Virus record (IMG/VR): IMGVR_UViG_3300031994_000007
DNA from: a virus
Length of the DNA: 64,000 nucleotides
Reading direction: 5' to 3' (one strand)
Made by a program: the position numbers and the translations under genes
Shown: positions 1 to 64,000 of the stretch, one piece after another
How the letters are laid out: the number at the start of each line of letters is the position of its first letter
How positions within the stretch are numbered: the stretch's first letter is position 1
Notes under the pieces: model-generated
Databases searched by the model: none
What the model was told of the DNA's origin: nothing
What the model saw: the letters and a program-made list of their open reading frames with translations, nothing else

Positions 1-2638
1 AGAACCAGCCCCAATCACTATGGCTTACTTTATCTGCATCTTTTTTATTTGTTGCTGACTTAAATTTAGTTTTAAAATTTCTACGAGGGTATGCCTAAGA
101 AGATGTGCCCTATACATTAATTCCAACACCAATAGCAACATAACTTGGGGAATGTGTTTTATAAAATTGAGCTGAAATTAATCCTTTTTCATAGGCACGA
201 TCTAAAACAGGATTTGTAAAAGTTATTTTACAATATCTGTCATTTCCTTTAAAATAAGGTAATTTATCATCATTTTCAGCATGTGGGCCTTTATTTGGAT
301 CATTAAAACCAGAACCATTATCAATAATTTCCCATACAGCATATGGCATAGATGGATTATCTGGATATAATTCATTATATTTTAATAATTTTGAATATAA
401 TAAAATAGTTCCATCAGTTTCATCTGTTAACTAATTTTGATCATATAAAGCTACATCATGAATATCAGCAATATAATTATGAATAACATCTGGCATTGAA
501 AGTTCAGTACGATATATTCTAAGTTTAAAGATATCAACATCACAAAATTCAGAATTAATTTCAAATTTATTATTATCCATTTTAAAAGATGGAGTAGAAC
601 TTAAATCTAATGCGCCACTTAAAATACCATTTAAATAAATGGATAATAAATTACTTGATTTAGAAATTACAAAACCTAAATTAATAATTTCATCTTCTTT
701 ATATCGGACATTAGCAATTGCCAATGGTGTACGAAAATAAGCTTCCTAAGTACCAATACAAAAACCAAAACCTTGATTATTTAAATATTTAAAAATAACT
801 CCGGCTGTGTCACTAATTGTTTTTGGGGATCCTTTATCCATTTCTGGGTTGCCATCTGTATCTACTTTTATTGTGTAATGATTTGCTGCTATCTCAGCTA
901 ATGTATAAGAATTAGTGTTTTCTTCTACATAATAATAAGGAATTGTTTTAATTAAAGTAGAATATTCTTGAATATTTCTTACTCTAAATCTAATTTCAAA
1001 AGAATAATTATTTTCATTACCACTTAATGTAAAAGTATCTAAATTAACATCTACGCTCGCTCCATTAGATACTGATAAATAAGAACCATTTCCATCATCA
1101 TCATTTAACCAACCATTATTATACCAGTTGAAATTTTTAAAAGTAGTATTATAATTATTGAAACTCCAATTGTTACGAGAAGTTGTTGTTTCATTATTTG
1201 ATCTACCAGTAGAGTTTAGATTTAAAATTAAGCTATTCTTATTTACTAAACCTAAATCACGAGCTCCTTCAGTGGTTACAATAATACTTATATTTTCAGT
1301 AGTACTTCCACAAGTAAAAGTAAAAATATTTTCTTTTTCTGGATCAACACCTTCGCTTGCTTCATATAAATTAGTGACATCTAATTTTATCCAAGTTGAA
1401 GCATTATAAGAAACTTCCATCGGCGAAGCAGGAATTTGACTACCGTTTTTATAGATATAAACTTTAGATTTAGTTGAATTAGCTTCTTTATCAGGATCAT
1501 AAATCATGAAAGGAATAACACATTCATTATAATTTATAACCTTTTTTTCATATTCCCCAAACCAAATAATAGGGACTTTTGAATTAATATCACGCCAAGC
1601 TAAATCATAAGAAATATAATCAGAATAAAGATCTACCCCACTAATTTTAGTAGACATTCTCAATTTAATATTATGTGCTCCATGAGTTTGTTCTGGAATC
1701 ATAACAGTATAAGTTGAATTTCCAGTAGGTTTAAAAGATATAAATTGCTTATTTCTTTCATCACTCGTCAATTTTAACTCACGATCATCATCAATTAATA
1801 CATGTAAAGTCTAATTTAATCCATTATAAACTGGAATAAATGAAATTCCTATTTCTCCTGTCCTAATTGCAGTTGGATTAAAAGTAGAATCTTTTTTAAT
1901 TCCAAGCTCAACAGTAGAAATATCTCCTAAAATACGTCTAATACGAGAATCATTAATTCCCATATTAGAATTAACAGATGATGCTCTAACCGTAATAGTG
2001 ATATCATTACCTTTTGGAAGACGAGCCGTATCAAATAAATAAGTTTCTCCGCTATTTATTTTTTCACTAAAACTTTCATACTGTTCTCCTTTTTGGGTAA
2101 TAACAAAAGTTAAAGTAATTTGAGTATCAACATCAGATGTGGCAGTAAATTTAGCATATGAAGTTTGACCATAAATATATGTAAAACCAGAATCAATACT
2201 TGTATTGTCATAAGATAAATAAGTATCCTAAGATGATACGTTAGTTCCTCCGCCACTACCACTGCCACTAACAGCAATTAATTCTCCAATTACATATCCA
2301 TTATCTATTTGCATTACACGGAAAAAACGTCCATCGGAATTTAAAATTAAGGCATCTTTTTTTGGTAAAATTTGGTCATCAAAAGCAGATTGCTAAATAT
2401 TATAAGTTTGATCAGCATCGTCATCTGTTGCTTTAGTAATAGTTTCATCTGTCCCATGAGCCCAGATGAATCCAGTAGAACTATCAGAATTCCCACCATT
2501 ACTCATAAGATAACGACCGCCAGATTTATCTAAATAAATTTTTCCAGTATCATATGCAAAATAAATATATCCTTCATTAATTGGCATCTATTTAATTTTG
2601 CTTTCAGTCCCTCTCACTGGTTGAAAAATTTCTGCCAT
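1..2638 (-). CDS. tail fiber / receptor-binding protein C (partial, continues beyond window start); concanavalin/LamG-like domain near C-terminal part; requires read-through of in-frame TAG
   Basis: RBS GAGAAAGGAG 7 nt upstream of ATG at 2638. N-terminal motif (IYFAYDTGKIYLD) shared with fibers A and B. Single frame with TAGs at 2585, 2393, 2228, 1811, 746, 431, 110. LamG-like 'LSIYLNGILSGALDLSS...FKLRIYRTELS' at 431-724. Confidence 0.6.
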
Positions 2639-2674
2639 TTGTAATGCTCCTTTCTCTAAAAATATAATAAAAAT

Positions 2675-2707
2675 AAGGGAAAGAAATATTAAAATTTTCT
2701 TTCCCTT
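2675..2707 (-). terminator. intrinsic terminator hairpin between fiber B and fiber C
   Basis: AAGGGAAAGAAA-loop-TTTCTTTCCCTT 12-bp stem. T-rich on minus strand side after fiber B stop (2783). Confidence 0.5.
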
Positions 2708-2782
2708 TATATAATATTTCCTTCGCTAAAATATGAAAATTTGTTTTTCTATTTTAAAGGAAGTTGTCCTTTTTATAAGGTA

Positions 2783-4528
2783 TTAAGCAAAAGATTCCCA
2801 CTCTAAATTCATTTTTAAAGTATTATCAAGATCAGAAGTAGTAGAAGGAGTTACTCTATATAATTTTAAATTATCAGAAGTTAATCTTAAATTTAAATTA
2901 ACAGAATTACCTTCTTGTTCTGATAAAGCAAAATTAGCACCATAAATACCCATATTATCTGCAACAGTAGAAGTATATTCTAAGTCTTGTAAAGTGGGAT
3001 GAGTATCTTGTACAGTATATTCAACAGTACTAATTGAAGCAATATGTCCCTAAGGATCTAAACTAATTGCTGAAATTGTTGGAATTGTTAAAGAACCTTT
3101 TTTACTCTGTACTCTTCCATTAGTACTAGTAGCTGCTTCATAAGTACGAGCTGTCCCAGTCCCAGGAGCACCATGAGTAATTTGAAAATTCATTTCAGCA
3201 TTGTTAGTACCTGTACCAGTAGCTGTAATATTAATTTTAGCATTATTATTATTGCTATCTTCAGTAAAACTAATACTACTTAAAGTTGCATCACTATTAT
3301 AATGGTCTTCAAAAATTAAAGCTTTATTTGCTACATTACCAGTGAATTTAATAAATTGATCGTCACCAGAAGGAATAACTTTCCAAACAATAGTATCATT
3401 TGTTTTATCTTCTTCAGCAATAATTAAATCACCAGTTTTTGCATTTACCACACCAGTTAAATTAATATCACAACCAGCTTTATATGTGTAACCTGGTTTA
3501 TTTGTTCCAGTAAGGGCATTAGTTGCATCAGTTAAATTTTCTAATACTCCTTTAAATTTCATGCCATCGAATTCAGCTTCTTTAGCATCAAAAAGAGCAT
3601 CAATTTCAGCTCTAGAATAAACGCTCAAATGAGCAGTAGGATCTTCTCCAACAGCTCCAATAAACACTTTAGATTCTAATTTAGCGCCCTCACCATAGGT
3701 AATAACTGGAGTAATTCCTTGTGAATCAATATCACTTTCTCCGCCTTTAAAAGAGATTTTGCTAGAAAAGACTCCTTGATCAGAGAAATTATTTGTAATT
3801 GATTGAATATCAGAATGACTAGTAATATTGATATTTCCATTTGCATCACTTGTAATATGGGTGCCGCCACCGCCATTAAATGTTACGTCATCTGTGTCCT
3901 TTGATCCCTATACGCCTAAATGTAAATAACCTGCATTTTGATTATTTTCAGTTGCGGTAGTAGACATAACATAAACTGTAGCATGGTCATTATCTGCACT
4001 AATAACAATTTCATTACCAGCATTCAATGCTAAATGAACATTAGCGCCACCTTTTAAAGTAAAATTACCAGTAGCAGAACGAGATGCATTTTTGCCAGCT
4101 TCCTCTACAGTGGTAGTAATTTGAACTCCATATGTTTCAGCATCGCCGCCGTCAGAAGCCTCAACAGCTTCACTAGAGCTTTTTAATCTTGTATCTGGAT
4201 TAATTTGAATCCATCCATTAGTATCACCAAGTCCAGTATAAACAGCTAAAATATTCTGACTAGACCAATAATAAAAATCTCCAGTTTTTAAATTAGGATT
4301 TGTTGTGCTATCTGGTAAAGTCTCACCTTGAGGAACAATATGAATAAATTGATTTAATTCAACTAATTTATTATTTGCTTGAGCAAAATATAAACGATTT
4401 GTATCTTCAGTTAAATAAAAAGCACCGGCTTTAAATACACCTTGAGCACTACTAGCATTATTAGTTATTAAAGTATCTAATGCACTTTGTGTGCCTCTTT
4501 TAAAATATACATTCATAGGATTAGCCAT
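2783..4528 (-). CDS. tail fiber protein B (581 codons, TAG read-through required)
   Basis: RBS GAGAGGAGA before ATG 4528. N-term 'YFKRGTQSALDTL...GAFYLTEDTNRLYFAQ' resembles the phage hyaluronidase/tail-fibre N-terminal motif. Frame continuous through TAGs at 3908, 3050 and others. Terminal TAA at 2783. Confidence 0.65.
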
Positions 4529-4556
4529 TTAATAATATCTCCTCTCATTATAAATA

Positions 4557-5612
4557 TTATCCATTATTTTCTTCAGAAGAACCATTTTCATCTAATTCAG
4601 CCCATTTTAATTCTTCTTTTAAGCTAATAATTTCATCAATAACAGTAGTGGTTTCTTTACCAGTAGCATCAAGTAATTTAGATAAATCTCCTACTTCATT
4701 GGTATAGCGTTCAATAGTTAAATAATTATCAGTAATACTTTGTAAGTTGTTTGATAAATTATGTAACTAAGTATTTAAATCACCAACTGCATTGTTAAAA
4801 TTTTCAGTTGTGACATAATTATTTAAATTAATGTCAGAGCCGCCTACTTTTTCATATTTCCCATTAATAACCATATACTCAGTATATGAATTATCTCCAT
4901 CTTCATTATCATTAGGAACTAAGAAAATTGTATTATTTAATTCACCAACATCTTCGATCTCAGGTAAAGTTGGAGTAATTTCATACTGACGCTAATTGAC
5001 TCCTTTAATGGCAGCTGCAATTTTTCCATCAACAGCTTCTAATCCATCCTATAAATCACTAATATTGGTTTTAATTGTTGTAATTTCATTTTCAAGTGAT
5101 GTTACTCGATTATCAATAGATTCACCTATTAATAATTCCCATTGCTCCCCATTATAAAGATAAGGGACTCCATCAACAAATGAAATATCTCCAGCGTTTG
5201 GAGAACTATTTATTCTGTTTAAACACTCATTTAAAGTTTCATCTTCTTGCTATTGAGTATCTTTAATAATAATAGACCCAGCATTAGGGGAGAAATGCGC
5301 ATCTTTAAGAGCCTGAACAAGAGAAGTTGAAACCCATTTATTCTCTGTTATATCATATTGTAAAATATAACCATCTGCTAAATCATTTGTGATATTTAAA
5401 TCACTTAAATTAGATAAGGTTAAATTTTCTAATACATTGTTTATTCCACTAATTAATGTTTTCCCTAAATATAAAGAACCATTTTTTTCTAAATTATTAG
5501 GGTCTTGAATAAAATATAAAGCATTATCTTCTAAATGATTAGCCGCTTTTAATCTATCATATGCAGCTTGAGAACCACGCTAAAATTTTACATACTTATT
5601 AATCTCCGCCAT
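4557..5612 (-). CDS. tail fiber protein A (351 aa, 5 in-frame TAG)
   Basis: RBS AAAGGGGT. N-term 'MAEINKYVKF*RGSQAAYDRL' parallels fiber B 'VYFKRGTQSALDTL', so TAG aligns with K/Q. Terminal TAA 4557-4559. Confidence 0.6.
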
Positions 5613-5647
5613 TGTACTTTTTACCCCTTTCTTTTTATTTTATTTTT

Positions 5648-5686
5648 CCTATAATTAATTAAAAAAAATTTTTAATTAATTATAGG
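5648..5686. repeat. perfect palindrome / bidirectional terminator-like hairpin
   Basis: CCTATAATTAATTAAAAA|AAATTTTTAATTAATTATAGG inverted repeat between the 1605-aa gene and fiber A. Confidence 0.5.
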
Positions 5687-5776
5687 AACATGGCCAAATC
5701 AAGGGAAGTCCAATGTGAATATCTTTTGTTAGTTCATAATATAGATTAATTACATCTACATTTTTAAATGTATTAT

Positions 5777-8700
5777 TTAAGGATTGTCGCTATCAGTATT
5801 ATTAAAATAAAATATAATTGTTTTATCATTATAACCAGTAAATTCAAATAAAGATGTTTTTCCAGCTAATAAACTATCTGCATTAACCCAATATAAAATA
5901 TGTCCTTGTTTAAGATTGAAGCTTGTAGCAATATCAATATCTTCAACTTTTAATTCAATATTATTAAAGTTCATATCTTCAATAGAATATAATCCAGTAT
6001 TAATATCTAATAGAATCCACTTGCCCTCATCTGCTGGAATCTTTTCATTACCTACAATTAAAGTATTTAATGCATATTTATTTAAAGAACTATAAGAACC
6101 AGTTAATGTAATTTCATTATTACTTTGACTAATAATAATATTATCCTAATTATCTTGAGCTAATTTAATAATTTCAGTATTATCAGTTAATAAAGAAGAA
6201 GACACTGTAGTAACTTTTTTAACACTAATATCCATATCTAATTTATTACTATTTGTATTAATAGCTTGTAATAAAACTTTAGTTTCTTTATAACCAAGAG
6301 CATTAATTGTTAATACTTTCTAACGGAATAAATCTTCAATAGCATACCATAATATAACGCAACTTTTTGGTAAAGAATATTCGCTAGTAAAATCTTCATC
6401 ATCTTTAGTTAATATTCTATCATTAATACTTACTCCAATAATAGAATCAAGACCAAAGTCAATTGTAATACCAATCCACCTATAAGGAGCATTATTTTGA
6501 ATATCATTATCAAAAACATAAGGAGTAAGATTCTAAAAATTACCTTCGATAATAAAGCTATTAAGATTTTCATTTTCTTTTCTAACTGTGATACGATTCT
6601 AATTCTATTGAGCGACCTAACTATTAATATTATTATTAGCAATAAGATTAACTCTTTGAACATCAATATCTAAAGTATTCTATTTAAAACAAAGATTTAT
6701 AGTTTTATCATAATAATTTTCACTTTCTAAAATAATAGTTGTACCATTTAAAATATCTTCAGCATTAACCCAATAAGCAATATGCCCATTATGAAGCCCA
6801 TAAGCAATAGCAAAATCAGCATCTTCTTCAGTTAAAACTGTCCCATTTATTTTTGTTCCAACAATAGTTGGTAAACCAGTATTAATATCTAATCCAATCC
6901 AAAAACCTTCAACCTAATCTAAGTTAGTAGGCGTAAATTTATTCATGGCTGTTAAATCACCAAAAACAACAATATCATTCTCAGTCTAAGTAACAGTAAT
7001 TAAATCCTAATTCTACTATGACACAATTTGATTATCATCAGCTAAAGAAGTCATGATTTTATTAATAACTACATTCATTTCATTAATATTATTTGTTGTG
7101 TCAACAAATTTTAACATTAAATAAAAATCATGGTATTTATCAGATTTAACAACAAAGGTATTCATCGCTTCACCATTTAATTCTTCTATATTAACCCAAA
7201 GCAACAAATGTTTTTCGTCTAACCCAGCTGCAATACTCTATTGAACATCATCTTCTGTATATACTTTCTCATTAATTGTCGCATCTTTAATAGTTAATAA
7301 ATCTGTTTCAATATCTAATAATATCCATTTGCCAAGTCCATAATCTGATAAAGTAAAATCATTTAAACGTTTTAAATCACCAATAATTAAATAATCAGTT
7401 GAGTTATATTTTACTACATCTGTTAATCTCTAATTTTTCTAAGATTTATTATAATTTATATCTGTTTCTGGTAAAATAGTATCATTAATTTTATTAACCT
7501 AGATTTTCATAACTCTAATATCATTAAATTTTATTAATAAAACATAATCACTAAAACCAGAAGATTTAATCAAATAACTTTTTGTATTCTATAAAACTTT
7601 AACATCTTCCCAAATCACAATATGGCCCGCTGGTAAACCTAATGCAGTGGCTTCAGACTCATCTTCTTCAGTAAGTTCTTTATTATTAATTGATGCTCCT
7701 ACAATAGTGGATAATCCAGTATCAATATCTATTCCAATCCAATGGCCAAAAGAACTTGTTTCTCCATTAGGAGTTATATCATAAAGATTTAACTTATCAA
7801 GATTTCCTTCGATTAATACAGTTTTTCCATCTTTTGGATCTAAATAAGTATTGACTATTTTCTAATTCTCTAAAGCTTCTTCCATATTTTCATTATTTGG
7901 AACAGTTGTTAAAAGATTAACTCTAACATTCATTAAAATATCTGAAATATCATTAATACTATTAAATCTAACATTTAGAGCTATTGGATCATATCCTGGA
8001 ATAGAAAAATTAATTTTTTGTTCTGTAAGATAATCAAAAACTTTAATCCATAAAGCAATATGACCTGGAATTAAGTTTGATGCTGTGGCTTTAGCCACAT
8101 CTGTATCATCTAACTAACGTCCATTTACTATTATATTTTTTATATCTCTCTATCCAGTTTTAATATCTAATCCTACCCATTTTGATTCAACCTCATCTAA
8201 AGAGAAACTTCTTAATTTATTGATATTACCATATATTAATATATCATTATTATATTGAGAAATAGAAATACTATCTTGATTCTATTTTGATGCTCCAAAA
8301 TTCGCATCATTAGGAACTACTAAAATTTTATTAACTTTTAGATTTACAGTATTTGTAAGATCAATATTACCTTTAGAAGTATTCATTAACTACCAAGTAT
8401 CAAAATTAATATTATAATGTCCATCAATAAAATCTGAAGATACTTTTGTATCTGTATAACTATATGTTGTTTTAGCTTTATTAACAGCTATGGCTCTACC
8501 ACGTTCATCTACCCAATAACCGCCAGATAAATCAGCCAATGATTCATTTGGATAAGTTATATACTTAGTTGCATAGCCACCGACAGTATAAGGTTTGTTT
8601 AAAATCATTGGAGTATTGGTATCGCCATTATTATCAGCAGTCCAATCATTATATAAATAATAACTAATTTCTCCTGTTAATGGGTTAGTTTCTTTAAACA

Positions 8701-10594
8701 AATCAATTAGAATATTAGCTAAACCAATTGAGTTATTTTTTAAGACATCTTGTAGTTCTGGGACCTAATTCATCCAATCTAAATTAGGATCATCTTCCCC
8801 ATTTGGAATTCTCATAGTCCATGTAATTGGTTTTCCTTGTCTTATATCATACAAAAAAGCATATCCATCATTGGCATTAGGTTCTGTTGTTGGAAGATCA
8901 ATTATTCTATTATCATTCGTGCAAAACTTAGCGACAATAAAATTTGGGCTTATTTTTTTGCCATATAATAAAGACCAAGGCTTAATAATCTAGTTGAATT
9001 CAGTAGCAGACCAAGTTCCATCCTAATTTTCTGATTCTAAAGTACCTGATATTTCAATTTTTTCTGGGAGAGCGTTAGGATCATTTCTATTTTTTAATGT
9101 TACATATTCATCTTCACCATCATTATTCACTACAGTAAGATAGTTATGAAATTGTGTTGTTCTAGAAAATTTTCTGAAATAAGGACGTAAAATTCCTTTA
9201 CGAAGATCTTCCTCGTCTTCTGGTTCAGGAAAACCATAAATTAAATCATACAAAATCTTCATTGTATTCCCAATAGACGGGAAATTTAAATATAACTGTT
9301 TGCGATTTACATCAGTAACTGATTTTAATCTAGCTAATGTATTGCCCAAAGCATCTTTACTTTCAACAGGCTCTAAATTTGAACCTAATGTTAATATTTT
9401 TTCATAATCATCTAATCCACTTGGAATAAATGCTAAAGCTGTTTGCCCATTATCTAAATTATAACTATAAGCCATATTGAAGCCATTTTTATTATAATTT
9501 ACAGTATTGTTGCTAGCTTCTACCTCTAAAAGATGCGGATAATGCATTAAAAATCTTTGTTCAGTATCCATAACTGAATCAAAATAAGCTTGATTATATT
9601 TTTCTTTAGCATTTACCAATTTAACAATTTCAAATTCATTTGTTACAGGATCAATTCTTCCTGTAACGATTCTATCGTCAGCATCAACACCATCATCAAG
9701 TTCATAAGTTAATGGCGCTTCTTCTTTAAGATCAAACTATGGAGCTCTAGCATTAAGTTCAGCTACCATAATATATTTATCAATAACAATATTTCCTTGC
9801 TAAATATAAGTTTTTTGCCATACAGTAGAATCGTAAGTTGCTCCATAGTAAGTTAAATCTGTTCTTTCATGGGCTCTAAAACTTGAATTTTCTTGAATAA
9901 TTGAATTTTTAAAAGCATCCTAATAAGCCGGTGGCCCAGCCATAGTTTTATAATAATCAGAAAATTCTGCATTTATTTCATTTAATTTACTAAAAATTTT
10001 ATTCTAAAAATAAGTTTTAAATTTATCATAAGATCCATCGCCATTAATAATTAAATTTCTTAAAGAATTATTTAAATTATTAACAGTAAAAAAATCTTCA
10101 AAACTATCTCTTGTATATACATTGCCCTAAAGGACATAATTTTCCCATTCTTCCTAAGATAATGGTGTAAAACGAACATAATTATCATTATACTTAATAT
10201 AATATATAGTATTAGCGCTATATTCTCCAACAGTATATACACGATTATAAATAGTTGGAAAAATCTCTAATAATTTATCATAACTGTCTTTGCCAACAAT
10301 ATTATTCTCTTTTGTCAACAGACTAAATGTTTCCTATAATTCAATTACATCTTTAATTTTATTATAATATTTCTATTTTGCCTCATCTAAGTAACTATTT
10401 AATTTATTAATATAAGTAATAGAACTTCCAGGTGATGTATTTTTATAACGTTCACCATACTCGACTAATACATAACGACCAGCATAAACACCATCTGTTT
10501 TAGCAGCCTCATCCATTTCTTTTCTAGTGCTATAAACACGATCAAACTAAAAAGTTGCTGCTCCAATTTTTTTTATATTTCCATATAAACTCAT
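5777..10594 (-). CDS. large tail fiber / receptor-binding protein (1605 codons) containing ~7 tandem ~160-aa repeat domains
   Basis: RBS AAGGAGA. ATG overlaps TGA of the upstream gene (ATGA). One frame through the TAG-bounded fragments 9023, 8390, 7862, 7016, 5777. Repeated motif 'W(I/V)G(L/I)DI(D/N/K)TGL.(T/S)I(V/I)G..IN...LT.EDE..A.A.GL..GHI..W' recurs about 7 times. Terminal TAA 5777. Confidence 0.6.
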
Positions 10595-10938
10595 ACATTC
10601 ATCTCCTTTTGCTCTTCATAAACAATATCTATAATTAAATAGCCATTTGGAAGATTTTTTAATAATTCCATACTGTCCTAATCAATTCGTATATTGTTAA
10701 TAGTAGCTGATGTATTTTTTACATCTAATTCAAAAATTCCTGAATTTCCTACTACAACAGGTTTTAAACTACTATTTAAATAAAATTTTGTTCCAGGAAT
10801 AGTCTAAATACCTAAAGAAATAATTGGAGAATATTTTTTAAAGCTTTCAGAGGTGCAATACCTAGTCCAAGTCCAATCTGGGAAATTATTAGCCGCACCA
10901 TCTTTATAATATCGAAATTGTGCCATTCTTGTTGCCAT
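10591..10938 (-). CDS. hypothetical virion protein (115 aa, 2 in-frame TAG)
   Basis: RBS GGAGGA. ATG 10938. TGA at 10591 overlaps the next ATG. Confidence 0.45.
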
Positions 10939-10955
10939 AAAGGTAATCCTCCTTT

Positions 10956-13900
10956 TTAATTTTTATAAATAATAGTAATAATCAAAAATCCATTCTCTAA
11001 AACATCTAATGTTTTTTTACTATTATCATCTATAGTTAAGCCAGTAACTGCTAATAAATTACTATATTTTTGAGTTGTTTTAAGAATTCGATCTCTTAAA
11101 ACTATATCAAAATTTCCAGTAGGCCCTATAATAAATGGTAACATTTCATGATTGGCACTTGATTTTTTGTCCTAATTGATATATAGTTTTAATCCAGGGA
11201 TCGTCTAAATATGAATAGATTGTATATTCTTATATTTCTCAAAAGTCCATCTATATGGGAACAAAGAAGCTCCATAATTATCTGCATAAATATCTGTAAC
11301 TACTGGAAAATTATACTTTTTTGCGTTAGGATTATTTGCCCCATAATATCTAAACTATGCAATTTTTAAACCCATAATAATATAATAACCTCCTTAATAT
11401 ACACGTTCTGGGACTCTAATCGCGTTAATTGTCATTATACCAGAATAATCTAATGGTAAATTAATTTTATCAATAATATAATAACCATTAATTCCACGAT
11501 TTTCATCCTAAGCAGAAATTAATGTATTTGGTTCTAAATAATAAATAGGAGTCGCAGATAATGTAATTTGTTCATTGCAATAAGCATTATTGTATAATAA
11601 ATCGTCAATAATTTCTTGTATAGTAATACTTCTTGTACTAATACGTATTCTATCATCTTCTATAAACTATGAAAAAATATCTGTATTTATTAAGTAATTA
11701 TACCCAGTTAAAAGACGACCTTTTTCTTCATATTCATTATATAATTTCTAATCTATAAAAATAACATTTGGTACTGAATTATAAATAATAGCTTGACTAT
11801 TCTCATTTTTTATATTTTTTGGACGATCACCTATTGCTGTTACAGAAAATTGTCCTAGTCCTAATGAATCAGCATCAAAAAAATCAAACCAAAAAATTAA
11901 ACTTGATGGATCTAACAAAATATTTTTATTCCATGGCCCTGAATATTTTGTTTCAACAATTTCATTTCCTATTTTAGTATATGTCTCAAAATTCTCAATA
12001 TCAATACTCTAATAACTATTAATACTTGTATTTTTTTTAATTTCAAGTAACTCATCTTCTGGCATATATAAAATACGCCAAAAACCATTTATATCATGAT
12101 AATATTGTTCATATCCAGTTTTCCCTTTTTCATAAGGGCGAACACTTACATATTTATTCATTTTTTTAAAAAAGAATTTTTTATTATTATTACGTTGTAA
12201 CTATGCACTATAATCATCATCATGGTTATGCTAATAATAGTCTTTTGCCATCTAATAGATAACTTCTCTCCAATCTACTAATTTAAAAACTTCATTATTT
12301 AAAATAATATTAGGATAAATATTACTATTTAATGGTAAATCTTGCGTTAAATCTAAGTCTTTATCATTATCATTCTCTATTTCAAAAGAATATTCTAAAC
12401 GAATTGTATCATTAAAATAGTTAATACTCATATAATTAGTGCCATTGTAAGCAGAATAAAAACTAGGTTTTTTATCAATTGCATATCTCGCATGTATAGG
12501 GACTTCTAAACCTGAAGATAATTTTTTTATGCCCCACACGGTAAAATCATTTTTTATTTTTCCAATCTATGGGTTGCTTGAGTAAGTTGTAATAGTACGG
12601 CTTCCTTCAAAATGGTATTTTACATTTGAAGAAACATTATATGGTTCTATATAATACTCATTACGTCCTTCAATATCAATACGGTTATCCCAAGATGTAT
12701 TAACATATGTTTGTTTTGCCTAAAAAATAAATTGTCCTTGAGTATTATAAAAATATTCAAAAATACCAAAAGTTTTAATAATTTTATCTAATATAGAAGT
12801 TACTGTATCTCCTACACCAGCTATTAATTCATCTGGGTAATAAGTTTCAGTTAATTCATATCCAATATCTTCGCCATCAGCAATCTAAATCAAAACATAA
12901 TTACCTTCATAAAACTCTGTCTACTGACCAATATTATTCTCTTGTAAAAAAGTTTGAAAATTTTTTATATTATCTTTTAAATGATACATAGTATGTTTAA
13001 TAAATAAATCATCTTTAAATCCATAAGATAATAAAATCTAATATTCATCATATGAAATAATTGATTCAATTCCAGTGATCTATTTTAAAACAGCTATTAA
13101 AGCTTCATCTTGAAAATTTATAATTTTTTCATCTATTACAATATTATTAATTTTTAAAAAGTTTTGAAAATCTTCAAAAGAATTTATTGTATAAATAATT
13201 TTACTAGTATCATCAGTTTCTATAAATAATTCATTATCTACATTATATTTTAATAATATTTGATAATCATCTTCTGAAATTAAACTTTTTTCATTTTCTA
13301 TTTTTTTTAAAATTTTTGGCAAAGTTTCATTTTCCATTAATAAAAAAGTAGGATGAGTAAAATTGTCAATTAAATTATTATTATCTTCTCCTACTCCAGA
13401 CTAAAAGATAAATCCTTTTTTAAAAATATTAAAATTTACTAATAATTCTGGCTAATTTTTATAATAATATTTATATTTGGGCATAATGGCCCCATCGCTA
13501 GCAAGATCAACAATTTCTTCAGTATCATAATTCTAAATGAAATAAAATGTATTCCTACTATTATTAGTTAACATCTTTAAAGATAATTTGTCAATATCTT
13601 TTACTATAATATTTTGAAAATCTTCCTAAGCATAATGATGTATCATTTCTTTAATAATATAAGATAAAGGTTTTTTTTGATCAACAAAACTTCCATCAGC
13701 ATTAAAAATACGTTCTACATCAAGCTATGTTTCAGTATTAAAAATTCCACCAATATCTCCATTTAACAGACACATTTTATCTTTACCAGTTAATTTAATT
13801 GTATAAGAACTTACTGAAGCAGATGAACGAAAATCTGTTAAAATAAAAATACCCTATGGAAACCAAATAATATCTGGGTACATCTAATAATAATTAGTAA

Positions 13901-14222
13901 TATTATAATTAGTTTTTTCTAATTTTGCAGTTGTAATATTATTCTCAATTCCAATTTCAATTTTTACTCTTGTGGTTAATGACCAATAAATATTATTTAT
14001 ATTTAAATTATTAGTTGTTAAAGTCAAAGAACAAGTACGTCTAACACAGGAGCGTCCATCTAAAGAGATGGACCCCCCTGTAACAATTCCTTCAATTCTT
14101 TCAATAGGATAATTATCTAAAGTTAAAGAGGTAATGCGAGCATATGTTATTTTATTTCTATTTTGATCTAATTGATATAAAAATTCAAAATCTTGCAATG
14201 GAATCTATCTTGCTTTTGTCAT
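10956..14222 (-). CDS. large tail/baseplate protein with distal-tail-protein-like N-terminus (1088 codons, many in-frame TAG)
   Basis: N-term 'ITSLTLDNYPIERIEGIVTGGSISLDGRSCVRRTCSLTL' resembles siphophage tail-component (Dit-type) N-domains. Single frame across fragments 13884, 13080, 12252, 10956. Length is a multiple of 3. Terminal TAA. Confidence 0.5.
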
Positions 14223-17200
14223 ACTACGCCGTATCCCCTTTCTATAGTATCAATATAAGTAATCGTTAACATATATAAATATTCAGCAAACTTCTAATAA
14301 ATTTCTTTTGTTAATCTTTCTTTATCAACTTTAATTGTTGTTAATTTATTTAATAAATTCTATATTTCAGTTAATCGTGTCTCATATTCATATTTTAATT
14401 CTCGCAAATCTTCTTCTGCCGCTGCATCTCCACGTATCTGTGTTAATAATTTATGATATAAATCTAAATTCTCAAAATATGCTGTCTCAATATTATCTAA
14501 ATATGGGTTTGATCCAAAGCCTATCCCATAATACAGATATGTCCAGCGCATACCAAGCATATCATGGAATATACGACGTAAACCACCATTTCCCTAATAA
14601 TATAAAGATGTTTTTTGACGTTCAAAATCATGTTCATTTTTAACATCAGCAGGAACATAACCCTAATTAGGATCTCTTAAATAGTAATTTTTATTTGAAT
14701 CATAAACTTCTAAAGTATTATCAGCATTGACATGGAAATATTCATGATAATTTATAAAATCAATACATAATTCTGGATAATTTGTAAAATAAAGATCTAA
14801 AGTCTACAAATCTTTTTTCCAATTTTCTTTATCTAAATATATATAAGGCACATAAGTTTTTTTGTCATCTGCTTTAATGAAATAACAACCTTCTTTATAT
14901 GCTACATCTGTAGATGTCACTTTTTCAATCAATGGGAAATTTTTATAAAATTTATCTTCAAAATCTCTTGCTTTTTGAATAATTGCAGAAAAATCAACAT
15001 GAGAATAACGGGCGTCACCATAAAATTTCTTATATTTTTCTAAAGAATAAGCAATTCCAAAATTATAAATTGGTGTTTCATTATTATTAATATGTAAAAT
15101 TTCTTCACGAGAAATAATATTCTAATTAATACCAACTCCAAAAGGTGCACGATTAAATAATAATTTTAAATAATGGTCACATTTTTGACGATAAATACTA
15201 CAATTCTAATTAGTTTTATTAATTAAATTAGATAAATCTCTTCCAATAGCTCTACTTGCCTATTTTGCTAAAAAATAATCTTTTAAAATTAAATTAGTAC
15301 TAGTTAATGTATCAATTTCTTGTTTCCATTTAATAATAGCCTTAGTATAATAATCTTTTTTTTGACGAGCATTAGTAATAATATTTTTTAATTGTTTCAT
15401 TTTACCGTCATTTTCTTTAATACCTTCTAAACGATAACCAGCTAATGTAAATTCACTTTGACTAACTACTTTTTCCCAATGAGCTTCCTAGTCCTAGAAA
15501 TCTGCCAATTTCGTTTCTAAGTTAACTAAATAAGTAATTAAATTTTTTAGATTTTCTTTATCATCAGGATCATCAACTTCAATATTAGCATTTAAATATA
15601 CAGATTTATTAGCATGAAAATAAGCTGCTATTAAATTAAACATTGTCATGTTAGCTTCTAAAATACCATAAAAACTGCCATATTCTTCAGCAAAAGGATT
15701 TGTTCTCTAATCATTTGGGATATCATGAGTAATTTTCCCTAAAAAGTTCTTTAAATAATTATATTTTTTAAGAGGGGTTATCAATAATTTATCATTTTCA
15801 TTAATTTTTAATCCTAAATTGGTATAATAATCTAAATTAGTAATTTTAGAAATATTTAATTGTTTTACATCCCAGTCATATAAGAAACTATAAAAATATC
15901 CTGAACAAGTTATTGGAGCACTATCAGTTAACCAAACTAACTTTTTACCTATCGAAGCATAATATTTTACTGTAGCATCAAATTCGTTATCATCCATATC
16001 TTTATAATCAAAAGCTAATACCAAATGATTAATAGAACTGCCTTTTATATAAATTTTAGTATCTCTCTAAAAAGGATTTTTATAATAAACTCCATTACTA
16101 GAAATATTAACATCTATAAAACTTCTTTGATTTTCTTCAATTGGAGCTCTTAATAACTAATAACCAGAAGGAATAATTCTGGCACCTTCTGCATAACCTG
16201 TAGTAATTATCTATGAATTTGGACCAATAGTGCGAATAGTTGGATAATAATATGGCTCGAATAGACTATTACTAGACTATTCTAAAATAACCAATTTATC
16301 ATCTAATCCATCATCTGATAAAAGCATTCCTAATGTACAACTTCTAATTGAATCAGAATTTCTTTGTCCTGGTCCATAAAAAATATTAGCCATATGAGCC
16401 TCAAGCTATTTACATCCATTCTAACGTGTTTCTACTTCCTCTGATTCTAATAAAGTTAAATAATTCGCAGCATCTGGATCTGTTTCTTCATCTAAAATAT
16501 ATAAAATATTTTTATAAACAGATAAGAAATAATGTGATAAATCAAACTAAAATTTATCTGTGCCTGGAGAATACGCTGGGTTGGTTGTTTCTGGATCGTC
16601 ATAACCATGCTATAAATCTTCTTCAATAGAATTGTATTTATGTAAAAAATCAAATGCTTCTAATTCATAAATATCTATATATTCTTTTATAAAATTACCA
16701 TACTCTTCTCCGGTATGAACAGTATTATCTAAATGTCCTAATTGTTGAATTAAAGCATTCTAATTCTAATAAATCCAGTTAACATAAGATGCCAAAGTCC
16801 TGAAATTATCTAATATAGAATCATTATAAACTAAAATATCATAAAAGAAATGTCTAGACTCTAAAACATCATTCAATTCATCAGCCAATAATAATTGATT
16901 TAAAACAGTACTATACTAATCTCTTACAGCATTTTCTTTATTATGCAATTCATTAATAACATTATCTAAATTATCAATTTCATCTTGAATAAGCTATTTA
17001 TTTTTAAGATAAATATTTTTGGTTTTATCTAATTTTTCAATACGTTCAGCATATAAAGTATCTTTATGCTTAATCTATTGTACAAGCTATTTAGATTCAT
17101 TTTCTACGTCAGCTGGATAATATTCATTTAAAAATTCTTTAATAGAAGTAGCCTAAGACTAATTAATTTTATCAGTGAATAAATTTAAAATAGCAAAAGC

Positions 17201-20200
17201 TTTATCATTCGCTTCTATTTCTTTTGTAAAGAAAACTAAATTCTTTAAGTCAAAAGGATTAGATACTAACCAATCATTAATTGCTCTTTCTGATACTGTA
17301 ACATATTCATCTCTAATTTGACTAATTTTATTATTAAAGGTCTATTCTACACCTCGATATGGATAATTATAATTTTCATATCTAAAATTATAATTACGTC
17401 CCTCATTACCAGGATGTTTTTTAATATCTTCTAAAATTGATATAGCATTAGTCCAAATTTTTTGTTCTGCTTCGATTTCAGCACCATACAAAGAATAGGC
17501 TTTATCATAAGCTGAAATAGCACTAAATTGCATACTTAAATATTTCTTTAAAGATCCGTTTGCATTATTCTTAATTTCATTATATAACTGCTCTAAAGTC
17601 TTTTTTGGAGTAAATAATTCACAAATCTACTCATATATTTTTTCATCTGTATTATCGACATAAGTATATTTAATTTCATTTTGAAGATCTAAACTAACCT
17701 GCTATCTTATAATATCTGTAGTAACAATTCTATCTTCTTGTAATATTTCCATTAAAGAAGCTAACTAATTAGCGTTTAAAATATTATTGCTATTAATTTC
17801 ATGTCCAACATCTTTTAAATATAAAGCTTTTATTCTATTTAATTTAGATGTAGCATGATTATTATAAGCAGTTAATAAATCAATAAGTGCATCAGCATTC
17901 TTATATAAATAAGTAGCTGTCGCATTTTGAATAGTAGTTAATAAATTCCCAGCTCTATCAACATTTAAAGATAACAATCTATTGACTAAATCAGCTTTCT
18001 GTCTGCTAATACGTAATAATTCATCAGCATATTTTTTATTTAATTTATTTAATAAATAATCATAATAAATAATAGTATGTTCAGGAGGTGGATTAGAATC
18101 ATCATAATCAGCAATATCAAAACCTCCAATTAATTCACCCTACTAAGCTTGAAGTTCAGCAATTTGCTATTCATAGTTATTAATAGTAGCTTCATGACGC
18201 AATTTTTGTTCTTTATAATAGTCAACATCAATCTAATAACTATCATGAATATAATCATAAAACTTATCTCTATTCTAAACAATAGTTACTGGTAATTCAT
18301 TTAAAAATAAACCACCAACTGTTTCAGCAGAAAAAATATCTTGCTATGTAGCTCTTGAAGATGATAAGTTAGAAATTCTTTTTTCAATTTCATTTCTATA
18401 ATTTAAAATAGTTTCGTTTCCTGATGTCTAATTCATATAACTATTGAAATCTTTTTCAATTTTTTGTGCAGCTGTTTGCTATTCTAATAATGTTTTATAA
18501 TGACCATCTTTAATTAATGTTGTTTTAGCTGAGTTTAATTTTGCTTTTATTTCAGAAACATTAGAAACTTTTCCATTTGAATCAAATTTTATTTCGATAT
18601 CTAAATAACCCAATTGTTTAGTAATCATATATTTATTCTATACTTTAATTAAGGTATAATCATTAAGACAATTAATTGGTGGATCAATATCTATATCAGT
18701 ATATAATGTATATAACTATAAAAAATAAGCAATTTCTTGAGCTATTTTTTCTCTATGATCCCATAATTTAACTTTCTATTCAACAATCTATTCATTAACT
18801 GCCTCTTGAACTCCCTTATATATTTCAGCATGAGAAGTAGATTCTAACTAATAGTTAATAATTTTTAATTTATCTTTAAGAATATCTCGTTCAGATTCTA
18901 ACTTATCAGATTCGCCTAGAGCATCTAATACACTATCCAACTATTTGCCATAAGTTCCAGCAACAGTTAAATAATCATTTTTTGCTTGTCTAACTTCATA
19001 ATTAGTTTCTTCTAAATCATAATCTACAGTACGTTTCTAATAAGTAATATTTGCTACAACTCCATTACCCAATCGGATTAAATCAATATCATCTAAATTA
19101 TACATTAATAATTCATTTATATCATTTAAATAAATATTATTATCACCAATAATTTCTGGATCAGAAATTTCTTCTCCTTCTTCAGTTTCAGGATTATAAT
19201 AATATGATTTGAATGTCTATAATTCATTAATAGCAAAACTAGGATCATATTCAGTATTTCCGCTCCACCAAGAATTAGTATAATTGTCGTAATATTTATA
19301 TCCTGGTGTATTAGAAGGTTCCCAATCCTATATATCTGGGTTCCAAATAAATACCTAAAAAATGGTCAATGAATTCTTCTATCCAGTAACAGCACCAAGA
19401 GTAACAATATCGTATACACTAACATTTCCACTATCCTAAAAATTATCTTTTTCATCAATCTCAATAACATCTTCATAAGATGTTTCATCTTTTTTCTATA
19501 CATATCTCATAGTCTAAGTGCCATTTTCTAAATAATCTAAAATTTTCTGATTATTTACATATCCCTAATAAAAAGGAGTTATCCCGAACATTGTATTAGG
19601 TCCGATTGGTTCAGTTTTATAAGCAAAAATAGGAATAATATCTCTTTTTTTGACATGTAAAATTTCTATTTTAGTAGCTTTATATTTTTCAACAACTACT
19701 TTATCATCCTATAATGATTCAATATTATAATTAATATGATTATTTGATAATAAATCATCATAAACATGTTTTACGCCATCGGCTTTTCTCCAACGATTTT
19801 TTACAACTCCATCAGCATTTGGGATACCATAACAATTTAATCGTAAATCAAAAGGTTCTAATAAATTATTTTTTGGTCCAACATATTGCTCACCAGCTTC
19901 TGTTGATAAATTAATACTAGCAATAGCATCAAAACGAGTTAATGTTAAAGTCTAATAAGAATAAATTAATTCTCTCTCAAAATCATTATATGTATTTACA
20001 TATGGATTAACTTTTATCCAAACTTTACTGATATGTCTTCCATCGTCATTAACTTCTAAACTACCAGTAACTCCAATAGTATAATAAATTGTGCCAGTAT
20101 CCTAATCGCCAAGAGAAGATTCATCATATAATATTTTTACTTCATCCCCCGGAGCAAAATGCTAAATCATAACACTATTTATGCTAATTCCTTGTGGAGT

Positions 20201-22348
20201 CATTAATACAAATCCTTGATCATCAATAATATCTGCATAATCAGGATTTTTAGCTAGCTAAATCATTTCTTGTACATTAACAATATTCCACTATTCTTCA
20301 TAACTACTAACACTTTTTGGTGTAACTAAACCATATTTAATTAAATTTTCAAAAGAAATTTCATCAATTTCATCAATCGTAGCCGATACATTATACAATA
20401 AACGACTAATACGTTCTTCCGGCGTCATAGACACGTTTAAAATACGAACTAAATAATTTCCTTCAGTTGAAGATCTAAATAATTTAACTTTTCCATCATT
20501 CAACCAATCTAAAACTTTTAGTCTAAAATAGCGTTCTCCAGAAAAATTCTCACTTGTTAAATTTGTATCTGTTCTTACATAAGCAAATGAATCACTATCT
20601 TCTTCTGGGACATCTCGTGTTACATGGCCATCTGTATACAAATTTAATAACCTATATCTAAATTTTTGCTAAGGTTTGCGAACCATAACGTATCTGACTT
20701 CAGTATATAATAATTGTTTAGTATAAGGGTCATAAACATCATTTTCTTCTTTTACAAAATATACATTTTGTTCAACTGAATTTTCAATTTCTTTTGTTGA
20801 ATAATAAATATCTTTTGATGAAATTCCTCTATATTTTGTCTATTCTAAAATGCCACTTTCTTTTAATTCATCCTAAGACAAAAACAACTATGCTGTATCA
20901 CTTTGATAAGAAATTAAACCAGAAATACCAAATTCTTTATAAGATACAGAACCATTTCTAAAAATAAAAGGATATTTACTTCCAATTGTTTCAATCTTTT
21001 TTTCTGGAATAGCTGTTTTAAAAGATTTAATTTTTGAATTATAACTAATTTTTAACTAACGAGTGCCATCACTTATAAATATATGTTCAAAATCTGCAAC
21101 TACAGTATCTTCTATTTCTTCGGTATCCCCATTGGCATTAACAATAGGATGGCTCTAAAAAGTCATAGCTGAATATACTTCATGAATATTATATTGCTAA
21201 AGGGCATATTTATATTCAATACCTTGCTAAACAGTTTGATCTTTATGATGAATAGTAGAAGGTTTTTGGCTCTATATAGCAAAACGAGATACTTCAACCC
21301 ATTCTGTAAAATTACTTTCAGCCGAACTTCTTTTAATTACAAAATTTCCAGTATAAGCAGCTTCGCCATAAACTGCTGATTCAGAACGTATATATAAAGC
21401 ACGTTCTCCCATTAAATATTCCCATTCTTCTAAATTCCCATCAAATTCTATAAAATTTAAATCCTATTTTCTAAAATAAATTACTTCATCATCATAATCT
21501 TTAGTAGGATCAGCAAGCTAATAGTAACGCTGCCTTAATTCCTCATTTTCTTCAAATTCTCCCTCTAGACTTACATCAATATAACCATTTTCATAGTTAT
21601 TTTTTGCTCGTAATTTTATTTTATATTCTGTAGGGACAGAAGCTATCTTCATAATTTTATATCTTGGACTTGATACAGTAAATCCATTTAAAGTAGTAAC
21701 TATATATTCTAAATAATAAGTATCTCCTGAATTAAATTCACTATAAATACGCCAAAAATCCTATGAAGTATCACTATTTGTATCCTAAGTAGCATCATGG
21801 ATATTTTCATTAGAAGTTAATTTTAAAACTCCATCCATATCATATATATTAAATATATATGAATATGCTTTCTCAGTACTGTCACCATAAGTAGTATCTT
21901 GTGAATAAACACCATAAAAAGAATCATTAAACATATTAATATTACCTGATGTATATCCATTAATAGATGCAGTTGGCGCGGCAATACATTTTATAATTCC
22001 AACAGTAGAATAATATCCAACATTATCATTATGATCGACAAAAGCAATCTAAACACGATAATATTGACTTTCATTAAATAATTTCTTTTTTTTATCAAAT
22101 AAAAAAATAGCATTACCTGTTTCTAAGTCATGCTATGTATCTATATAATCAGATACTAAAAAAGTATTTGTAGATGTAGTTCTAATCCTTATTGCGATAC
22201 CTTTAATAGAGTTAACACTAACAGCACGATTTAACCCAAAAGGAATTTTTAAAGTTGTTCCTAAAAAGTTATTATTATTATTAATATCATAAGTATTAAC
22301 AAATGCTGGTAAACTCCCCTCTAATTGAGGCGGATAAAGTTTAGCCAT
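14219..22348 (-). CDS. giant virion structural protein (2709 codons; tail/baseplate-associated, dozens of in-frame TAG)
   Basis: RBS AAAGGAGGATG before ATG 22348. All >=60-aa fragments (22133, 20291, 17765, 17342, 15707, 14360) share one frame separated only by TAG. Ends TGA 14219 overlapping the next ATG (ATGA). Confidence 0.5.
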
Positions 22349-22393
22349 ACTTATACATCCTCCTTTAACTCTTAATATATATTAATTACTATT

Positions 22394-22972
22394 TTATATT
22401 TTAAGTTTATCTTTAATAGACACTATATCTGCTTTTATTGATTCAAGTTCTCGATCAATAGTATCTATTTTTTCATTAATAATACTTATATCACTTTCAA
22501 TAACTTCAATTGCTTCTTCAAAGCTATTCTTTAAAGTTTCAACATAGTTATGTTCATCATTTATTAATTTTTTATAATCTTTTTGTATATAATCATGTTC
22601 ATAGGTGTTAGAACGTTTAATTGTATTAAAATCATCTTTTAATAGTTCTACCTATTTTATTTTAGTCTCTTGGACTACTGTATTTTGATTATCAGGGATA
22701 TATCTATCCATAATAACTTTTTGTTTAGTATAGTCATTATCAGGAATTCTAATATACACTTTATCTCCAATTCCATATGTAATAATATCCGAATATGCTG
22801 TAAATCTAATATTATTATCAGTAGTTACCTAATAACGACCATAATTAGCTCGACTATTATCAGTAATTGTACCAATAATTGTTTTATCAAACTATACATT
22901 TTCCAATCTTTTTGTTGTAATAGCATCAATAGCTTCAAATAACTGCTAAACAATTTCATTTCTATCTGCCAT
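22394..22972 (-). CDS. hypothetical tail protein (192 aa, 4 in-frame TAG)
   Basis: RBS AAAGGAGAA. Coiled-coil-like C-terminus. TAA at 22394. Confidence 0.5.
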
Positions 22973-23047
22973 TTTACTATTCTCCTTTATCTCAAAAATC
23001 TTCTATATAGATTTAAAAACAAAATAAATAAAATTACTAATAATTGT

Positions 23048-23095
23048 CCAAATAAAAAAAAGTACAAGTTTTTATAAAAAACTTGTACTTTTTAA
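23048..23095 (-). terminator. strong bidirectional intrinsic terminator downstream of tape measure gene
   Basis: AAAAAAGTACAAGTTTTT-ATAA-AAAACTTGTACTTTTT perfect inverted repeat flanked by A/T runs. Confidence 0.6.
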
Positions 23096-23191
23096 TTATA
23101 TCTTTCTATTTGCATATTGAATAGCTCGATTTACTAAATTATCAAAAGCTTCTTCAATTTCATTATGGTCTGTAGCATCTGGAAATACTGC

Positions 23192-26100
23192 TTCAATATG
23201 AACTTCTTGCTATAGTGTCTATTCAAAACCACCAATAGATGGTGAGAATAAATTTCCTAATCCCTATGCCATAGACATTGCTGATATATCAATTTGACGT
23301 AAAATAGTAGCAGCTTCTAATAAATTATTAGTATCATTTTCATTAAATATCTATTCATGTTCATGAAGCACTGCTATCTTTCCATCTGGTCCCCAACTAC
23401 CAGTATAACCACCAGTATCTAATGAGGTGGCTTCTCGTAATTCAGCATCAAATTTATCAGAAATCGCCTTAAACTATTCTTTATTTATTTTACCACCAGA
23501 ATAATTTCTAGAAGCAGTTAAGTAATCATCTAAAGAATCGTGCAAATGATTATATGAACGTAATGTTCCTAAAGTTGCAATTAAATCATTTAATGAGGCG
23601 ATCATTTTTTCATTTTGCTAAGTCATTTCTATAATTCCATTAGCATATTCTTTTTCCCAACTTACTGCTTGGGCAAGAGCATCACTAAATTTTTCATTTA
23701 ATAAATTTGATAAAGCAAAAACTTGATTTTTTGTTTCTTCAGATGCGTCACCTATATTGGTTGTTACTGATGATACCTAATTAGCAAACTACGAAATACT
23801 AGCCCCAGTAAGCTCTAAAATACTATCTAACATTTTTTTACGATCATCTAATGCATCAGACATATCATATAAAAATGAATCACTAGCTGTTATCCAATTA
23901 TCCATATAATCTTGGATACTATCCATACCGGTTAAACTTGCTAATTTTGTTTTTTCCCATAAATCTATTAAATCAGCTCCAGTAGCCTAATAAACACCAA
24001 GCATTCTATCCATAGTATCAGCTTGATTATTAAATGCGTTTAAACTCTAATCATTAAAATAATTCTATTGATTAGCTAACCATTCATTTAACTCTTCAAT
24101 TCGTGCTCTTCGTTCCTAATCATCTAAAGTGGTATCTTTCATAATTTCAGCAAGAGTTTCTCTATAAGTTGTCTACACTTCTAAAGCTTTTTCCTATAAT
24201 TCTTGAATATAATTATCATTTAACTCTTGATAAGCATGGAGTTTATCTTCGTATTGCTATTCAGCTTGAGCAATTTCTTCTTGATTTGCTGTATAAATAT
24301 ATCCCCAATTACCTTCTGCATCACGAGATAAACGAACAGTATGTTTAGCATCTTGTGCAATCTATAAATCATTATAAGCCTGTTGCATTTCTAATTTAGC
24401 TCTTAATGCATCTAAATCATATTGACTTAATTGCACGCCTTCTACTTGATATTCATTTATCTAACGCTAAATTTCAAGTAATTCTTTTCTATTTGTTACA
24501 CCACGAGTATCACTTAATGTTTTATTTAAGTCTCTCTGTAATTTATTCAATTCATATAATTTATCATAATCTTGCAAATACAAATCTTCACTTTCAGATT
24601 GTCTACCAAAAGCTTCTTTTAAATAATCTAAACTACCAAAAGCACCGGACATAGCTTCATCAAATTTATCAGTAATATCCTCAATCATCTATTCAAAAAT
24701 AGCCTAAGCCTATTCCATAGTTTCTTGCCAAGAACTAAGATATTCTTCTTCAGAATCTTTTATCTCAGAATCTAATGTTTCTAATAATTCTTTATACTCT
24801 CTGGCCGCATCTTCTCCGCCTTCCGCTAAGGCGGTATCATATAGAGCTTGAGCTTCTGATCTTTGCATTACTAAATCTTCATAACGTTTTTTAGCAGCTT
24901 CAATAGTATTCTTAGAATTTTCTAACATAGCATTATTTAAGTCAGAAATTAACTTTTTCTATTCTTTATTAACTGAATGTCCCATTAAATCAGTTATATC
25001 TTTATACACTTGTAAAGTATTTTTATAATGAGAGAATAAATCATATTGAGTTTGGATTTTATCATTAAATTCATCAAAAACATTTAAAATTTTATCAGCT
25101 ATATTGCCGCGCATTTCTAATAACGCTTGATTTGCTTCCAATATACTATCTCGCCAATCTCTAATCTATTCAACTTGATCTCCTGTAAAATCACCATTTT
25201 CAATTAAAGCTTTAACTCTTTCATCATCTAAATTAGATAAATCAGCCATAGTCATACCTTTTGACTTTAATAAATCTATTAATCCTGTTTCATAAATCTT
25301 TATTTTATCTAAAGTATTAGTTGTCTATTTCCCAAAAATAGAAATAGCTTCAGCTGCTTTATAAGCATCATCAGAATATTTTTCTAAGAAATATTCTAAT
25401 AATTTAGCTTCATCATCTGCTATACTAATCTTTAATTCAATTTTAGTAGTAATTAATTCAAAGAAAGCATCGTTTAATTCATCAATACCTGTTGCAGTTG
25501 AATAAATTTGATCTTCTAATTTACCTAAAGTCTCTTCATACTAAGAAATTGCTTTTTTAGCATCTTCTAAAGCGGTTTTTTGCTCATTAATAGAATCTGG
25601 AATTTCATCACCTGTAGCATTATAGCTATTTTCTTCATCAATAAGAGCGTTTTCCATATCCAATAGAGCATCTTGAATTTCTTGATAATTAGAGATAACA
25701 CCATCTTTATCAATCTCAACTTTAATTCCAAGACTACCCAACTATGACATCATATCTGATTTATCTTGAGAAAGAAATTCCTAAATTTCTTTCATATAAT
25801 CAGATTGAAGCTCTAAAGATTCTTTCCTTAAAGATATTTCTTTTTCTAATTGAGCAATTTTTTCAGCTCCAAATGCTCTCTCTTTACGTCTAGCAGCTTC
25901 GTCCTAAGCTTTTTTAATATTATCAAGTCGTTTATTAACAGTATGATAACGCTCACTAGCATCAGCTTTGACATGAGATGTTAAAGAACGAGGTTTCTTT
26001 TCAGAGCCAGATGAACTACCTCCGCCGCCACTAGAGCCACTAGATTTACTGCCCCCAGTACCACTACTTGTATTACTTAACTTGTGGTGACTAATATTGC

Positions 26101-29100
26101 CACCCTAGGCCCCTGTAGCGGTAATTGTTTCTACTTTTAAAGCATGCCCTCCTGGCTTTGCATCAATCATTTTAGCAGGTTTAGTTTCCATATGACCTGG
26201 TTCTGCTATTTCCATATAACTGAAATCTCTTGTTCCACCTTCTGCACCATTTGATAGTTGCTCTGTTTTCATAATATAAGTAGCTGGAACAAAATATGAA
26301 AGTTCACTTGGCACCTCTTCTACGCCAGGATCTTCATCAGAAAAAGTAAGATTATATCCCATTTTACCAAAAGCTTCATTAGCTTGTTCGGCAGTCCATC
26401 CTGCTGCAGCAATAATTTCATTACATTTCTCTAATAATGGACCAGTATCAATTACATCGCCTGGGTTTAAATGTAAATTATATAATTCATCCTATAATGT
26501 ATCCATAGCAGAAAGAATATCATTAGTTAGAGCATCAAAATCCATCATAACATCTGGACCAATATCAAAAAATTCTCTGATACTGTCCTAATTAGCTTCT
26601 ACTTGTTGTCTTATTTCATCAAAAGAATTATAAATTGTATCATCAGTAGCTCTCTCAACCAATGTGTCATAAGCAGTTATATTTCCATCTAATGCTTCTT
26701 TCATTAACCAAGCATTTTCAGCACTTTCTAAAAATGATTTTGATAAATGAGCATCTTGACTTAAATTCAATAAATCACTATATGTATTTTCTAAGTCCTG
26801 TAACATCTATATAGTGATTTTTCCAGACTAGAATCCTTCTAACCAATTTTTCCAACTAGACTAGAAACGTTTTGCAGCTGCTTCGGCACGAAGAAGTTCT
26901 TCGGCTATTAAACGTATTATTTCAGGATTATTTAAAGCTTCTTTATCAAGATCATATAATTCTGCTCCATACTCTTTCAAAAAAGCTATTCTTTCTTTTA
27001 GAGCATCATTACTTATATCAGGATCTAATTCTTTAAGTTTTTCAGTATTGATGCCATCAACTGCTTCTTCAAAATTATGAATAGATTCTTCATAATCTTC
27101 AATTTCTTGCGTTAATTCAGGATATAAATTTTTTAAAGATTCAAATATTTGTAATAATCTTTCATAAACTTCAGGATTAGCATTTTTAAATGCTTCTATT
27201 CCTTCAATACCTTGGTATGAGCCACTATTCTAATTATATAAATCTTCAGCTATTTTTATTTCTGGAGATTTATTTTCCCCTTGAATTGCTTGAATAAAAC
27301 TTAACATACCTTCAATGCTTTCACCGGCTTGATTATATTTTTCTTGATAACCTTCTGCAGTGTCAGCAATTTCTTTTAATGCATTAAAACTTTCAATAGA
27401 ATCTTGTAAACCTTTATTAAATTCTTCTAATACAATCGTATTAAAGATTTCCTAAAATTCTTCAGCGTCTCCTTTAAAGCTATAATCCCCAGTCGCTGTT
27501 CTTGAAAAATAATGCCTTAATGTATCAAATTCAAATTCTGATTCATGAGCAGCTAAATACTCATTAATCTAATCTTCATACTGCTATAAATAGCCATAAT
27601 CATCTGAAGAAATCTCTTCCCCATATTCTAAATTAGAAATAACTTTTTTTGCATTTTTATATCTTTCAGCCGCTTCATCAAATGTAATTCCAGCAGCTTC
27701 TTTCATTAACTCAATAATCTTTTCTAATGGTACTTTAAAGTCATCAGCGGCAAAACCAGCAGCGATTAATTTATCAGATAATTTACTAACTGTTGTAGTC
27801 TGCCAATCGACGCCATCTAAAACATCACTTAGTTCGCCGGCCCTATCACCAGCTGTTTCAAACATTTCTTTTAAGCTTTTAAAACTTGTTAAGTCATTAC
27901 CCAAACCAATTGCTTCTATTAACTACTCACCAATTCTTTTATACTAATCAGGAGAAATAGTATCAAATTTGGTTAGATTCGTCATAAAATCTTCTAAGAA
28001 TTTTTGAGTATATTTAGGTAATTCTTGGAATATTTTACTAAAAGTATTTTCCCAATCTTGGGTAACTCCATCAAAAACTTCTTCAGCTTCTAATCTATTA
28101 GCATATCCTAAATTATGAGCCTGTCCAACAAATTTTTTACCAAAAGTTTTTAATTCTTGTCGATTAAAACCAGATAAATCTGGATTCTAATTTCTAACTA
28201 TCGCAATTATAGCATTTAGCTAATCTTCATTATTCTGAAACTATGCTGCTAATACATCTGCTGCTTCTACAAAAGACTATGCATTTAAAATAATTTGTCT
28301 GACTTTTTCAACATCAGCTTCTGGTCCACCAGCTTTAGCGATATCAACATCCATTAATGCCGCAGCTAAACCAGCATTATCACTTTTTAATTCCTAAGCC
28401 ATTTTAATAACAGCTGAATTTACCTAAGTACTATAAGCGTTTTCAGCAGTTGAAAATTCATCTAAAGCTGTAATAATTGGCTCTAAATCTTCCATTTTAG
28501 CAGATAATGACTCAAAAAAGTTAATTATTTCTTCATTATCAAGCCCACTTAAAAAATCTTTATCAAAACCTAGTCTATCTAATGTATTTCTATATAAAGA
28601 AACCTCAGCTTCGTCAGCTGCTTCTGCTGCTCCCAACTTGTCATAAGGATTTACATTTAATGCTTTATCAAAAGCTTCAGCACGAGCATCTTTGATCTCC
28701 TATCCCATCTTTGGAAAATAATATTTTAAGAAAGTGCTTAACTCTTTATTATTTTTAAGAGAATTAATAGCATCATTTATTTCTTCTTCGGTATATTTAC
28801 GGAGCCCAAGGAAACCACTCTAAACTACTCCCTCTATAGCACTATCTACAGCAAGTTCTTTTTCTAAATATGTATTTCTTGCTAGCTCTACTTGTTTTTG
28901 AACTTCATCAATTCTACTTGCTCGCTAAGCTTGTTCTAAATCAGCTTCTTCAAAAATTAAAGCTCCATTACTATTAATTTTTACTTTTGAAGCCAATTCA
29001 GGCCATAACTCTATTAATTTTAAAGCTTCTTCATTCGTTTTCTCAATAGCTTCTCGCCATTCTTTAGTGCCTTCTGTTAGCTAATCAATACTATTTCTTG

Positions 29101-32100
29101 CTTCAGTATAATCTTCAATAGTTGACTTTAACTAATTATATGTTTCAGTAGCTTTTTCAAACTCTTCTTTAGCTTTTTTAGTCGCTTCTACCTATTCGGC
29201 ATAAGCCTATCTTGCTTTATGGGTAGCATCATAAAAACTTTTAATAGCGATAACGACCCCTGCAAGTATTGCAATAACAATTGTTGCTGTAGCTGCAAAG
29301 GTAGCAATCGCTGCTCCAGCTTCACTCAATCCAGCTGTTAAAGCACCAATAGCTGGCACAGCACTATTGATACTAGTACCAGTTTTTATAGCAAATTTTC
29401 CAATACTTTCAAATAATTTTGGTACAGCATTGGCCCCTTTTATCATACGGTCTAAACTAAACATCAAAGTGCCCGATGCCGCCGCCGTAGATAACATTTT
29501 GTCTGACATACTCTTGGAAGTATCATTCCAAGTTTCTTTTAAACCTTTAATAGTATTTATAAACGAAGCTAATGCAGTTAACCCACTAGCAACTGTTGTT
29601 AAGCTTTGCCCAATACTCTATAACTCTCCTTTAACTTGCTATAAATATTCTTTTAAAATAGCCGCAGAAGAAGACATGTTAAAGAAACCTGTTGTGACAT
29701 CTTTACTTGCCCCTTGAACATTATTAAAATGATCCTCTAAAGCTCGCATAGCTCCATCTACATCAGTAGTAAAAGGTTTAATTATGTTTCTTATTGTCTC
29801 TAAACTTGTTTGAATATCAGTATTTAATTCTCCGCTTCTACCTTGTATCTTATTAAAAAAGGCTTCAGCAGCCTAATTGACTTCATCGAATCCTTTACTA
29901 GGATCCTTTATAGCCGCTTCAAATTTAGCTTTAAATTCATCAAAAAGTCTTTGAGTATTTGTTCCATATACCTCTTCAACTGTATGGCCAAACTATTTTG
30001 TAGATTGCTCTATTCCATTTATTATAGCCTCAAATGATGTTAAATTATTTGTATTTTTTGAAAAATCTATTTTGGTAAATGACTACATAGTTGTTTCAAC
30101 TATAGCCAATTCTTTCGCATATTTTTGTAAATTACTTATCTAAGTATCATATTTAGTTTTATCAAATTCGTTTGAAGTATTTTTTAATGCAAGAAAACGA
30201 TCTACTACTTTAGCCGCATTTGCTTCAACTGATTTAAGATTATCTTTTACTCCAGTACAAGCTGTTTGCAAAGTCTAAAAAGCTTTAATGGCTTCACTTG
30301 AGTATCCTTTTCCTTCTAAAAATTTTTCTACTGTCTACTTTCCCGAATGTGCTGCATCTTCAACTGCTTTAATTTCTTGTTTAAGTAATTTAAATCCTTC
30401 TTGAGCTTCTTTAGTGTCAACACTTGTTAATTTTCCTAAAATATCATCAAAACTACTACTACTATCCCAAAACTACTTATCATTAACTTCTACATTATTG
30501 CTATGTCTCTAAGCTGCATTAGATATTCGAGCCTTTTCTATTCCAAATTGTTCTTGTGCTTTCTATAACTCTTTACCAGCTTCAATTGTATTCTATACTA
30601 AAATATTGTGCTATTCTTGTAATAATGTTACTATTTTAGCTTCTTCTGCTGATAACTATTTCTTTTTATTTAATTGCTATTCTAAAATTATATTAGAATA
30701 AGCCGCCTATGACTTATAAGCGGTTCCTGCAACTTGATCTTTTGTATGAGTAGCCCCTGCATACATATTAGCTAATTGATTATTAGCATCCTATTTCATA
30801 GCAATAATTTCTTTTTGAGTATATCCAAAAAAGAATCTAATACGCTATATTAAATTATCAATACTAGAACTTAATTGTGGTCCAAAAATAGTAAGAAAAG
30901 CAGTGCTAACGACAGATAATACACCGGGCAATCCGCCCAATGCTTTAATTAAATTATTAATACCATCAAGATTTTTTTCTATAAAATCATTAACATCAAT
31001 AAAAAAATCATCATTTATTAATGATGAATAAATAGCTTCAGCAGCAGCTTTTACTCTATCTCTTGCTGCTTCCCAGCCTTCAGCATAAATTTCAGCTTGT
31101 TTATTTAAAGTTCCCTCAGAACCTTCAGCAATTTGTATATTATCTTTAAATTTATCAAAATTATCAAAAAGTGCAATTAAATTAGTATATTGACGCACAC
31201 CACCAACAGTGTTTGCGACTGTGATTCGCGAAGTTTCATCTAATGTCTACCATTTCTCTCCAATATCAAATAAAATAGTATCCATTTCTTTTAACTTTCC
31301 ATTAGCATCTAATACGTTAACACCTATTTTAGCTAATGCTTCTGTGTATTTAGTTAATCCTACGCCATCTTCTAATGTTTTACCAAGTTTCAAACTTTGT
31401 AAACGAGCGAAAATAGTCCTTAAACCAGTACCTACAGTATCAGCACTCTAACGAGTCTATGCAACAATAGTTGCTAAAGCAGCAGCGGCATTTTCATAAC
31501 TTAAACCTACTGTACTAGCAACTGATGCAAATTTTTCCATACCAACAGCAATTTCAGCTTGGCTGGAAGCAGTCGCCGCACCTAAAGCAGACATAACATC
31601 AGCATAATATTCAAGTGATTTACTTCCATCATCAAAATTATTCCAGACAGCTGTCATCTAATCAGATACAGTTTCAGCTGTCTATCTAGAAACATTTGCC
31701 AATTTTAAAGTTGCTTCAGTTCTACGTGCTACTTCTTCATCAGTTAAACCCTATTGATAATAAATTAAAGAAGCATTAGTATAATCTAATGTAGTAGAAC
31801 TTAAACTACGCGCTGCTTTATTAGCACGATCAGCAAATAAAGACATTTCTTCGGCTGACTAATTAGTAACAATACGAATATTATTTAAAGATTCATTTAA
31901 ATTCTAAGCATATCCATATGCACTGGAGATCCCACCAACTAATGTGTGGATAACACTTGAAGAAATCTAAAATCGTGCGACATTCTTCAATGTAATCCAC
32001 ATTTGATTAATCATACTATTACTACGTTCTAAAGAAACATTAGCTGTACTAATAGATTGAGTTAATTGCAAAAATGCCTATTTTCCATTTGCACCTAATT

Positions 32101-32398
32101 TAGATAAGGCAGAGCCATAATCCCCCAATGTTTTTCCACTAGTTTTTAATGAATTATTAAATTTTACTAAATCTAATGATCCATCTGTCCGCATAGCATC
32201 CTGTAATTTTACTTTTAATTCAGTGGCTGCTATTTTTGCTTTATTAATTTCAGCACTAATCCCAGAACCACCTAATCCAATAGATGGCTAGTTTAAAGCT
32301 TTATCTAATAAACGATTTAATTCTTGAATAGAATTTTTTGCCTAACTTGTATCAGCAGTAAATCGCATATCAACATTTAAGTGTTTTCCTCCACTCAT
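23192..32398 (-). CDS. tail tape measure protein, TP901-family core (about 3068 codons; about 45 in-frame TAG)
   Basis: RBS AGAGAAAGGAG before ATG 32398. N-terminal 'NIRIVTN*SAEEMSLFADRANKAARSLSSTTLDYTNASLIYYQ*GLTDEE' matches the conserved TMP core. All fragments from 31457 to 24467 are in one frame broken only by TAG. C-terminal 'GGYTGSWGPDGKIAVLHEHE' motif. TGA at 23192. Internal TAA/TGA not exhaustively excluded. Confidence 0.75.
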
Positions 32399-32551
32399 TG
32401 GACTAAAACTCCTTTCTCTCTATAACATTATATATAAAAAAGAAAAACGGATTATTACCCATTGTAAAGAATAATAATCCGTTTATAAAAATCATATTCT
32501 TCTATTAATAAATAATAAATATATTAATAGAATTAATTTAATTAGGCCATT

Positions 32552-33079
32552 TTAAGTTGTCTTATCAATAATTTCTTTTAATTCTTTTATATTATTATCA
32601 TTTGCTATTTTATCTTTTATAGTATCTATATCTAAATTTAAATTACTATAATCAGTCTATAAAGAATCTAAAATGCCATAAACAGAATTGCGATATTCCA
32701 TAATACTAATAATACTAGCATTAGTATGTTTTTCAAACCAATCACAATCATCTTTTGGAATTAAATCCCAAATCTATTTCATTAATCCTGAAGCAACAAA
32801 ATTATCATATAATTTCATTGGATTCTCTTTTTGTTTATCTGTAAACTTAATATTAGTATAAGCATATAATACTTCCATTTTAATATTAAAATCAATGCGA
32901 GCAGTATTATAAAATCCTCTTTCATCAATAGAATTATTAATAATATTTGTTAATACTTCTAATTTCTTTTCTAATGGAAGAAATTGCTTTACTTCAATTT
33001 GTTCATTGCCGCAATGAATAATAGCAATTTCATCAAAGTTTGGTTTTAAGCCTAATTTAGTATATGTGACTTGTGCCAT
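32552..33079 (-). CDS. putative tail assembly chaperone (175 aa)
   Basis: Immediately upstream of the TMP. RBS AAAGGAGG. 3 in-frame TAG. TAA at 32552. Assignment by position only. Confidence 0.35.
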
Positions 33080-33148
33080 TATTTTTAGCCTCCTTTAACT
33101 CTTCTTTATTTTTAATTATAACATTTTTTTTTAATTTTTGCAATTTTT

Positions 33149-34324
33149 TTAATCTGTATGTGCCATCATTGCCACTGCACCACTAGAAATAGGACCATCT
33201 TTTGGTTTATAAAAAGCTAATACATATGACTAAGCCTTAAATTCAGCTAATAATTCTGATGTAAAATAAATCTAATTACCTGTACTAAAAATAAAGTTAT
33301 TTTTACCAATAATATTTATCAAATTAGACATAGCAGCATACATACCTGCATGCCAAAAATATTTTCCATTTCCTTCGGGGATAAAATTAGCATGTGATCC
33401 AAAATCAAGAAAATATCTATTTCCTCCATATCCAGGTGACCAAGGAGTCATCCAACTTTTTGATTGGATACCTCCTAATAATTTTTCCTAATCATCTGTT
33501 GTAATAGTCTAATGAGATGCAGCATTCCCTAAATTCTCCATTTGATTTATAAGTAATGATAAATTATCTTTATCATTACTATTAACATTTATGGTTCCTA
33601 AAAGTATATCGTATTGAATTTGCTAACCTTTTTCATTTCGCTAAGACCCTGATGATATTGCCTTTATTCCATACTATTTTAAAATTTTTTCTAATGCTGG
33701 GACTAATAATTCTTCTTTATAATATCCTTTTAAAGATTTCTTATAATTATCTATCCTATGAGCAATAATTCCAGTTTGTAATTGTTCAAGTATTAATTTT
33801 CTAGCATAACCAAATAAATTATTCTAAATATCAGTATTTGTAGTATGACCTAGTTTGGTAATAGAAGCTACATGAGAAGCAACCATCTAACGAGTAAAAT
33901 TATTTGATTCTAAAAATTTTTCTATATCTTTCGTTATATTTTCTGCTAATCGTTCTGGTTTAATTTCACCAGCTTCTCCTCTTCTAATTAAGTCTTTATA
34001 CCGATTAAGTAAAGTATTATAACTAGCAGTATTCCCTTCCCCGGAAATTGTTTTTATCATAAAATCTTCCATTAATTCTTTAATAGCATCAAAAGCTTTA
34101 TTAAATGTTTCATCCAATTCATTATCAGTTTCCTATTCCAATGCTTCATTTAATTTATTTAAAAAGTCTTTAGCTGCTCCTTTTTGCTATAATTCTAACT
34201 ATTGTAAGAAATTTCTTTTCTGTTCTTTAAAATTATTGATTGCATTATTATAAGCACTATCAATAATACTATGAGACTAATTTTTATAATATATATACCA
34301 AGGATTATTTAATACAGGACTCAT
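33149..34324 (-). CDS. hypothetical tail-module protein (391 aa, about 12 in-frame TAG)
   Basis: RBS TTAGGAG. Single frame across TAGs. TAA 33149. Confidence 0.4.
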
Positions 34325-34412
34325 AATATAAACTCCTAAAAAAAAAATAAGGAGAGAAATATTTATATATCTCTCTCCTTTAATTTAATTAACCATTAGC
34401 GTTTTCAATTCT

Positions 34413-35447
34413 CTAACTAAGTAAATCCTCGTGAGGATCAACACCAGTTGTAACACCATCAACTGCATAGACACCATTAGGTGTAGCACCACGGTGGAGC
34501 TCTTGAGCACTTTCTTCTTCAATGATTTGAACAACAGCAAGAACTTTCTTACTATGATCAAAACGAGTGTAATCAGGGAATGCATCCATAGTGAAAGTAA
34601 AGCTTGATGGATCACCAGAAGATGCCATAGTAAATGTAAAGTTAGATTGAATCTTGCAGTTAGGAATTATGAATTCAGCAGGCATATCTACACCAGCTTC
34701 ATTACGGAAGAGGGTAGAAGCTTCAAGATAGAAGTTACCACCAAATTTATCGGGGGTAATTTCAATTTGTTGTGCAGCTGCTTCACGAGCTACATAGAAA
34801 TCAACAAGAACACTATCAAACTTAATATCATCAATTTGACCAATCTTATATCCAACATTATCATTACCGGTATGAGTATCATCATAACAATTATGCTCAG
34901 CAATAGTAATAACATATTTTCCATTTTCATCAGGAGTAATTGCTCCATGAACTGGAATGTAAGGCTCAGTTACGATAGCGCCATCACGCATAAACATAAC
35001 ATAAGCAAAGTTCTCACCCTTATTTTCTGGTAAATAAGGTTCCTAAGATAATGGAATTGTAACTGAAGAACTAGTACTATTACCTTCAGCGATAGAAGAT
35101 TTTAAAACATCACCAGCATCAATAGTTTCTGTAACATGTTGATAAATTGGTTTCCCAGCTGTAGCAGTTACAAGACCAGCACCAGAAAGAATCATAAATC
35201 CTTCTGGAGAAATAAGAGCATCTTCCATAGTGAAAGTTACAGTTCTTTCACCTTCCCATGCTACTAAACGAGCATTACCACGTCCACCTTGGGCATATAC
35301 TGTAGTAGCTGCACCCTCGAGACTAGAAGTTTTTAAAGTATCAAAATAAATAACCGGTTCATTTTTATAGAAAATTTTATTGCCAACTTGCATACGGTTC
35401 TTTGCACGAAGAACTACATCACAAATCTCACGTACACCAAACTTCAT
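34413..35447 (-). CDS. putative major tail protein (344 aa; a single in-frame TAG at 35043)
   Basis: Two track ORFs (35043..35447 and 34413..34997) are in the same frame, separated by one TAG. Position upstream of chaperone/TMP. GC noticeably higher than neighbours and nearly TAG-free, which suggests high expression. Confidence 0.45.
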
Positions 35448-35466
35448 AATGTGTTTTCCTCCTTAA

Positions 35467-35997
35467 TTAATTATGAATATTTTTCATCCAATTGTCGGGC
35501 TTAGAGTCTGGTTTCCCGCCGGCCAAACGGCTACGGATATCTAAATCCCAATTAATCCATAAATGGTATCGTTCAATTAAATCATATAATTGAAACATTG
35601 TTAAATTTATCAATTCGTGCAAAGGCTAATATAAAGCCACTGCTAAAATTGATAAATACTAACTTAAAACACTCGCATTCTTTGCACCTGACTCAGCGGC
35701 AATTCGTTCTCGTCCTCGCTATAATTTTCTTGCAATTTCTTGAGCCTTTGCCCCACCAGGATTAAATGCTTGCTAATCCATAGGACCATTACTAACGCAA
35801 AAAATCTAACGCAATATTATCTATAAATCTTCAAAATTCTCAACATCTACAATAATATTCTCTCCCTATCCATCGTTTGGACGAAATAATAAAGAATTTG
35901 GAGTAAATAACACCTAATATTTAGGAAATAATAATAATAAAACCTATTGTACAGCCTACTTTTTATCTTGCGCTTTGGTTTCTTGCATTATTTTCAT
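35467..35997 (-). CDS. hypothetical protein (176 aa) with about 11 in-frame TAG (~6% of codons)
   Basis: ATG 35997 and TAA 35467 are in frame. The translation reads coherently only if TAG is sense ('...VLS*YLSILAVALY*PLHELI...'). Confidence 0.45.
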
Positions 35998-36166
35998 AAA
36001 TATTTGAAAATTATTTATTGTTGATAGAAGATTTTTGTCCTAAACAAACATAGTTTTATATAAAGAAAGACATTGAGCTCCAGTAAAATATACTTGCTCA
36101 CCAAGCATAGAAATTTCTTTAATTGAAGGCTAATGAACCACTAATTGGCAAGCTGGAATTGGGATA

Positions 36167-36808
36167 TCACTCCCGCACATTAAGGCTAGCCTATAATCCA
36201 TTAGGATATTCCTTTTCCTACTCTTTCTATGCCAAAATCATTTTTTTATATTCTTGTTCAAACTATTCTTGCTCATTCGGATTAGGCATTCTCTTTTTAT
36301 CTTCTTCTCCATGATAAGTTCTATACATTAAACATAATCCAGCAAATTCATCATTTAAAATAATCTAATTTGCTCCTAAAAATTCAATTTTCCCAATACC
36401 AGTTAATTTCTACTAATTAAGCATTGAATCAATTTCAGCTGCAATACGATACGGACGTAAATTATAGTCTTTTAATTGCCATTGATCAAAATGACAAATA
36501 ATATCAAATTCAATAATATTATCTCTAAATTCAGGATTCTCTGATTCGACAAAATTATCAAAACTAATAATAATATAATTCAATACGCTTTTATCTATAT
36601 ATAACTTAGGAACATTTTTAATTTCTTTGCCAAACATTTTAATTTTTTCATTATCAGAAAGATTTGGCTATTCAAGAGCGTCTCTTGTAGTACGACATAA
36701 TAATTTACATAATCTGTCATTGCTTAAAAACTTATCTATTAGTAATCTCATATCTTTATTAATAGATAAAAAACTACTTTTTGGAGGATGATAATTTTCA
36801 ATTTTCAT
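36167..36808 (-). CDS. hypothetical head-tail joining region protein (213 aa)
   Basis: RBS AGGAGAAAG before ATG 36808. Frame followed codon by codon through 9 TAGs to TGA at 36167. Confidence 0.4.
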
Positions 36809-36836
36809 ACTCTTTCTCCTTTTACTCTTATTTCAA

Positions 36837-37967
36837 TTAAAACAATGATTCAACAACAATTGTTTTTGAGAAATTTTTATCATGGCCAATTTCTTTATTT
36901 CCATACCATAAAGTAAATTGTCCACTATAACTACTATTCCATTTAATTTTAATTCCAGGAATACCTTTTTCTGTTTTAAACTTTTCTAATAATACAGGAA
37001 CACGCGGTCCATCTATATACCAATCACCATTGCTATTTTTATCAGCATTTACAAAATATTGATATTCAATTTTTGGTTTAATAAATGTTGGACCAATAAT
37101 ATCTTCTTTTCGATTAATTTCAGGTTCTATATTCTTTTTAATATAAGCTCCTACTAATCCATCCTAAATATTATCTTCAGTCTCATTAGCAAAGTATTCA
37201 ACAGCTGTAATTTCAAAAATCCCTTTTGTACTAATTGAATCAGTTGCTTCTACTCTCCAACATATATTATTATCTGGAGAATCAGCATCTTTTAAATAAA
37301 ATTTTTTATATCTTTGAAACTATTTCATAACCTATTCATTTTTCGGTAATAAAATATGTAGACTATGATTTGGTTCATCAATACTAATACCGTGTTTCTA
37401 AATAAAATTGATTTTTGTTTCTACTGGGCCTCTAATTGCTGCATATGTGCTCTATTCATTTCCATCTTCATCCAGCCAATTAATTTCATAATCACAACGA
37501 CGAATTTCAGCTCTGAAATAAGCAATTTCATCTAAATCCTATAGAGTAATTAACCAATAACTATTGGTACGACACCACTCAAATATATCGCCAACTTCAA
37601 AACCGTGCTCAAATCCAATAGAAATAATTTTGTCATCATAATCAAATTTATTTTTGTCAGGGTTGATAAGTGCTCGCACCGGAGCCGAATGTTCAGGCCC
37701 GTGCTCTAAATTTTTTACTCCTTGGATTTTTTTTACCCAAGCTCCTTGATAAGAATACAATGTTGCTTTATCTAATGACTTTCTTTTATCCCGAATCATT
37801 CGTTCCTATTGCGGGAAGCCTCCTCTATAACGCAACTAGTCAGCTATCGTATTGGCGCCTTCTACTGTGTCTTTGTAATATTTATGAGGTTCTAAATTCC
37901 CAAGTCTTGCCCCCATTAATTTCATAGCTAAATTAGCGCCAATACCAAAAGAATCATTTTTATTCAT
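36837..37967 (-). CDS. hypothetical virion protein (376 aa)
   Basis: ATG 37967. Same frame as fragment 37539..37799. TAA 36837. Confidence 0.4.
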
Positions 37968-38182
37968 TCTTTTGTATCTCCATTAAACTCATTAATTAAA
38001 TTAATGCATTCAAATACTGTTTTTCTATAAATAGAAAAATCTACATCTACTACACGCAATCCCTCTAATTTAGATAAAAGCTATAAAAAACATGAATTAT
38101 GAAGAAAAATTTGATCTTTCCCAGCAATATCAATAATTACTGTTTCTAACTATCTATCCCAGTCTTCCCCATTCTCCCTCAT
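37964..38182 (-). CDS. small hypothetical protein (>=72 aa; start uncertain)
   Basis: ORF ending TGA 37964 overlaps the next ATG (ATGA). The first in-frame ATG is at 38182. Confidence 0.25.
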
Positions 38183-38271
38183 AGGAATTAACTTCCAAAG
38201 CTAATTAGTTAATCTAATAACTTCTTTTTTTATATCTTCTTCTCTAAAAGCAAATTTATATTTACTTGAAA

Positions 38272-38856
38272 TCAATAATATACACCATGACCCAAAGCAT
38301 TTTTCCAATTAGACTAATATCTTTGGTCCTCTCTATTGATCTTGCGGCGTTTATATAAACGCTACATATGATGAGATTGACGCTGACATTCTGACAATAA
38401 AGCTAATAATTTCTATAAATGATTAGCCTATGATGTCATTTTAAAATCAGCGCCACTATATTTCATGCGTGTACTTTCGATAGATGTTACCTGTCGTTGA
38501 ACCCAAGCAATCATCATTAAAATCGCTAAAATATTAATTTCCTCTGAATTTAAATCAGAGGAAAAAGTAGATTTTTCAATTAATGCTAATGGAGGTCTTC
38601 CAAAATCATTTTCATCAATAGTATCGTCCCATAGAACACCAATTAAAAAATCATCTTCAGTTACTTCATTTTCTGGCTTAATTTCTTGATCTATAGTATA
38701 ATCATATAAATTACATCTTGGAAATTCAAAACCAGGAATAGCATCTATTAACATTTTTCTTAAATCTTTAATAGTATCCTATGGAGTTAATTCAACATAC
38801 ATGTCATCAGTAATTTTACCAAGAAAGCGGTTATAAATATCTGTGAATTTAGTCAC
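38272..38856 (-). CDS. hypothetical protein (194 aa, GTG start)
   Basis: AAGGAGG 8 nt before GTG 38856. Frame traced through TAGs at 38428, 38413, 38362, 38314 to TGA 38272. Confidence 0.4.
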
Positions 38857-38877
38857 AAAATACGCCTCCTTCTTTAA

Positions 38878-39429
38878 TTACCCCTAATTAACAACCTTAT
38901 AATTAGTTTGAGTTCTACGACCAGTTACTGGAGTATCAATAGCTTTTTCGACAGCCTTTTCAGTTTTATCGTCAACTTCTGTACCAGAATTAGCAATCGC
39001 TTTATCAACATCAAAACCGGTCTTTTTCTTTAAAGCCGCACGTTTTTCAAAGTCAGTTAAAGGTAATTCTACAGCAAACTTTTTAACTAATTCCAAGACG
39101 CCCTCTGGAGCATAGTCTAAACAATCTAAAAAAGCTGGTAAAGTTCCAGTCTTTAAAAGCTCAATAATCTGCGCTTCTGACATATAATATTCTGGTTCAA
39201 CATTAAGTCCAAGACTTTTAGGGACGCCTTCACTCTAAATCTATAAAAAATTAATCATCATCTCGCGGCCACCTGGCTGATAACTTAAATGCAATAATTC
39301 TTCATAAGAAATACGCTTTGTCTCACCAGGAGTAAAACGTCTTACAATATTATCTTCTGGAATTGTATATTTTACAATACCAGCACTACGATTTTTTACA
39401 TTATAAAAATATTTTCTTTGTTCTACCAT
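38878..39429 (-). CDS. hypothetical head completion / connector-region protein (183 aa)
   Basis: RBS AAAAGGAGA before ATG 39429. Fragments 39241 and 38884 in the same frame. TAGs at 39241, 39232, 38884. TAA 38878. Confidence 0.45.
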
Positions 39430-39465
39430 TTTTAATAAATCTCCTTTTACTCATAATAAAAAATA

Positions 39466-39494
39466 GGAGAGCGGGAGATTTACTCCCTCTCCCC
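39466..39494 (-). terminator. intrinsic terminator after major capsid gene
   Basis: On the minus strand GGGGAGAGGGAG-loop-CTCCCGCTCTCC followed by TATTTTTT. Confidence 0.55.
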
Positions 39495-39527
39495 TTTATC
39501 TCAAAAATTATTTAATTAATTTTTAAA

Positions 39528-40751
39528 TTATGGATTAGTTGTGCCGCCTTGGGAAGGAGTTGTATTTTCTCCGCCTTGTGCAGGAGTGGTATTTCCACTA
39601 TTAGTACCGCTATCAGCACTAGAACCATCCTCATTCACAGCACCATCAAATTGACCATCTTTACGGCCATCATAAGTAATTACATTACCAGTAACTCCAT
39701 TAAAGTTCCAAGTATCCATTTGTCCCATAAGAGAAGTGTCAACATAGCAACAAATATCATTAGTTAACATAGCAACTACGCCAACCTTACGATATACATG
39801 AATTTCTTTACTCCAAGTACCACGATTATCGTCTTCACGTACAAGAGTATTACCCTCAAAGGCAATCTTAACAGGCTTGCTATTAGCTCCAGCAGGAATA
39901 ATCCAACAATAACCTGGATCAATAACCTTACGGCTATTAGTTTCATCTTCAAAGCCTTGATCAAGAATAGTTACAGTATGACCTTTATAATTAGCAAGAC
40001 GACCTTTTTCCCAAAGTTCTTGCTTCATACCATCAGTATAACGCCAAGCTTCTTGAGGAATCATTTTAACAGCAAATTCATAAGTACAATAAATAGCAGG
40101 AGTACCATAAGCACTTGCAATATAAATTAAACGATCAAACTCAGTTTCATCAAAACCATTAAAAGCAACACGATTTGCTGGAGGAAGTTGATTAATAGAA
40201 GCTTTAAGAGCATGAGCAACTTCTTTTGCAATTAATTCTTCCATACCCTCGTAAATAATACGAGTTACTTCAGCAAAATCAACACGACCATCAAGGAACT
40301 CTTCAAATCCAATTTGAGCAGCTCCGCCAATAGCACTAGTGCGAACTTCGAAAGCCTCTTCAGCTTTACCAAGCTTAAAGACTTCATATACACCAGCAAG
40401 ACCAACACGAGTAATGAATTGTTTTGCACGGTTATTTGAATTGAGCTTACGACGGAAAATAGGTTTATCACCTTGACCAAAGGTCTTTACTTCAGCAAAT
40501 TGCATATAGGTTTCAGTAACCTTACGTGGAAGCACTTCATCAAGAGTTTGTTCAATAAGAGTAAAAATAGTATTTTTATTTTCACGATATGCAGCATTAG
40601 TGCCACAAAGTTCATTGAGTTCTTGGCGAAGAGTTTCATTTAAAACATCATAACTAAGATTCTGTCCATTAAAACTATAAGAAGTAGGAGCAGAAGCATT
40701 AGCTTTAGCTGTAATCTTCATTAATTGAAGTAAGTTATTAAAATCCAACAT
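39528..40751 (-). CDS. putative major capsid protein (407 aa; no in-frame TAG; ~45% GC)
   Basis: Uninterrupted ORF with RBS AAGAAAGGAGAAAG. Located after scaffold and decoration genes (SPP1/lambda-like order). Followed by a strong terminator. Compositionally distinct from TAG-rich neighbours. Confidence 0.5.
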   Translation of the reverse strand: MLDFNNLLQLMKITAKANASAPTSYSFNGQNLSYDVLNETLRQELNELCGTNAAYRENKNTIFTLIEQTLDEVLPRKVTETYMQFAEVKTFGQGDKPIFRRKLNSNNRAKQFITRVGLAGVYEVFKLGKAEEAFEVRTSAIGGAAQIGFEEFLDGRVDFAEVTRIIYEGMEELIAKEVAHALKASINQLPPANRVAFNGFDETEFDRLIYIASAYGTPAIYCTYEFAVKMIPQEAWRYTDGMKQELWEKGRLANYKGHTVTILDQGFEDETNSRKVIDPGYCWIIPAGANSKPVKIAFEGNTLVREDDNRGTWSKEIHVYRKVGVVAMLTNDICCYVDTSLMGQMDTWNFNGVTGNVITYDGRKDGQFDGAVNEDGSSADSGTNSGNTTPAQGGENTTPSQGGTTNP

Positions 40752-40772
40752 TATCTTCTTTCTCCTTTCTTA

Positions 40773-41597
40773 TTATTGAATACGCATTAATTTTACGCCT
40801 GGTTGATGATCTGGCATAGTATAAACTTTAACAACTTGCCATACCATATCAGATGCAGTTGGAGTTGCTTTCTTAGTAAGAATACCCTTATTGTTCTTAT
40901 CAGGAACAAGTTTATCTTTAAGAGCTACAGTATTATCGGCAATCATATTTGTAGTCATAATATCGCCAACATGAGTCTTAACAAGACGTGGAACCATAGT
41001 AGTTCCTTCTGGCATTAATTGTTCGGTGTAAGGTCCAACAATATGGAATGGATCTTCATTGTAATGAAGTTCATACATATCAGGAGCAGCAGTTACATCA
41101 TCAACTGGGAATGACTTTGCATTATCGCCTTCACCAAAAGTAACTTTACCATTAGCAAATTTAATGCTACCATTTTTTGCGTCAACACCATTGCCATTGT
41201 AGTAACGAGATTGTCTATCCCACATTTCATCAGGTTGAAGATTACGATCCTTATCATAACCACCACCAAATGGGCTATATACACGAGCTTGATAATTATC
41301 CTTAATCATTGCGAACTCAGCATCAATTTGATGATCGCGATAAAGTTTAATTTCATTATATACTAATAACCATTCGCCAGGACCAGTAAAGTCTACAACG
41401 CCCTCAGCATAGTCATACTTTGCAAATTGACCATTTTCAAGAATTTGAATATCAGCAGCGGCTGGGAGTTGAGCATATACCTCTTTAGTAGCTTCACCAG
41501 AGAGGTGGTTAGCTTCAACTTGACCGTATCCATAGCCATTAGTCTTAATATATCCAGCTTGGCTTTCAATATTTTTCTTTAAGAAATCACTAAGCAT
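40773..41597 (-). CDS. putative head decoration / abundant capsid-associated protein (274 aa; no in-frame TAG)
   Basis: Uninterrupted ORF. RBS GGAGGA. Lies between the scaffold and major capsid genes. Confidence 0.35.
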   Translation of the reverse strand: MLSDFLKKNIESQAGYIKTNGYGYGQVEANHLSGEATKEVYAQLPAAADIQILENGQFAKYDYAEGVVDFTGPGEWLLVYNEIKLYRDHQIDAEFAMIKDNYQARVYSPFGGGYDKDRNLQPDEMWDRQSRYYNGNGVDAKNGSIKFANGKVTFGEGDNAKSFPVDDVTAAPDMYELHYNEDPFHIVGPYTEQLMPEGTTMVPRLVKTHVGDIMTTNMIADNTVALKDKLVPDKNNKGILTKKATPTASDMVWQVVKVYTMPDHQPGVKLMRIQ

Positions 41598-41612
41598 TTT
41601 ATATTATCCTCC

Positions 41613-43226
41613 TCAATCAAAATTTCCTTCATTTTTAACTTCAATAGCACGAGCAACCCAAGCGGGCATATTTGCATAAGCATCATCTGTAGTGCTATCA
41701 AGATTATAGGTAGTAGTTTTAACTTCTTCTTCTTTCTTTTCAGAGTCATTTAAATCAAAACTTACTTTATTACGTACACAAATTACTGATAATTTAGCTT
41801 CAATTTCATCAAGGCTATATTTATCAATATTATCTACGCAATCTTTCTTTTGCTCACTATTAAGCATAAAGAAAGAATCAATTAATGCTTGTTTCTTTTC
41901 TTTATCAATACTATTCTTAAAATCACACAATTCTTTATTTTCATTAACTAATCGTGTAATAGTAGTATTTAATTCATTTACTTGAGCTTCAAGAGCAGTA
42001 TATTTATTTAATAACTCTTGATATTCAACTACTTCATCAAGACTATATTTAGTCTTGTTCTTTTTCTTTTCATCTTCTAATTCATCATTATTAGATTTTT
42101 TTTCATCGGCAGGGGTTTCTTCTTTTTTAGGGTCTTCTTTAGGAGACTATGAGTCTTCCTTCTTTTCAGGCTTTTTCTTCTCTTCAGTCTATTCTTCTTT
42201 AGATTTCTTTTCTTCTTCATCATTCTTTTTCTGTTTATATTCAATCTCAAAAGAATTTATATCTTCAAGAGTGAATTGAGAATTATCAAAAGAATCAGAA
42301 GAAAATTGAATAAGTTCGTCAGCAGGAATAAATTCTTCTGTGTCGGTTAAAGAGAAATTTAAACGAGAATAAGTAGAATCTTCACGATTTTGAAGAACTG
42401 CAAATTTTTGACCTTCAGTTTCCTCATAAACACCAACTAAACGATAAATTAATTCATCATTAGTTTTATAATTATTCCACATATAATCGTAAATTGCGTC
42501 CCAAAGACGACCACCAATTTCAACAGCATAAGTATTAAACACTGGTGTTCCTCCTTTATCATTACTCAAAATTTCTTTCATTGCCTCAATTAATGAGAAC
42601 AATCTTTGCTTAAAATTATCTTCAAAAGAAAATTGTACTTTAGAAATAGATGCTCCTTCAAAGCAGGGTTCAACATCTTCTCCTAAAACACAAAGCTTTG
42701 ACATAATTGCTTCATTAATAATGAAAAACTACGGCTTTCCATTATTATCTTTTGTCCAAAATGCATCTAAAGTATTATCATCTAATTCCATAGATTGATT
42801 ATTTCCATGTTCTATAATTCTTTGAGACTCTGGATATTGTCCAGTCCAAATATATCCCTCAGTTACTAAATATTCATGAGGTACTCCATCATCTTCAAAC
42901 CACTAAAACCAAACTTTAGCATCCATTGAAACAAAGCCATAAGGTCTAGTAGTATCTTTAATCTATATAGTCCCATTTGAAATTTCAATTGTTCTATTAT
43001 GTTCTTCAAAATCTTTTTTTTCAGAATTATAATAACCAACGATTGGGCAACCTGGAATAGAATTAGCGAATTCTTTAGCTACTTCTTTTGTAATTACACT
43101 TCTATTACGATTAGCCTATTGGCCTACATAGCATACTTTTATTTGACATTTTGAAATAAGAGGATTAACAGGTTTTATGTCTAATACTTCAATAGGCATA
43201 TCTACCATGTTTATACTAACATGCAT
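41613..43226 (-). CDS. putative capsid scaffolding protein (537 aa)
   Basis: RBS GAAAGGAGGA before ATG 43226. Acidic/Lys-rich coiled-coil C-terminal half. Position between portal and capsid genes. In-frame TAGs. TGA 41613. Confidence 0.45.
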
Positions 43227-43241
43227 GCTTGTCCTCCTTTC

Positions 43242-44873
43242 TTAGCTCATAGCTTCTTTATTTTTAATAGTTTTTTCAGATTTTTCATCATCTGGTTTTT
43301 CTGGTCTACCACCAGTACTTTTACTATCTGATATTTTTTGAGTTTTATTAGAATTATTTTGATTTTTTGTGCCCAAAATATCTTGTCCACTAACAGTATT
43401 ACTACTCAATGGAGGAATCATCAAGTTAGGCAAATCAAGTATTTCATTTTCAAAATATGCTAAATTAACAACTGAACTCTATGAATGACCAAGAGCAACC
43501 ATAGGTAAAAATTTAGACTAACCATTAGAAGTTAAATCTTTATACATTTTTGAAATATCTTTATAATTATACTAAGTGGTTTCAAGCATCACAAAAGTAA
43601 AATTAAACTTTTTATTACTACTTTTTTTATCTACTAATTTATTAAAAAATATATCAAACTATAAAATTAAATTGCGCATAGTAGATTCATCATCTAAAAT
43701 AGATTTTTCTAATGATAAATTGCCATCAGTATTAAATAAATTTCTTGAAATACCAAGAGCATCATATAAAGCTCTTTCAACTTTTGCTAAATCATCAGTT
43801 TTAGTAGTAGTATTCTTATCACTAATATCAATAGATTGTACATCAGCAAAAGTAGTTACTACATCAATACCGATAGCTTTACTTAACATAGCAACCATAG
43901 TATTATGTATATCTCTTGCTTCATCAACATCAAATATTAAATCACCATTTTTATCCATAGGTAATTTCTGTACTAAAATTTTTAAAAGCTGTTGCATCTA
44001 TTTCTTTCTATCTAATTCCTAAGCAGCATCTAAATCAATAATAGCAGGAATTGCATTAAAGAAAATAGGGAAATCACTTCCATTAATATTAAATTTAACA
44101 GTACTGCCTGGATCTAAAAGATACCAACCTTGGCGTCCTTGATAAGTCCCAGTATTATTATCTGTCCAATCTATTTCAGTATTTGTAAGTTTACCCTATT
44201 TATAGAGCATATATCCTTTTGCAAATTCTTCTGGGAACATTCTTATAACTTTTATTCTATAAGCTGGATCAACAAATTTATCATCAAAAAATGCCATATT
44301 AAATTCAATGACTGGAGCACCTTCAACATTGAATCTGGAACGACAATATTCTAATGGAAGTTCTTGCAATACAACGCCTTTTGCACTATTAATTATATAT
44401 CCATAATAACAACCATGTTTTACGACTTTAAGTGCTATATCGCCACAAATTTTTTTAATATAAGAATTATCTAAATATGATAAAATCTTTACATATTCTT
44501 CTAATACTTTATCAGTTTTAGCATTCTCTTTAACATTTTCTGGATAAATATACCAATCATATCTATAAAGAAATGCAAAATAATTACAAACTGTCTAATA
44601 AATACCACTAGCATTATAAAAAAAATCTGAAATAATTCTCATTTTTTTATAATCCTTCTTAATAATAGTTGCTAATATTTCTTTTTTATTACAAAAAGGT
44701 AATTTAGCTTCTTTTAATGTACCTAAATCTAATAAAGCATCTTCTAATACTTTTACTCCAACTTTTATTTTTCCATAATCAGTAATATTTTCATTATTAT
44801 CTCCTGTGGGAAAACCAAAATCAAATAAATCAAAGCCTTTATTATGGATAGCTTCTTGTCTTTCAATATCCAA
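43242..44873 (-). CDS. putative portal protein (543 aa, TTG start)
   Basis: GGAGGA 8 nt before TTG 44873. Fragments 44595 and 43242 in the same frame. Size and position (downstream of the large terminase) typical of a portal. TAA 43242. Confidence 0.5.
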
Positions 44874-44887
44874 AATACTATCCTCCT

Positions 44888-45244
44888 TTAATAGCCAGCT
44901 TTATGCATTATATAATCATAAGTAATTAAATTTTCTTCAGTATAAGGAATTTCAATTAATTTTAAATCATGTAATGCACAAAATCTACGCTTCTTATTAT
45001 CATTATATTTTTGCTAATAAAATCCTTTTTTCCCACCAAATTTCGCAGTAGGTTCATAATGCTATTTTCCTTGATATTCAATAATAAAATCAATTTTTCC
45101 ATCATCATCAAATATTACGAAATCAAATCTAAGTGGACGGCCATTATCACTTCGGAGTTCTGGAAAAATATATTCTTCTTCAAAAGTTAATCCAGCTTCA
45201 TCTAAAATTTCTTCAATCTTTATTTCACCTCTACTAGATCGCAT
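44888..45244 (-). CDS. small PD-(D/E)XK-nuclease-like protein (118 aa)
   Basis: Motif 'RFDFVIFDDDGKIDFIIEYQGKQH' resembles the Vsr/DUF559-type restriction-endonuclease fold. One in-frame TAG at 45062. Inserted between terminase and portal. Confidence 0.35.
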
Positions 45245-45258
45245 TTTCCTTTCCCCCT

Positions 45259-47016
45259 TTAACTTATAAACATCATATCAGTAACTTTAAATTTTTTCTT
45301 TTTCTTTTTACTATCTTCTTCAATTTTTATATAATATAAACCATATTCTGCCGCAGAAAATTTATCTTTCTTAATTCCTTTATTAGCCTATTTTAAAATA
45401 ATATTAACCCCTTCATTCTCTTCTCTAAGATTCATCATTTCCTCTTTAAGAATGGAAGTTAAAGTAAATGGTTTTAAATATTCTGCCCTCTTTTCAGGAG
45501 TCATTTTCTATCCAGCTTTTGTATTTAATAATTTAGCTTTAGCTACTCTTTCATCAATTAATAATTTAATTTTTCCAGCATTTAACATTGTCTAAAAATT
45601 AGCATGAGCTTCAGTATTTTCTGGAGCGTGAGCTTTCATTAAATACATAGCTTCTTCTTCTGTCTCATTAGTATGAAATTTTTTATATTCATCAATAGCG
45701 TCAGCCTAAGTTCCCCCATAAACTCCGAAGTCGGGAAAATCTTCTTGCGTTTCATTATCATGCTATGGTTTAACCATATAATCAACAAGACCCATACCAA
45801 TACCATTAGCATCAATAACAATTCTACGAGCTTTATATTTATAATAAAGTCTTTTAACTTTAATAGCCTAATCCTCCATATGGGTATCTGCCATTGTATA
45901 AATATTTACTAATGATTTAATTGATGGCCCCATTGACTATGGAGTTACTTTCCAAACACAAACAACACTATCACATCCTTTTCTACCAACGTCCATAGAA
46001 AGGATATAATAACTTTTTGTTGACGAACGACCAGATGATTCATATTCTGGTTGATTTAATATTCTATGTTTATCAAAAGTTTCTCCATTAAAGAAAGCAT
46101 TTTCTGCTGTACCGCTCCATTTACTTTCATATTCACGATCAAATGAAGCTTCATTATAAGTACCATCTCGTTGTAAATCTTGTAGAAATGTTCTATCTAA
46201 TAATTTCATTAATACTGGTATTCGCCAAGTACCACCCATAATAAATGCTTTTTCTGGTTCAGTTATCATCCAAACTAATAACTAAATTAATTTATCATAG
46301 GCAAAAGTCCCTTTCCAACCAGCAGTAGTAACATATATCTAACTTTTATTTAATGTTTCTTCTGGATATGACTATCCATCCATTGCCAATCTTGAAACGT
46401 TCATTGTAGGAATAATAACTTCTGAAAGAATTTGTCCATCAACACCAACACATTCTTCTATTAATCCGCCATGACGACGTTTACCACGAGACTTTTCTGT
46501 AGCGGCAATATTATCAAAATATGAACCATTTTTAAACATAAAAATACAATAATCTTTACTTATTCGTGTTTTACCAGGCCGATGATCTAATTCTTTATCT
46601 AAAGCTGGAATTAATCTACAAAGTTCATCTACTTTTTCTTTAATAATACCAGCAGCCTATTCTTTACCACCAGAAGTAACAAATAATTTTGCTCTTGGAT
46701 AAAGAATACAACGAATCATTAAAACTAACACAGAAAGAAATGATTTTGAATATGCACGTGGGAATACCATATAAACATATTTATACCGCATAGCCGCACG
46801 TAAAAATACTCTTTGATAAAAGAAAAAATGTAATCCATCATCTGGAATTTTACCATCTAATCCAGTCTATAAAAAATCAACAAACATATCAGGATATTCA
46901 CGCCAATAACTTACATACTATCTAATGTAAGGTTTTAATGGTGTAATACGCTCTTCTGATATACCAATTTTTCTAGTACTAGATGATGATAAATTTAGTA
47001 AATCTTGTAATGCCAT
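45259..47016 (-). CDS. terL: terminase large subunit (586 codons)
   Basis: Walker-A-like 'PRAYSKSFLS', nuclease-domain-like 'IVIDANGIGMGLVDYM'. Start and stop in frame with fragment 45937..46269. About 14 in-frame TAG. TAA 45259. Confidence 0.7.
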
Positions 47017-47017
47017 T

Positions 47018-48244
47018 TTAGATTAAAATTTCATCATTGTCAAGTAATGATGCTATATATTCTTCATCATCAATAGCTTCATCATCAACAAGTTCTTTCA
47101 ATTGCTAAAAGTCTTCGTCATTTAAGAAGGCTTTTTCATCTTCATCAAAGAGTTCGGCTTCAAATGCATCATCATCGCCAGCAGCATCAGCATCACGCAT
47201 TGCTTCTTTTTCTTTATCTAATTGAATTTGTTTGACAGCACCTTCAATTAAATTACCAAGATTCATTTCTTCTGTTATTAATGTTCTAGTATATTTCTAT
47301 AAATCCTATAAAGTTCTATCTACTTTATCTTGAGGGCCATCTGTATAATAGCGAGGGAAGAAGCCATCTCGTTCACACATGGCAATTAATTCACTGATAG
47401 AATCAACCGCATTGCCACTATCAGTTTTATTTTGAGCCGCAGTAAATTTACCACTTTTCATTAACATATCATACATTTTACTAGCCTTCTGGGCGCCATC
47501 AATATCGCCCATATCTAATAGCTAATTCGTTTTTAAAGATGTTTTACAAATCATTTTTAATGTATCAATATGTCCAGCAGATTGGATATCATAAGACTCC
47601 ATCATATCATTATAAAGTTTTTCTAAATAAATCCATTCGTCTGGTTTATAAGTTTTACCCCATTTTATTTTAAGTGCTAATTTTTCTTCATCGGTCAATG
47701 AATCAACTATTACATCATCATCTGATTCATTTGGCTCGGTTATCTCAAAATCCTAATATACTGGTGGGGGAGATGGAGCATTAAAATTTTCTTCCTCATC
47801 TTTATTGATTAAACCAGCTTCTGCTACTGCTTTATCAATTTCTTGAATATCATATCCTTGGCGCTTCATAGCTTCTTCAATTTTATGAGCGGCTAATTCT
47901 TGAAGATAAGCAGTATCTTTCCATCGATATTGCTTAAACTATTTAAGTTTCATTTTAGAAATATAGCGGCCCATAATTGTAGTTCCTGTCACAGACGCTT
48001 TATCTCTACCATATGAAAGTAATAATTTATTCCATTCTTCTGGAACATATGGAACATCACATTCTTGCAATATCCATAAAAATGTATCCGGATTCCAATT
48101 ATCTACATGCATAGTAATACAATCTTTACACATATTAAGTCGGCCTGCCGGATATTTAATTAAATCATTTGAAGTATAAAAATTATCTTCATTTTTTGTT
48201 CTTTTGCACTTTTCACAAAAGCGCTATTCTTTTGATCTTGGCAT
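47018..48244 (-). CDS. zinc-ribbon protein with acidic C-terminus (409 codons); possible small-terminase/packaging or late regulator
   Basis: RBS AAGGAGG before ATG 48244. N-term 'CEKCKRT...FYTSNDLIKYPAGRLNMCKDC'. Stop is 1 nt before the terL ATG. Paralogous to the 48321 and 48702 genes. Confidence 0.45.
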
Positions 48245-48320
48245 AACTCAGCCTCCTTTTATATTCATCACAAAAGGCTGGAATTAACTAACAACTTTTG
48301 CCCTAAAAAATTTTTTTTAT

Positions 48321-48626
48321 TTATTTTTCATTAAAATAAATACTATCTTCAAAATGAAATCCAATAAATCCTTTTAATTGCATTTTACTTACATATCTTC
48401 CAATATTAATAGTATTTGGGTGGTATTCATTTAATTTATTCCATTCTTCTTGTATAAATGGAATATCTAGTTCTTTACAAATTTCTAATATATTATCTTT
48501 AAAATTATTTTTTATACATTCTTTACAATAATGGCTACTTCTAATTAAATGTTTACCTTCAGTATAATGTAAATAAAAATCTTTTAAATCTTTATATGTA
48601 TTACATAATTTACAATATTTTTCCAT
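48321..48626 (-). CDS. zinc-ribbon protein (101 aa), paralog of N-terminal domain of 47018..48244
   Basis: Uninterrupted ORF. 'CKLC...FYLHYTEGKHLIRSSHYCKEC' plus a shared 'EEWNKL...GRY(I/V)SKM(K/Q)LK' motif. Confidence 0.45.
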   Translation of the reverse strand: MEKYCKLCNTYKDLKDFYLHYTEGKHLIRSSHYCKECIKNNFKDNILEICKELDIPFIQEEWNKLNEYHPNTINIGRYVSKMQLKGFIGFHFEDSIYFNEK

Positions 48627-48701
48627 AAAAAAACCTCTAATTAAAATTTTTCTTTTAATTCACTTAATAACTTTTGCCCAAGCGCATCTTTATTCCTAGC
48701 C

Positions 48702-49760
48702 TCATTTTTTCTTATTTCGGCAGCATTTACAGATGGAATAAAAGCCATCCTTACTGGTTTTATTTTTACTAAAATATTTGTTATGCGCCAATTTAACTTG
48801 ACCGCATCTACTGCATCGTTTAAATTTTCCGGGTTTTACTTGGGTATAATACCAATTTAAATATTCATCCTCAGCAGCGGATGCTATTAATGTTGGAATT
48901 TTACGACGCCATAAACTGGAAATATATTCAACGCTATGTTTTATACCGAATTCTTGTTGGAGAGCTATTTGAATATCTATATTTTGCATTCCATCAATTT
49001 TATATTCAACAAGTCGTTTATACAATGGATAAGCTTCTAATGCTTTGTCGCATATCTATTCAAAATCATAAATTAAATACCACATATCATTTTCAAAATA
49101 ACCCCAGCTATCTTCTTTTAGTTTTGAATAATTACATAAAATACCAGAACAAACAGCTGGGTCTATTAAAGTAATTCCTTTAGAAATTAAATTATCATCA
49201 TTATCAATTTCTATATCTCCTTCTAATGGAATAACATTTTTTGAATGAGTAATTTTTGTAAGAGTAATTGGTCTACGATATGCATTTTTAATTATATATT
49301 GATCTTTACGCAGTTCAATTAAAGTAGATTTAATAATATAAGCCTATCTACCTTCTGCTGTTTTTAATTTAGTTTCCCAAATATTTATGGCTTCTTTTAA
49401 TTGTTGTAAAGGTTGTATTTCTTCTATATCTTTTTTTGTTATTGTTATTTTTGGCTAAAATATAATATTTTTATTTTCTGTTATTAAATTATAAATTCCG
49501 TCTTCGCCATTTTCAAATTGGGACACAAGCCCTTCAAAAGAGGTTTCTCGTTTATTTACAGTAGTCATACGGTTGTCAGTTAAAATTTTTCGTTCTTTAC
49601 GCTCTTGTTTCTCCATACATAAAATGAGATAATCAGCCATAATTTCTAAGTATTTTTCTCCTGGGTCTGGATTTTCTTGTAAAATTTGTTTGATTAATTC
49701 ATTTCTATCTTCTGGGTTGTCAAGCGTATAGTCTAATTTAATCAAATTATCAACCTCCAC
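48702..49760 (-). CDS. hypothetical protein with C-terminal zinc ribbon (352 aa, GTG start, 3 in-frame TAG)
   Basis: First gene of the minus-strand late operon. C-term 'CSRCGQVKLAHNKYFSKNKTSKDGFYSICKCC'. TGA 48702. Confidence 0.4.
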
Positions 49761-49781
49761 TTAACGATTTCTCTATCATAG

Positions 49782-49811
49782 ATTATACTAAAAAATTTTT
49801 TGTTTGACAAA
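49782..49811 (-). promoter_or_regulatory. minus-strand promoter for late operon (TTGTCA-18-TATAAT)
   Basis: Its -35 overlaps the -35 of the divergent plus-strand promoter within the palindromic TTTGTTTGACAAATTT. Confidence 0.45.
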
Positions 49812-49832
49812 TTTTTAAAAAAATTATATAAT
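49804..49832 (+). promoter_or_regulatory. plus-strand consensus promoter TTGACA-17-TATAAT for the abrB-like/DUF488 unit
   Basis: Perfect hexamers with a 17-nt spacer. Confidence 0.6.
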
Positions 49833-49871
49833 ATTATTAGAAAAAATATATAAAAAAGAGGTTAAAAAAAA

Positions 49872-50126
49872 ATGAAGTTGATAAAAGAAAATACTACTCG
49901 TAAAGTTGATACTCTCGGCAGAGTTAGTATTCCGAAAGGAATGCGAGATAGACTTGATATTAAAGATGGCGAAGAAATGGATTTTTATTTATTGGAAGAT
50001 GATTGCGGAAATCAATATGTTGCATTAACAAAACAAATTGAAGATAATAATAAATATATTGTTGCCGCAAATGTTTTAAAAGAACTTAATTTAGAAGTAC
50101 CAGAAAAACTAGAGGAATTAATTTGA
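49872..50126 (+). CDS. AbrB/MazE/SpoVT-family transcriptional regulator (84 aa)
   Basis: 'RKVDTLGRVSIPKGMRDRLDI' is a SpoVT-AbrB swapped-hairpin motif. RBS AAGAGG. TGA overlaps the next TTG start. Confidence 0.7.
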   Translation: MKLIKENTTRKVDTLGRVSIPKGMRDRLDIKDGEEMDFYLLEDDCGNQYVALTKQIEDNNKYIVAANVLKELNLEVPEKLEELI

Positions 50127-50467
50127 TTTATACTAGTTATTTTAGTAATTATAAAAATTTTCCTCAAAATTTTATTCCTATTGGAATAACTCGTTATCCT
50201 CCTAAAAATTGGAAAGGAATTAATTTAGATATATTAGCGCCAAGTGAAAAATTATTAAAAATGTACAAGAATAAAGAAATAGATGAATATATTTTTAAAA
50301 AAAGATATTTTAAAGAATTATCTGATAAAAATTTAACGCCGGCAAACGTGCGACAATAGCTTGAAAAATTTGGGAATATTATTCTATGTTGTTATGAAAA
50401 ATCAGATGATTTTTGTCATCGACATCTTTTGGTTGAATGGCTTGGCGAAGGATAGGAGTTACCGTAA
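50123..50467 (+). CDS. DUF488-family protein requiring TAG read-through (114 codons if both TAGs sense)
   Basis: N-term MIYT... and C-terminal 'LCCYEKSDDFCHRHLLVEWL' DUF488 signature. The signature lies downstream of the in-frame TAG at 50357. Second TAG at 50453, then TAA 50465. Confidence 0.6.
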
Positions 50468-50647
50468 AATCGAAATGAAAAATCATTTAGAAATTTTTTA
50501 GGTCAGACCAAATGATTTTGTGTATAAAAAAATTTTTTTATCCTGAAACTATACGCCCCCCATTTTATTCTCAGTAAATATCTACAAAAAGTATTGGATA
50601 TTTTTCTGAAAAAATTTTAATAGTAATGAATGAACACCCCTTATTTG

Positions 50648-50690
50648 CTCGCCCCGCTGACAGCCAAAGCGGGGCGAGTTTCGCATTGTT
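50648..50690 (+). terminator. GC-rich intrinsic terminator at the AT-rich/GC-richer boundary
   Basis: CTCGCCCCGCT-GACAGCCAA-AGCGGGGCGAG followed by TTTCGCATTGTTT. Confidence 0.55.
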
Positions 50691-50699
50691 TCCAGTTCG

Positions 50700-50885
50700 T
50701 AAATTTTTACGCCAAAATGTTACAAAAATGTAACAGACCGTTACATCCTGTAACCAAGAGGACTAAACATACATTTAATTAACTTTTATTACAAAATAGT
50801 TACAATAAATAACTCTATTGTAACCAAGAGTATCAAACACATGTTTAGTTATTTTAATTTACAAAATAGTAACAAATTAATTAAA
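50700..50885. repeat. iteron/operator-like region: GTTAC-N4-6-GTAAC inverted repeats and two ~68-bp direct repeats (GTAACCAAGAG...)
   Basis: gttacaaaaatgtaac and gttacatcctgtaac. Two units both begin gtaaccaagag and end ttacaaaatagt(t/a)aca. A third ccaagagag copy at about 50990. Confidence 0.5.
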
Positions 50886-51215
50886 AAAATGACAAATTAA
50901 AAAAATAAATTCTTTAATACACTAAATCGTAAAAAAGCCAGTCAAATACTAAATTAACATTATTCTTTAACACATTAAAGTAATAAAAAACCAAGAGAGA
51001 TAATAGTAACAATGTATCATCAAATAATTGCGCAATAGGCGAGATAGATAAAGAAGCTTCACAAAGCAAGGCAGAGACATTCGTCAAGCCTATACGTTAG
51101 CATAACACAACAAGACTATGAATAAACAATAAGACAAAAGAGTAGATAAACAACAAACTAAATACGATAGTAATAGTAATACATTAATTATTATAATAAT
51201 TACAAAAGAAAAACA

Positions 51216-51244
51216 TTGACAAACAGCACCACTTGTGGTATAAT
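51216..51244 (+). promoter_or_regulatory. consensus promoter with the -10 region flanked by a 9-bp inverted repeat (GCACCACTT/AAGTGGTGC); drives a short non-coding leader
   Basis: TTGACA-17-TATAAT. No RBS or ORF before the next promoter. Downstream small hairpins and a T-run (51250-51300). Confidence 0.5.
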
Positions 51245-51318
51245 AGAAGTGGTGCCTTGCGATAAGGTAAGCGGCGACCTTTGTTAAAAAAATAACAATC
51301 TTTTTTATAAAAAAACTC

Positions 51319-51347
51319 TTGACATTTGCCCGGGCTTGTGATATTAT
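51319..51347 (+). promoter_or_regulatory. class A promoter (TTGACA-17-TATTAT, GCCCGGGC box in spacer)
   Basis: Sequence consensus. Confidence 0.6.
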
Positions 51348-51396
51348 AATACCAGAAAGAGAGAGATAAATAAATTAAAAGAAAGAGGTAAACAAA

Positions 51397-51624
51397 ATGA
51401 AAGAGATTAAGTACGCAATTCACAATAACAAGAATGAGGTTGTTGATTGGGCTAACACCGAAGCAGAAGCAGAAGCACTTGTCAAGAAAGCCGCTAAAAG
51501 AGGCTGGAAACGCACCATTCACAAAATCGAATGGACGATCAATGAAAACCCTGAAATCTGGGAACTCGAAGGTGGCAAGGAAGATCCCACCAAGGTGGAA
51601 TGGGGCAATAATGAAGAGTGGTAA
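51397..51624 (+). CDS. hypothetical early protein (75 aa)
   Basis: RBS AGAGG. TAA stop embedded in terminator hairpin GAAGAGTGG-TAAAAA-CCACTCTTC+T7. Confidence 0.65.
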   Translation: MKEIKYAIHNNKNEVVDWANTEAEAEALVKKAAKRGWKRTIHKIEWTINENPEIWELEGGKEDPTKVEWGNNEEW

Positions 51625-51655
51625 AAACCACTCTTCTTTTTTTATAAAAAAACTC

Positions 51656-51684
51656 TTGACAGATTGGCACATCCATGTTATAAT
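51656..51684 (+). promoter_or_regulatory. promoter TTGACA-17-TATAAT driving structured RNA copy 1
   Basis: Sequence consensus. Confidence 0.6.
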
Positions 51685-51690
51685 ACAATC

Positions 51691-51738
51691 ACAGGTTGAG
51701 GGAAACCACACGCGGGTAGTCGAGGGGAGAGACTAACT
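51691..51738 (+). ncRNA. repeated structured RNA element, copy 1
   Basis: ACAGGTTGAGGGAAACCACACGCGGGTAGTCGAGGGGAGAGACTAACT. Covarying helices across the 7 copies. Confidence 0.45.
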
Positions 51739-51781
51739 AAATAGTAACAAAAGAAAAACAAAAAGTTTCTAAAAATAGTTG

Positions 51782-51810
51782 TTGACAAATAACATCCTTT
51801 GTGCTATACT
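51782..51810 (+). promoter_or_regulatory. promoter TTGACA-17-TATACT
   Basis: Sequence consensus. Confidence 0.55.
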
Positions 51811-51846
51811 ATAATCACAAAGGGAAGAGAAAAGGAGATAACAAAG

Positions 51847-52155
51847 ATGATTAACATTAGAACTATCAACAAACTCACTGAGAATGATGGACTTACTCTT
51901 AAAAATGGTAAGCTTATCACTTACAAAAGCGGTTGGCAGGTTGCCACCGAGGGCGTAGAGTGCCACACCGCACGGGAAGCCATTAACGCGGTTAAGGCTT
52001 ACGGCGGTAACTGTGGGGTGTGGTTCGCTGGTGGTATCTACTACATCGACAAAAGCCACAGAGTCAATACCAAGCGCGAGGCGCTTGAAATTGGCAAAGC
52101 TCATAATCAAATCTCTGTTCTGGGCTGGCGTAAAATGGTTTTAGCGTACTGCTAA
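51847..52155 (+). CDS. hypothetical early protein (102 aa)
   Basis: RBS AAAGGAGATAACAAAG-ATG. 14-bp-stem terminator (AAAATGGTTTTAGC/GCTAAAACCATTTT) overlapping the stop. Confidence 0.65.
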   Translation: MINIRTINKLTENDGLTLKNGKLITYKSGWQVATEGVECHTAREAINAVKAYGGNCGVWFAGGIYYIDKSHRVNTKREALEIGKAHNQISVLGWRKMVLAYC

Positions 52156-52183
52156 AACCATTTTATTTTTTATAAAAAAATAC

Positions 52184-52212
52184 TTGACAAGTCAATCTAT
52201 CTATGCTATAAT
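52184..52212 (+). promoter_or_regulatory. promoter TTGACA-17-TATAAT driving structured RNA copy 2
   Basis: Sequence consensus. Confidence 0.6.
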
Positions 52213-52218
52213 ACAATC

Positions 52219-52268
52219 ACAGGTTGAGGGAAACCGCACTCGGGCAGGAGAGGGGAAGGACTGACTTA
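52219..52268 (+). ncRNA. repeated structured RNA element, copy 2
   Basis: ACAGGTTGAGGGAAACCGCACTCGGGCAGGAGAGGGGAAGGACTGACTT. Confidence 0.45.
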
Positions 52269-52318
52269 AAAGTAACAAAAGAATGACAAAAAATTTTTCT
52301 ATTTTTTTTGAAAAAATG

Positions 52319-52347
52319 CTTGACAAATCGCCCGGGCTTTGCTATAA
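52319..52347 (+). promoter_or_regulatory. class A promoter TTGACA-aatcGCCCGGGCtttgc-TATAAT
   Basis: Sequence consensus. Confidence 0.6.
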
Positions 52348-52380
52348 TACAATCAGAAAGAACAAGGGAGGACAAAAAAA

Positions 52381-52782
52381 ATGACTTACTACTTCGACAT
52401 GGATGGCGTTCTGGCTGACTTCCACTCTACTTACACTGAGCGCGCACAGGCTTTGAGCCGCGACTATCTTGCCAATCTCGCCCCGTTCGTTGAGAATGTC
52501 AAGACTGTCCGGAACCTCATTGCTCACGGTGAAAAGGTTTACATTCTCACCAAGGCCGCTAACGATGATGCCAAGGCTGGCAAAATTGACTGGCTGGCAA
52601 AGTACATCCCGGAAATTACGGCAGAACAGTTTATTTGCATCGTAGGCTCTGGTCGCAAGGTTGATTACATTCGTGAAGCTGGCATTCTTGTGGATGATGA
52701 TATTAAGAACATTCGGCAGTGGGTCAAAGGTGGCTTTGAGGGCTATCTGGTAGAGACTAAAGGTGCCACGGTTATTCTCTAA
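52381..52782 (+). CDS. HAD-superfamily 5'(3')-deoxyribonucleotidase-like protein (133 aa)
   Basis: N-terminal 'YYFDMDGVLADF' (DxDGV HAD motif I) and NT5C-like layout. RBS GGGAGGA. Paralog at 63036. Followed by hairpin terminator 52763-52800. Confidence 0.65.
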   Translation: MTYYFDMDGVLADFHSTYTERAQALSRDYLANLAPFVENVKTVRNLIAHGEKVYILTKAANDDAKAGKIDWLAKYIPEITAEQFICIVGSGRKVDYIREAGILVDDDIKNIRQWVKGGFEGYLVETKGATVIL

Positions 52783-52916
52783 CCGTGGCGCTTTCTATTT
52801 TGCCCGGGCAAAATCGCCAGCTCCGAAAGGCCCCGGACTTCACCACGCTAAAGTGGTGAAGTAAAAAACGCGAATGATTGTTAAACAAATAACAATAAAA
52901 AATGTCCCGAAACTAC

Positions 52917-52945
52917 TTGACAATAGGCACAATGTGTGGTAGAAT
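52917..52945 (+). promoter_or_regulatory. promoter TTGACA-17-TAGAAT
   Basis: Sequence consensus. Confidence 0.5.
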
Positions 52946-52977
52946 ACAGTCACCAAGAGGAAAAGAGGTAGACAGCA

Positions 52978-53382
52978 ATGACAATTAGATTCGCAACGAC
53001 TGCTGATGCTATCCGCATTATTAGGGCTATACAGAATAAACGCATGGACTACAATACGCCGCAAGATGTGCGGGAAGATGTGAACGCGGGGCGGCTGATT
53101 GTAGCAGAGGAAAACGGCAAGCTTTTAGGGTCTGTAGCTGTCGTGTATAAAGTCCATCGTGGTTATTATGCTATCATGAGAATGTGCGTGTATTCAAAAA
53201 CCAGCAAGGGCAAAGGGGTAGCAAGTGCGTTAATTGACTACGTGTTAGCTCTTGGCCTTGGCACTTATGGTGCAACGCCTTGGAATGACAATCCGGCCAT
53301 GATTCACATTTTTGTTAAAAGAGGTTTTGAGTACCAATACACATTCAAAAATAAATACGATTTTTATAAAAAAGGGGCTTGA
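52978..53382 (+). CDS. GNAT-family N-acetyltransferase-like protein (134 aa)
   Basis: 'LGSVAV...MRMCVYSKTSKGKGVASALIDYVL' resembles the acetyl-CoA-binding motif A. The TGA stop is the TTGACA -35 of the next promoter. Confidence 0.55.
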   Translation: MTIRFATTADAIRIIRAIQNKRMDYNTPQDVREDVNAGRLIVAEENGKLLGSVAVVYKVHRGYYAIMRMCVYSKTSKGKGVASALIDYVLALGLGTYGATPWNDNPAMIHIFVKRGFEYQYTFKNKYDFYKKGA

Positions 53383-53407
53383 CAAGTTCAAGCCCTTATG
53401 TTATAAT
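53379..53407 (+). promoter_or_regulatory. class B promoter (TTGACA embedded in GGGGCTTGA...TCAAGCCC hairpin)-17-TATAAT
   Basis: Sequence consensus. Confidence 0.6.
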
Positions 53408-53436
53408 ACAATCACAAAAGAAAAGGAGATAAAAAA

Positions 53437-53607
53437 ATGTTTAATGTTTACTACATCCGCAATGGGTATGAACTCAACGCTAAATTTGAAAAAAGAGGAA
53501 GTGCTCTTTTATTTGCTCATAATTTTGTATCTATGTTAGGCGGAGATTATGCCGCTGTTACTGATACAGAAACAAATAAAACTATACAAGTTTATAGCAG
53601 ATACTAA
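53437..53607 (+). CDS. hypothetical early protein (56 aa)
   Basis: RBS AAAGGAGATAAAAAA-ATG. Terminator AGGCTGA-TTCAGCCT+T6 at 53608-53640. Confidence 0.6.
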   Translation: MFNVYYIRNGYELNAKFEKRGSALLFAHNFVSMLGGDYAAVTDTETNKTIQVYSRY

Positions 53608-53659
53608 AAAAGGCTGATTCAGCCTTTTTTATTTACATTAAAAAAAATGAAAAAAGTGC

Positions 53660-53688
53660 TTGACAAATCGCCCGGGCAATGTTATAAT
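53660..53688 (+). promoter_or_regulatory. class A promoter driving structured RNA copy 3
   Basis: TTGACA-aatcGCCCGGGCaatgt-TATAAT. Confidence 0.6.
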
Positions 53689-53694
53689 ACAATC

Positions 53695-53745
53695 ACAGGC
53701 TGAGGGAAGCCCCACGCGGGGAGACGAGGGGAGAGACTGACTTAA
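53695..53745 (+). ncRNA. repeated structured RNA element, copy 3
   Basis: ACAGGCTGAGGGAAGCCCCACGCGGGGAGACGAGGGGAGAGACTGACTT (compensatory changes relative to copies 1/2). Confidence 0.45.
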
Positions 53746-53795
53746 AAGTAACAAATTGATGACAAAAAAATTTTTAAAAAAAATGAAAAAAGTGC

Positions 53796-53824
53796 TTGAC
53801 AATTTGCCCGGGCTGTGCTATACT
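53796..53824 (+). promoter_or_regulatory. class A promoter TTGACA-17-TATACT
   Basis: Sequence consensus. Confidence 0.55.
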
Positions 53825-53876
53825 ATAATCAGAAAGAGGGAAGGAAAACCCAAATAAACCGGAAAGGAAGAAAAAG

Positions 53877-53984
53877 ATGGAATTTTACAGTATGGAACAG
53901 TTCGAGATTCTGGGCGACCTGATGGAAGACTATCAGGAGTGGCTGGACTTTGAAGAGGACATGAAAACTAATCCTTGGGGCTGA
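53877..53984 (+). CDS. very acidic micro-protein (35 aa)
   Basis: MEFYSMEQFEILGDLMEDYQEWLDFEEDMKTNPWG. RBS GGAAAGGAAG. Stop within hairpin CCTTGGGGCTGAAAAAAGCCCCAAGG. Confidence 0.5.
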   Translation: MEFYSMEQFEILGDLMEDYQEWLDFEEDMKTNPWG

Positions 53985-54014
53985 AAAAAGCCCCAAGGAA
54001 ATTAAAAAAAGTAC

Positions 54015-54043
54015 TTGACAAGTAAGACAAAGTATGTTATAAT
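54015..54043 (+). promoter_or_regulatory. promoter TTGACA-17-TATAAT
   Basis: Sequence consensus. Confidence 0.6.
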
Positions 54044-54075
54044 ACAACCAGAAAGAAAGAAAAGGAGATAAAAAA

Positions 54076-54246
54076 ATGTACATCGTAACTGCTTACAAGA
54101 TTTGGGAAGAGTTTGAAGACTACAACAAAGCCGAACTGTACTTCGCCGCTTTGAAACATGGTGGGTACAAGTATGTGGAACTGAAAAAGAAAACCACGAC
54201 CGACAAATACGAATACTTTGAAAGTATCAAAATCTTTGTAAAATAA
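54076..54246 (+). CDS. hypothetical early protein (56 aa)
   Basis: RBS AAAGGAGATAAAAAA-ATG. TAA stop. Confidence 0.6.
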   Translation: MYIVTAYKIWEEFEDYNKAELYFAALKHGGYKYVELKKKTTTDKYEYFESIKIFVK

Positions 54247-54259
54247 TTAAAAAAGGGGC

Positions 54260-54289
54260 TTGACAAATCAAGCCCCTATGTGATATAAT
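54260..54289 (+). promoter_or_regulatory. class B hairpin promoter
   Basis: GGGGCTTGACAAATCAAGCCCC...TATAAT. Confidence 0.55.
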
Positions 54290-54321
54290 AAAGGCACAAA
54301 AGAAAAAAGGAGATTAAAAAA

Positions 54322-54471
54322 ATGACTATTCGTGAATTTTATAATTGGGCTGTCGCTAATGATGTTGAGGATTTTTGGTTTGGTGAAATGTTCCCCAATG
54401 GGATTGAAGTCTTTGAAATTGAAGATTTCACAATCAATACTGATAATAATTTTGTTTCTATCAACAATTAA
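54322..54471 (+). CDS. hypothetical early protein (49 aa)
   Basis: RBS AAGGAGATTAAAAAA-ATG. Confidence 0.55.
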   Translation: MTIREFYNWAVANDVEDFWFGEMFPNGIEVFEIEDFTINTDNNFVSINN

Positions 54472-54492
54472 AAAAATAATTAAAAAAGGGGC

Positions 54493-54521
54493 TTGACAAG
54501 ACAAGCCCCTTGTGTTATAAT
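54493..54521 (+). promoter_or_regulatory. class B hairpin promoter
   Basis: GGGGCTTGACAAGACAAGCCCC-TTGTGT-TATAAT. Confidence 0.6.
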
Positions 54522-54553
54522 GTAATCACAAAAGAGAAAAGGAGATAAAAAAA

Positions 54554-54709
54554 ATGAAAATGATTCAGAACATCGAATGCGGTAACATCTTCCCCTATAC
54601 CCTTGAGGGATTGATCGAAATGAGAGAAGAAGCCCGTGAACTTTACGATATTGAAGATCCCACTAATGCGGTGAGCATTTCCGAATACTATCAAATTATC
54701 ACGCTGTAA
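54554..54709 (+). CDS. hypothetical early protein (51 aa)
   Basis: RBS AAAGGAGATAAAAAAA-ATG. Strong terminator TCACGCTGTAAAAAGCGTGA+T9 (54695-54730). Confidence 0.6.
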   Translation: MKMIQNIECGNIFPYTLEGLIEMREEARELYDIEDPTNAVSISEYYQIITL

Positions 54710-54738
54710 AAAGCGTGATTTTTTTTTTGAAAAAGTGC

Positions 54739-54767
54739 TTGACAAATCGCCCGGGCAATGCTATAAT
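54739..54767 (+). promoter_or_regulatory. class A promoter driving structured RNA copy 4
   Basis: TTGACA-aatcGCCCGGGCaatgc-TATAAT. Confidence 0.6.
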
Positions 54768-54773
54768 ACAATC

Positions 54774-54824
54774 ACAGGTTGAAGGAAACCGCACCGGGGC
54801 AGAGGAGGGGAGAGACTGACTTAA
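54774..54824 (+). ncRNA. repeated structured RNA element, copy 4
   Basis: ACAGGTTGAAGGAAACCGCACCGGGGCAGAGGAGGGGAGAGACTGACTT. Confidence 0.45.
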
Positions 54825-54863
54825 TAGTTACAAAAGAAAAACAAAAAATTTCTAAAAAAAACT

Positions 54864-54892
54864 CTTGACATTTGCCCGGTCTTGTGATATTA
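54864..54892 (+). promoter_or_regulatory. class A-like promoter TTGACA-17-TATTAT
   Basis: Spacer tttGCCCGGtCttgtga (one mismatch to the box). Confidence 0.55.
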
Positions 54893-54945
54893 TAATACCA
54901 GAAAGAGGGAAGGAAAACCCAATAAACCAGAAGGGAAAAGAAAAG

Positions 54946-55377
54946 ATGAAAGAACTATACAGAGTGGAGCACATGACCAGAAGTGACTATGATGAATACA
55001 TGTGCGGGGGCTATAACTATAGGGTGCAGAAAATAAATGTGCTCGCGGAAAACCTGCAGGACGCCGCCCAAATCGTTAAAGAAATGTTCCCGTCTCATGT
55101 AATTAATGATGGTTATGTCAAAACTGTCGCTGAACTTGAGGCAGAACAAGCGGCAAAGGAAGCAGAATGGGAAGCCGAAAAAAGGAAAAAAGCAGAGCAG
55201 AAAGCCAAAAAAGAAGCTTTTGAAAAAGCCCATCCTGAGATTGTGGCAGAGCGCAAAAGAAAAGCAAAAATTACCAGAGCAAAAACAACAATTAAAGGAC
55301 TTGAAAAGCAGATTGCAGAAGCTGAAAAGAATCTTGCATACTGGAAAGCAAAACTTGAAGAACTTGAAAAGGGCTGA
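54946..55377 (+). CDS. hypothetical early protein with Lys/Glu-rich coiled-coil C-terminus (143 aa)
   Basis: RBS-proximal ATG in frame with track ORF 54865..55377. Terminator AAAAGGGCT-GAAAAA-AGCCCTTTT+T. Confidence 0.6.
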   Translation: MKELYRVEHMTRSDYDEYMCGGYNYRVQKINVLAENLQDAAQIVKEMFPSHVINDGYVKTVAELEAEQAAKEAEWEAEKRKKAEQKAKKEAFEKAHPEIVAERKRKAKITRAKTTIKGLEKQIAEAEKNLAYWKAKLEELEKG

Positions 55378-55407
55378 AAAAAGCCCTTTTCTTTTTTTAG
55401 AAAAGTG

Positions 55408-55436
55408 CTTGACAAATCCCCCAACCTATGATACAA
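55408..55436 (+). promoter_or_regulatory. promoter TTGACA-17-TACAAT driving structured RNA copy 5
   Basis: Sequence consensus. Confidence 0.55.
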
Positions 55437-55442
55437 TACAAT

Positions 55443-55492
55443 CACAGGCGGAGGGACGCCCCACGCGGGGAGCCGAGGGGGAAGACTGACTT
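55443..55492 (+). ncRNA. repeated structured RNA element, copy 5
   Basis: ACAGGCGGAGGGACGCCCCACGCGGGGAGCCGAGGGGGAAGACTGACTT. Confidence 0.45.
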
Positions 55493-55533
55493 TAGGTTAC
55501 AAAATGGTAACAAAAAATTTCTAAAAAAAGTAG

Positions 55534-55562
55534 TTGACAAATGCCCGGGCTTGTGATATTAT
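55534..55562 (+). promoter_or_regulatory. class A promoter TTGACA-aatGCCCGGGCttgtga-TATTAT
   Basis: Preceded by a GTTAC-N6-GTAAC inverted repeat (55506-55521). Confidence 0.6.
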
Positions 55563-55597
55563 AATACCAGAAAAAGAAAAGAAAGGAAGTAAATACA

Positions 55598-55771
55598 ATG
55601 TATAGAATCAAAATCGAAAGCGAACATGCCCCCAATACTTACAAATGGTATAATAACCCTCAGCAAGCGCATCTTGTAGCCTATACCATTATTAAGAATA
55701 AGGACGCAAATATTGTAACAGTGGAAAACCTTAAAGAAAAAAAGATTGAAAAAATTTATAAAAGGGCTTGA
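55598..55771 (+). CDS. hypothetical early protein (57 aa)
   Basis: RBS GAAAGGAAG. TGA stop formed by the -35 TTGACA of the next promoter. Confidence 0.55.
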   Translation: MYRIKIESEHAPNTYKWYNNPQQAHLVAYTIIKNKDANIVTVENLKEKKIEKIYKRA

Positions 55772-55796
55772 CAAATAGCCCGGCCTATGGTATAAT
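55768..55796 (+). promoter_or_regulatory. class B-like promoter (GGGCTTGACAAATAGCCC)-TATAAT
   Basis: Sequence consensus. Confidence 0.55.
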
Positions 55797-55830
55797 AAAG
55801 GCACAAAGAAAGAAAAGGAGATAAAAGAAA

Positions 55831-55989
55831 ATGAACGTTAACGAAATCAAAGAAAGAATTGAAAAACTTGAACGCTGGTGCTGGTTTGAGCAGATGGCAG
55901 ATTTTATGAACTGGACAGCCTACAACAAAGCACAGGCTGAAATCAAAGAGTTGAAAAAAAAGTTAGCAGAAATTGAAAAAGGGGCTTGA
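55831..55989 (+). CDS. hypothetical early protein (52 aa)
   Basis: RBS AAAGGAGATAAAAGAAA-ATG. C-terminal KGA-TGA inside the next -35. Confidence 0.55.
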   Translation: MNVNEIKERIEKLERWCWFEQMADFMNWTAYNKAQAEIKELKKKLAEIEKGA

Positions 55990-56014
55990 CAAAACAAGCC
56001 CCAGATGGTATAAT
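55986..56014 (+). promoter_or_regulatory. class B hairpin promoter
   Basis: GGGGCTTGACAAAACAAGCCCC...TATAAT. Confidence 0.6.
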
Positions 56015-56048
56015 AAATACAGAAAGAAAGAAAAGGAGAATTAAAAAA

Positions 56049-56333
56049 ATGAGTTATTTTATGGGAAATGGTCGTGCCGATACTTGCCGCCACAACGATG
56101 AAGTTTATAAAGGCAAGGCGGTTGAGATGATGATTGATGTGCTGGAAACCCGCGACGGCTTTGAGCTTCGCAAGGCAAGCGACAGCACTGGAGCGGCGGC
56201 AAAGTTCCGCATCTTTTGGGACGGTGAGTGCATCAGCACCGTCTATAATGAAAAGGAAGCACGGGCACTGTTTAACGACTTCGCCCCAGCGCCCCAGCGG
56301 AAGGCGGGACGCCCTAAGAAGAATGCGGCATAA
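56049..56333 (+). CDS. hypothetical early protein (94 aa), basic C-terminus
   Basis: RBS AAAGGAGAATTAAAAAA-ATG. TAA stop. Confidence 0.6.
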   Translation: MSYFMGNGRADTCRHNDEVYKGKAVEMMIDVLETRDGFELRKASDSTGAAAKFRIFWDGECISTVYNEKEARALFNDFAPAPQRKAGRPKKNAA

Positions 56334-56379
56334 AAAGCCGCTTCTTCATCGCCCGGGCAAAGATTACAAAAGAAAAACA

Positions 56380-56408
56380 TTGACAAATAGCCAAAAGCAT
56401 GTTATAAT
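56380..56408 (+). promoter_or_regulatory. promoter TTGACA-17-TATAAT
   Basis: Preceded by tcGCCCGGGCaaag just after the upstream stop. Confidence 0.6.
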
Positions 56409-56440
56409 GTAATCACAAAAGAGAAAAGGAGATAAAGAAA

Positions 56441-56617
56441 ATGACTTACGAAGAAATGTACGACTTGCTGGCCAATACCCTTGGGATCGATGAGAATGCC
56501 CTTGATTTGGCTTTTGCTGTTGGTGGATGCAATGAAGAAACTGCTGAAAGAATTTTATTCTATTACACTGGCTGGCATTCCTTTGAGGGCTGGTTGGGTG
56601 AGCAGGAAGAGGGCTGA
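56441..56617 (+). CDS. acidic hypothetical early protein (58 aa)
   Basis: RBS AAAGGAGATAAAGAAA-ATG. Terminator GAGGGCT-GAAAAA-AGCCCTC+TTTTG. Confidence 0.6.
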   Translation: MTYEEMYDLLANTLGIDENALDLAFAVGGCNEETAERILFYYTGWHSFEGWLGEQEEG

Positions 56618-56662
56618 AAAAGCCCTCTTTTGCCCGGGCGGAAAAGTTACAAAAAAAAGTCA

Positions 56663-56691
56663 TTGACAAACCAAAAGATGTATGGTATTAT
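56663..56691 (+). promoter_or_regulatory. promoter TTGACA-17-TATTAT
   Basis: Sequence consensus. Confidence 0.55.
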
Positions 56692-56721
56692 AATACCAGA
56701 AAGAGAAAAGGAGATAAAAAA

Positions 56722-56895
56722 ATGAAAGTCAAAGATTTAATGAACATTCTCAGCAAGTATGACATGGACGACGATGTAAGGGTTATTAGTTATGATGATA
56801 ACGCAATAATTCAAATTGGTAATTACAGACCCTCTGCTGGCCCCTATGGTGACAAGTATCCTTTCTTTATTCCGTATGGTGAAATTACTACTTGA
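56722..56895 (+). CDS. hypothetical early protein (57 aa)
   Basis: RBS AAAGGAGATAAAAAA-ATG. TGA stop. Confidence 0.6.
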   Translation: MKVKDLMNILSKYDMDDDVRVISYDDNAIIQIGNYRPSAGPYGDKYPFFIPYGEITT

Positions 56896-56913
56896 AAAAA
56901 ATAAAAAAGGGGC

Positions 56914-56942
56914 TTGACAAAACAAGCCCCGCATGATATAAT
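56914..56942 (+). promoter_or_regulatory. class B hairpin promoter
   Basis: GGGGCTTGACAAAACAAGCCCC...TATAAT. Confidence 0.6.
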
Positions 56943-56974
56943 ACAATCACAAAGAAAGAAAAGGAGAAATAAAA

Positions 56975-57100
56975 ATGATTACTTGCGCTGAATGTCTGTG
57001 CCATAATGAGTGCCCGCTGTATCGTGGTGAAGATACCGACCCCTGTTGGTATGAAAAAATCAGAAAAGAAAAGGAGAACAAAGAAAATGAAAAAGTTTGA
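56975..57100 (+). CDS. Cys-rich micro-protein (41 aa; putative zinc-binding)
   Basis: MITCAECLCHNECPLYRGEDTDPCWYEK... RBS AAAGGAGAAATAAAA-ATG. Confidence 0.5.
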   Translation: MITCAECLCHNECPLYRGEDTDPCWYEKIRKEKENKENEKV

Positions 57101-57224
57101 AGCTAAGATTACCCGCGACAATGCCGAAATCAAGTGCATTGTGGAAGCTATTGACAAAGACCACGCCGCCCGCCGCTTCTTTGAGATTCTGGGAGAGCAC
57201 GGCCTGAAAATCAAGGAACTGTAA
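57087..57224 (+). CDS. hypothetical early protein (45 aa), overlaps previous ORF by 14 nt
   Basis: RBS AAAAGGAGAAC inside the upstream ORF. In frame with track ORF 57006..57224. Terminator GGAACTGTAAAAAGTTCC. Confidence 0.5.
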   Translation: MKKFEAKITRDNAEIKCIVEAIDKDHAARRFFEILGEHGLKIKEL

Positions 57225-57292
57225 AAAGTTCCTTGACTTTTGCCCGGGCGATTTACCTCAAAAATTTTAAGTAAAAAAATTAAAAAAGAGGC

Positions 57293-57321
57293 TTGACAAA
57301 TGCCCGGGCTTATGTTATTAT
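57293..57321 (+). promoter_or_regulatory. class A promoter TTGACA-aatGCCCGGGCttatgt-TATTAT
   Basis: Sequence consensus. Confidence 0.6.
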
Positions 57322-57352
57322 AATACCAGAAAGAACAAAGGAGATAAAAAAA

Positions 57353-57562
57353 ATGAACATGAATGAGAAAATCAAAGAACTGGAAGCCAAAGGGTACAAC
57401 AAGCATGACACCTATGAAGTGGATGAAGCCGCGAATGGTGGATGGGTTATTACAGTTTATACCAGTCTGTGGGGTTTTGAAGAGTATTTGTATGATACAG
57501 ACGGAAATCCCATTGAAGCAACAGAAATCAATCTGTATGGCAAGCCCCAAAAAATTTATTAA
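57353..57562 (+). CDS. hypothetical early protein (69 aa)
   Basis: RBS AAAGGAGATAAAAAAA-ATG. In frame with track ORF 57293..57562. Confidence 0.6.
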   Translation: MNMNEKIKELEAKGYNKHDTYEVDEAANGGWVITVYTSLWGFEEYLYDTDGNPIEATEINLYGKPQKIY

Positions 57563-57570
57563 ATTGGGGC

Positions 57571-57599
57571 TTGACAAATAAAACAAAGCATGTTATAAT
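57571..57599 (+). promoter_or_regulatory. promoter TTGACA-17-TATAAT
   Basis: Sequence consensus. Confidence 0.6.
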
Positions 57600-57633
57600 A
57601 AATACAGAAAGAAAGAAAAGGAGAAATAAAAAA

Positions 57634-57852
57634 ATGAAAGCAATTATGGTTGATAACAAGATTCTGTCTCTGGAAAATGTAAAAGAAGTTGAATTCTATG
57701 AGGGCGGGACAGGAGCACAGCGAAATCCCTTTTATTATGGGGTAGCAATTGATTATATGAATGGAGAGCATTCTTCGTCTGGCTCTACAAACAATAAAGA
57801 AAAAGCCAAAGAATGGTTTAATAAAATCTTTGAAATTATTACCGCTGAATAA
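57634..57852 (+). CDS. hypothetical early protein (72 aa)
   Basis: RBS AAAAGGAGAAATAAAAAA-ATG. Terminator ATTACCGCT-GAAT-AAGCGGTAAT+T6. Confidence 0.6.
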   Translation: MKAIMVDNKILSLENVKEVEFYEGGTGAQRNPFYYGVAIDYMNGEHSSSGSTNNKEKAKEWFNKIFEIITAE

Positions 57853-57914
57853 GCGGTAATTTTTTACTGCCGAAAATACTTCAAAAATTTTAAGTAAAAA
57901 CCGCAAAAAACCTA

Positions 57915-57943
57915 TTGACAAATCGCCCGGGCAATGCTATACT
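57915..57943 (+). promoter_or_regulatory. class A promoter driving structured RNA copy 6
   Basis: TTGACA-aatcGCCCGGGCaatgc-TATACT. Confidence 0.55.
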
Positions 57944-57949
57944 ATAATC

Positions 57950-58000
57950 ACAGGTTGAGGGAAACCGCACTCGGGCAGAAGAGGGGAAAGACTGACTTTA
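57950..58000 (+). ncRNA. repeated structured RNA element, copy 6
   Basis: ACAGGTTGAGGGAAACCGCACTCGGGCAGAAGAGGGGAAAGACTGACTT, followed by a GTTAC-N6-GTAAC inverted repeat. Confidence 0.45.
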
Positions 58001-58049
58001 AGTTACAAAATAGTAACAATAATTTTTTTAGAAAAAATAAAAAAAAGGC

Positions 58050-58078
58050 TTGACAAGCCCGGGCATGTATGCTATAAT
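58050..58078 (+). promoter_or_regulatory. class A promoter TTGACA-aGCCCGGGCatgtatgc-TATAAT
   Basis: Sequence consensus. Confidence 0.6.
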
Positions 58079-58114
58079 GTAATCACAAAGAGGGAAGGAA
58101 AAGGAGATAAAAAA

Positions 58115-58336
58115 ATGGAAAAGAAATTTATTTATGATGTAGCAGGCAACCTTTATGAAGATACCGAAGCCTTTGGCAAGGCTTGGAAGGCCGCAAAGGA
58201 AAAGGCCACAACTCTCCACTGTGCGATTTATCGCACTGTCTGCAAGGGAGAGACAGAACGCCGGGAGGTGTTCTTCAAGGGCAGGTGCTTCAACAATGTA
58301 AAATACGCCACTTCTGACAACGTGATGATTTTCTAA
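58115..58336 (+). CDS. hypothetical early protein (73 aa)
   Basis: RBS AAAAGGAGATAAAAAA-ATG. Terminator CTAAGGGATT-A6-AATCCCTTAG. Confidence 0.65.
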   Translation: MEKKFIYDVAGNLYEDTEAFGKAWKAAKEKATTLHCAIYRTVCKGETERREVFFKGRCFNNVKYATSDNVMIF

Positions 58337-58374
58337 GGGATTAAAAAAATCCCTTAGAAAATTAAAAAAAATGC

Positions 58375-58403
58375 TTGACATGTAAAACAAAGTATGCTAT
58401 AAT
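58375..58403 (+). promoter_or_regulatory. promoter TTGACA-17-TATAAT
   Basis: Sequence consensus. Confidence 0.6.
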
Positions 58404-58436
58404 ACAGACAGAAAGAAAGAAAAGGAGAATAAAACA

Positions 58437-58760
58437 ATGAAAGTTAAAATGAATCAGCTAACCTATCACGCAAAAGAAGAAAGACGCGATAGACGCGAAA
58501 TCGTCAAACAAGTTGGAATTGGTAAACCAATAGCACAGGTTAAAAAATTCAATGACAATGGTAGAGAAAAAATTGAAATGCTCACAGATACAGGGCTGGT
58601 TATTATAATGGGTGATGATAATAAAATCATAACTCTTTACCTTGCGAGTACCGCAAAAGCGGCAGCCATTTATAAATCAGCACACGGCGCAAATGCAAAA
58701 ATGCCTGCACAAATCTTTGAACAAATCAAAATAAATCGTATCATGTTCCCCGCTGATTAA
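58437..58760 (+). CDS. hypothetical early protein (107 aa)
   Basis: RBS AAAAGGAGAATAAAACA-ATG. Terminator TCCCCGCT-GATTAA-AGCGGGGA. Confidence 0.65.
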   Translation: MKVKMNQLTYHAKEERRDRREIVKQVGIGKPIAQVKKFNDNGREKIEMLTDTGLVIIMGDDNKIITLYLASTAKAAAIYKSAHGANAKMPAQIFEQIKINRIMFPAD

Positions 58761-58769
58761 AGCGGGGAC

Positions 58770-58798
58770 TTGATTTTTATAAAAAAAAATGATATAAT
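58770..58798 (+). promoter_or_regulatory. promoter TTGATT-17-TATAAT
   Basis: Overlaps the upstream terminator tail. Confidence 0.45.
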
Positions 58799-58834
58799 AA
58801 ATTATAAAATAAAATAAAGGAGGCCGAAAAAGTT

Positions 58835-58951
58835 ATGGACTTAATGCTTGCCCGGGCACTTTTAGCAATCGCAAAGTATTGCGCTTCTTGTGATGATTGT
58901 GATAAATGTGCTTTACATGAATTCTGCGGGAAAATACCATTAGAGTGGTAA
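58835..58951 (+). CDS. Cys-rich micro-protein (38 aa, C-x2-C-x2-C-x2-C...C)
   Basis: MDLMLARALLAIAKYCASCDDCDKCALHEFCGKIPLEW. RBS AAAGGAGG. Followed by two GC hairpins (58960-59060). Confidence 0.45.
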   Translation: MDLMLARALLAIAKYCASCDDCDKCALHEFCGKIPLEW

Positions 58952-59067
58952 TTAACGCGGCGACCGCACCCAATCGGGGCGGTTCGAACTTTCGCACGGT
59001 AAAGCGTTGAAGAATTTTTCGGCCATTAAGTCGGGCAAAACTTTTAATGTTTTTTGCCCGAAACCTA

Positions 59068-59096
59068 TTGACAAATAAATACTCTTGTGTTATACT
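59068..59096 (+). promoter_or_regulatory. promoter TTGACA-17-TATACT
   Basis: Sequence consensus. Confidence 0.55.
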
Positions 59097-59145
59097 ATAA
59101 TTGTTCCAAGAGAGAACAACAAAAACAAAAAAGGAGAATACAACA

Positions 59146-59328
59146 ATGTATAATGTGCGGTTTACTGACACCATCCATGGTGAGATGGAAGAGAACTTTG
59201 ATAGCTATGATGCGGCTATGGAGTATTGGAATAGCTATGCTGATACCGAGTCTTGTGTGGCTGGTGTCATGATGGATTTGGATAATTGCGAAATTATCTG
59301 GAATTTTGACGACAGGGAGGCAGAATAA
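59146..59328 (+). CDS. acidic hypothetical early protein (60 aa)
   Basis: RBS AAAAGGAGAATACAACA-ATG. In frame with track ORF 59101..59328. Confidence 0.55.
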   Translation: MYNVRFTDTIHGEMEENFDSYDAAMEYWNSYADTESCVAGVMMDLDNCEIIWNFDDREAE

Positions 59329-59589
59329 ATGAAAAAGATTCTTGCTTTTGTCCTTGTTTTTGTTCTTATCCTATCGTTGGGCATAAGCGCTTATGCTTAT
59401 AATAAATCTATCTTTGATTTGAAATACCATTTCAATTATGCTTATGTAGATTTGTTAAATGGTACGACAGTTGAGGGTAAAGTCCAGAGTTGGAAAGACT
59501 GGGAAGATTCAGACATGTTGCAAGTCACTTTTGAGGATGGAGCTACTTATTATTCCCATTCTTCTAACATTATGCTTGTTTCAAAATAA
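59329..59589 (+). CDS. secreted/membrane-anchored small protein (86 aa) with N-terminal signal/TM segment
   Basis: MKKILAFVLVFVLILSLGISAYA... Start immediately follows the upstream TAA. RBS GGGAGG. Confidence 0.6.
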   Translation: MKKILAFVLVFVLILSLGISAYAYNKSIFDLKYHFNYAYVDLLNGTTVEGKVQSWKDWEDSDMLQVTFEDGATYYSHSSNIMLVSK

Positions 59590-59603
59590 TAATAAAAAAG
59601 GGC

Positions 59604-59632
59604 TTGACAAACAAGCCCTTTTGTGCTATTAT
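59604..59632 (+). promoter_or_regulatory. class B hairpin promoter
   Basis: AAGGGCTTGACAAACAAGCCCTT...TATTAT. Confidence 0.6.
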
Positions 59633-59662
59633 AATACCAGAAAAGGAAAGGGAAATAAAAAA

Positions 59663-59842
59663 ATGACTACTTACAGAGAACGCCTGCTTGACCGCATGAT
59701 TGCCCTTTATGGGCTTGAAAATCCAATTGTTATCGAGTTTGCCAATATGTGCGAAAAATATGGGGATAATTCTTGGAATGATGATTTTCTGCGGCTCTTG
59801 GTAGAAGCCCATGAAGCAGACCCAGTTTTTAAGGAAGATTAA
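59663..59842 (+). CDS. hypothetical early protein (59 aa)
   Basis: RBS AAAGGGAAATAAAAAA-ATG. Terminator GGAAGATT-AAAA-ATCTTCC. Confidence 0.55.
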   Translation: MTTYRERLLDRMIALYGLENPIVIEFANMCEKYGDNSWNDDFLRLLVEAHEADPVFKED

Positions 59843-59888
59843 AAATCTTCCTTAATCGCCCGGGCAGAAAAGTGACAAAAGAAAGACA

Positions 59889-59917
59889 TTGACAAACTAT
59901 AAATAATGTGTTATAAT
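59889..59917 (+). promoter_or_regulatory. promoter TTGACA-17-TATAAT
   Basis: Preceded by aatcGCCCGGGCagaaaag. Confidence 0.6.
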
Positions 59918-59948
59918 AAAGGCACAAAAAGAAAAGGAGAATAAAACA

Positions 59949-60386
59949 ATGAATAAAGTTTTCAACAAAATAAAGACATGGGCTGAACCTGTGAGCGATT
60001 GGTGGTTTTTTAATTGGGAAGCTGTTGTAGTTATAATTTTTATAGCGGCTGTGCTTATTGGGCTTGTGGTACTCGCTTTATGGGCTTCTGGTGCTTTTTA
60101 TGATGAAGTCGAAAATTATGACTTCACAGCGCAGGTGTATGATAAAGACCACTATACCACTCAATCAGTAAGTTATATTACTTCTGGTAAAACTCGCATT
60201 CCTGTATACCATACTCATCATCACTACAAAGTAATGTGGGAAGATGGTGGAGAACGTGGTACATTTGAAATTGGTGAAGACCATTATGATTTAATTAAAA
60301 TCGGGGACTTTATCAATGTTCATTGCTCTGTGAGGGCAGACAAGCAGGGTGAACTTCATTATTATTATAGTTTCAAGGGATATTAA
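59949..60386 (+). CDS. membrane protein (145 aa) with one TM helix and His-rich segment
   Basis: TM 'AVVVIIFIAAVLIGLVVLALWA'. RBS AAAAGGAGAATAAAACA-ATG. Terminator CAAGGGAT-ATTAAA-ATCCCTTG. Confidence 0.65.
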   Translation: MNKVFNKIKTWAEPVSDWWFFNWEAVVVIIFIAAVLIGLVVLALWASGAFYDEVENYDFTAQVYDKDHYTTQSVSYITSGKTRIPVYHTHHHYKVMWEDGGERGTFEIGEDHYDLIKIGDFINVHCSVRADKQGELHYYYSFKGY

Positions 60387-60415
60387 AATCCCTTGAAATT
60401 TTTTTCAAAAAGTGC

Positions 60416-60444
60416 TTGACAAGTCCAAAAGAGTATGTTATAAT
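60416..60444 (+). promoter_or_regulatory. promoter TTGACA-17-TATAAT
   Basis: Sequence consensus. Confidence 0.6.
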
Positions 60445-60477
60445 GAAGGCACAAAGAAAGAAAAGGAGAATAAAAAA

Positions 60478-60939
60478 ATGAATAACGAAGTAATTAAGGC
60501 AATGAATAAACAGCCCCGTAAAAAAAGCAATTTTCAAAAGTGGTGGGAACAAAACGATTATAAAGTTTGGCGTGTCGTGCTGTTCCCCATTTGGATTTAT
60601 GTGTGGAGCAGAGAAAAAATTAAAACTTATCTTAATTCCCGTACAGTATGGAATGAAAACAGAGCGAATGAAATACTTAGTTATTACATTCCCCGCTGTG
60701 CTCGTTGGAATAATGAAAATAAAACCTTTTATTATTTTAATAATGGGTATGGATGGGAAATGGGCTTTGCTAAAAAGTATTTGAAAATTAAAGACCGTAG
60801 ATTTTGGAATCTTTATGCGTGTTGGCGTATTCGTGATTATCTTATCAAAAATTTTGAACTGGAAGGGTTCACCAAAGAAATTGGTAACTGCTACGATGGC
60901 TGGACTGAAATCACTTTCAGAATGAAAACAGAGGATTAA
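60478..60939 (+). CDS. Trp/aromatic-rich hypothetical early protein (153 aa)
   Basis: RBS AAAAGGAGAATAAAAAA-ATG. In frame with track ORF 60412..60939. Terminator ACAGAGGATT-A5-ATCCTCTGT+T7. Confidence 0.65.
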   Translation: MNNEVIKAMNKQPRKKSNFQKWWEQNDYKVWRVVLFPIWIYVWSREKIKTYLNSRTVWNENRANEILSYYIPRCARWNNENKTFYYFNNGYGWEMGFAKKYLKIKDRRFWNLYACWRIRDYLIKNFELEGFTKEIGNCYDGWTEITFRMKTED

Positions 60940-60968
60940 AAAATCCTCTGTTTTTTTCAAAAAAGGGC

Positions 60969-60997
60969 TTGACAAATCGCCCGGGCTATGTTATATT
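60969..60997 (+). promoter_or_regulatory. class A promoter driving structured RNA copy 7 (variant)
   Basis: TTGACA-aatcGCCCGGGCtatgt-TATATT. Confidence 0.55.
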
Positions 60998-61003
60998 ATA
61001 GTC

Positions 61004-61050
61004 ACAGGCGGAGGGACGCCACACTCGGGTAGTAGAGGGGGAGGCTTTTT
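61004..61050 (+). ncRNA. repeated structured RNA element, copy 7 (divergent 3' end with T-run)
   Basis: ACAGGCGGAGGGACGCCACACTCGGGTAGTAGAGGGGGAGGCTTTTTTT. Confidence 0.4.
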
Positions 61051-61119
61051 TTATTTGGAGAATGTGGGGGAGGTTGCCCGGGCGGCGGCAAAAGAAAAAC
61101 AAAAAATTACAAAAAAAGA

Positions 61120-61148
61120 CATTGACAAATAACCAGAAGTATGCTATT
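61120..61148 (+). promoter_or_regulatory. promoter TTGACA-17-TATTAT
   Basis: Preceded by gttGCCCGGGCggcggc. Confidence 0.55.
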
Positions 61149-61184
61149 ATAATACCAGAAAGAGAGATAAAGGAGGACAAAAAA

Positions 61185-61373
61185 ATGTATTTCGTTCTTG
61201 ATATTGTCAGTAATAAAACGGTCGCAATGACCGCTTTTAGAGACGCGGCGGAAATTATCGCCGCAAACTTCCCCGCAAAGTGCGTAGTTCGCTACGCCGC
61301 TGAAATAGTTAGCGGGTATTCTAAAGACAGCCTGTTCTTTGAGAATGAGCAGGAAATGAAAAAAGGGGCTTGA
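61185..61373 (+). CDS. hypothetical early protein (62 aa)
   Basis: RBS AAAGGAGGACAAAAAA-ATG. KKGA-TGA stop inside the next -35. Confidence 0.55.
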   Translation: MYFVLDIVSNKTVAMTAFRDAAEIIAANFPAKCVVRYAAEIVSGYSKDSLFFENEQEMKKGA

Positions 61374-61398
61374 CAAAATAGCCCCTTTATGATACAAT
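61370..61398 (+). promoter_or_regulatory. class B-like promoter TTGACA-17-TACAAT
   Basis: GGGGCTTGACAAAATAGCCCC. Confidence 0.55.
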
Positions 61399-61428
61399 AC
61401 CAATAGAAACAGAAAAGGAGAAATACAA

Positions 61429-61548
61429 ATGATGTATGACATTTATCCCTGCGATCTTGACCCATTCGGGGAGTGCCCGAAGCATTGTCAGGATTGCGCC
61501 CATTGCGTGGGCTGGTTCATGGATGAACCAGAGGACGAAGAAAATTAA
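61429..61548 (+). CDS. Cys-rich micro-protein (39 aa; putative zinc-binding)
   Basis: MMYDIYPCDLDPFGECPKHCQDCAHCVGWFMDEPEDEEN. RBS AAAAGGAGAAATACAA-ATG. Confidence 0.5.
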   Translation: MMYDIYPCDLDPFGECPKHCQDCAHCVGWFMDEPEDEEN

Positions 61549-61557
61549 AAAAGGGGC

Positions 61558-61586
61558 TTGACAAATACAACCCCCTGTGCTATAAT
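61558..61586 (+). promoter_or_regulatory. class B-like promoter TTGACA-17-TATAAT
   Basis: GGGGCTTGACAAATACAACCCCC. Confidence 0.55.
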
Positions 61587-61613
61587 AAAGACACAATAAA
61601 GGAGATGAAAACA

Positions 61614-61667
61614 ATGAAAGCACGACCGCCGCCCGCAAGGGCATGTGATTGGATTACTAATAATTAG
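61614..61667 (+). CDS. 17-aa micro-ORF (MKARPPPARACDWITNN) terminated by TAG
   Basis: RBS AAAGGAGATGAAAACA-ATG. The only TAG-terminated ORF in the early array. If TAG is read through it extends 9 codons to a TAA overlapping the next micro-ORF ATG (TAATG). Confidence 0.35.
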   Translation: MKARPPPARACDWITNN

Positions 61668-61687
61668 ATAGTAATGTATAGGAGAAT

Positions 61688-61827
61688 AAACTAATGAATA
61701 GAATTAGAGATGAGACGAAAACCTTTTAAGGTTTTCTAATAGATAGTATAGAATAGAAAGATAATAGAAAATGAGGAAAAACTAATGAATAGAATTAGAG
61801 ATGAGACTAAAACCTTTTAAGGTTTTT
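61688..61827 (+). repeat. tandem duplicated micro-ORF units (2 x ~48 bp, ~92 bp apart), each RBS + MNRIRDETKTF + stop-overlapping hairpin
   Basis: Units at 61688-61735 and 61780-61827 differ by 1 nt. ORFs at 61694..61729 and 61785..61820. Hairpin AAAACCTTTTAAGGTTTT. The surrounding 230 nt is unusually dense in TAG triplets. Confidence 0.5.
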
Positions 61828-61942
61828 GATGAATAGAATAGAATGATAGTAATAAAATAGAATAGAAGTAAGTGCCAAGGGGCGGCTCGGTTGGAGGATG
61901 GAAGTAGCCGAAAAAATTTTTCAAAAAATTTTGAAAAACCCC

Positions 61943-61971
61943 TTGACAAATGCCCGGGCATTTGTTATAAT
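61943..61971 (+). promoter_or_regulatory. class A promoter TTGACA-aatGCCCGGGCatttgt-TATAAT
   Basis: Sequence consensus. Confidence 0.6.
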
Positions 61972-62005
61972 ACAATCACAAAGAGAAAACAAGGAGAAAA
62001 AGAAA

Positions 62006-62119
62006 ATGATGACTAACGATTATTGGGAAGCTCACGAAGCCGAATGGCTTGCCGCTCAGGAGTGCATGGAGTGGCTCCTGTTTGAGGCCGACATGGCCAC
62101 TGACCCCTACCGGGATTAA
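62006..62119 (+). CDS. acidic micro-protein (37 aa)
   Basis: MMTNDYWEAHEAEWLAAQECMEWLLFEADMATDPYRD. RBS AAGGAGAAAAAGAAA-ATG. Hairpin CCCTACCGGG-attaaaa-CCCGGTAGGG overlaps the stop. Confidence 0.5.
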   Translation: MMTNDYWEAHEAEWLAAQECMEWLLFEADMATDPYRD

Positions 62120-62140
62120 AACCCGGTAGGGAGAAAATAC

Positions 62141-62169
62141 TTGACAAGTCCAAAAGTGTATGATATAAT
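62141..62169 (+). promoter_or_regulatory. promoter TTGACA-17-TATAAT
   Basis: Sequence consensus. Confidence 0.6.
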
Positions 62170-62198
62170 TAAGGCACAAAAACAAAGGAGATAAAAAA

Positions 62199-62516
62199 AT
62201 GAGAACTTGTAAAAACTGCGGTTGTTATCTTCCAGATAATTGGACTACTTGCCCCGCATGTTTTATGGATGAAAAGCAAGTTGAACATAAAACAGAAAAA
62301 CAGATTGATTCACACAAAGAGTCTTTTCTTAATAACATTTGCCGCGTTGATACATTCCATAAAAACAATACTAAAACATCAAATGTTTTTGCCTCTTATG
62401 AATACGCTATTAGATTTGCTCATTATATAGCTTGCGAATCTGACATAGCAATGGTTATTGTAACTGACATTCCCAGTGGGAAAATAATTGAAAAACTTTC
62501 TCGTAAAGGGTATTGA
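62199..62516 (+). CDS. zinc-ribbon protein (105 aa; C-x2-C-x10-C-x2-C N-terminus)
   Basis: MRTCKNCGCYLPDNWTTCPACF... RBS AAAGGAGATAAAAAA-ATG. TGA stop inside the next -35 (tatTGAcaa). Confidence 0.6.
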   Translation: MRTCKNCGCYLPDNWTTCPACFMDEKQVEHKTEKQIDSHKESFLNNICRVDTFHKNNTKTSNVFASYEYAIRFAHYIACESDIAMVIVTDIPSGKIIEKLSRKGY

Positions 62517-62541
62517 CAAATCCAAAAGCGTATGGTATAAT
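62513..62541 (+). promoter_or_regulatory. promoter TTGACA-17-TATAAT
   Basis: Sequence consensus. Confidence 0.6.
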
Positions 62542-62572
62542 TAAGGCACAAAAGGAAAAGGAGATAAGAAAA

Positions 62573-62713
62573 ATGTACGAATACGAAATTCGCTATCTGG
62601 CAACTGGTGAGACTGATTTTCTGTATGGATATTCTCGTCAGGACTTGGCAAGACGCTATCCCGAAATCCCAACCGATACTTATGTTATCATCTGCCGCGA
62701 GTACATCGACTGA
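62573..62713 (+). CDS. hypothetical early protein (46 aa)
   Basis: RBS AAAAGGAGATAAGAAAA-ATG. In frame with track ORF 62513..62713. Confidence 0.5.
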   Translation: MYEYEIRYLATGETDFLYGYSRQDLARRYPEIPTDTYVIICREYID

Positions 62714-62794
62714 TGGCTCGCGGTTTTCTATTCATTTTTTTAGAATGGTTATGCATTGTATAAGCATACATTATAAATGAATTTTATACGGGCT

Positions 62795-62835
62795 ATTTTC
62801 GGCGCGCCGCTCCTGGCCGACGCGGCGCGTTTTTC
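62795..62835 (+). terminator. GC-rich intrinsic terminator
   Basis: CGCGCCGC-tcctggccga-GCGGCGCG followed by TTTTT. Contains GGCGCGCC. Confidence 0.6.
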
Positions 62836-62974
62836 GCTGTAATAATTCTGCCACAATTTTGTCATCAATTTGTAACACATTCGCACAAACAGGCAAAGTC
62901 CCGAAATGAATAATTATACAATGAATAATGAATAAAAATTCAAAAAATTTTTTTGAAAAAATTAAAAAAAAGTG

Positions 62975-63003
62975 TTGACAAACGCCCGGGCATCTGCTAT
63001 AAT
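62975..63003 (+). promoter_or_regulatory. class A promoter TTGACA-aacGCCCGGGCatctgc-TATAAT
   Basis: Sequence consensus. Confidence 0.6.
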
Positions 63004-63035
63004 CATAGACAGAAAGGGACAAGGAGGATAAAAAA

Positions 63036-63443
63036 ATGACTAACTACTACTTCGACATGGACGGCGTTCTGGCTGACTTCCACGGTGCTTATACTGATAG
63101 GGCACAGGCTTTTCAGTATGATTTTATTGCTAACCTTGCCCCATTTACCGCAAATGTTGAACTTGCAAAGTCCCTCATAGCACAGGGCAATCGGGTTTAT
63201 ATCTCCACCATTGCCGCAAGTGAAGAAGCAAAGCAGGCGAAAATTGATTGGCTTGCTAAGTATCTTCCGGAAATCCCCAGCTATCGTATCATTATCATTG
63301 TTGGGCATGGTAACAAGGCCGAACACATGAGAACAAAGACCGGAATCCTCATTGACGACAAGCGCGCCAACTGCCGCCAATGGGAAAAGGCCGGACAGCG
63401 TGCGGTGTGGCTGGAAATCAAGGGGGGAGCAATCTCCCTTTGA
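63036..63443 (+). CDS. HAD-superfamily 5'(3')-deoxyribonucleotidase-like protein, paralog 2 (135 aa)
   Basis: Shares 'YYFDMDGVLADFH..Y..RAQA...ANLAPF...AKIDWLAKY(I/L)PEI' with 52381..52782 (~50% identity). RBS AAGGAGGATAAAAAA-ATG. Confidence 0.65.
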   Translation: MTNYYFDMDGVLADFHGAYTDRAQAFQYDFIANLAPFTANVELAKSLIAQGNRVYISTIAASEEAKQAKIDWLAKYLPEIPSYRIIIIVGHGNKAEHMRTKTGILIDDKRANCRQWEKAGQRAVWLEIKGGAISL

Positions 63444-63477
63444 TTCTAAAAAAAATTGTTTTGTAACTATTTTGTAG

Positions 63478-63506
63478 TTGATTTTGCCCGGGCTATTTGT
63501 TATAAT
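63478..63506 (+). promoter_or_regulatory. class A-like promoter TTGATT-ttGCCCGGGCtatttgt-TATAAT
   Basis: Sequence consensus. Confidence 0.5.
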
Positions 63507-63537
63507 TAAGCCAGAAAGAAACAAGGAGGACAAAAAA

Positions 63538-63972
63538 ATGTACGCTATCACTTATTCCAACATCATTCACTGCAAGAAATCCGGCGACACCGCACAGCAG
63601 ACCGCAAACTTCTACCACACCGGACGGACGGAAAGACACGACGATCGCCCCTGGTATGAGGGAAGTGATATTGAAGAAATCGCCGCAAGCGTCAAGTCTA
63701 ATGGTTTTAGTCTTGCTGATGGCCGCACCAATCACGGCGACACGCTGGAAGAAAAATGGAACGATTTTCGTACCCGCACCGCTTCCAATCTCTTTATTTA
63801 TGTAACCAATAATTTTACCGGTTATTACATGAATATTGATGAGTTTGAAGAGTTTGTGAAAATGTGGTGCTATGTTAGCACAGAATCCGCAAAAAACGGC
63901 GGGCGGTCTAAAATTAGATGTAAGCACGAAAGCCAAAAAATGCGGAATTGGTTAGCTCACAGGGCGGGATAA
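63538..63972 (+). CDS. hypothetical early protein (144 aa)
   Basis: RBS AAGGAGGACAAAAAA-ATG. In frame with track ORF 63478..63972. Hairpin GCGGGATAAAAACCCGC after the stop. Confidence 0.6.
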   Translation: MYAITYSNIIHCKKSGDTAQQTANFYHTGRTERHDDRPWYEGSDIEEIAASVKSNGFSLADGRTNHGDTLEEKWNDFRTRTASNLFIYVTNNFTGYYMNIDEFEEFVKMWCYVSTESAKNGGRSKIRCKHESQKMRNWLAHRAG

Positions 63973-64000
63973 AAACCCGCCCAAAACGAAAAAAAGTTCT

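What the first reader, a model, noticed from the sequence alone, without database searches (positions are those of the whole stretch)
50700..51215. Iteron/operator region with GTTAC-N4-6-GTAAC inverted repeats and 68-bp direct repeats
Multiple GTTAC..GTAAC inverted repeats lie at 50703, 50736, 50795 and 50870, and recur after RNA copies 5 and 6 at 55506 and 57995. Two direct repeats both begin GTAACCAAGAG. They sit in an AT-rich non-coding gap between the boundary terminator and the first array promoter. This is a candidate replication origin or repressor-binding array.
Basis: seen in the sequence. Interest (0 to 1): 0.5.

Follow-up and report, generated by a model that had tools for sequence, protein, structure and literature searches.

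The report
Protein-binding repeat cluster before early genes
A cluster of short mirror-symmetric DNA words sits in the untranscribed gap just ahead of a gut or rumen phage's early genes and is most likely a landing pad for a regulatory DNA-binding protein, not a demonstrated replication origin; related phages carry landing pads for known host proteins at the same spot.

Summary
Exact GTTAC-N4-7-GTAAC occurs 4 times in 64 kb against 0.06-0.075 expected (50719, 50740, 55496, 58002). There are three weaker copies (50788, 50809, 50858) and a 70-bp, not 68-bp, tandem duplication.

The sites lie between a strong GC hairpin (50648-50678) and the first early promoter (51216). Against the relative L085 the pentamer arms changed at 1 of 50 positions, against 22 of 100 outside the sites (p=0.0007). 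L003 carries one symmetric double change (GTTGC..GCAAC).

More distant relatives keep the conserved core and hairpin but swap the repeats. L006 has four exact chromosomal parS sites. L012 has 13 sites that fit the clostridial Rex-box consensus. Others carry CTTTA-N6-TAAAG or GTTAG-N6-CTAAC.

The same site types recur in other terminator-to-promoter gaps of this phage, and in unrelated 12-kb phi29-like phages.

Best reading (about 0.5): an operator-like platform for a dimeric or oligomeric DNA-binding protein that controls the early region. The protein could be host-encoded or of the AbrB type. The binder is unknown.

The iteron-origin reading survives at about 0.2, because the identical 16-mer forms iterons inside an O-like initiator gene of another phage. 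However, no initiator gene, DnaA box or uniqueness was found here.

The parts
50648..50678 (+). GC-rich hairpin (11-12 bp stem, 9-nt loop) followed by TTTCGCATTGTTT. This is the boundary terminator of the AbrB/DUF488 unit and the left edge of the repeat region.
   Evidence: The fold is -27.1 kcal/mol with z = -4.45. It is 94-96% identical in L003 and L085. Ten relatives have an equally strong hairpin at the same place with a different stem sequence.
50719..50734 (+). Site 1: GTTAC-AAAAAT-GTAAC, extended TGTTAC..GTAACA. A perfect dyad.
   Evidence: Exact hit. Invariant in L003, L084 and L085. The identical 16-mer is a tandem iteron in the O-like gene of L165.
50740..50754 (+). Site 2: GTTAC-ATCCT-GTAAC, a perfect dyad. 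Together with site 1 it gives four GTWAC pentamers spaced 11, 10 and 10 bp apart.
   Evidence: L003 has GTTGC..GCAAC, a symmetric double change. L085 has GTCAC..GTAAC.
50788..50824 (+). Sites 3 and 3': ATTAC-AAAATA-GTTAC and ATAAC-TCTATT-GTAAC. Four GTWAC-like pentamers spaced 11, 10 and 11 bp apart, which also form a 14-bp imperfect inverted repeat.
   Evidence: (I21). The arms are unchanged in L085 and one arm base differs in L003.
50858..50873 (+). Site 4: TTTAC-AAAATA-GTAAC (one mismatch).
   Evidence: The arms are invariant in L003 and L085; only the spacer changes.
50740..50879 (+). A 70-bp tandem duplication (50740-50809 and 50810-50879). Each copy carries one site followed by CAAGAG and one TTACAAAATAGTWAC site.
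   Evidence: the repeat finder family D1 has a spacing of 70 bp and 77% identity over 57 nt. Pairwise alignment.
50876..50920 (.). The most A+T-rich segment of the gap (7-12% G+C in 40-bp windows), directly right of site 4.
   Evidence: It is poorly conserved: 60-68% identity, with a 15-bp deletion in L003 and L085.
50912..50980 (+). Two copies of a second site family, CTTTA-N6-TAAAK: CTTTAATACACTAAAT at 50912-50927 and CTTTAACACATTAAAG at 50965-50980.
   Evidence: (D3). The same words occur in dozens of copies in relative L258. They also occur in L221, L193, L259 and in the phi29-like L222.
51200..51244 (+). TTACAAAAGAAAAACA abutting the -35 of the first early promoter P1 (TTGACA-17-TGGTATAAT).
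   Evidence: The same 16-mer abuts the -35 of the promoter at 56380. P1 and its short hairpin transcript are 95-96% identical in L003 and L085.
51281..51298 (+). TTGTTAAAAAAATAACAA: one mismatch from the Clostridiaceae Rex-box consensus, centred about 66 bp upstream of the start of the next promoter. A second copy lies at 52878-52895.
   Evidence: The consensus is quoted in PMC9600882 and PMC5367854. Distances were worked out.
55496..55511 (+). Dispersed copy GTTAC-AAAATG-GTAAC after RNA unit 5, about 66 bp upstream of the start of the promoter at 55534.
58002..58017 (+). Dispersed copy GTTAC-AAAATA-GTAAC after RNA unit 6, about 76 bp upstream of the start of the promoter at 58050.
   Evidence: Equivalent copies follow RNA units in L003 and L085.
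50473..50597 (+). Family-wide conserved single-copy non-coding core to the left of the hairpin. It comprises box A (AAATGAAAAATCATTT), box B (A7T7-ATCCTGAAAC-N6-CCCCCC, 50526-50561) and box C (AAAGTATTGG, 50588-50597).
   Evidence: Found in 27 distinct relatives, down to 62% TerL identity. Box B occurs once in the window.
49872..50126 (+). AbrB/SpoVT-type DNA-binding protein gene (84 aa). It is the only recognisable DNA-binding gene next to the array and a candidate partner.
   Evidence: Pfam MazE_antitoxin/SpoVT-AbrB 1.1e-7. PDB sequence hits to the N-domains of SpoVT, AbrB and Abh. It is syntenic in 34 loci.

Best explanation
The region is a platform of binding sites for a sequence-specific DNA-binding protein. 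It lies in the untranscribed gap between the terminator of the AbrB/DUF488 unit and the first promoter of the early-gene array.

The unit is the palindromic pentamer GTWAC. It is repeated once per helical turn, usually as GTTAC-AAAAWN-GTAAC, so that 2-4 units lie on one face of the DNA. Ten such units form three blocks within 160 bp.

This is one 'word' of a shared vocabulary of 16-bp (5+6+5) sites. The phage family stacks these words, in lineage-specific combinations and copy numbers, after the conserved hairpin and in other terminator-to-promoter gaps of the early region.

Inferred mechanism: when the cognate protein occupies the array, it couples firing of the early programme to the state of the host, by repression, insulation or activation from upstream. 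It may also couple replication or segregation. Phi29 does this with host Spo0A and Spo0J sites, and SPbeta with its SPBRE/MrpR sites.

The binder is not identified. The leading candidates are a host global regulator and the AbrB/SpoVT family, either the phage's own copy 600 bp away or the host's.

Shown: the sites, their statistics, their selective conservation, and their context here and in relatives.
Inferred: that a protein binds, which protein it is, and the regulatory outcome.
For: - Enrichment and phasing of the sites.
- The arms are conserved against the flanks: 1/50 against 22/100 changed positions relative to L085, p=0.0007. Sub-region identities peak at the hairpin, the site cluster and P1.
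- The symmetric double substitution GTTGC..GCAAC in L003 keeps the local dyad.
- Single sites fold only to -4 kcal/mol with z about -1.8, so they are unlikely to be RNA elements.
- Further copies lie 66-76 bp upstream of the starts of early promoters. Another terminator -> CTTTA-N6-TAAAG x5 -> ATTACAAAGTGGTAAC -> promoter module lies in the same phage, 8 kb beyond the window.
- At the same locus, relatives carry arrays of known protein-binding sites. L006 has 4 exact parS sites. For sites within one mismatch of the Rex-box consensus, L012 has 13, L207 has 12 and L221 has 9 (with the consensus).
- GTTAC sites follow the hairpin directly in the diverged relatives L258 and L193.
- Unrelated 12.4-kb phi29-like phages (L222, L232) have only one HTH gene, yet carry GTTAC-N6-GTAAC, Rex-like boxes, CTTTAG..CTAAAG and perfect parS near their true ends. 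This points to host proteins.
- An AbrB/SpoVT-type gene is adjacent. The recurrent TTACAAAA core resembles the suggested chromosomal AbrB consensus WAWWTTTWCAAAAAAW.
Against: - No binder is identified.
- The N-terminal DNA-binding segment of the AbrB-type protein is almost invariant in lineages whose repeat cassettes differ completely. It therefore cannot by itself explain the lineage specificity.
- No HTH, Rep, ParB or Rex domain is detectable in the 34 early ORFs.
- The cluster is 340-500 bp from the nearest strong promoter and overlaps none.
- The fixed -66 position of the dispersed copies may simply be inherited with the duplicated RNA-unit modules.
- GTTAC-N6-GTAAC matches no published operator found in the searched literature.
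- The match to the AbrB consensus is partial, and that consensus is itself weak.
- The identical 16-mer acts as an iteron in L165.
Confidence: 0.5

Rival explanations
1. Iteron-type origin of replication. A phage initiator of the O-like / HTH_36 type, encoded outside the window, binds the phased GTWAC units. It melts the adjacent A+T-rich stretch, and forks leave in both directions along the two divergent gene blocks.
For: - Five sites lie in 160 bp, spaced by two helical turns within pairs, with a tandem duplication.
- The 40 bp with the lowest G+C (7-12%) follow the last site.
- The cumulative GC-skew minimum is at 49-50 kb. Origins of related recoded phages have been called this way.
- In L165, exactly GTTACAAAAATGTAAC occurs three times with a 22-23 bp period inside a gene with an HTH_36 domain (1.6e-13) and a PHROG 'replication initiation O-like' match (1.5e-26). 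An A-rich stretch and recombination-type genes follow it.
- A single-copy conserved core lies next to lineage-specific repeats.
Against: - No initiator-like gene lies in the 13 kb to the right or among the neighbours tested.
- There is no DnaA-box cluster.
- The skew switch coincides with the switch in coding strand, so it is confounded.
- The A+T-rich stretch is the least conserved part and carries a 15-bp indel.
- The same site families recur in several other gaps of the early region.
- In relatives the sites are replaced by Rex boxes and parS, which are not initiator sites.
Confidence: 0.2
2. Host-factor capture for segregation, or a decoy. The array is a centromere-like or sponge site that recruits or titrates a host chromosome-organising or global regulatory protein. 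It acts on genome partition, spore entrapment or host physiology rather than on phage promoters.
For: - L006 carries four perfect chromosomal parS sites at the equivalent locus, and L034 carries two parS sites elsewhere in its locus.
- Rex-box arrays of 9-13 copies within one mismatch of the consensus (five exact in L012) do not overlap promoters.
- The cluster here also overlaps no promoter.
- The same vocabulary appears at the ends of phi29-like genomes.
Against: - The window itself has no parS.
- No partition genes were seen.
- Five sites make a small sponge.
- The sites are not unique to one locus.
- The binder is unknown.
Confidence: 0.1
3. Neutral relic. The 70-bp repeats are decayed copies of the 3' tail of the G-rich RNA units, which end in AGTWACAAAA..ACAAAAA, and have no function of their own.
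For: - All six RNA units end in AGTWACAAA followed by a second ACAA about 11 nt later.
- CAAGAGGACTAAAC in the repeats resembles GGAGAGACTGACTT of the units.
- The A-tract spacer has the same orientation in nearly all copies.
Against: - The arms are significantly better conserved than the flanks.
- The symmetric double change keeps the dyad.
- GTTAC sites sit after the hairpin in L258 and L193, which lack these RNA units.
Confidence: 0.05
4. Packaging signal. The lineage-specific repeats are small-terminase binding sites next to a conserved cleavage site (box B), as in lambda cosB/cosN or SPP1 pac.
For: - A single-copy conserved core lies next to variable repeats.
- The terminase gene is 3.7 kb away.
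- Several public contigs end within this few-hundred-bp region: L004, L068, L061, L008 and L016.
Against: - L085 and L062 read straight through the points where L004 and L061 end. Those ends are therefore assembly breaks at repeats or at a C-run.
- The ends of other contigs are scattered.
- The same sites recur elsewhere in the early region.
- No protein near the terminase gene tracks the site type.
Confidence: 0.03
5. Nucleic-acid structure. The dyads act as RNA or single-stranded-DNA hairpins, for example as weak terminators or priming signals.
For: - The compensatory change in L003.
- Sites 1 and 2 can fold together to -11 kcal/mol (+ strand) or -14 kcal/mol (- strand), with z = -4.7 and -4.0.
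- The copy at 58002 is followed by a T-run.
Against: - Single sites fold only to -4 kcal/mol, not significantly better than shuffles, and site 4 does not fold at all.
- The nested two-site fold is partly broken by the L003 changes, while the local dyad is kept.
- Sites 3 and 3' and the L193 copies are direct rather than inverted.
- The gap lies downstream of a strong terminator.
- No Rfam family matches.
Confidence: 0.03

Closest known systems
Host Spo0A boxes and Spo0J parS sites in Bacillus phage phi29 (from memory: Meijer, Castilla-Llorente, Salas and co-workers)
   Same: Short sites for host DNA-binding proteins lie next to early promoters and genome ends and tie the phage programme to host state. 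Here relatives carry exact parS sites and sites that fit the Rex-box consensus at the same locus. Phi29-like contigs L222 and L232 carry the whole vocabulary, including GTTAC-N6-GTAAC.
   Different: The binder of GTTAC-N6-GTAAC is unknown. No Spo0A boxes were seen. The arrays are much larger in relatives, with up to 13 Rex-type sites and dozens of CTTTA-N6-TAAAG sites. The phage is a large TAG-recoded relative of siphoviruses, not a phi29-type virus.
SPBRE / MrpR of Bacillus prophage SPbeta (PMC10516654)
   Same: A roughly 15-bp repeated element is scattered over intergenic regions upstream of early genes and is bound by a master repressor. The terminase here is distantly related to SPbeta YonF.
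   Different: No MrpR-like gene was found in the window, and SPBRE sequence identity was not tested. Here the sites are clustered (5 in 160 bp), lie away from core promoters, and are replaced by other site types in relatives.
Iterons of lambda-type origins inside O-like initiator genes
   Same: Dyad-symmetric sites of 16-19 bp are repeated about every two helical turns, with an A/T-rich stretch beside them. L165 carries the identical 16-mer three times in an O-like gene.
   Different: Here the sites are intergenic, no initiator gene is nearby, the sites are not unique in the genome, and the A/T-rich stretch is not conserved.
Rex operator of Clostridiaceae (TTGTTAANNNNTTAACAA)
   Same: Both have a TGTTA/TAACA half-site flavour and the 16-18 bp dyad format. 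Two boxes with one mismatch lie at 51281 and 52878. Relatives carry 9-13 copies within one mismatch of the consensus, five of them exact in L012.
   Different: In the GTTAC sites the TGTTA..TAACA halves are 2 bp further apart (N8 rather than N6), so they are not Rex boxes.
AbrB / SpoVT / MraZ-type regulators that bind phased short repeats (the MraZ part is from memory)
   Same: An AbrB/SpoVT-type gene lies 600 bp away, and a second lies further right in the same phage. The units sit one helical turn apart on an A-tract-rich DNA face. The TTACAAAA core resembles WAWWTTTWCAAAAAAW.
   Different: AbrB has no reliable consensus. The phage protein's DNA-binding segment does not co-vary with the cassette type. 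Binding was not tested.
sopC centromere of plasmid F (tandem 43-bp repeats, each with a 16-bp inverted repeat; from memory)
   Same: Tandem longer repeats each carry a 16-bp dyad. L006 has a genuine parS array at this locus.
   Different: There are only two 70-bp copies, at 77% identity. No partition genes were seen. The sites also lie at promoters elsewhere.

Membership tests
Iteron-type replication origin | Three or more initiator-binding repeats in helical phase | tested here: met
   Ten GTWAC-like units form three blocks spaced 10-11 bp apart. The dyad centres within each pair are 20.5-21 bp apart.
Iteron-type replication origin | Adjacent conserved A+T-rich unwinding element | tested here: inconclusive
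   A stretch of 7-12% G+C follows site 4. It is only 60-68% conserved and has a 15-bp indel. The whole gap is 25% G+C.
Iteron-type replication origin | Cognate initiator gene containing or flanking the repeats | tested here: not met
   None of the 34 early ORFs has a Rep, HTH_36 or DnaD domain (Pfam). Nine early ORFs and one L129 protein had no DNA-binding or replication-initiator match in PHROGs; one ORF had only a weak SbcC-like hit. The neighbours are a sigma factor, an AbrB-type protein and a DUF488 protein. The rest of the genome could not be read.
Iteron-type replication origin | A single locus per replicon | tested here: not met
   Copies lie at 55496 and 58002. There is another module in L259 and several arrays in L207 and L258.
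Iteron-type replication origin | Replication actually starts here | not testable with these tools
   The GC-skew minimum at 49-50 kb coincides with the strand switch of the genes.
Phage repressor operator sets (SPBRE/MrpR, phiC31 CIR, L5 stoperators) | One conserved 13-17 bp word repeated in intergenic regions of the early genes | tested here: met
Phage repressor operator sets (SPBRE/MrpR, phiC31 CIR, L5 stoperators) | Phage-encoded cognate repressor | tested here: inconclusive
   Only the AbrB/SpoVT-type gene is a candidate. Its DNA-binding segment does not track the cassette type.
Phage repressor operator sets (SPBRE/MrpR, phiC31 CIR, L5 stoperators) | Sites overlap or closely flank the regulated promoters | tested here: not met
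   The cluster is 340-500 bp from P1. The dispersed copies are centred at about -66 and -76.
Host-factor sites in phage genomes (phi29 type) | Match to the known operator of a host protein | tested here: not met
   GTTAC-N6-GTAAC matched nothing in the searched literature, and its spacing differs from Rex boxes. The feature is met only by other site types: parS in L006, Rex boxes in L012 and other relatives, and two 1-mismatch Rex-like boxes in the window.
Host-factor sites in phage genomes (phi29 type) | The same site is shared by unrelated phages of the same habitat | tested here: met
   The phi29-like L222 and L232 carry GTTACAAAATTGTAAC alongside parS, Rex-like and CTTTAG sites.
ParB centromere (parS) | Match to TGTTTCACGTGAAACA or to another known parS | tested here: not met
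   The window has 0 hits with at most 1 mismatch. Only the 16-bp dyad format is shared.
Rex operator | TTGTTAA-N4-TTAACAA geometry | tested here: not met
   Site 1 reads TGTTA-N8-TAACA. The separate boxes at 51281 and 52878 fit with one mismatch.
AbrB-family binding region | Bound by an AbrB-type protein | not testable with these tools
   The gene is adjacent, and there is partial likeness to the suggested consensus.
Intrinsic terminator or structured RNA | A stable, conserved stem | tested here: not met
   The sites fold to -4 kcal/mol or less, with z about -1.8 or worse. No Rfam family matches. The neighbouring GC hairpin does meet this feature.

The most novel reading that the evidence does not exclude
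Phages of gut and rumen Clostridia share a modular 'vocabulary' of high-affinity 16-bp sites for host global DNA-binding proteins. Known words are chromosomal parS (ParB/Spo0J) and the Rex box (redox sensor). At least three words have unknown readers: GTTAC-N6-GTAAC, CTTTA-N6-TAAAG and GTTAG-N6-CTAAC.

The phages stack these sites in arrays of 2 to more than 40 copies, at the entrance of their early regions and at genome ends. On this reading the window's cluster would be the operator of a still uncharacterised host regulator. The arrays would work as sensors that gate infection on host redox or chromosome state, or as decoys that titrate host regulators once the phage DNA multiplies.
Probability: 0.3. 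Interest if true: 0.75.

Novelty: new member of a known kind. Interest (0 to 1): 0.5.

Why it matters
Taken alone, the cluster is an ordinary kind of object, a repeated protein-binding site array in a phage control region, in an uncultivated TAG-recoded phage.

Its value lies in the comparison. The locus is a swappable cassette. In relatives it holds exact host parS sites or up to 13 Rex-box-type operators. The same set of site types turns up in unrelated phi29-like phages.

If host proteins read these sites, then infection by these phages is wired to host redox state and chromosome biology. GTTAC-N6-GTAAC would then give a ready-made probe for fishing out an unknown regulator of gut Clostridia.

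The work also cautions against calling origins in recoded phages from GC skew and repeats alone.

Tried and rejected
- **Crass-like identity.** The huge recoded ORFs suggested it, but it was rejected. The terminase is related to SPbeta YonF, Geobacillus E3, Enterococcus EF1/H1 and phAss-1.
- **Genome terminus at 50787.** L004 and L068 both end there, but L085 reads through, and other contig ends are scattered.
- **Nucleotide matches in the annotated phage collection.** None were found for 49700-52000. The annotated distant relatives E3 and phAss-1 gave no useful features, and the phAss-1 paper does not mention repeats or origins.
- **RNA searches.** Rfam gave no credible hit at gathering score or at E up to 5. 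The window has no tRNA.
- **DnaA boxes.** There is no cluster.
- **Cognate protein by co-variation.** None of TerL, p408, p101, sigma factor, AbrB or DUF488 tracks the site type. p101 is mosaic, but L003 keeps the sites with a different p101.
- **DNA-binding genes among the early ORFs.** None were found.
- **Box B as a repeated late promoter.** It occurs only once.
- **Literature search for GTTAC-N5/6-GTAAC.** No hits.
- **IMG/VR scan for the motif.** Only the clustered hits were informative.
- **Walking further along the genome.** This was not possible, because only window proteins can be looked up. It gave 9.4 kb more.
- **CodY, TnrA/GlnR, LytTR, LTTR and Zur box likenesses.** These were considered from memory and dropped, because the spacing or the bases do not fit.
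Full report
**Context.** The window joins two very different halves.

Positions 1 to about 50470 have about 27% G+C and negative GC skew. Long ORFs, almost all on the minus strand, appear only if TAG is read as sense: products of 3128, 2720 and 1612 aa and a 587-aa terminase. The terminase is related at 32-60% identity to those of SPbeta-like Bacillus phages, Geobacillus E3, Enterococcus EF1/H1 and the code-15 phage phAss-1. Relatives are binned with Clostridia-type MAGs.

From 51216 onward the G+C is 36-44% and the skew is positive. About 40 near-perfect TTGACA-17-TGnTATAAT promoters all point right. They drive small standard-code ORFs and repeated copies of a G-rich RNA unit.

The finding lies at the hinge. 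To its left are a phage sigma-factor gene (48702-49760, minus strand; PHROG 9e-50), an AbrB/SpoVT-type gene (49872-50126) and a DUF488 gene (50123-50467).

**Observation check.** Exact GTTAC-N4-7-GTAAC occurs four times in 64 kb, at 50719, 50740, 55496 and 58002. Shuffles give 0.06 or 0.075. With one mismatch allowed, four sites fall in 50400-51215 against 0.11 expected.

Weaker copies lie at 50788, 50809 and 50858. The two direct repeats that begin GTAACCAAGAG are real, but their period is 70 bp (57 nt at 77% identity). Tandem Repeats Finder misses them. The palindrome near 50703 is a different word and is not conserved.

One refinement matters. GTWAC is itself palindromic, and the real pattern is a run of pentamers one helical turn apart. 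The runs are 50719/50730/50740/50750, then 50788/50799/50809/50820 (with degenerate members), then 50858/50869. No other phased runs exist in the window except the two dispersed pairs. The spacer is nearly always an A-tract in the same orientation (TTACAAAA), site 2 excepted.

**Anatomy of the gap.** From left to right:
- a conserved non-coding core (box A 50473-50488, box B 50526-50561, box C 50588-50597);
- a GC hairpin at 50648-50678 (-27 kcal/mol, z = -4.45);
- the GTWAC cluster (50719-50873);
- the most A+T-rich 40 bp;
- two CTTTA-N6-TAAAK words at 50912 and 50965;
- an A-rich spacer;
- TTACAAAAGAAAAACA abutting the -35 of promoter P1 at 51216, an arrangement repeated at the promoter at 56380;
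- a short hairpin transcript and a Rex-like box at 51281.

**Close relatives.** Eighty IMG/VR loci share the terminase. Three lineages align through the gap: L003, L085 and the near-identical L084.

Identity to L085 by sub-region:

| Sub-region | Identity to L085 |
|---|---|
| DUF488 gene | 69% |
| Boxes A-C | 72% |
| GC hairpin | 94% |
| Site cluster | 86% |
| A+T-rich stretch | 60% |
| Rest of the spacer | 73% |
| P1 | 96% |

Within the cluster, the pentamer arms changed at 1 of 50 positions and the sequence outside the sites at 22 of 100 (Fisher p=0.0007). Against L003 the figures are 3 of 50 and 13 of 100, which is not significant. Two of those three arm changes form the symmetric pair GTTGC..GCAAC.

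Contigs L004 and L068 end inside the repeats, but L085 reads through. That end is an assembly break and not a genome terminus.

**More distant relatives: a swappable cassette.** The core boxes occur once each in 27 distinct relatives, down to 62% terminase identity. Ten relatives have a strong hairpin at the same place with an unrelated stem sequence. This structural conservation is expected of a terminator.

What follows the hairpin differs by lineage:
- L006 has four copies of TGTTTCACGTGAAACA.
- L012 has 13 copies of TTGTTAA-N4-TTAACAA within 550 bp.
- L221, L207, L211, L229, L059 and L257 have the same word, mixed with GTTAG-N6-CTAAC and CTTTAGCGCGCTAAAG.
- L258 has two GTTAC-N6-GTAAC sites right after its hairpin, then dozens of CTTTA-N6-TAAAG.
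- L193 has three direct GTTAC units touching its hairpin, and a GTTACAAAATGGTAAC further in.
- Others carry ATGCAT-, CTTATTA- or ACATACA-type repeats.

In L207, in L258 and in the extension of this very phage (L259), such site blocks also sit in other terminator-to-promoter gaps.

**Two of the words are known.** TGTTTCACGTGAAACA is the core of chromosomal parS, the ParB/Spo0J site (bioRxiv 10.1101/2021.02.11.430593). TTGTTAANNNNTTAACAA is the Rex-box consensus of Clostridiaceae (PMC9600882, PMC5367854, both citing Ravcheev et al. 2012). The window itself has two Rex-like boxes with one mismatch, at 51281 and 52878. Each is centred about 66 bp upstream of the start of the next promoter.

GTTAC-N6-GTAAC is not a Rex box, because its TGTTA..TAACA halves are 2 bp further apart. 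It matched no published operator in the library.

**Unrelated phages use the same words.** A scan of IMG/VR for GTTACAAAANNGTAAC returned mostly chance singletons, plus several clusters.

The most telling are L222 and L232. These are 12.4-kb phi29-like genomes (DNA_pol_B_2, Gp16 ATPase) with a 121-bp inverted terminal repeat in L222 and sequencing-adapter remnants at the L222 contig ends. They start with a Rex-like box. They then carry CTTTAG..CTAAAG repeats, a GTTAC-N6-GTAAC site (GTTACAAAATTGTAAC in L222, GTTACAATTTTGTAAC in L232) and two perfect parS sites each. They encode only one recognisable HTH protein.

Four site families in a 12-kb genome are hard to explain by phage-encoded readers. 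Host proteins are the simpler explanation.

In contrast, L165 holds exactly GTTACAAAAATGTAAC three times, with a 22-23 bp period. The repeats lie inside a gene with an HTH_36 domain and a PHROG 'replication initiation O-like' match. This is the classical arrangement of origin iterons inside an initiator gene, and it keeps the origin reading alive.

**Who binds?** No HTH, Rep, ParB or Rex domain is detectable in 34 early ORFs or in the proteins tested against PHROGs.

The only neighbour with a DNA-binding fold is the AbrB/SpoVT-type protein. A second, more canonical copy lies further right in the same phage.

Three points fit this family. AbrB-superfamily proteins bind phased short repeats on bendable A/T-rich DNA (established knowledge; the MraZ example is from memory). 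The recurrent TTACAAAA core resembles the suggested chromosomal AbrB consensus WAWWTTTWCAAAAAAW. The same paper stresses that no consensus explains AbrB binding.

One point counts against a private partnership. The protein's DNA-binding segment is almost identical in L006, L016 and L258, whose cassettes differ. I therefore name the AbrB family and an unknown host regulator as the leading candidates, and mark this as inference.

**Origin, packaging and structure readings.**
- *Origin.* In favour are the phasing, the adjacent A+T-rich stretch, the skew minimum, the L165 precedent, and the practice of calling origins by skew in related recoded phages. Against it are the absence of an initiator gene, the absence of a DnaA-box cluster, the poor conservation of the A+T-rich stretch, the confounding of skew by gene strand and the non-uniqueness of the sites.
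- *Packaging.* This reading would fit 'conserved core plus variable repeats', but the contig-end evidence dissolved.
- *RNA or ssDNA hairpins.* Single sites are too weak, several units are direct rather than inverted, and the L003 change keeps the local dyad rather than the larger two-site fold.

**Verdict.** The feature is a selectively maintained array of protein-binding sites, and it is one module of a family-wide variable cassette.

| Reading | Confidence |
|---|---|
| Operator-like regulatory platform for the early region, read by a host or AbrB-type protein | about 0.5 |
| Iteron origin | about 0.2 |
| Centromere or decoy | about 0.1 |
| Neutral relic, packaging signal and nucleic-acid structure together | about 0.1 |

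As an object it is a new member of a known kind. The wider pattern is the part worth following up: host parS and Rex operators, and unknown words, shared across unrelated phages.

Noticed in passing
window 51328-63493: The palindrome GCCCGGGC occurs 20 times, all right of 51.3 kb, against 0.08 expected. Twelve copies sit 7-10 nt after the start of the -35 hexamer, inside the spacers of early promoters. Two are extended perfect palindromes: ATTTTGCCCGGGCAAAAT at 52797 and ACAAATGCCCGGGCATTTGT at 61946. This is a strong candidate operator for early-gene shut-off. The core resembles the Noc binding site TATTTCCCGGGAAATA. It is also abundant in L003, L085 and L259.
   Followed up: partly
L006 5660-5790 (minus strand), i.e. 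the locus equivalent to window 50700-51200: Four perfect copies of the chromosomal parS core TGTTTCACGTGAAACA, 30-36 bp apart, lie directly upstream of the first early gene of a close relative (88% terminase identity). L034 has two more, and the phi29-like L222 and L232 have two perfect copies each.
   Followed up: partly
L012 5990-6540 (minus strand); also L207 6970-8125, L221 1-700, L059, L211, L229, L257: Arrays of 3-13 copies within one mismatch of the Clostridiaceae Rex-box consensus TTGTTAANNNNTTAACAA (five exact in L012) lie in the same gap, or between early genes, in related phages. Some are packed back to back every 20-25 bp. I know of no report of Rex-box arrays in phages.
   Followed up: partly
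window 50473-50597 and equivalents in 27 relatives: A deeply conserved single-copy non-coding core (CCGAAAT..AAAAT..ATTTAG; A7T7-CCCGAAATAC-N-CCCCCC, often followed by a -10-like GGTATAAT or TATACA; AAAGGTATTG) precedes the conserved hairpin. It could be a small RNA gene, a promoter for the phage sigma factor, or a cis site for replication or packaging. Function unknown.
   Followed up: partly
window 51690, 52218, 53694, 54773, 55443, 57949, 61003: There are seven copies of a promoter-driven G-rich RNA unit of about 55 nt (CACAGGYNGARGGANRCC..GGGGARRGACTGAC). Stem 1 shows clear covariation (GGUU/AACC, GGCU/AGCC, GGCG/CGCC). No terminator lies before the next promoter, and no Rfam family matches. 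L259 holds further structured RNAs of other types.
   Followed up: partly
window 1-50470 against 51216-64000: TAG is recoded in the late and structural half, including the DUF488 gene, while the early half uses the standard code, has 10-15% higher G+C and has sigma-A consensus promoters every 300 bp or so. No suppressor tRNA lies in the window. tRNA-Leu(UAA) and tRNA-Lys(UUU) lie 5-6 kb beyond the right end (L259 14908, 16016).
   Followed up: partly
window 48321-48626 (minus strand): The 101-aa zinc-ribbon protein between the p408 gene and the sigma-factor gene is mosaic. It is 98% identical in L085 and L004 but only 30% identical in L003, whose flanking genes are 97% identical.
   Followed up: no
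L222 and L232 (whole loci): These are 12.4-kb phi29-like phage genomes. L222 has a 121-bp inverted terminal repeat and Illumina adapter remnants (CTTCCGATCT) at both contig ends, which suggests true DNA ends. The first bases of both genomes are a Rex-like box.
   Followed up: partly
L165 5326-5386: Three tandem copies of (G/C)TTACAAAAATGTAAC lie inside an O-like (HTH_36) replication initiator gene of an unrelated phage, followed by genes I judged Sak-like and exonuclease-like by eye (no Pfam match for the one tested). This is a likely origin inside the gene, using the same 16-mer as window site 1.
   Followed up: yes
window 51216-51312: Promoter P1 is flanked by an 8-bp inverted repeat (CACCACTT..AAGTGGTG) around its -10. 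It drives only a hairpin RNA of about 60 nt that ends in the Rex-like box plus a T-run. The unit is 95-96% identical in L003 and L085, making it the best-conserved part of the gap.
   Followed up: no
(look-up of window 63036-63443): The index lists a contig of 0.2-1 Mb that carries this gene, but it was not shown. The phage may be much larger than its 130-190 kb relatives, or it may sit in a larger replicon.
   Followed up: no

Follow-up and report, generated by a model that had tools for sequence, protein, structure and literature searches.

The right-hand part of the window (the whole stretch of DNA that was analysed, 64,000 nt) raises the question of how a run of very small genes, nearly every one behind a near-perfect sigma70 promoter, came to lie beside the structural genes of a phage, and whether it is natural at all. 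Scanning for TTGACA-17-TATAAT gave 41 promoter units, close to the 'about 42' of the original prediction. Thirty-nine promoters scoring 11-12/12 are found on the + strand at 51216-62975 (24 at 12/12 and 15 at 11/12), of which 38 have a 17-bp spacer and the remaining one a spacer of 18 bp, and TG precedes the -10 box (extended -10) in 39/39. Two extra 10/12 sites with TG, at 58770 and 63478, each lie upstream of an ORF and bring the promoter-bearing span to 51216-63506. The - strand of the same region, counted separately, has no promoter at ≥11/12, and when the region was simulated with a first-order Markov model, 0.23 sites arose on average and never more than 2; in the 50.5-kb left block, each strand has just 3 at ≥11/12. 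The aligned promoters have in common an upstream T-run/A6 (UP-element-like), CTTGACAA and TRTGnTATAAT. Their density is ~3.2 per kb, all in one orientation, over at least 22 kb.

Of the 41 units, 33 carry ORFs (35 in total), seven each carry a copy of a 45-nt RNA, and the last gives a further non-coding transcript. About 37 micro-genes, each with its own promoter, had been expected; this describes the 33 ORF units, but there are 35 ORFs, two pairs are bicistronic and eight promoters have no ORF. A simple gene array does not account for these eight strong promoters. The near-universal unit layout is a UP-like A/T tract, CTTGACAA, a 17-bp spacer, TRTGnTATAAT, a leader of ~30 nt with AAAGGAGA, an ORF of 35-150 codons and an intrinsic terminator. 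The array and its units, other than the 45-nt RNAs, are as follows (unit span, strand, content).

51216..64000, +, whole array of putative early genes, up to the window end; runs on for at least 9.4 kb in the near-identical contig L126
51216..51304, +, unit 1, non-coding transcript of ~60 nt ending in TTGTTAAAAAAATAACAA and a T-run, kept in contig L003; 12/12 promoter, -10 in the loop of a 9-bp inverted repeat (51226-51234 / 51247-51255)
51319..51624, +, ORF 51397-51624, 75 aa; 11/12 promoter, GCCCGGGC in spacer, RBS; stop codon in terminator loop; in L003 these flanks enclose an unrelated ORF
51782..52155, +, ORF 51847-52155, 102 aa; 11/12 promoter, RBS
52320..52782, +, ORF 52381-52782, 133 aa, NT5C / 5'(3')-deoxyribonucleotidase family; 12/12 promoter (GCCCGGGC), RBS
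52917..53382, +, ORF 52978-53382, 134 aa, GNAT acetyltransferase; 11/12 promoter, RBS; TGA stop within next TTGACA
53379..53607, +, ORF 53437-53607, 56 aa; 12/12 promoter, -35 in GGGCTTGACAAGTTCAAGCCC hairpin loop
53796..53984, +, ORF 53877-53984, 35 aa, pI 4.1; 11/12 promoter (GCCCGGGC); structured 5'-UTR hairpin AGGGAAGGAAAACCC (53838)
54015..54246, +, ORF 54076-54246, 56 aa; 12/12 promoter
54260..54471, +, ORF 54322-54471, 49 aa; 12/12 promoter, 18-bp spacer, terminator/-35 overlap; homologue in none of the fetched loci
54493..54709, +, ORF 54554-54709, 51 aa; 12/12 promoter, terminator/-35 overlap
54865..55377, +, ORF 54946-55377, 143 aa, C-terminal half coiled-coil-like; 11/12 promoter, 5'-UTR hairpin (54907)
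55534..55771, +, ORF 55598-55771, 57 aa; 11/12 promoter (GCCCGGGC); TGA stop within next -35
55768..55989, +, ORF 55831-55989, 52 aa; 12/12 promoter; TGA stop within next -35
55986..56333, +, ORF 56049-56333, 94 aa; 12/12 promoter
56380..56617, +, ORF 56441-56617, 58 aa, pI 4.1; 12/12 promoter
56663..56895, +, ORF 56722-56895, 57 aa; 11/12 promoter
56914..57224, +, bicistronic, ORF 56975-57100 (41 aa, 5 Cys) and ORF 57087-57224 (45 aa, own RBS, no own promoter); 12/12 promoter
57293..57562, +, ORF 57353-57562, 69 aa; 11/12 promoter (GCCCGGGC)
57571..57852, +, ORF 57634-57852, 72 aa; 12/12 promoter
58050..58336, +, ORF 58115-58336, 73 aa; 12/12 promoter (GCCCGGGC)
58375..58760, +, ORF 58437-58760, 107 aa; 12/12 promoter
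58770..58951, +, ORF 58835-58951, 38 aa, 5 Cys; 10/12 promoter with TG
59068..59589, +, bicistronic, ORF 59146-59328 (60 aa, pI 4.1) and ORF 59329-59589 (86 aa, signal-peptide-like N-terminus); 11/12 promoter
59604..59842, +, ORF 59663-59842, 59 aa; 11/12 promoter, terminator/-35 overlap
59889..60386, +, ORF 59949-60386, 145 aa, one TM helix, sub-threshold DUF2500 match; 12/12 promoter
60416..60939, +, ORF 60478-60939, 153 aa; 12/12 promoter
61122..61373, +, ORF 61185-61373, 62 aa; 11/12 promoter; TGA stop within next -35
61370..61548, +, ORF 61429-61548, 39 aa, 5 Cys, pI 4.1; 11/12 promoter
61558..61940, +, doubtful ORF 61614-61667, 17 aa, no synonymous changes seen, sole TAG stop; 12/12 promoter; AT-rich sequence downstream, containing two 11-aa mini-ORFs in tandem (61704-61739, 61785-61820)
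61943..62119, +, ORF 62006-62119, 37 aa; 12/12 promoter, perfect 20-bp palindrome ACAAATGCCCGGGCATTTGT in spacer
62141..62516, +, ORF 62199-62516, 105 aa, 7 Cys, sub-threshold zinc-ribbon match; 12/12 promoter; TGA stop within next -35
62513..62713, +, ORF 62573-62713, 46 aa; 12/12 promoter
62800..62840, +, GC-rich terminator hairpin GCGCCGC...GCGGCGC and T5, holding the single GGCGCGCC site; conserved in L126
62975..63443, +, ORF 63036-63443, 135 aa, second NT5C-family nucleotidase; 12/12 promoter (GCCCGGGC)
63478..63972, +, ORF 63538-63972, 144 aa; 10/12 promoter with TG (GCCCGGGC)

The ORFs encode 17-153 aa; the lower limit is as claimed, and the upper one had been put at 170 aa because the TTG of a -35 box was taken as a start codon. 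Consensus ribosome binding sites are indeed nearly ubiquitous, with an SD-like tetramer no more than 20 nt from the ATG in 35/35 ORFs and AAGGAG in 27. Terminator-like sites number 27 (12.2 ± 3.3 expected), and in per-gene folds the hairpin loop contains either the stop codon or the next -35 box (GGGGCTTGACAAnnCAAGCCCC overlap); five TGA stops lie inside the following TTGACA. Homologues of 34/35 ORFs occur in related contigs, and in 30/32 ORFs with gap-free alignments the differences fall mostly at codon position 3 (332/266/1152 by codon position in the 102-aa ORF; 82 synonymous versus 22 non-synonymous in ORF 58437-58760). These substitution patterns indicate that the array ORFs are real genes under purifying selection.

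Few of the products resemble known proteins. No convincing Pfam or PHROG family was found for 31 of the 34 supported ORFs (3 of these 31 were left out of the PHROG scan), and the recognisable products are limited to two NT5C nucleotidases, one GNAT and one PD-(D/E)xK-like fold. AF2 models of two proteins gave one moderate fold match and one without: the product of ORF 63538-63972 (pLDDT 88.5) is predicted to adopt a PD-(D/E)xK restriction-endonuclease-like fold, and the 102-aa product, whose family counts 5781 unnamed metagenome proteins, had no confident fold match (pLDDT 80.6). Many acidic, Cys-rich or membrane-anchored products had been announced; ~13/35 have a pI below 5 and four are Cys-rich (three tiny proteins with 5 Cys each and the 105-aa protein with 7), but just one signal peptide and one TM helix are present among the 35.

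Seven of the ORF-less promoters lead into the 45-nt RNA, which is promoter-proximal and folds into a hairpin plus pseudoknot with strong covariation.

51656..51735, +, copy 1 at 51691-51735; 12/12 promoter; 66.2 bits
52184..52263, +, copy 2 at 52219-52263; 12/12 promoter; 71.8 bits
53660..53739, +, copy 3 at 53695-53739; 12/12 promoter (GCCCGGGC); 69.2 bits
54739..54818, +, copy 4 at 54774-54818; 12/12 promoter (GCCCGGGC); 66.7 bits
55409..55488, +, copy 5 at 55444-55488; 11/12 promoter; 65.4 bits
57915..57994, +, copy 6 at 57950-57994; 11/12 promoter (GCCCGGGC); 72 bits
60969..61100, +, copy 7 at 61004-61048; 11/12 promoter (GCCCGGGC); 62.2 bits

Copy 7 is a subtype that has a U7 run and in which the GGGGGAGG box occurs a second time, accompanied by a GUUGCC...GGC hairpin. 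No match was found in Rfam and no copy in bacteria; the 45-nt pseudoknot RNA is a new item, a small structured RNA that is undescribed.

The regularity of these near-textbook parts, together with SmaI/XmaI (CCCGGG) and AscI (GGCGCGCC) sites, had led to the suggestion of an engineered expression-cassette array, or a cloning artefact, fused to phage DNA. The sites are there (CCCGGG n = 20, GGCGCGCC n = 1), but they are conserved promoter and terminator parts. Every CCCGGG lies within GCCCGGGC (0.04 expected for the octamer), which occupies one third of the promoter spacers, and is kept or slightly varied at equal promoter positions in relatives; most likely it functions in the cassettes as an operator or a stem-loop. 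It is a conserved promoter part and not a cloning scar. The GGCGCGCC site likewise belongs to a terminator stem that is conserved. From unit to unit the spacers, leaders and terminators vary, and the collection of phage DNA gave no high-identity match. Diverged natural homologues refute a synthetic origin, the probability of which is negligible: more than 100 independent metagenome contigs and 2 from IMG/VR bear versions that are 70-96% identical and show both synonymous drift and whole-gene replacements. The 2 IMG/VR and 106 metagenome loci span 588 kb and together have 1274 consensus promoters. The cultured Enterococcus phage H1 is of the same design, its syntenic + strand block packing 18 promoters at ≥11/12 into 7.6 kb and showing the same terminator/-35 overlap (aaaaGGGG-TTGACAA-CCCC-TTTTT).

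An assembly chimera, in which a mid-GC fragment of another organism or phage was misjoined to a 28%-GC phage contig, would fit the sharp shift in codon usage at ~51 kb and the rise in GC from 28.7% in the left block to 38.8% at 51200-64000 (35%-45% in 1-kb windows; the 45-50% given earlier for the block was too high). It is nevertheless very improbable: the late/early junction is spanned independently by four contigs, L063, L100 (from a 241-kb contig), L002 and L062, a 12/12 promoter of the same type stands at 49804, already within the low-GC part, and the gene order recurs in H1, where the genes on the TerL side and the small-gene block occupy opposite strands and are separated by a gap of 1 kb. 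The equivalent block of H1 is not enriched in GC (28.9% versus 31%), unlike the array here, so that the GC contrast requires a separate explanation.

The left 50 kb, which the array adjoins on the opposite strand, is the structural module of a siphovirus with TAG recoding (code 15) and includes TerL, portal and MCP. It is 96% open when TAG is read through versus 15% in the standard code, and its late genes use 322 in-frame TAG versus 336 CAA and 31 CAG. The early genes have no TAG in frame and, the doubtful 17-aa ORF apart, none as stop; their codon dialect is mid-GC and that of the late genes AT3-rich (GC3 0.43 versus 0.15). Early genes in the standard code are reported from recoded phages (bioRxiv 10.1101/2021.08.26.457843). 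The TerL is 44-48% identical to those of Enterococcus H1/EF1, Geobacillus E3 and phAss-1; phAss-1 and the Enterococcus phages H1 and EF1 are relatives of this phage, and these relatives, the promoter type and the RBS type point to a host among the Firmicutes.

Taken together, the phage is a large uncultured siphovirus with TAG-recoded late genes, and 51.2-64 kb is quite likely its immediate-early region, of the host-takeover type. Phage regions of this kind are known, and the array is an extreme example. The proposed likeness to the SPO1 host-takeover module (PMC6873191) and the T5 pre-early region holds by analogy: the genes are small and mostly orphan, with very strong host-type promoters and RBSs, and the two NT5C genes belong to the 5'(3')-deoxyribonucleotidase family of T5 dmp, which sits in the pre-early region (bioRxiv 10.1101/866236). 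No array ORF is homologous to SPO1, T5 or T4 early proteins in PHROGs. With 31 of 34 proteins lacking a family and two models giving one moderate match, 'host takeover' is an argument from position and analogy. Expression timing, promoter use and termination efficiency are predicted from sequence consensus. At entry, unmodified host sigma-A RNA polymerase and standard-code host translation would express the array very strongly, as many short monocistronic transcripts, and the products would take over the host. Candidate roles are nucleotide dephosphorylation (the two NT5C enzymes), acetylation (GNAT) and whatever the small nuclease-fold protein may do; many of the other products would be orphan micro-proteins, and some of these may act against host defences.

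Anti-defence genes cluster in such phage regions, and the array might be mainly an island of anti-restriction DNA mimics, anti-CRISPR proteins and other immunity inhibitors, its rapid cassette turnover reflecting an arms race. High turnover, common orphans, early expression signals and the ~13/35 proteins with pI below 5 and under 70 aa would suit this possible, if rather doubtful, reading, which overlaps the host-takeover explanation and does not exclude it. Against it, no matches to ArdA, Ocr, Acr or other known families were found in Pfam and PHROGs, the recognisable genes are metabolic or nuclease-like, and, of the two proteins modelled, one is predicted to fold like a nuclease and not like a mimic. 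Polymerase is bound very tightly by promoters that combine a full consensus with UP and TG elements, and the density and co-orientation of the promoters, eight of which yield no protein, could also mean that they act mainly at the DNA level, through polymerase loading that pulls the genome in (T7-like) or through sequestration of host RNA polymerase, with the ORFs as secondary passengers. We consider this improbable, given that the ORFs are under purifying selection and that the terminators behind nearly all genes speak against long pulling transcripts.

For the host-takeover region, the continuation in L126 adds 21 further promoters plus tRNA-Leu(UAA) and tRNA-Lys(UUU) under the same promoter type; in the late genes TTA makes up 73% of Leu codons and AAA 87% of Lys codons. 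Expression farther along the array would supply tRNAs matching late-gene codons and prepare the switch to the late, recoded AT-rich programme, probably driven by a phage sigma-like factor at 48702-49640, which matches a sigma-factor PHROG. The link to the code switch is incomplete because no suppressor tRNA(CUA) occurs in the window or the extra 9.4 kb.

The relatives also suggest how the array may evolve. Blocks of 82-89% identity with L003 stop at promoter/RBS cassettes, and ORFs between conserved flanks are unrelated or missing. Differences among relatives break at promoter/RBS cassettes in T4-type PeSLs as well (PMC2839356, PMC4122927). The conserved promoter/terminator/RBS cassettes may thus double as points of homologous recombination in PeSL-like modular shuffling, so that whole micro-genes would be exchanged among related phages. 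This shuffling, the terminators, the ORF-less promoters with structured RNA and the TAG recoding of the left block are additions to the original prediction.

The block at 51216-64000 is an extreme phage early-gene array of composite promoter/terminator cassettes, a known kind of region, here carried by a TAG-recoded phage. Scanning 50000-64000 for TTGACA-N17-TATAAT on the + strand gave 24 sites that match the consensus at 12/12 positions and 15 that match at 11/12, and in all 39 the dinucleotide TG stands before the -10 box. A recount of sites scoring at least 11/12 in 51200-64000 found 39 on the + strand and 0 on the - strand, whereas first-order Markov simulations of the region yield 0.23 on average and never more than 2. 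The dense series of near-perfect promoters noticed in the original prediction is therefore far beyond chance, and it is confined to one strand; the 50.5-kb left block, which holds the late genes, has three such sites per strand. Two further promoters (58770 and 63478) score 10/12 with TG, both ahead of ORFs, which brings the number of promoter units to 41. When the promoters are aligned, the -35 box is extended to CTTGACAA and the -10 box is of the Gram-positive type TRTGnTATAAT; the consensus reads tttttNAAAAAAgNgCTTGACAA...TRTGnTATAAT with an AT-rich tract upstream of -35, where a T-run and then A6, just ahead of the box, resemble an UP element.

An ATG lies 27-52 nt downstream of the -10 box in 33 units. 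Together with two second cistrons that have no promoter of their own, these make up 35 ORFs of 17-153 aa; every one is preceded by an SD-like tetramer, and 27 have AAGGAG. The tally for the 12.8 kb is thus 41 promoters, 35 ORFs and 8 RNA units, nearly all monocistronic. About 42 promoters and about 37 ORFs had been predicted; the counts come out slightly lower, and the expectation of a ribosome site at nearly every ORF is borne out. The GC content of 45-50% ascribed to the block was an overestimate: the measured value is 38.8%, versus 28.7% for the left block.

Homologues of 34 of the 35 ORFs were found by tblastn in the related contigs that we fetched; the remaining one, a 49-aa ORF at 54322, had none in that set. 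Among the 32 ORFs with gap-free alignments, codon position 3 takes most of the nucleotide differences in 30 (for example, 332/266/1152 by codon position in a 102-aa ORF, 88/66/235 in a 35-aa ORF and 226/156/447 in a 38-aa ORF). The 17-aa ORF at 61614 is doubtful, having zero synonymous changes. Terminator-like sites number 27, compared with 12.2 ± 3.3 in shuffled sequences, and folding of each gene separately revealed two types of 3' end. In one, the last codons form the 5' arm of an intrinsic terminator whose loop contains the stop codon. In the other, present in about 11 units, the loop of the hairpin GGGGCTTGACAAnnCAAGCCCC contains the next -35 box, and its tail consists of the T-rich spacer and the -10 box. 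Five ORFs take their stop from the TGA of TTGACA itself, the proteins concerned ending in ...KKGA, ...KGA, ...KRA or ...KGY. The terminators at individual genes and the overlaps of stops with promoters define an array of monocistronic promoter-RBS-ORF-terminator units, to which there are two bicistronic exceptions. From these comparisons and foldings we conclude that the array genes are real, each with its own predicted terminator. The array also puts on offer some 40 natural, compact promoter-RBS-terminator parts.

The regularity of the block had also raised the possibility of an engineered or synthetic cassette array. This is refuted by the variation of spacers and leaders and by natural homologues that are both abundant and diverged. 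Pattern scans recovered relatives on 2 IMG/VR contigs and at 106 metagenome loci, with 1274 consensus promoters in 588 kb; the closest locus is 91-96% identical. The product of the 102-aa ORF has an identical counterpart encoded on a contig of 239,565 bp, and 5781 unnamed proteins belong to its family. At high identity, none of 50,697 phage records matched the DNA of the block. An assembly chimera is ruled out since the junction between late genes and array is spanned by four related sequences (L063, L100 from a 241-kb contig, L002 and L062).

Comparison with one of these relatives, L003, points to an exchange of units. The blocks of synteny (82-89% identity) end, for example, at 51364, 51634, 53439, 53637, 54325, 54473, 54914, 55733 and 56444, that is, at start codons or within promoter/RBS units. 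Where the flanks are conserved, the ORF between them is replaced, missing or additional (an unrelated ORF stands at the place of 51397-51624), and the promoter cassettes cross-match dozens of positions. This recalls the PeSLs of T4-type phages, in which a sigma-70 consensus promoter with an upstream AT-rich tract carries a G-run/C-run stem-loop between or overlapping its boxes, an SD and a start codon follow downstream, orphan genes lie behind, and modular exchange is mediated (PMC2839356 section 13; PMC4122927). The array shares every element one for one, as well as the placement of cassettes ahead of orphan genes and the indel or replacement breaks at the cassettes. It differs in phage lineage (a siphovirus-type relative of Enterococcus phage H1 and phAss-1 instead of T4-type myoviruses), in presumed host phylum, in its higher density and in its Gram-positive-type TRTG and strong SD; moreover, the stem-loop here often doubles as the predicted terminator of the preceding gene, its loop holding the -35 box, and stop codons are embedded in the cassette. 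The likeness is hence an analogy of design and not family membership. It extends PeSL-like modular shuffling beyond the T4-type coliphages to siphoviruses of a Firmicutes-type lineage, found repeatedly in many metagenome assemblies.

Enterococcus phage H1 (OP534061, 91.5-99.8 kb; L130 in our coordinates), the nearest cultured relative that we examined, has a syntenic + strand block at the same place relative to the large terminase gene (TerL), on the opposite strand. Its 18 promoters scoring at least 11/12 occupy 7.6 kb (L130 7491-15018, record 91.5-99.0 kb) and serve about 20 small genes, annotated as hypothetical proteins only and followed by a HAD hydrolase gene. H1 shares the layout of one promoter for each small gene and the GGGG-TTGACAA-CCCC-T-run overlap (aaaaGGGG-TTGACAA-CCCC-TTTTT) in which the loop of the upstream terminator contains the -35 box, and because the syntenic block has this same design, the design is ancestral to the lineage. 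On the other hand, the H1 block shows no GC enrichment (28.9%) and contains neither the octamer nor the pseudoknot RNA described below (best covariance model hit 7.6 bits), and the H1 late genes appear in the annotation as long, uninterrupted ORFs, apparently in the standard code. The H1 annotation misses at least one small ORF, which follows the promoter at L130 10234.

The sequence CCCGGG occurs 20 times in the array, every time inside the palindrome GCCCGGGC, an octamer expected 0.04 times. Thirteen copies are within promoter spacers; the octamer also occurs about 25 bp upstream of some -35 boxes. By analogy with PeSLs, GCCCGGGC could be the G/C stem-loop of the cassette. A putative operator for a dimeric protein fits at least as well, because the octamer is kept as a sequence, relatives having the near variants GCCCGGAC, GCCTGGGC and CCGGGC at the same promoter position, and because its hairpin by itself is weak. 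At promoter 61943 it forms the centre of a perfect 20-bp palindrome. The protein encoded at 63538-63972, modelled with AF2 as a PD-(D/E)xK, restriction endonuclease-like fold, has the octamer in its own promoter; a link between the two is only an idea. Another motif, GGCGCGCC, occurs once, in a terminator stem. Another set of repeats was noticed. The non-coding divergent junction at 50690-50900 contains many GTTACA/TGTAAC palindromes (e.g. GTTACAAAAATGTAAC), and between RNA elements and the next promoters the same kind of unit, GTTAC-N6-GTAAC or (G/A)TNACAAAA, comes back about every 11 bp; these units may be phased A-tracts or protein sites.

The neighbouring late module uses another genetic code (code 15, TAG to Gln). 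Read in the standard code, 1-51200 contains no more than nine ORFs of 150 aa or longer; with TAG read through, the open fraction of 1-50500 rises from 15% to 96%, whereas TGA readthrough does not help. Twenty-six genes then appear on the - strand, including those of 3110-, 2709- and 1605-aa proteins, the first being the size of the phAss-1 tape-measure protein. Searches against PHROGs identified the large terminase, the portal, a sigma-factor family and a family of capsid type in this block. A crAss-like phage was suspected at first on account of the giant ORFs, the low GC and the TAG recoding. This was rejected because TerL, portal and major capsid protein have their matches in the Enterococcus H1/EF1, Geobacillus E3, SPbeta-like and phAss-1 groups, and because both the promoters and the SD sequences are of Gram-positive type. 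Terminase identity is 44-48% with Enterococcus phages H1, EF1 and VRE9_4, Geobacillus phage E3 and phAss-1, the last a TAG-recoded gut phage (PMC10607447).

The late genes contain 322 in-frame TAG codons, compared with 336 CAA and 31 CAG, and have a GC3 of 0.15. By contrast, the 34 supported early ORFs have 0 TAG in 2668 codons and none as a stop (22 end in TAA and 12 in TGA), with a GC3 of 0.43; CAG, CTG and CTT are preferred early, CAA and TTA late. This is a very clean natural case of a recoded phage genome split in two dialects: one readable by a naive host, in standard code, with mid-GC codons, TAG-free and under host promoters of maximal strength, the other late, AT3-rich and with TAG as sense. 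Close to the boundary, on the + strand at about 50123-50460, an ORF following an AbrB-like gene has an in-frame TAG at 50359, so that recoded genes exist on that strand too, just before the TAG-free array. The AbrB-like unit itself (49804-50126, +) has a 12/12 promoter in the low-GC part and encodes, at 49872-50126, an 84-aa protein of the AbrB/MazE/SpoVT fold (PF04014, E 1e-7), a candidate regulator. A 312-aa protein encoded at 48702-49640 (-) matches the PHROG 'sigma factor' (E 1.7e-44), has a Cys-rich, zinc-ribbon-like C-terminal tail, and likely drives late transcription that is not sigma-A-dependent.

No tRNA was found in the window, and no suppressor tRNA(CUA) in the window or in L126, a near-identical ENA contig. 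The window sits within a contig of about 240 kb, and L126 continues 9.4 kb beyond its end (L126 10181-19624 = window 64000-73443). This extension adds 21 + strand consensus promoters, with several promoter-driven stretches devoid of ORFs, and the following features.

Features of the array beyond the window (L126 coordinates)
14908-14994, tRNA-Leu(UAA)
16016-16090, tRNA-Lys(UUU)
18255-18536, second AbrB/MazE-like gene

In the late genes TTA accounts for 73% of Leu codons and AAA for 87% of Lys codons. The match of the two tRNAs to these dominant codons points to an early programme that provides the late dialect with tRNAs; with late-codon tRNAs under early promoters, the idea of a code and codon switch acting as a timing device becomes testable once the host is found. 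A published model holds that recoded phages keep their early genes readable in the standard code of the host (bioRxiv 10.1101/2021.08.26.457843). TAG-filled late genes and a TAG-free, host-readable set are common to that model, to the phAss-1 group (PMC10607447) and to the present phage, which additionally shows a sharp GC3 split (0.43 versus 0.15) and a promoter array that also drives late-codon tRNAs. No such array exists in the 41-kb stretch of phAss-1 that was examined, where there is one consensus promoter per strand. The L126 extension also contains about 500 nt of non-coding sequence behind a promoter, rich in GC (51-54%) and conserved between relatives (L126 11283-11775; also at about 590-330 on the - strand of L003), for which no Rfam match was obtained and whose folding is no better than that of shuffles (energy z-score 0.13).

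Assignment of the array proteins to families by Pfam and PHROGs was limited to three ORFs: NT5C-type 5'(3')-deoxyribonucleotidases at 52381 and 63036, both PF06941 and both matching the PHROG '5'-3' deoxyribonucleotidase', and a GNAT protein at 52978. The other 31 of the 34 supported ORFs have no family; DUF2500, zinc ribbon and coiled coil appeared as sub-threshold matches, and PDB sequence searches with three ORFs returned nothing. About 13 micro-proteins are acidic, and none of the family searches matched DNA mimics of the Ocr/ArdA type; the two proteins modelled with AF2 (the 102-aa product of 51847-52155 and the one at 63538) are non-acidic.

The original prediction had compared the block with known host-takeover regions, and the small-gene cluster, the 41 strong-promoter units and the SD sequences of all 35 ORFs speak for this analogy. 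For SPO1, PMC6873191 (with Stewart et al. 1998 as cited there) describes an early small-gene cluster in a block of about 12 kb with unusually strong sigma-A-type promoters and strong ribosome sites. Cluster size, strong promoters and RBS, and functions that are mostly unknown or concern host shut-off are shared. The 26 SPO1 genes are arranged in operons, 12 in the module, whereas the array is nearly all monocistronic with its 41 promoters; moreover, SPO1 is a herellevirus and the present phage a TAG-recoded siphovirus, and no protein homology was detected. Among 30 ORFs scanned against PHROGs none was homologous to SPO1 gp37-gp60, the NT5C and GNAT families being the only matches. The pre-early region of T5 is expressed first and encodes the dmp deoxyribonucleotidase and small host shut-off proteins (10.1101/866236). 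The two NT5C-family genes here are putative counterparts of T5 dmp, and a nuclease function is suspected in both regions, but the T5 region has far fewer promoters, and family scans of the array recognised no A1 or A2. Judging from promoter type, TAG avoidance and position, the array would be expressed first after infection and act on the host, and its more than 30 conserved orphan early micro-proteins are candidate host-takeover or anti-defence factors.

Seven promoters (51656, 52184, 53660, 54739, 55409, 57915 and 60969) lead not into an ORF but into a 45-nt RNA element.

Copies of the RNA element in the window (45 nt each)
51691-51735, + strand
52219-52263, + strand
53695-53739, + strand
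54774-54818, + strand
55444-55488, + strand
57950-57994, + strand
61004-61048, + strand

The consensus is ACAGGyuGAGGGAarCCnCACnnGGGnAGnnGAGGGGArGGACUG. In the structure that we propose, a promoter-proximal hairpin with the loop GAGGGA is stacked on a minimal H-type pseudoknot, after which comes an SD-like GAGGGGARGGA tract. P1 pairs positions 4-7 with 14-17, P2 pairs 18-19 with 26-27 and P3 pairs 21-22 with 31-32; it is the crossing of P2 and P3 that makes the pseudoknot. Scored on a gap-free alignment of 96 distinct sequences, this structure is 97.9% paired, with a covariation score of 0.519 as against 0.157 in shuffles (0/500 reach the observed value) and at most 0.092 when the partners are slid. 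Mutual information identified four covarying pairs, and the changes are compensatory (pair 18-27: GC:40, CG:36, AU:16; pair 22-31: CG:46, UA:37, GC:12). A covariance model finds exactly the seven copies in the window (62-72 bits; next best 8.7 bits) and one in L002, with no copy in phAss-1 or Enterococcus phage H1. Rfam returned nothing at gathering thresholds for the whole window, and only chance matches at relaxed E-values for the block and, at E<=10, for one isolated copy. The 45-nt RNA is, on this covariation, a well-supported and undescribed family of predicted structured RNAs.

More than 150 distinct copies exist in metagenome phage contigs; of 150 compared, 149 have a promoter of at least 10/12. 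The distance from the end of the -10 box to the first stem is exactly 9 nt in 146 of the 149, which predicts an RNA 5' end 2-3 nt before the stem. The -35 box of the next promoter follows at a median of 98 nt; there is no canonical terminator between the element and that promoter, and a U7 run is present only in the subtype of the seventh copy. Peptide coding was rejected, since the potential starts are TTG, CTG or CGG, the frames are not the same in all copies and the substitutions are compensatory. The topology does not agree with HDV-like 'theta' ribozymes, pistol, twister or riboswitch pseudoknots, and Rfam gives none of them support. For a type III antitoxin (ToxI/CptI-like) or a CRISPR-repeat mimic no host counterpart was found, a result that excludes near-sequence mimics only: a pattern scan of 185,579 species genomes gave 16 matches, of which 14 were non-Firmicutes and taken as chance, and the two in Firmicutes, on inspection, lacked the promoter and element context. 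Such chance matches argue against a close mimic of a host RNA.

A related hairpin, AGGGAAGGAAAACCC, is found in 5'-UTRs at 53838-53851 and 54907-54920 (+) and in 128 copies in loci L002-L109. Its loop is AAGGAAAA and its stem varies in a compensatory manner (CAGG...CCUG, GAGG...CCUC); the SD that follows is ACCAGAAAGGAAG, so that two GGA sites lie some 20 nt from each other.

As to the function of the pseudoknot RNA, several candidates were weighed. Stabilisers known from Bacillus combine a 5'-terminal structure with an SD-like tract, and that the element likewise serves as a 5' stabiliser, or as the leader of a read-through mRNA, seems to us a real possibility, though short of probable. That it represents a new class of small RNA, acting in trans as a decoy or sponge, is conceivable but rather doubtful. 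Such an RNA would be produced in large amounts from consensus promoters as infection begins; its target, a factor recognising GGA or SD-like motifs, could be a host RNA-binding regulator or nuclease, with CsrA, a RegB-like or defence endoribonuclease and 30S subunits as candidates, and the GGA-loop hairpin of the 5'-UTRs would be the cis target. By analogy with T4 gene 32, the element might instead be a nucleation site for a phage translational repressor, which we consider unlikely. Other functions, including antitermination, make up the remainder.

Some smaller elements of the array deserve description. In an AT-rich island, two tandem copies of an 11-codon mini-ORF (MNRIRDETKTF) lie at 61704-61739 and 61785-61820 (+), each with its own SD and with a hairpin, AAAACCTTTTAAGGTTTT, across the stop codon. 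In the first unit (51216-51304, +) the -10 box is in the loop of a 9-bp inverted repeat, and the predicted short non-coding transcript has its 3' end at a TTGTTAAAAAAATAACAA palindrome. Akin to this are the ATTGTTAA...TAACAAT palindromes, seen for instance near 52868 and frequent in L002.

What the first reader, a model, noticed from the sequence alone, without database searches (positions are those of the whole stretch)
51319..63506. Over-represented GCCCGGGC box placed 4-5 nt after the -35 hexamer or just after gene ends
The 8-bp palindrome GCCCGGGC occurs about 20 times in about 13 kb (expected far less than 1). Class A promoters nearly always carry it at a fixed spacer position (TTGACAaatcGCCCGGGCaatgcTATAAT). 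It also follows several terminator hairpins (56351, 56630, 57241, 59866, 61075). The fixed geometry inside the promoter spacer suggests an operator for a dimeric regulator or a structural/positioning element. It also creates SmaI/XmaI sites.
Basis: seen in the sequence. Interest (0 to 1): 0.7.

Follow-up and report, generated by a model that had tools for sequence, protein, structure and literature searches.

The report
Repeated GCCCGGGC box in phage early region
An exact 8-base palindrome, GCCCGGGC, marks about half of the small early transcription units of an uncultivated large phage, is kept by selection, and is probably the docking site for a phage protein with a restriction-enzyme-like predicted fold that controls the early genes as a block.

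Summary
GCCCGGGC occurs 20 times, all within 51328-63493, against about 0.07 expected. Nineteen of the 20 copies are non-coding. There are only 4 one-mismatch variants, and every CCCGGG lies inside the full 8-mer.

The window is a TAG-recoded phage of Bacillota. This stretch is its standard-code early module, with 39 consensus sigma-A-type promoters driving tiny ORFs.

The "fixed position in the spacer" is not a rule. Thirteen copies sit 1-4 nt after the -35. Six follow terminator hairpins, 29-115 bp before the next -35. One is inside a 38-aa ORF.

A near-identical contig continues with 12 more boxes. Of 157 non-redundant boxes in related phages, only 29 are in spacers. The usual layout is terminator, box, A/T-rich inverted repeat, promoter.

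Against orthologous intergenic DNA the box is 99.4% conserved, the flanks 90.4%.

Best reading: a multi-copy, two-fold-symmetric protein site for block control of early transcription, comparable to stoperators or SPBRE/MrpR. Binding is inferred, not shown.

The parts
51328..51335 (.). box in promoter spacer (TTGACA ttt GCCCGGGC; -35 at 51319)
52330..52337 (.). box in promoter spacer, offset 4 (-35 at 52320); drives the NT5C-like ORF 52381-52782
52802..52809 (.). box directly after a terminator hairpin and T-run, 115 bp before the next -35
53670..53677 (.). box in promoter spacer, offset 4; this promoter drives the repeated ~45-nt RNA-like element
53806..53813 (.). box in promoter spacer, offset 4
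54749..54756 (.). box in promoter spacer, offset 4; drives the RNA-like element
55543..55550 (.). box in promoter spacer, offset 3
56351..56358 (.). box after a terminator hairpin, 29 bp before the -35 at 56380
56632..56639 (.). box after terminator and T-run, 31 bp before the -35 at 56663
57242..57249 (.). box after a terminator, 51 bp before the -35 at 57293
57302..57309 (.). box in promoter spacer, offset 3
57925..57932 (.). box in promoter spacer, offset 4; drives the RNA-like element
58057..58064 (.). box in promoter spacer, offset 1 (GGCTTGACAAGCCCGGGC)
58850..58857 (.). box inside the 5' end of the 38-aa ORF 58835-58951; conserved in L090, L123 and L120
59858..59865 (.). box after a terminator, 31 bp before the -35 at 59889
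60979..60986 (.). box in promoter spacer, offset 4; drives a variant of the RNA-like element
61076..61083 (.). box after the end of that RNA element, 46 bp before the -35 at 61122
61952..61959 (.). box in promoter spacer, offset 3
62984..62991 (.). box in promoter spacer, offset 3; drives the second NT5C-like ORF
63486..63493 (.). box in the spacer of the weaker promoter (TTGATT 63478-63483, TATAAT 63501-63506) of the candidate binder gene
63538..63972 (+). [not shown]
51216..63506 (+). early module: 39 perfect TTGACA-N17-TAnnnT promoters, about 34 small ORFs in the standard code, 37-41% GC

Best explanation
GCCCGGGC (extended B-GCCCGGGC-V) is a multi-copy recognition site on the DNA for a two-fold-symmetric, sequence-specific protein. 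It tags the transcription units of the phage's early 'host-takeover'-like module and lets them be controlled as a block.

My proposal for how it works is as follows. The binder is made from the early region itself. The best candidate is the 144-aa protein at 63538-63972, whose predicted fold resembles restriction endonucleases and whose own promoter carries a box. As this protein accumulates it occupies the boxes.
- A box inside a promoter spacer would then occlude RNA polymerase.
- A box just downstream of a terminator and upstream of the next promoter would act as a roadblock or insulator.
The net effect would be shut-off or insulation of early transcription.

Shown: the enrichment, the exactness, the intergenic placement, the symmetry, the purifying selection, the presence of the box in several lineages and its absence from others, and the co-occurrence with the candidate gene.
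Inferred: that a protein binds the box, which protein it is, that it binds without cutting, and the direction of the effect on transcription.
For: Enrichment and exactness:
- 20 copies against about 0.07 expected.
- Only 4 one-mismatch variants.
- Every CCCGGG lies inside the 8-mer, and no other G/C-only 8-mer is enriched.

Placement:
- 19 of 20 copies are non-coding (p = 7e-8).
- There is roughly one box per transcription unit, in the early module only. All 58 sigma-anchored relatives (those with at least 3 kb of early region) have no box on the late-gene side, but at about 28-40% GC few or none are expected there anyway.

Symmetry: at position -1 the counts are C66/T41/G18/A1, and at +1 they are G59/A29/C25/T13, roughly complementary.

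Selection: in 20 orthologous comparisons (about 14 independent) there is 1 change in 160 box positions, against 9.6% divergence in the flanks.

Constant element in varying surroundings: the same 8-mer sits next to LexA-type CGAACATATGTTCG boxes, TTGTTAA..TTAACAA repeats or TTGTGCA..TGCACAA repeats in different lineages.

Candidate binder:
- The protein family was found in 13 of 28 box-rich loci and 2 of 45 box-free loci.
- Among sigma-anchored loci, 7 of 12 with the gene have at least 3 boxes, against 4 of 39 without it (p = 0.0015).
- Six further contigs chosen only by homology to the protein all carry canonical boxes: 2, 1, 1, 12, 6 and 15 copies.
- A box lies in the gene's own promoter in the window, in L127 and in L169.
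- D44, V52, K53, S54 and E102 are invariant, and S51 and K125 are nearly so.
Against: - No binding data exist, and the co-occurrence is not corrected for shared ancestry.
- One lineage (L151) has the gene but no full box. L154 also has none, although 3 CCCGGG occur in its 8.3 kb.
- Three of the six homology-picked contigs have only 1-2 full boxes among 28-33 promoters.
- Some box-rich fragments (L111, L058, L015) show no copy of the gene in the 9-14 kb sampled.
- Only about half of the early promoters in the window have a box within 70 bp, so this cannot be the only control.
- Boxes 40-60 bp upstream of a -35 would not occlude RNA polymerase, so a single repression mechanism does not cover all positions.
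Confidence: 0.45

Rival explanations
1. The boxes are cleavage or nicking sites for an active phage endonuclease (the same restriction-endonuclease-fold protein). That enzyme would make programmed breaks in the early region, for example to start recombination-dependent replication or to drive cassette exchange. The phage would then be protected at other times by methylation or base modification.
For: - The restriction-endonuclease-like fold, the conserved D..SVK and E102.
- An exact 8-bp G/C palindrome with almost no degenerate copies is typical of restriction-type recognition.
- The early module is mosaic, with single ORFs swapped between relatives.
Against: - Sites that are cut should be lost from the phage's own genome, not kept by selection in 30 or more copies.
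- Synteny breakpoints against L120 lie at start codons and at the ends of the regulatory linkers. Only one block boundary (57240) lies beside a box (57242), so there is no general coincidence.
- No cytosine methyltransferase motif was found in the sampled loci, although only about 20 kb per genome was sampled.
Confidence: 0.17
2. The box is read by some other protein. This could be a host factor, or a different phage protein encoded outside the sampled DNA, such as a DNA methyltransferase that gives epigenetic control of early promoters. The restriction-endonuclease-fold gene would then merely travel with the box.
For: - The box is the same in lineages whose A/T-rich operator-like repeats differ, as expected of a conserved or host-encoded reader.
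- The box is present in some lineages and absent from others, which could follow host range.
- Exceptions to the gene-box association exist: L151, and the low counts in L214-L216.
Against: - No known Bacillota regulator site matches the box, to my knowledge.
- The gene-box association held in 6 of 6 independently chosen contigs.
- Hosts are unknown. Only metagenome-assembled genome contigs of mixed taxonomy carry relatives.
Confidence: 0.2
3. The box has a protein-independent role as a G/C clamp. Placed right after the terminator T-run, a pyrimidine followed by G resembles a pause site, and a stable downstream duplex could aid termination or isolate strong neighbouring promoters.
For: - 91 of 128 non-spacer boxes lie 0-12 nt after a stable hairpin.
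- Position -1 is a pyrimidine in 85% of copies and the box starts with G.
- The surrounding intergenic DNA is A/T-rich, 34% GC.
Against: - Only one specific G/C 8-mer is used and it is conserved to the base. A clamp would tolerate any G/C-rich string.
- The flank preferences are symmetric, which a strand-specific RNA polymerase signal does not predict.
- Many related lineages have the same terminator-promoter architecture without any box.
Confidence: 0.08
4. The box is a passive passenger. It is over-represented only because promoter and terminator modules that happen to contain it were duplicated.
For: - Several box-bearing promoters are clear paralogues. The aatcGCCCGGGCaatgcTATAAT promoter recurs about 5 times in front of the repeated RNA element, as does the tttGCCCGGGCttgtgaTATTAT type.
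- Three terminator-type copies share the downstream string AAAAGTTACAAAAGAAA.
Against: - The box occurs in many unrelated flanks in the window and across divergent lineages.
- It is far better conserved than its flanks.
- Its edges are sharply defined.
Confidence: 0.05

Closest known systems
Stoperators and operators of Cluster A mycobacteriophages (L5/Bxb1-type immunity repressor), PMC9283540
   Same: - More than twenty copies of one short, well-conserved site are spread through a phage genome.
- Some copies lie in promoters (operators) and others in short intergenic gaps (stoperators).
- The sites silence initiation and elongation across many transcription units.
   Different: - Stoperators are 13-bp asymmetric sites read by a monomer, and they depend on orientation. 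This box is an 8-10 bp perfect palindrome.
- The hosts, the phage type and the candidate protein fold all differ.
- No lysogeny is evident here.
SPBRE repeated element bound by the master repressor MrpR of Bacillus phage SPbeta, PMC10516654
   Same: - A repeated element in the promoter or intergenic regions of a large Bacillota siphophage. The terminase of this window is distantly related to those of SPbeta-like phages.
- SPBRE was predicted in silico long before its binder was found.
- That binder is an enzyme fold (tyrosine recombinase) that has lost catalysis. This would parallel a non-cutting restriction-endonuclease-fold binder.
   Different: - SPBRE is a 15-bp motif present in about ten promoter regions of a temperate phage.
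- Here the site is 8 bp, is present in 30 or more copies, often follows terminators, and sits in a phage with no sign of lysogeny.
- No MrpR-like gene was seen in the sampled DNA.
PeSL composite early-promoter/terminator cassettes of T4-like phages, PMC2839356 and PMC4122927
   Same: Conserved terminator-promoter linkers flank small, variable early ORFs, and single ORFs are swapped between close relatives.
   Different: PeSLs act through homology of the whole linker. The box is a discrete 8-mer within, or next to, such linkers. It is conserved beyond them, and it is not the observed crossover point.
Type II restriction sites SmaI/XmaI (CCCGGG) and SrfI (GCCCGGGC), from my own knowledge
   Same: The sequence is identical, and the candidate reader has a predicted fold resembling type II restriction endonucleases.
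   Different: A restriction target is normally avoided in the genome that meets the enzyme. Here it is accumulated and conserved in the genome that encodes the protein. No methyltransferase partner was found.

Membership tests
Stoperator-type multi-copy phage repressor sites | Many near-identical copies of one site in a single phage genome, in promoters and in short intergenic gaps | tested here: met
   20 copies in the window plus 12 in the adjoining 10 kb. Thirteen are in spacers and the others follow terminators.
Stoperator-type multi-copy phage repressor sites | Asymmetric 13-bp site whose orientation follows the direction of transcription | tested here: not met
   The box is a perfect palindrome with roughly symmetric flank preferences.
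Stoperator-type multi-copy phage repressor sites | Bound by the phage immunity repressor, blocking initiation and elongation | not testable with these tools
   No binding or transcription data. No integrase or repressor was seen in the sampled DNA.
SPBRE/MrpR system of SPbeta-like phages | 15-bp SPBRE motif in promoter regions | tested here: not met
   The element here is 8-10 bp, with nothing conserved beyond +/-1. The SPBRE sequence itself was not available for direct comparison.
SPBRE/MrpR system of SPbeta-like phages | MrpR (tyrosine-recombinase-fold) repressor gene | not tested
   Only the window and about 20-kb samples of relatives were available. No such gene was noticed.
Type II restriction-modification target site | Short exact palindrome read by a PD-(D/E)XK enzyme | tested here: inconclusive
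   [not shown]
Type II restriction-modification target site | Cognate methyltransferase, and avoidance of the site in unprotected genomes | tested here: not met
   No methyltransferase motif in the sampled loci. The site is enriched about 300-fold, not avoided.
PeSL-like mobile regulatory cassettes | Conserved promoter-terminator linkers at the borders of swapped ORFs | tested here: met
   In window versus L120, ORFs are replaced while the linkers are retained. This describes the module, not the box itself.
PeSL-like mobile regulatory cassettes | Exchange points coincide with the element | tested here: not met
   Left breakpoints are at the ATG and right breakpoints are at varied points after the stop codon. 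Only one block boundary (57240) lies beside a box.
   The gene is present with no boxes in L133-141, L152, L162 and L179-195. Boxes are present without the gene in L142, L161, L169, L155, L157, L176 and L197. The same holds for a second AbrB-like gene.

The most novel reading that the evidence does not exclude
A family of large TAG-recoded gut and rumen phages uses a restriction-endonuclease-fold protein together with dozens of copies of its 8-bp site, planted at the borders of its own early transcription units. The pair would work either as a global early-gene switch with a non-cutting protein, or as a set of programmed self-cleavage points. Either way, restriction-type recognition would have been turned inward as a regulatory or genome-processing device.
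Probability: 0.25. Interest if true: 0.75.

Novelty: new variant of a known kind. Interest (0 to 1): 0.62.

Why it matters
Early 'host-takeover' modules of large phages of Gram-positive bacteria are packed with strong promoters and genes of unknown function, and how they are switched off is mostly unknown. This study provides three things:
- a clean cis element that is conserved across several lineages;
- a concrete candidate protein;
- natural controls, namely sister lineages that have the same promoter architecture but lack the box.

Together these make the question directly testable for an uncultivated, stop-codon-recoded phage family. It would also supply a compact 8-bp operator and binder pair for synthetic biology in Bacillota.

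Tried and rejected
- Rfam, at gathering thresholds and at E <= 5: no known RNA family in the region.
- Megablast and blastn of the early region and of a canonical module against GenBank phages: no match.
- Full-text search for the motif: only primers and vectors.
- AbrB-like regulator as the binder: rejected by co-occurrence.
- A different G/C palindrome playing the same role in box-free lineages: rejected. GCGCGC, CCGCGG, CGGCCG and similar strings there lie in coding DNA or in terminator stems.
- The box as part of a hairpin enclosing the -35 (GGGC..GCCC): this holds for only a few promoters (inspection).
- The box as the crossover point of cassette shuffling: not supported.
- ParB/Noc-type 14-16 bp site: nothing is conserved beyond +/-1.
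- Sequence-family assignment of the candidate protein with Pfam, PHROGs, NCBIfam, PDB sequences and a PDB profile search: all negative.
- Foldseek against the PDB: nothing significant. Foldseek against BFVD: one uncharacterised gut phage protein.
- The search for related loci with the broad protein alignment: failed because no conserved stretch was found. With the narrow alignment it returned one locus.
- Host identification through reference genomes: only metagenome-assembled genome contigs of mixed taxonomy.
- The described relative phAss-1: no box in 41 kb.


Full report
**What the window is**

Positions 1-50000 have 23-34% GC and negative GC skew. Under the standard code they carry almost no long ORFs. 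They become fully coding on the minus strand if TAG is read through: ORF coverage rises from 0.41 to 1.05, with ORFs of 3110, 2709 and 1605 aa.

These ORFs include a portal protein, a large terminase subunit and a phage sigma factor (PHROGs). The 407-aa ORF at 39528-40751, which I take from its position to be the major capsid protein, matches only a PHROG of unknown function. The terminase is 44-48% identical to those of Enterococcus phages EF1 and H1, Geobacillus virus E3 and the code-15 gut phage phAss-1, and 32-35% identical to Brevibacillus phage Sundance ('putative protein YonF') and several ~165-kb Bacillus phages (PMC10607447).

From about 51.2 kb the strand, the composition (37-41% GC) and the genetic code all change. 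This stretch holds 39 perfect TTGACA-N17-TAnnnT promoters with TGn extended -10 elements. Each is followed by a strong ribosome-binding site and a tiny ORF. Most ORFs match no family. The exceptions are two NT5C-type nucleotidases and a GNAT acetyltransferase.

I read this as an early 'host-takeover'-type module transcribed by the host sigma-A polymerase. That reading is an inference from architecture, by analogy with the early modules of large Bacillota phages.

**The observation**

GCCCGGGC occurs 20 times, all between 51328 and 63493. Expected counts are 0.08 from whole-window shuffles and 0.066 (maximum 2) from 1000 dinucleotide shuffles of the early region alone.

The motif is unusually sharp:
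- Only four one-mismatch variants exist in the window.
- All 20 CCCGGG hexamers are embedded in the full 8-mer.
- No other G/C-only 8-mer is enriched.
- Nineteen of 20 copies are non-coding, although 63% of the region is coding and the non-coding DNA is more A/T-rich (p = 7e-8).

**Position**

Thirteen copies lie in promoter spacers, 1, 2, 3 (x5) or 4 (x6) nt after the -35 hexamer. The spacer is 17 bp and its last five or so bases hold the conserved TGn motif. An 8-bp insert can therefore only sit at offsets of about 0-5, so the 'fixed geometry' is largely a packing constraint.

Six copies (52802, 56351, 56632, 57242, 59858, 61076) directly follow a terminator hairpin and lie 29-115 bp before the next -35. 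One copy (58850) is in the fifth to eighth codons of a 38-aa ORF and is conserved there in relatives. Only 12 of the 39 consensus promoters carry the box.

**Beyond the window**

A near-identical metagenomic contig (L199) runs 10 kb past the window's end and carries 12 more boxes. There the layout is: terminator hairpin, (c)GCCCGGGC(g), 3-5 nt, TTGTTAAATAAATAAC, an A/T-rich stretch, then TTGACA or TTGACT. The box typically starts 42 bp before the -35.

Pattern and protein searches of IMG/VR recovered many related 110-190 kb phage contigs with the same sigma factor and the same dense early promoters. The box is strongly enriched in some lineages and absent from others that keep 10-20 consensus promoters per 10 kb.

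Of 157 non-redundant boxes:
- 29 are in spacers, almost all in the window's own sub-lineage;
- 86 lie 23-63 bp upstream of a -35;
- 91 of the 128 non-spacer copies lie 0-12 nt after a stable hairpin.

The box is thus a feature of individual transcription units and intergenic regions, not a promoter-spacer element. In this compact sub-lineage terminators overlap promoters. Here the spacer is often the only free space.

**Specificity, symmetry and selection**

The flanks extend the palindrome weakly. At -1 the counts are C66/T41/G18/A1, and at +1 they are G59/A29/C25/T13, that is B-GCCCGGGC-V. This symmetry fits recognition of duplex DNA by a dimer. It does not fit a strand-specific signal for RNA polymerase.

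In 20 orthologous comparisons with L120, L123 and L090, one change occurred in 160 box positions, against 9.6% divergence in the 30-bp flanks. L123 and L090 are the same contig, so about 14 comparisons are independent. Even so, roughly 11 changes would be expected where one is seen.

The elements around the box differ between lineages:
- perfect LexA-type CGAACATATGTTCG boxes in L022 and L220;
- TTGTTAA..TTAACAA repeats;
- TTGTGCA..TGCACAA repeats;
- GTTAC..GTAAC repeats in the window.

The box itself stays the same throughout. Lineages without the box have no substitute G/C palindrome.

**Who reads it**

An unbiased clustering of all ORFs in the related loci gave one family clearly associated with box-rich loci, found in 13 of 28 box-rich and 2 of 45 box-free loci. 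Its member in the window is the 144-aa ORF at 63538-63972.

Further evidence on this family:
- Among sigma-anchored loci with at least 6 kb of early region, 7 of 12 with the gene have at least 3 boxes, against 4 of 39 without it (p = 0.0015, uncorrected for phylogeny). Two of those four are the window's own lineage, where the gene lies outside the sampled 10 kb.
- As an independent test I fetched six contigs chosen only by homology to this protein, at 25-35% identity. All six carry canonical boxes after terminators: 2, 1 (+4 CCCGGG variants), 1 (+2 variants), 12, 6 and 15 copies.
- The gene's own promoter carries the box in the window (with a weakened TTGATT -35), in L127 and in L169, and degenerate half-boxes in other lineages.

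Foldseek against the PDB gave nothing significant, so I rate the fold assignment as moderate. Exceptions to the association exist: L151 has the gene and no full box, and three of the six test contigs have few boxes.

**Mechanism**

The most economical reading is a multi-copy recognition site for a symmetric DNA-binding protein that acts on the early module as a whole.
- A spacer copy would occlude RNA polymerase.
- A copy at the terminator-promoter junction would act as a roadblock or insulator.

This is how Cluster A mycobacteriophage operators and stoperators work (PMC9283540). It is also close to SPBRE/MrpR in SPbeta, where a repeated intergenic element predicted in silico turned out to be bound by a catalytically dead enzyme fold (PMC10516654).

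Binding, the identity of the binder, the absence of cutting and the sign of the effect are all inferences.

A cutting or nicking role is possible but fits poorly with selection keeping 30 or more sites in the phage's own genome. Synteny breakpoints do not generally fall at the box. Instead single ORFs are swapped while the terminator-promoter-RBS linkers are kept, as with PeSLs in T4-like phages (PMC2839356, PMC4122927).

A sequence-independent G/C clamp is contradicted by the use of a single 8-mer. Hitch-hiking on duplicated promoters explains some copies (the paralogous aatcGCCCGGGCaatgcTATAAT promoters) but not the conservation or the variety of surrounding sequences.

**Novelty and verdict**

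Nothing matching this element was found in the literature searched or in GenBank phages. The described relative phAss-1 lacks it in the 41 kb examined. I classify it as a new variant of a known kind, namely multi-copy phage regulatory sites. The candidate reader is unusual and testable.

The enrichment and the link to early promoters and terminators are confirmed. The fixed-spacer geometry and the AbrB candidate are not.

Noticed in passing
window 1-50600 (minus strand); 50123-50620 (+): The late and structural genes use TAG as a sense codon. Standard-code ORF coverage is 0.41, rising to 1.05 with TAG read-through, and 75-84 in-frame TAGs occur in the giant ORFs. The early module uses the standard code and has about 10 points higher GC. 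A DUF488-like ORF at 50123 also has in-frame TAG.
   Followed up: partly
window 51690, 52218, 53694, 54773, 55443, 57949, 61003 (+ strand, about 45 nt each): Seven copies of a small RNA-like element (CACAGG-YK-GAGGGA-MR-CC-N-CACNCGGG-N'-AG..GAGGGG..GACTGAC) lie directly behind strong promoters, with no ORF. Two short hairpins show compensatory changes. There is no Rfam match at any threshold. Function is unknown. The GGA-rich loops might suggest a protein sponge or a Shine-Dalgarno mimic, which is speculation.
   Followed up: partly
window 53379, 54260, 54493, 55986, 56914, 59604, 61370, 61558 and others: In a second promoter class the -35 hexamer lies inside a G/C-stemmed hairpin (GGGGCTTGACAAnnCAAGCCCC). 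That hairpin appears to be the upstream gene's terminator, so terminator and promoter overlap.
   Followed up: no
window 50690-50890; also 55497-55512, 57995-58010, 63455-63475: GTTAC-N6-GTAAC type inverted repeats occur here, together with two direct repeats of about 58 bp at the junction between the late and early modules. Relatives have other A/T-rich inverted repeats (TTGTTAA..TTAACAA, TTGTGCA..TGCACAA) between box and promoter. These are probably lineage-specific operators.
   Followed up: no
L022 4200-10800; L220 6300-16000: Perfect Bacillota LexA (Cheo) boxes, CGAACATATGTTCG, sit beside many GCCCGGGC boxes in two related lineages. This suggests SOS-linked control of their early modules.
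   Followed up: no
window 48702-49640 (-): A phage-encoded sigma-factor-like protein (phrog_5767, E 1.7e-44), containing TAG codons, heads the late gene block next to the early module. It is conserved in at least 80 IMG/VR contigs of 110-190 kb.
   Followed up: partly
window 51364-58723 compared with L120: Single early ORFs are replaced between close relatives while the terminator-promoter-RBS linkers are kept. This is PeSL-like modular shuffling.
   Followed up: partly
window 61640-61900: An A/T-rich tandem duplication of about 120 bp (aatgaatagaattagagatgaga..aaccttttaaggtt) lies in a stretch with no promoter or ORF, just upstream of the promoter at 61943.
   Followed up: no
L199 14908-14994 and 16016-16090 (equivalent to about 68.7 and 69.8 kb): tRNA-Leu(TAA) and tRNA-Lys(TTT) genes, and several promoter-driven non-coding stretches, lie in the continuation of the early region. 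No suppressor tRNA was found in the window or in L199.
   Followed up: no
L123 upstream 10 kb: The parS-like core TTCACGTGAA occurs 4 times (expected 0.011) in the early region of a close relative.
   Followed up: no

What the first reader, a model, noticed from the sequence alone, without database searches (positions are those of the whole stretch)
51691..61050. Seven-copy ~50-nt structured RNA family with compensatory base changes, each behind its own strong promoter
Copies at 51691, 52219, 53695, 54774, 55443, 57950 and 61004 share ACAGG-YK-GAGGGA-MR-CC-N-CACNC-GGG-N'-AG-NN-GAGGGGARRGACUGACUU. Helix 1 covaries (GGTT/AACC, GGCT/AGCC, GGCG/CGCC). A second position pair covaries perfectly (A-T, G-C, C-G across the copies). 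Each copy is followed by an A-rich spacer, often with a GTTAC-N6-GTAAC inverted repeat, and then by a second promoter that drives an ORF. No ORF or RBS is associated with the element, and it does not resemble a tRNA. Candidate roles are an sRNA, a ribozyme-like element, a protein-binding decoy or a transcriptional/processing signal.
Basis: seen in the sequence. Interest (0 to 1): 0.8.

Follow-up and report, generated by a model that had tools for sequence, protein, structure and literature searches.

The report
Multi-copy pseudoknot RNA in recoded phage
Seven copies of a small, tightly folded RNA, each starting at the first base transcribed from its own consensus promoter in the early-gene region of a stop-codon-recoded phage, belong to an undescribed family of more than 130 distinct sequences whose base pairs are kept by compensating mutations; its function is still unknown.

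Summary
Exactly seven copies lie on the + strand between 51.69 and 61.05 kb, with none expected by chance and none elsewhere in the window.

The window is a phage. Bases 1-50,000 carry minus-strand structural genes that only open if TAG is read as sense. Bases 50,000-64,000 are a standard-code early region with about 39 near-consensus sigma-70 promoters.

A metagenome scan gave about 160 further copies, 131 of them distinct. Nearly all sit at the same spacing behind a consensus promoter. No Rfam family matches.

99% of cells are paired, against 40-60% in slid controls. The last two pairs cross, so the core is a pseudoknot carrying invariant purines (GARGGA, GGG, AG, GAGGGG).

A second consensus promoter follows in 137 of 147 copies. 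One paralog type is followed by a U-run. In some relatives no ORF follows.

My best reading, at about 0.35, is a stand-alone, high-dose early small RNA that binds a specific partner. Rivals are a cis 5'-terminal mRNA stabiliser, put-like antitermination, a riboswitch, or a DNA-level role.

It is a new RNA family and its function is unproven.

The parts
51656..51684 (+). P1 promoter of copy 1 (TTGACA-17-TATAAT, TG-extended)
   Evidence: 12/12 match. The -10 ends 7 nt before A51691.
51691..51739 (+). RNA element copy 1. Predicted +1 at A51691, P1 hairpin GGTT/AACC, N-N' A-U, x-y G-C.
   Evidence: (78.8 bits)
51782..51810 (+). P2 promoter after copy 1; drives ORF 51847-52155
52184..52212 (+). P1 promoter of copy 2
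   Evidence: 12/12
52219..52267 (+). RNA element copy 2 (GGTT/AACC, N-N' G-C, x-y U-A)
   Evidence: 84 bits
52320..52348 (+). P2 promoter after copy 2; drives the NT5C-like ORF 52381-52782
53660..53688 (+). P1 promoter of copy 3 (GCCCGGGC in the spacer)
53695..53743 (+). RNA element copy 3 (GGCT/AGCC, N-N' C-G, x-y G-C)
   Evidence: 81.3 bits
53796..53824 (+). P2 promoter after copy 3
54739..54767 (+). P1 promoter of copy 4
54774..54822 (+). RNA element copy 4 (loop GAAGGA, N-N' G-C, x-y C-G)
   Evidence: 75.7 bits
54865..54893 (+). P2 promoter after copy 4
55409..55437 (+). P1 promoter of copy 5
55444..55492 (+). RNA element copy 5 (GGCG/CGCC, N-N' C-G, x-y G-C), followed by GTTAC-N6-GTAAC
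   Evidence: 75.2 bits
55534..55562 (+). P2 promoter after copy 5
57915..57943 (+). P1 promoter of copy 6
57950..57998 (+). RNA element copy 6 (GGTT/AACC, G-C, U-A), followed by GTTAC-N6-GTAAC
   Evidence: 82.8 bits
58050..58078 (+). P2 promoter after copy 6
60969..60997 (+). P1 promoter of copy 7
61004..61052 (+). RNA element copy 7, 'type 7'. The core ends in GAGGGGGAGGC and runs straight into T7 (61046-61052). A GGGGGAGGTTGCC repeat follows at 61066.
   Evidence: (72 bits)
61122..61150 (+). P2 promoter after copy 7

Best explanation
The element is the conserved 5' domain of a family of small non-coding RNAs made by the host sigma-70 RNA polymerase at the very start of infection. Each copy is transcribed from +1 of its own consensus promoter. 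The RNA folds into a hairpin (P1, loop GARGGA) followed by a minimal pseudoknot formed by two crossing two-pair helices. This fold displays invariant unpaired purines (GGG, AG, GAGGGG).

I propose that the RNA itself is the product. The six to eight diverged paralogues per genome, each on a near-perfect promoter, would serve to reach a high dose. The RNA would act by binding one specific partner through the invariant G-rich surface, that is, by titrating or decoying a host or phage protein, a C/U-rich RNA or a small ligand.

Shown: the sequence family, the promoter at fixed spacing, the base pairs, the absence of coding capacity, the multi-copy paralogy, and the lack of a downstream ORF in some lineages.

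Inferred: that the promoter fires and where it starts, that a discrete small RNA accumulates, that it acts in trans, and what it binds.
For: 1. Structure under selection. In 131 distinct sequences 99% of cells are paired, against 40-61% when the partners are slid. Four pairs show double changes: CG/UA, UA/GC, GC/CG/AU and CG/UA/GC (mutual information).
2. Independent events. There are 22 haplotypes of P1 x S1 x S2, and 8 of the 9 possible S1 x S2 combinations occur, so the changes arose many times. Orthologous copies differ by compensatory changes, for example window copy 1 against L002.
3. Invariant unpaired bases across phages whose flanks no longer align. This implies a specific partner rather than generic structure.
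4. Promoter linkage. 145 of 155 unique copies have a near-consensus promoter, 140 of them at the identical distance.
5. The downstream gene does not need P1. 137 of 147 copies are followed by a second consensus promoter before the ORF.
6. No ORF follows in some lineages. In L031 the element points toward the 3' end of a convergent gene, and in L099 (copy at about 4771) no ORF longer than 34 aa follows for about 400 nt.
7. One paralogue type, with 17 unique sequences in several lineages, ends directly in a U-run, which would give an RNA of about 50 nt.
8. Each window copy sits just after the intrinsic terminator of the preceding unit, as a separate RNA gene would.
9. No coding potential. TAG, CAG and GAG alternate at one position, gene callers call nothing there, and there is no RBS.
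Against: Six of the seven window copies have no recognisable terminator before the next promoter. Their transcripts should therefore run into the downstream gene and carry the element as a 5' leader. The U-run of type 7 is not preceded by a canonical hairpin (one search lists none). No expression data were available. No partner was identified: none of the 30 early ORFs matched a family annotated as RNA-binding (Pfam: weak DUF, zinc-ribbon and coiled-coil hits only; PHROGs: none), and there is no complementary C-rich target in the phage itself. A cis function at the 5' end would explain the strict +1 position at least as well.
Confidence: 0.35

Rival explanations
1. Cis-acting 5'-terminal leader. 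The folded, purine-rich 5' end protects the long P1-initiated mRNA from 5'-end-dependent decay (RppH, RNase J1, RNase Y) in a Gram-positive-type host. This would resemble the polypurine 5' stabiliser of Bacillus phage SP82, STAB-SD, or 5'-terminal stem-loops.
For: The hairpin starts only 3 nt after the predicted +1 in 140 of 155 copies. There is one copy per terminator-delimited unit. No terminator lies between the element and the gene in six of the seven window copies. All 5' UTRs of this phage are polypurine, and the P1-less variant starts AGAGAGAGGGAG. Strong AAGGAG ribosome sites and an AbrB-like gene suggest a Firmicutes-type host. Ribosome-site-dependent stability of SP82 phage mRNA (Hue et al. 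[quoted passage not shown]
Against: A stabiliser needs only a 5' hairpin or a good SD. It does not explain about 25 invariant positions and a conserved pseudoknot. The conserved GAGGGG/GAGGGA is a poorer SD than the phage's own AAGGAG sites. Every downstream gene has its own consensus promoter. Type 7 is cut off from any mRNA by a U-run, and some lineages have no ORF downstream.
Confidence: 0.25
2. Cis-acting RNA that modifies the transcribing RNA polymerase, giving put-like or nut-like processive antitermination. P1-initiated polymerases would then read through the many terminators of the early region.
For: The position is promoter-proximal and the RNA is structured. The 13-kb early region is full of terminators and hairpin-promoters. 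Type 7 is immediately followed by a U-run, which could filter out unmodified polymerase.
Against: Seven copies in series on one strand are redundant for a processive modification. Every gene has its own promoter. The fold does not resemble the two-stem put RNA. No N-, Q- or NusG-like protein was detected among the early ORFs.
Confidence: 0.1
3. Small riboswitch or attenuator. The pseudoknot would be a ligand-binding aptamer that sets how many P1 transcripts continue.
For: The size and style match small pseudoknot aptamers: a pseudoknot of about 35-45 nt with invariant unpaired bases and an A-rich 3' tail. In type 7 the 3' strand of P1 (GCC) could pair instead with the GGC just before the U-run, a P1-versus-terminator competition. 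All 17 unique type-7 copies have GCC.
Against: No Rfam aptamer class matches, even at E<=10. There is no consistent expression platform. The regulated gene set is arbitrary and shuffled between relatives. A promoter lies between the aptamer and the ORF. The GGC before the U-run does not covary with P1.
Confidence: 0.08
4. DNA-level element. A G-rich non-template strand next to a strong promoter and an A/T-rich tract would form R-loops or non-B DNA. These would prime replication, promote cassette recombination, or tune the neighbouring promoter. Known analogues are T4 R-loop origins, the Neisseria pilE G4 with its sRNA promoter, and T4 PeSL cassettes.
For: G-clusters lie directly after +1, followed by phased A-tracts. 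The distance to P2 falls into classes 53-54, 64-65, 73-76 and 81-85 nt, about one helical turn apart. The early regions of relatives are mosaics with breakpoints at the repeated promoter cassettes.
Against: Watson-Crick covariation at defined positions, with G-U allowed (UG in 4 sequences and GU in 1), points to a folded single strand with the sense of the RNA. The middle G-tract is AAG or GAG in some members, and its last G pairs with a C, so a G-quadruplex is unlikely. Seven origins in 10 kb is implausible.
Confidence: 0.05
5. Mimic of a host RNA used by a defence system: an RNA anti-CRISPR (solitary repeat unit) or a pseudo-ToxI type III antitoxin decoy.
For: It is a phage-borne, promoter-driven, small structured RNA in an early region where counter-defence genes would be expected (inference from general phage biology). 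Type III antitoxins are pseudoknots.
Against: A consensus scan of one genome from each of 185,579 species found only one chance hit and no CRISPR-like array. The copies are dispersed, not tandem. No ToxN-, Cas6- or Cas-like protein was detected nearby. Stems vary freely between paralogues, which a repeat mimic should not do.
Confidence: 0.04
6. Small self-cleaving ribozyme.
For: It is a compact pseudoknotted fold with invariant purines, and small ribozymes are common in phage metagenomes.
Against: No match to the hammerhead, twister, pistol, hatchet or other ribozyme models in Rfam. The element sits at the transcript's own 5' end, where cleavage would serve no obvious purpose.
Confidence: 0.03

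Closest known systems
HK022 put RNAs (putL, putR) and lambdoid nut sites
   Same: They are structured RNA elements encoded just downstream of phage early promoters. They occur in more than one copy per genome and are supported by covariation between copies.
   Different: put is about 70 nt with two stem-loops and no pseudoknot, and occurs in two copies, one per operon. Here there are seven or more copies in series, each followed by another promoter. No antitermination could be tested. This comparison is from my own knowledge of the put system.
Phage SP82 polypurine 5' mRNA stabiliser, STAB-SD and 5'-terminal stem-loop stabilisers
   Same: They are purine-rich, SD-like sequence at or near the 5' end of phage early RNA in a Gram-positive host. 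They act independently of the downstream gene.
   Different: Those are short SD-like tracts or simple hairpins with little sequence constraint. This element is a conserved pseudoknot with about 25 invariant positions, its G-tracts are poorer SD matches than the phage's own ribosome sites, and the downstream genes have their own promoters. SP82 is cited through PMC7509114. The original paper was not held.
Phage RNA decoys: RNA anti-CRISPRs (Racr) and pseudo-ToxI
   Same: They are small, promoter-driven, structured phage RNAs that work by binding a host protein stoichiometrically.
   Different: Those copy a host repeat sequence. No such repeat exists in 185,579 representative genomes for this consensus, the stems differ between paralogues, and the copies are not tandem.
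Small pseudoknot riboswitch aptamers (preQ1-I, SAM-II, fluoride, guanidine-III)
   Same: They have a similar size (about 35-50 nt), pseudoknot topology, invariant unpaired nucleotides and an A-rich 3' tail.
   Different: No Rfam model matches. The helices here are only two pairs each. There is no conserved expression platform or associated gene class.
T4-type PeSL (promoter-early stem-loop) regulatory cassettes
   Same: They are near-identical early sigma-70 promoters with stem-loops flanking many small ORFs, and gene order is shuffled between relatives at these repeats.
   Different: PeSLs are a promoter plus a terminator hairpin. They are not known to encode a covarying pseudoknot RNA. Here the plain hairpin-promoters (GGGGCTTGACAA..CAAGCCCC) coexist with the element-bearing cassettes.

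Membership tests
Any Rfam 15 family (4,227 models) | Sequence and structure score at or above the family's gathering threshold | tested here: not met
   There were no hits in the window at gathering threshold. None of the 19 hits with E<=10 in 51600-61150 matches an element copy; the only overlap is a 17.5-bit Clostridiales-2 hit (gathering score 58.6, E 3.3) spanning copy 5. Only two tRNAs were found in 12 related loci.
tRNA / tmRNA | Cloverleaf with anticodon arm | tested here: not met
   ARAGORN finds 0 genes in the window. The few tRNAs in relatives lie elsewhere.
Structured non-coding RNA (generic) | Base pairs maintained by compensatory substitutions above controls | tested here: met
   99% of cells are paired against 40-61% in slid controls. 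232 cells have double changes against 73 +/- 15 in shuffles; 0 of 500 shuffles reached the observed value.
Pseudoknot | Two helices whose pairs cross (i<k<j<l), each supported by covariation | tested here: met
   Pair 22-31 (GC 60, CG 44, AU 23) crosses pair 26-35 (CG 58, UA 57, GC 15) in alignment A2. The neighbouring pairs 23-30 and 25-36 are invariant or change on one side only, so helix length is not proven. RNAalifold offers an alternative nested pairing of the invariant Cs and Gs.
Intrinsic terminator (for type 7) | G+C-rich hairpin directly followed by a U-run | tested here: inconclusive
   A U7 run follows at 61046-61052, but the consensus scan lists no terminator there. A 3-bp GCC/GGC closing helix around the pseudoknot is possible in all 17 type-7 sequences.
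CRISPR-repeat mimic (RNA anti-CRISPR) | Near-identity to a CRISPR repeat that occurs in arrays in host genomes | tested here: not met
   A scan of GTDB representative genomes with the consensus gave one chance hit and no arrays. All metagenome hits are solitary and promoter-linked.
Type III toxin-antitoxin RNA (ToxI-like) | Tandem array of 34-45-nt repeats next to a ToxN-type endoribonuclease gene | tested here: not met
   The copies are 0.5-3 kb apart. No tandem array was found. No ToxN-type family appears among the early ORFs.
HK022 put-type antiterminator RNA | Two adjacent stem-loops of about 70 nt downstream of an early promoter that make RNA polymerase terminator-resistant in cis | not testable with these tools
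   The promoter-proximal position is met. The two-stem architecture is not seen. The activity cannot be tested.
5' mRNA stabiliser | Structure or SD-like tract within a few nt of the 5' end of an mRNA, with no terminator before the ORF | tested here: inconclusive
   The 5' position is met. No terminator precedes the ORF in six of the seven window copies. The condition is not met for type 7, or for L031 and L099, where no ORF follows.
G-quadruplex RNA | Four G-tracts that are all required | tested here: not met
   The middle tract is AAG or GAG in L105 and L056 and is one G shorter in variant B. Its last G pairs with C (CG 127, UG 4). ViennaRNA with the G-quadruplex option gives the same MFE structure.
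Protein-coding or leader peptide | Conserved ORF with a start codon and RBS | tested here: not met
   There is no RBS or start codon. Compensatory changes are non-synonymous. TAG, CAG and GAG alternate at one site. No gene is called there in public assemblies.

The most novel reading that the evidence does not exclude
An RNA-only counter-measure. The phage would flood the cell in the first minutes of infection with a small pseudoknot aptamer made from six to eight consensus promoters. The aptamer would sequester a host factor such as a defence protein, a global RNA-binding regulator, a ribonuclease, or a nucleotide second messenger used in immune signalling. It would be the RNA equivalent of protein 'sponges', and it would not be a mimic of any host repeat.
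Probability: 0.15. Interest if true: 0.9.

Novelty: categorically new. Interest (0 to 1): 0.7.

Why it matters
If the RNA is what the evidence suggests, it is a new class of structured phage RNA. It has an unusually small, strongly covarying pseudoknot, more than 130 natural variants, and a clear transcriptional context.

That makes it directly testable by in vitro transcription, probing and pull-downs, and small enough for structure determination.

It comes from TAG-recoded phages, some on contigs longer than 200 kb, whose early 'takeover' regions consist almost entirely of orphan genes. An abundant early RNA with a specific partner would be a new handle on how such phages subvert their hosts.

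Even the less exotic reading, a dedicated 5'-terminal protective fold, would be a new kind of bacterial mRNA stabiliser.

Tried and rejected
1. Rfam at gathering and at E<=10: nothing matches the element; the only overlap is a 17.5-bit chance-level hit spanning copy 5.
2. tRNA or tmRNA: none.
3. INPHARED phages, blastn of 6.5 kb: only short unrelated hits.
4. IMG/VR pattern scans: two related contigs, all other hits chance matches in GC-rich DNA.
5. GTDB genomes: one chance hit.
6. G-quadruplex: not supported.
7. Antisense targets in the phage: CCCCTC and TCCCTC occur once each in 50 kb of late-strand RNA and are not positioned near starts.
8. A closing helix between the 5' ACAG and the 3' CUG, or between GGUU and GACUU: no covariation.
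9. A hairpin right after GAGGGG (RRGG-loop-CCYY): it can be drawn in most subfamilies, but its register varies and it rests mostly on A/G-U pairs, so I leave it as putative.
10. GUUAN-N6-N'UAAC: present in 65 of 156 copies with a fixed 6-nt spacer and partial covariation (CG 37, GC 14, AU 8, AC 12). It could be an RNA hairpin or a DNA palindrome and remains unresolved.
11. Small ORF in the element or after type 7: not conserved.
12. Early ORFs as candidate partners: no Pfam or PHROG family annotated as RNA-binding among 30.
13. Literature: no description found. A bulk catalogue of 8,495 unnamed IMG/VR candidates (PMC10690425) could contain it, and I could not check.
14. The SP82 original paper was not held.

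Full report
OBSERVATION

The fifth starts at 55444 rather than 55443. A 34-nt degenerate consensus (GGNNGAGGGANNCCNCACNNGGGNAGNNGAGGGG) matches at 51694, 52222, 53698, 54777, 55447, 57953 and 61007, all on the + strand, with 0-1 mismatch. It gave no match in 100 dinucleotide-preserving shuffles. A covariance model built from the window copies plus seven from two viral contigs, run over all 64 kb with filters off, returns the same seven at 72-84 bits. Nothing else scores above 9 bits. The family is therefore confined to 51.7-61.1 kb of the window.

WHAT THE WINDOW IS

Bases 1-50,000 have 26-33% G+C and negative GC skew. They carry almost no long ORFs under the standard code. Reading TAG as sense opens 26 ORFs longer than 200 aa on the minus strand, up to 3,128 codons between stops. 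Translated that way, they match a terminase large subunit, a portal protein and a virion structural protein in PHROGs. The window is therefore part of a TAG-recoded phage.

Bases 50,000-64,000 are different. They have 32-42% G+C, lie on the plus strand and use the standard code. They hold about 36 small ORFs with strong AAGGAG-type ribosome sites, and about 39 promoters matching TTGACA-N17-TATAAT at 11-12 of 12 positions with an extended -10. The recognisable ORFs are an AbrB/MazE-type DNA binder, a DUF488, two NT5C nucleotidases and a GNAT. The other 30 have at most weak, uninformative Pfam hits (DUF2500, a zinc-ribbon, coiled-coil families) and no PHROG family. This looks like a host-takeover early region read by the host sigma-70 polymerase, and the ribosome sites point to a Firmicutes-type host. 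Both statements are inference.

THE FAMILY BEYOND THE WINDOW

IMG/VR holds two related contigs: L002 with six syntenic copies and L001 with one. One genome from each of 185,579 species holds none, only a single chance hit. The metagenome collection gave 111 stretches. A relaxed regular expression finds 183 copies, 142 of them unique. The covariance model finds 159 copies in 88 loci. One relative lies on a 241-kb contig (L067), so at least some of these phages, if that contig is wholly phage, are jumbo phages. The sample identifiers are JGI and ENA metagenomes. I believe they are rumen samples, but that is from memory and was not checked. INPHARED phage genomes contain nothing similar.

STRUCTURE

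Positions are counted in alignment A2. Hairpin P1 pairs 6-9 with 18-21 and covaries at two pairs: CG 69/UA 54 and UA 85/GC 39.

The base after P1 (column 22) pairs with the base after GGG (column 31): GC 60, CG 44, AU 23, GU 1, and 3 exceptions.

The base after CAC (column 26) pairs with the second base before GAGGGG (column 35): CG 58, UA 57, GC 15, and 1 exception.

The adjacent pairs 23-30 (CG 127, UG 4) and 25-36 (always CG) extend each to two pairs. Overall 99.0% of 1,032 cells are paired, against 40-61% when the 3' partners are slid by 1-3 columns. There are 232 doubly changed cells against 73 +/- 15 in shuffles, with 0 of 500 shuffles as high. Mutual information independently ranks exactly these four pairs first.

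Pairs 22-31 and 26-35 cross, so the core is a pseudoknot.

The three variable pairs assort freely. There are 22 haplotypes, and 8 of the 9 possible combinations of the two pseudoknot pairs occur. Orthologous copies in different phages differ by compensatory changes. The signal is therefore not one inherited event.

Between the pairs lie positions that almost never change: the loop G-A-R-G-G-A, C-A-C, G-G-G, A-G and G-A-G-G-G-G.

Because the flanking Cs and Gs are invariant, the exact helix lengths are open. RNAalifold prefers a weak nested alternative, CC.C.Cx with yG.GGG, that keeps only the x-y pair.

A G-quadruplex is unlikely, for three reasons. Natural variants have AAG or GAG in the middle tract. 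Variant B has one G fewer there. The last G of that tract pairs with a C.

The few wobble pairs (UG 4, GU 1) fit the + strand as the folded strand.

ANATOMY AROUND THE CORE

145 of 155 unique copies have a near-consensus promoter, 140 of them at the identical spacing. With the -10 hexamer ending 7 nt before the A of ACAGG, the RNA should start three bases before P1.

In the window each P1 promoter follows directly on the intrinsic terminator of the preceding gene. The terminators lie at 51613, 52130, 53605, 54698, 55366 and 57838 and at 60928-60957 (read).

After the core comes a purine-then-pyrimidine stretch: RRRGACUGACUU, or GGUCUGCCUU, GGUCGCCC and similar. It can form a short hairpin whose register varies.

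Next comes an A-rich spacer. In 65 of 156 copies this spacer contains GTTA-N-(6 nt)-N'-TAAC.

In 137 of 147 copies a second consensus promoter then follows. Its distance from the core falls into classes of 53-54, 64-65, 73-76 and 81-85 nt. That is about one helical turn per step, which fits phased A-tracts serving the downstream promoter.

The consensus scan finds no terminator between the element and this second promoter.

Three variants are informative:
- A P1-less form begins AGAGAGAGGGAGAAACC and keeps everything else.
- A shorter 'variant B' has a different hairpin (GCUG-AAGGA-CAGC) and a core one base shorter.
- 'Type 7', which is window copy 7 plus 16 further unique sequences in several lineages, ends in GAGGGGGAGGC followed at once by a run of six to eight Us (interrupted by one A in some copies), and then by one to three GGGGGAGGUUG repeats.

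In more distant relatives the core is followed by one to three GUUAGA..UCUAAC or UUGUUAAA..UUUAACAA hairpins. There a downstream ORF can be missing. In L031 the element faces the 3' end of a convergent NT5C gene. In L099 (copy at about 4771) no ORF longer than 34 aa follows for about 400 nt.

WHAT IT IS NOT

It is not a member of any Rfam family. It is not a tRNA. It is not coding: there is no RBS, the changes are non-synonymous, and gene callers call nothing there.

It is not a CRISPR-repeat mimic as far as 185,579 genomes can tell. It is not a tandem ToxI-like array.

It has no complementary target in the phage's own late or early RNA.

HOW IT MOST LIKELY WORKS

Two facts carry most weight.

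First, the many invariant unpaired purines, held on a scaffold whose stems are free to change, are the signature of an RNA that is recognised by one specific partner. They are not the signature of a structure that merely has to exist.

Second, the downstream genes do not depend on the element's promoter. They almost always have their own promoter, the gene behind a given cassette differs between relatives, one paralogue is followed by a U-run, and some lineages have no gene behind it at all.

I therefore rank first (about 0.35) the reading that the RNA is itself the product. It would be an early small RNA made in high dose from six to eight consensus promoters, and it would act by binding and titrating a specific partner.

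The main rival (about 0.25) is a cis-acting 5'-terminal leader that protects P1-initiated mRNAs from 5'-end-dependent decay. This explains best the strict +1 position and the lack of a terminator in six of the seven window copies. It also has a precedent in the polypurine stabiliser of Bacillus phage SP82, cited through PMC7509114. It does not explain the sequence constraint, the second promoters or type 7.

The remaining alternatives rank lower, for the reasons listed under each: put-like antitermination (0.10), a riboswitch or attenuator (0.08), a DNA-level R-loop or recombination role (0.05), a repeat mimic (0.04) and a ribozyme (0.03).

None of these can be decided without expression data or biochemistry.

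COMPARISON AND NOVELTY

The element resembles put RNAs in position, SP82 and STAB-SD stabilisers in composition, small pseudoknot aptamers in size and style, and Racr or pseudo-ToxI decoys in the proposed logic. It fails every membership test that could be run.

I found no description in the searchable literature. A bulk list of 8,495 unnamed candidate structured RNAs from IMG/VR exists (PMC10690425) and might include it; I could not check.

I rate it a new RNA family of unknown function. The structural claim is strong and the functional claim is weak.

LIMITS

Promoter use, the start site and the 3' ends are all predicted, not observed. The host is unknown. E-values from the shortened calibration are rough, but the bit scores are not. 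Alignment A2 was fitted to a model that already contained P1 and one pseudoknot helix. However, the x-y pair was not in that model, and the ungapped analyses give the same result.

Noticed in passing
window 1-50000 (minus strand) versus 50000-64000 (plus strand): The late or structural half is TAG-recoded. 26 ORFs longer than 200 aa appear only if TAG is sense, including two of about 2,700 and 3,100 aa. The early half uses the standard code and has a higher G+C content. No suppressor tRNA lies in the window.
   Followed up: partly
window 51328-63493: The palindrome GCCCGGGC occurs 20 times, against 0.08 expected. All copies are in the early region, mostly in the spacer between -35 and -10 or just after terminators. 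It looks like an operator for a phage regulator.
   Followed up: partly
window 53375, 54254, 54486, 55981, 56909, 59596, 61365, 61553: Promoters whose -35 TTGACA sits in the loop or stem of a GGGGCTTGACAAnnnCAAGCCCC hairpin. The hairpin also scores as a minus-strand terminator. They resemble T4 'promoter-early stem-loop' cassettes, and gene order is shuffled between relatives at these repeats.
   Followed up: partly
window 61640-61880: A non-coding stretch unusually dense in TAG triplets (about 17 in 240 nt, counted by eye). It contains a 54-nt direct repeat (61682-61735 and 61773-61826, 94% identical), each copy with an RBS-like GGAG, an 11-codon ORF and an AAAACC..GGTTTT hairpin. This is curious in a TAG-recoded phage.
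   Followed up: partly
window 53825-53877 and 54894-54945: The genes behind copies 3 and 4 share a longer purine-rich leader, CAGAAAGAGGGAAGGAAAACCCAAAUAAACC.GAA.GGAA, with a possible GGG..CCC hairpin. All 5' UTRs in the early region are almost pure purine.
   Followed up: no
window 56360, 56640, 59870, 61100 and the spacers after the elements: A motif (G/A)TTACAAAAGAAAG(A/T)CATTGACA lies immediately upstream of a subset of -35 boxes. Related GTTAC/GTAAC half-sites and phased A-tracts fill the element-to-P2 spacers. It is probably an UP-element, curved DNA or an activator site.
   Followed up: partly
L120 5400-5290 (minus strand), L120 5230-5130, L099 2170-2300 and 5170-5250: Other promoter-led, G+C-rich, apparently non-coding leaders occupy the same kind of slot (consensus promoter, then structured RNA, then A-rich tract, then next promoter) in related phages. 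No Rfam family matches them.
   Followed up: partly
L120 about 6450-6420 and 4745-4700 (minus strand): C-rich tracts (CCCACCGCTCCCACCCCCCACCACCGCC; CCCACCCACCACTACCTCCACCACCGC) lie in intergenic regions of a relative, on the same strand as the G-rich elements. Whether they pair with the elements was not examined.
   Followed up: no
window 52381-52782 and 63036-63443: Two paralogous NT5C-type 5'-deoxynucleotidase genes lie in the early region, which suggests manipulation of the nucleotide pool.
   Followed up: no
window 62720-62960: A 240-nt non-coding stretch has a G+C-rich palindromic segment (GGCGCGCCGCTCCTGGCCGACGCGGCGCG) flanked by A/T-rich sequence, upstream of the promoter at 62975.
   Followed up: no
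L023, L120, L100 (3' of the core): The loop of the first GUUA..UAAC hairpin (AAGACCUC or AAGGCAUC) is complementary to one strand of the short hairpin that follows GAGGGG (GAGGUCU or UGCCUU). This would make a second pseudoknot or an alternative fold in that subfamily.
   Followed up: no
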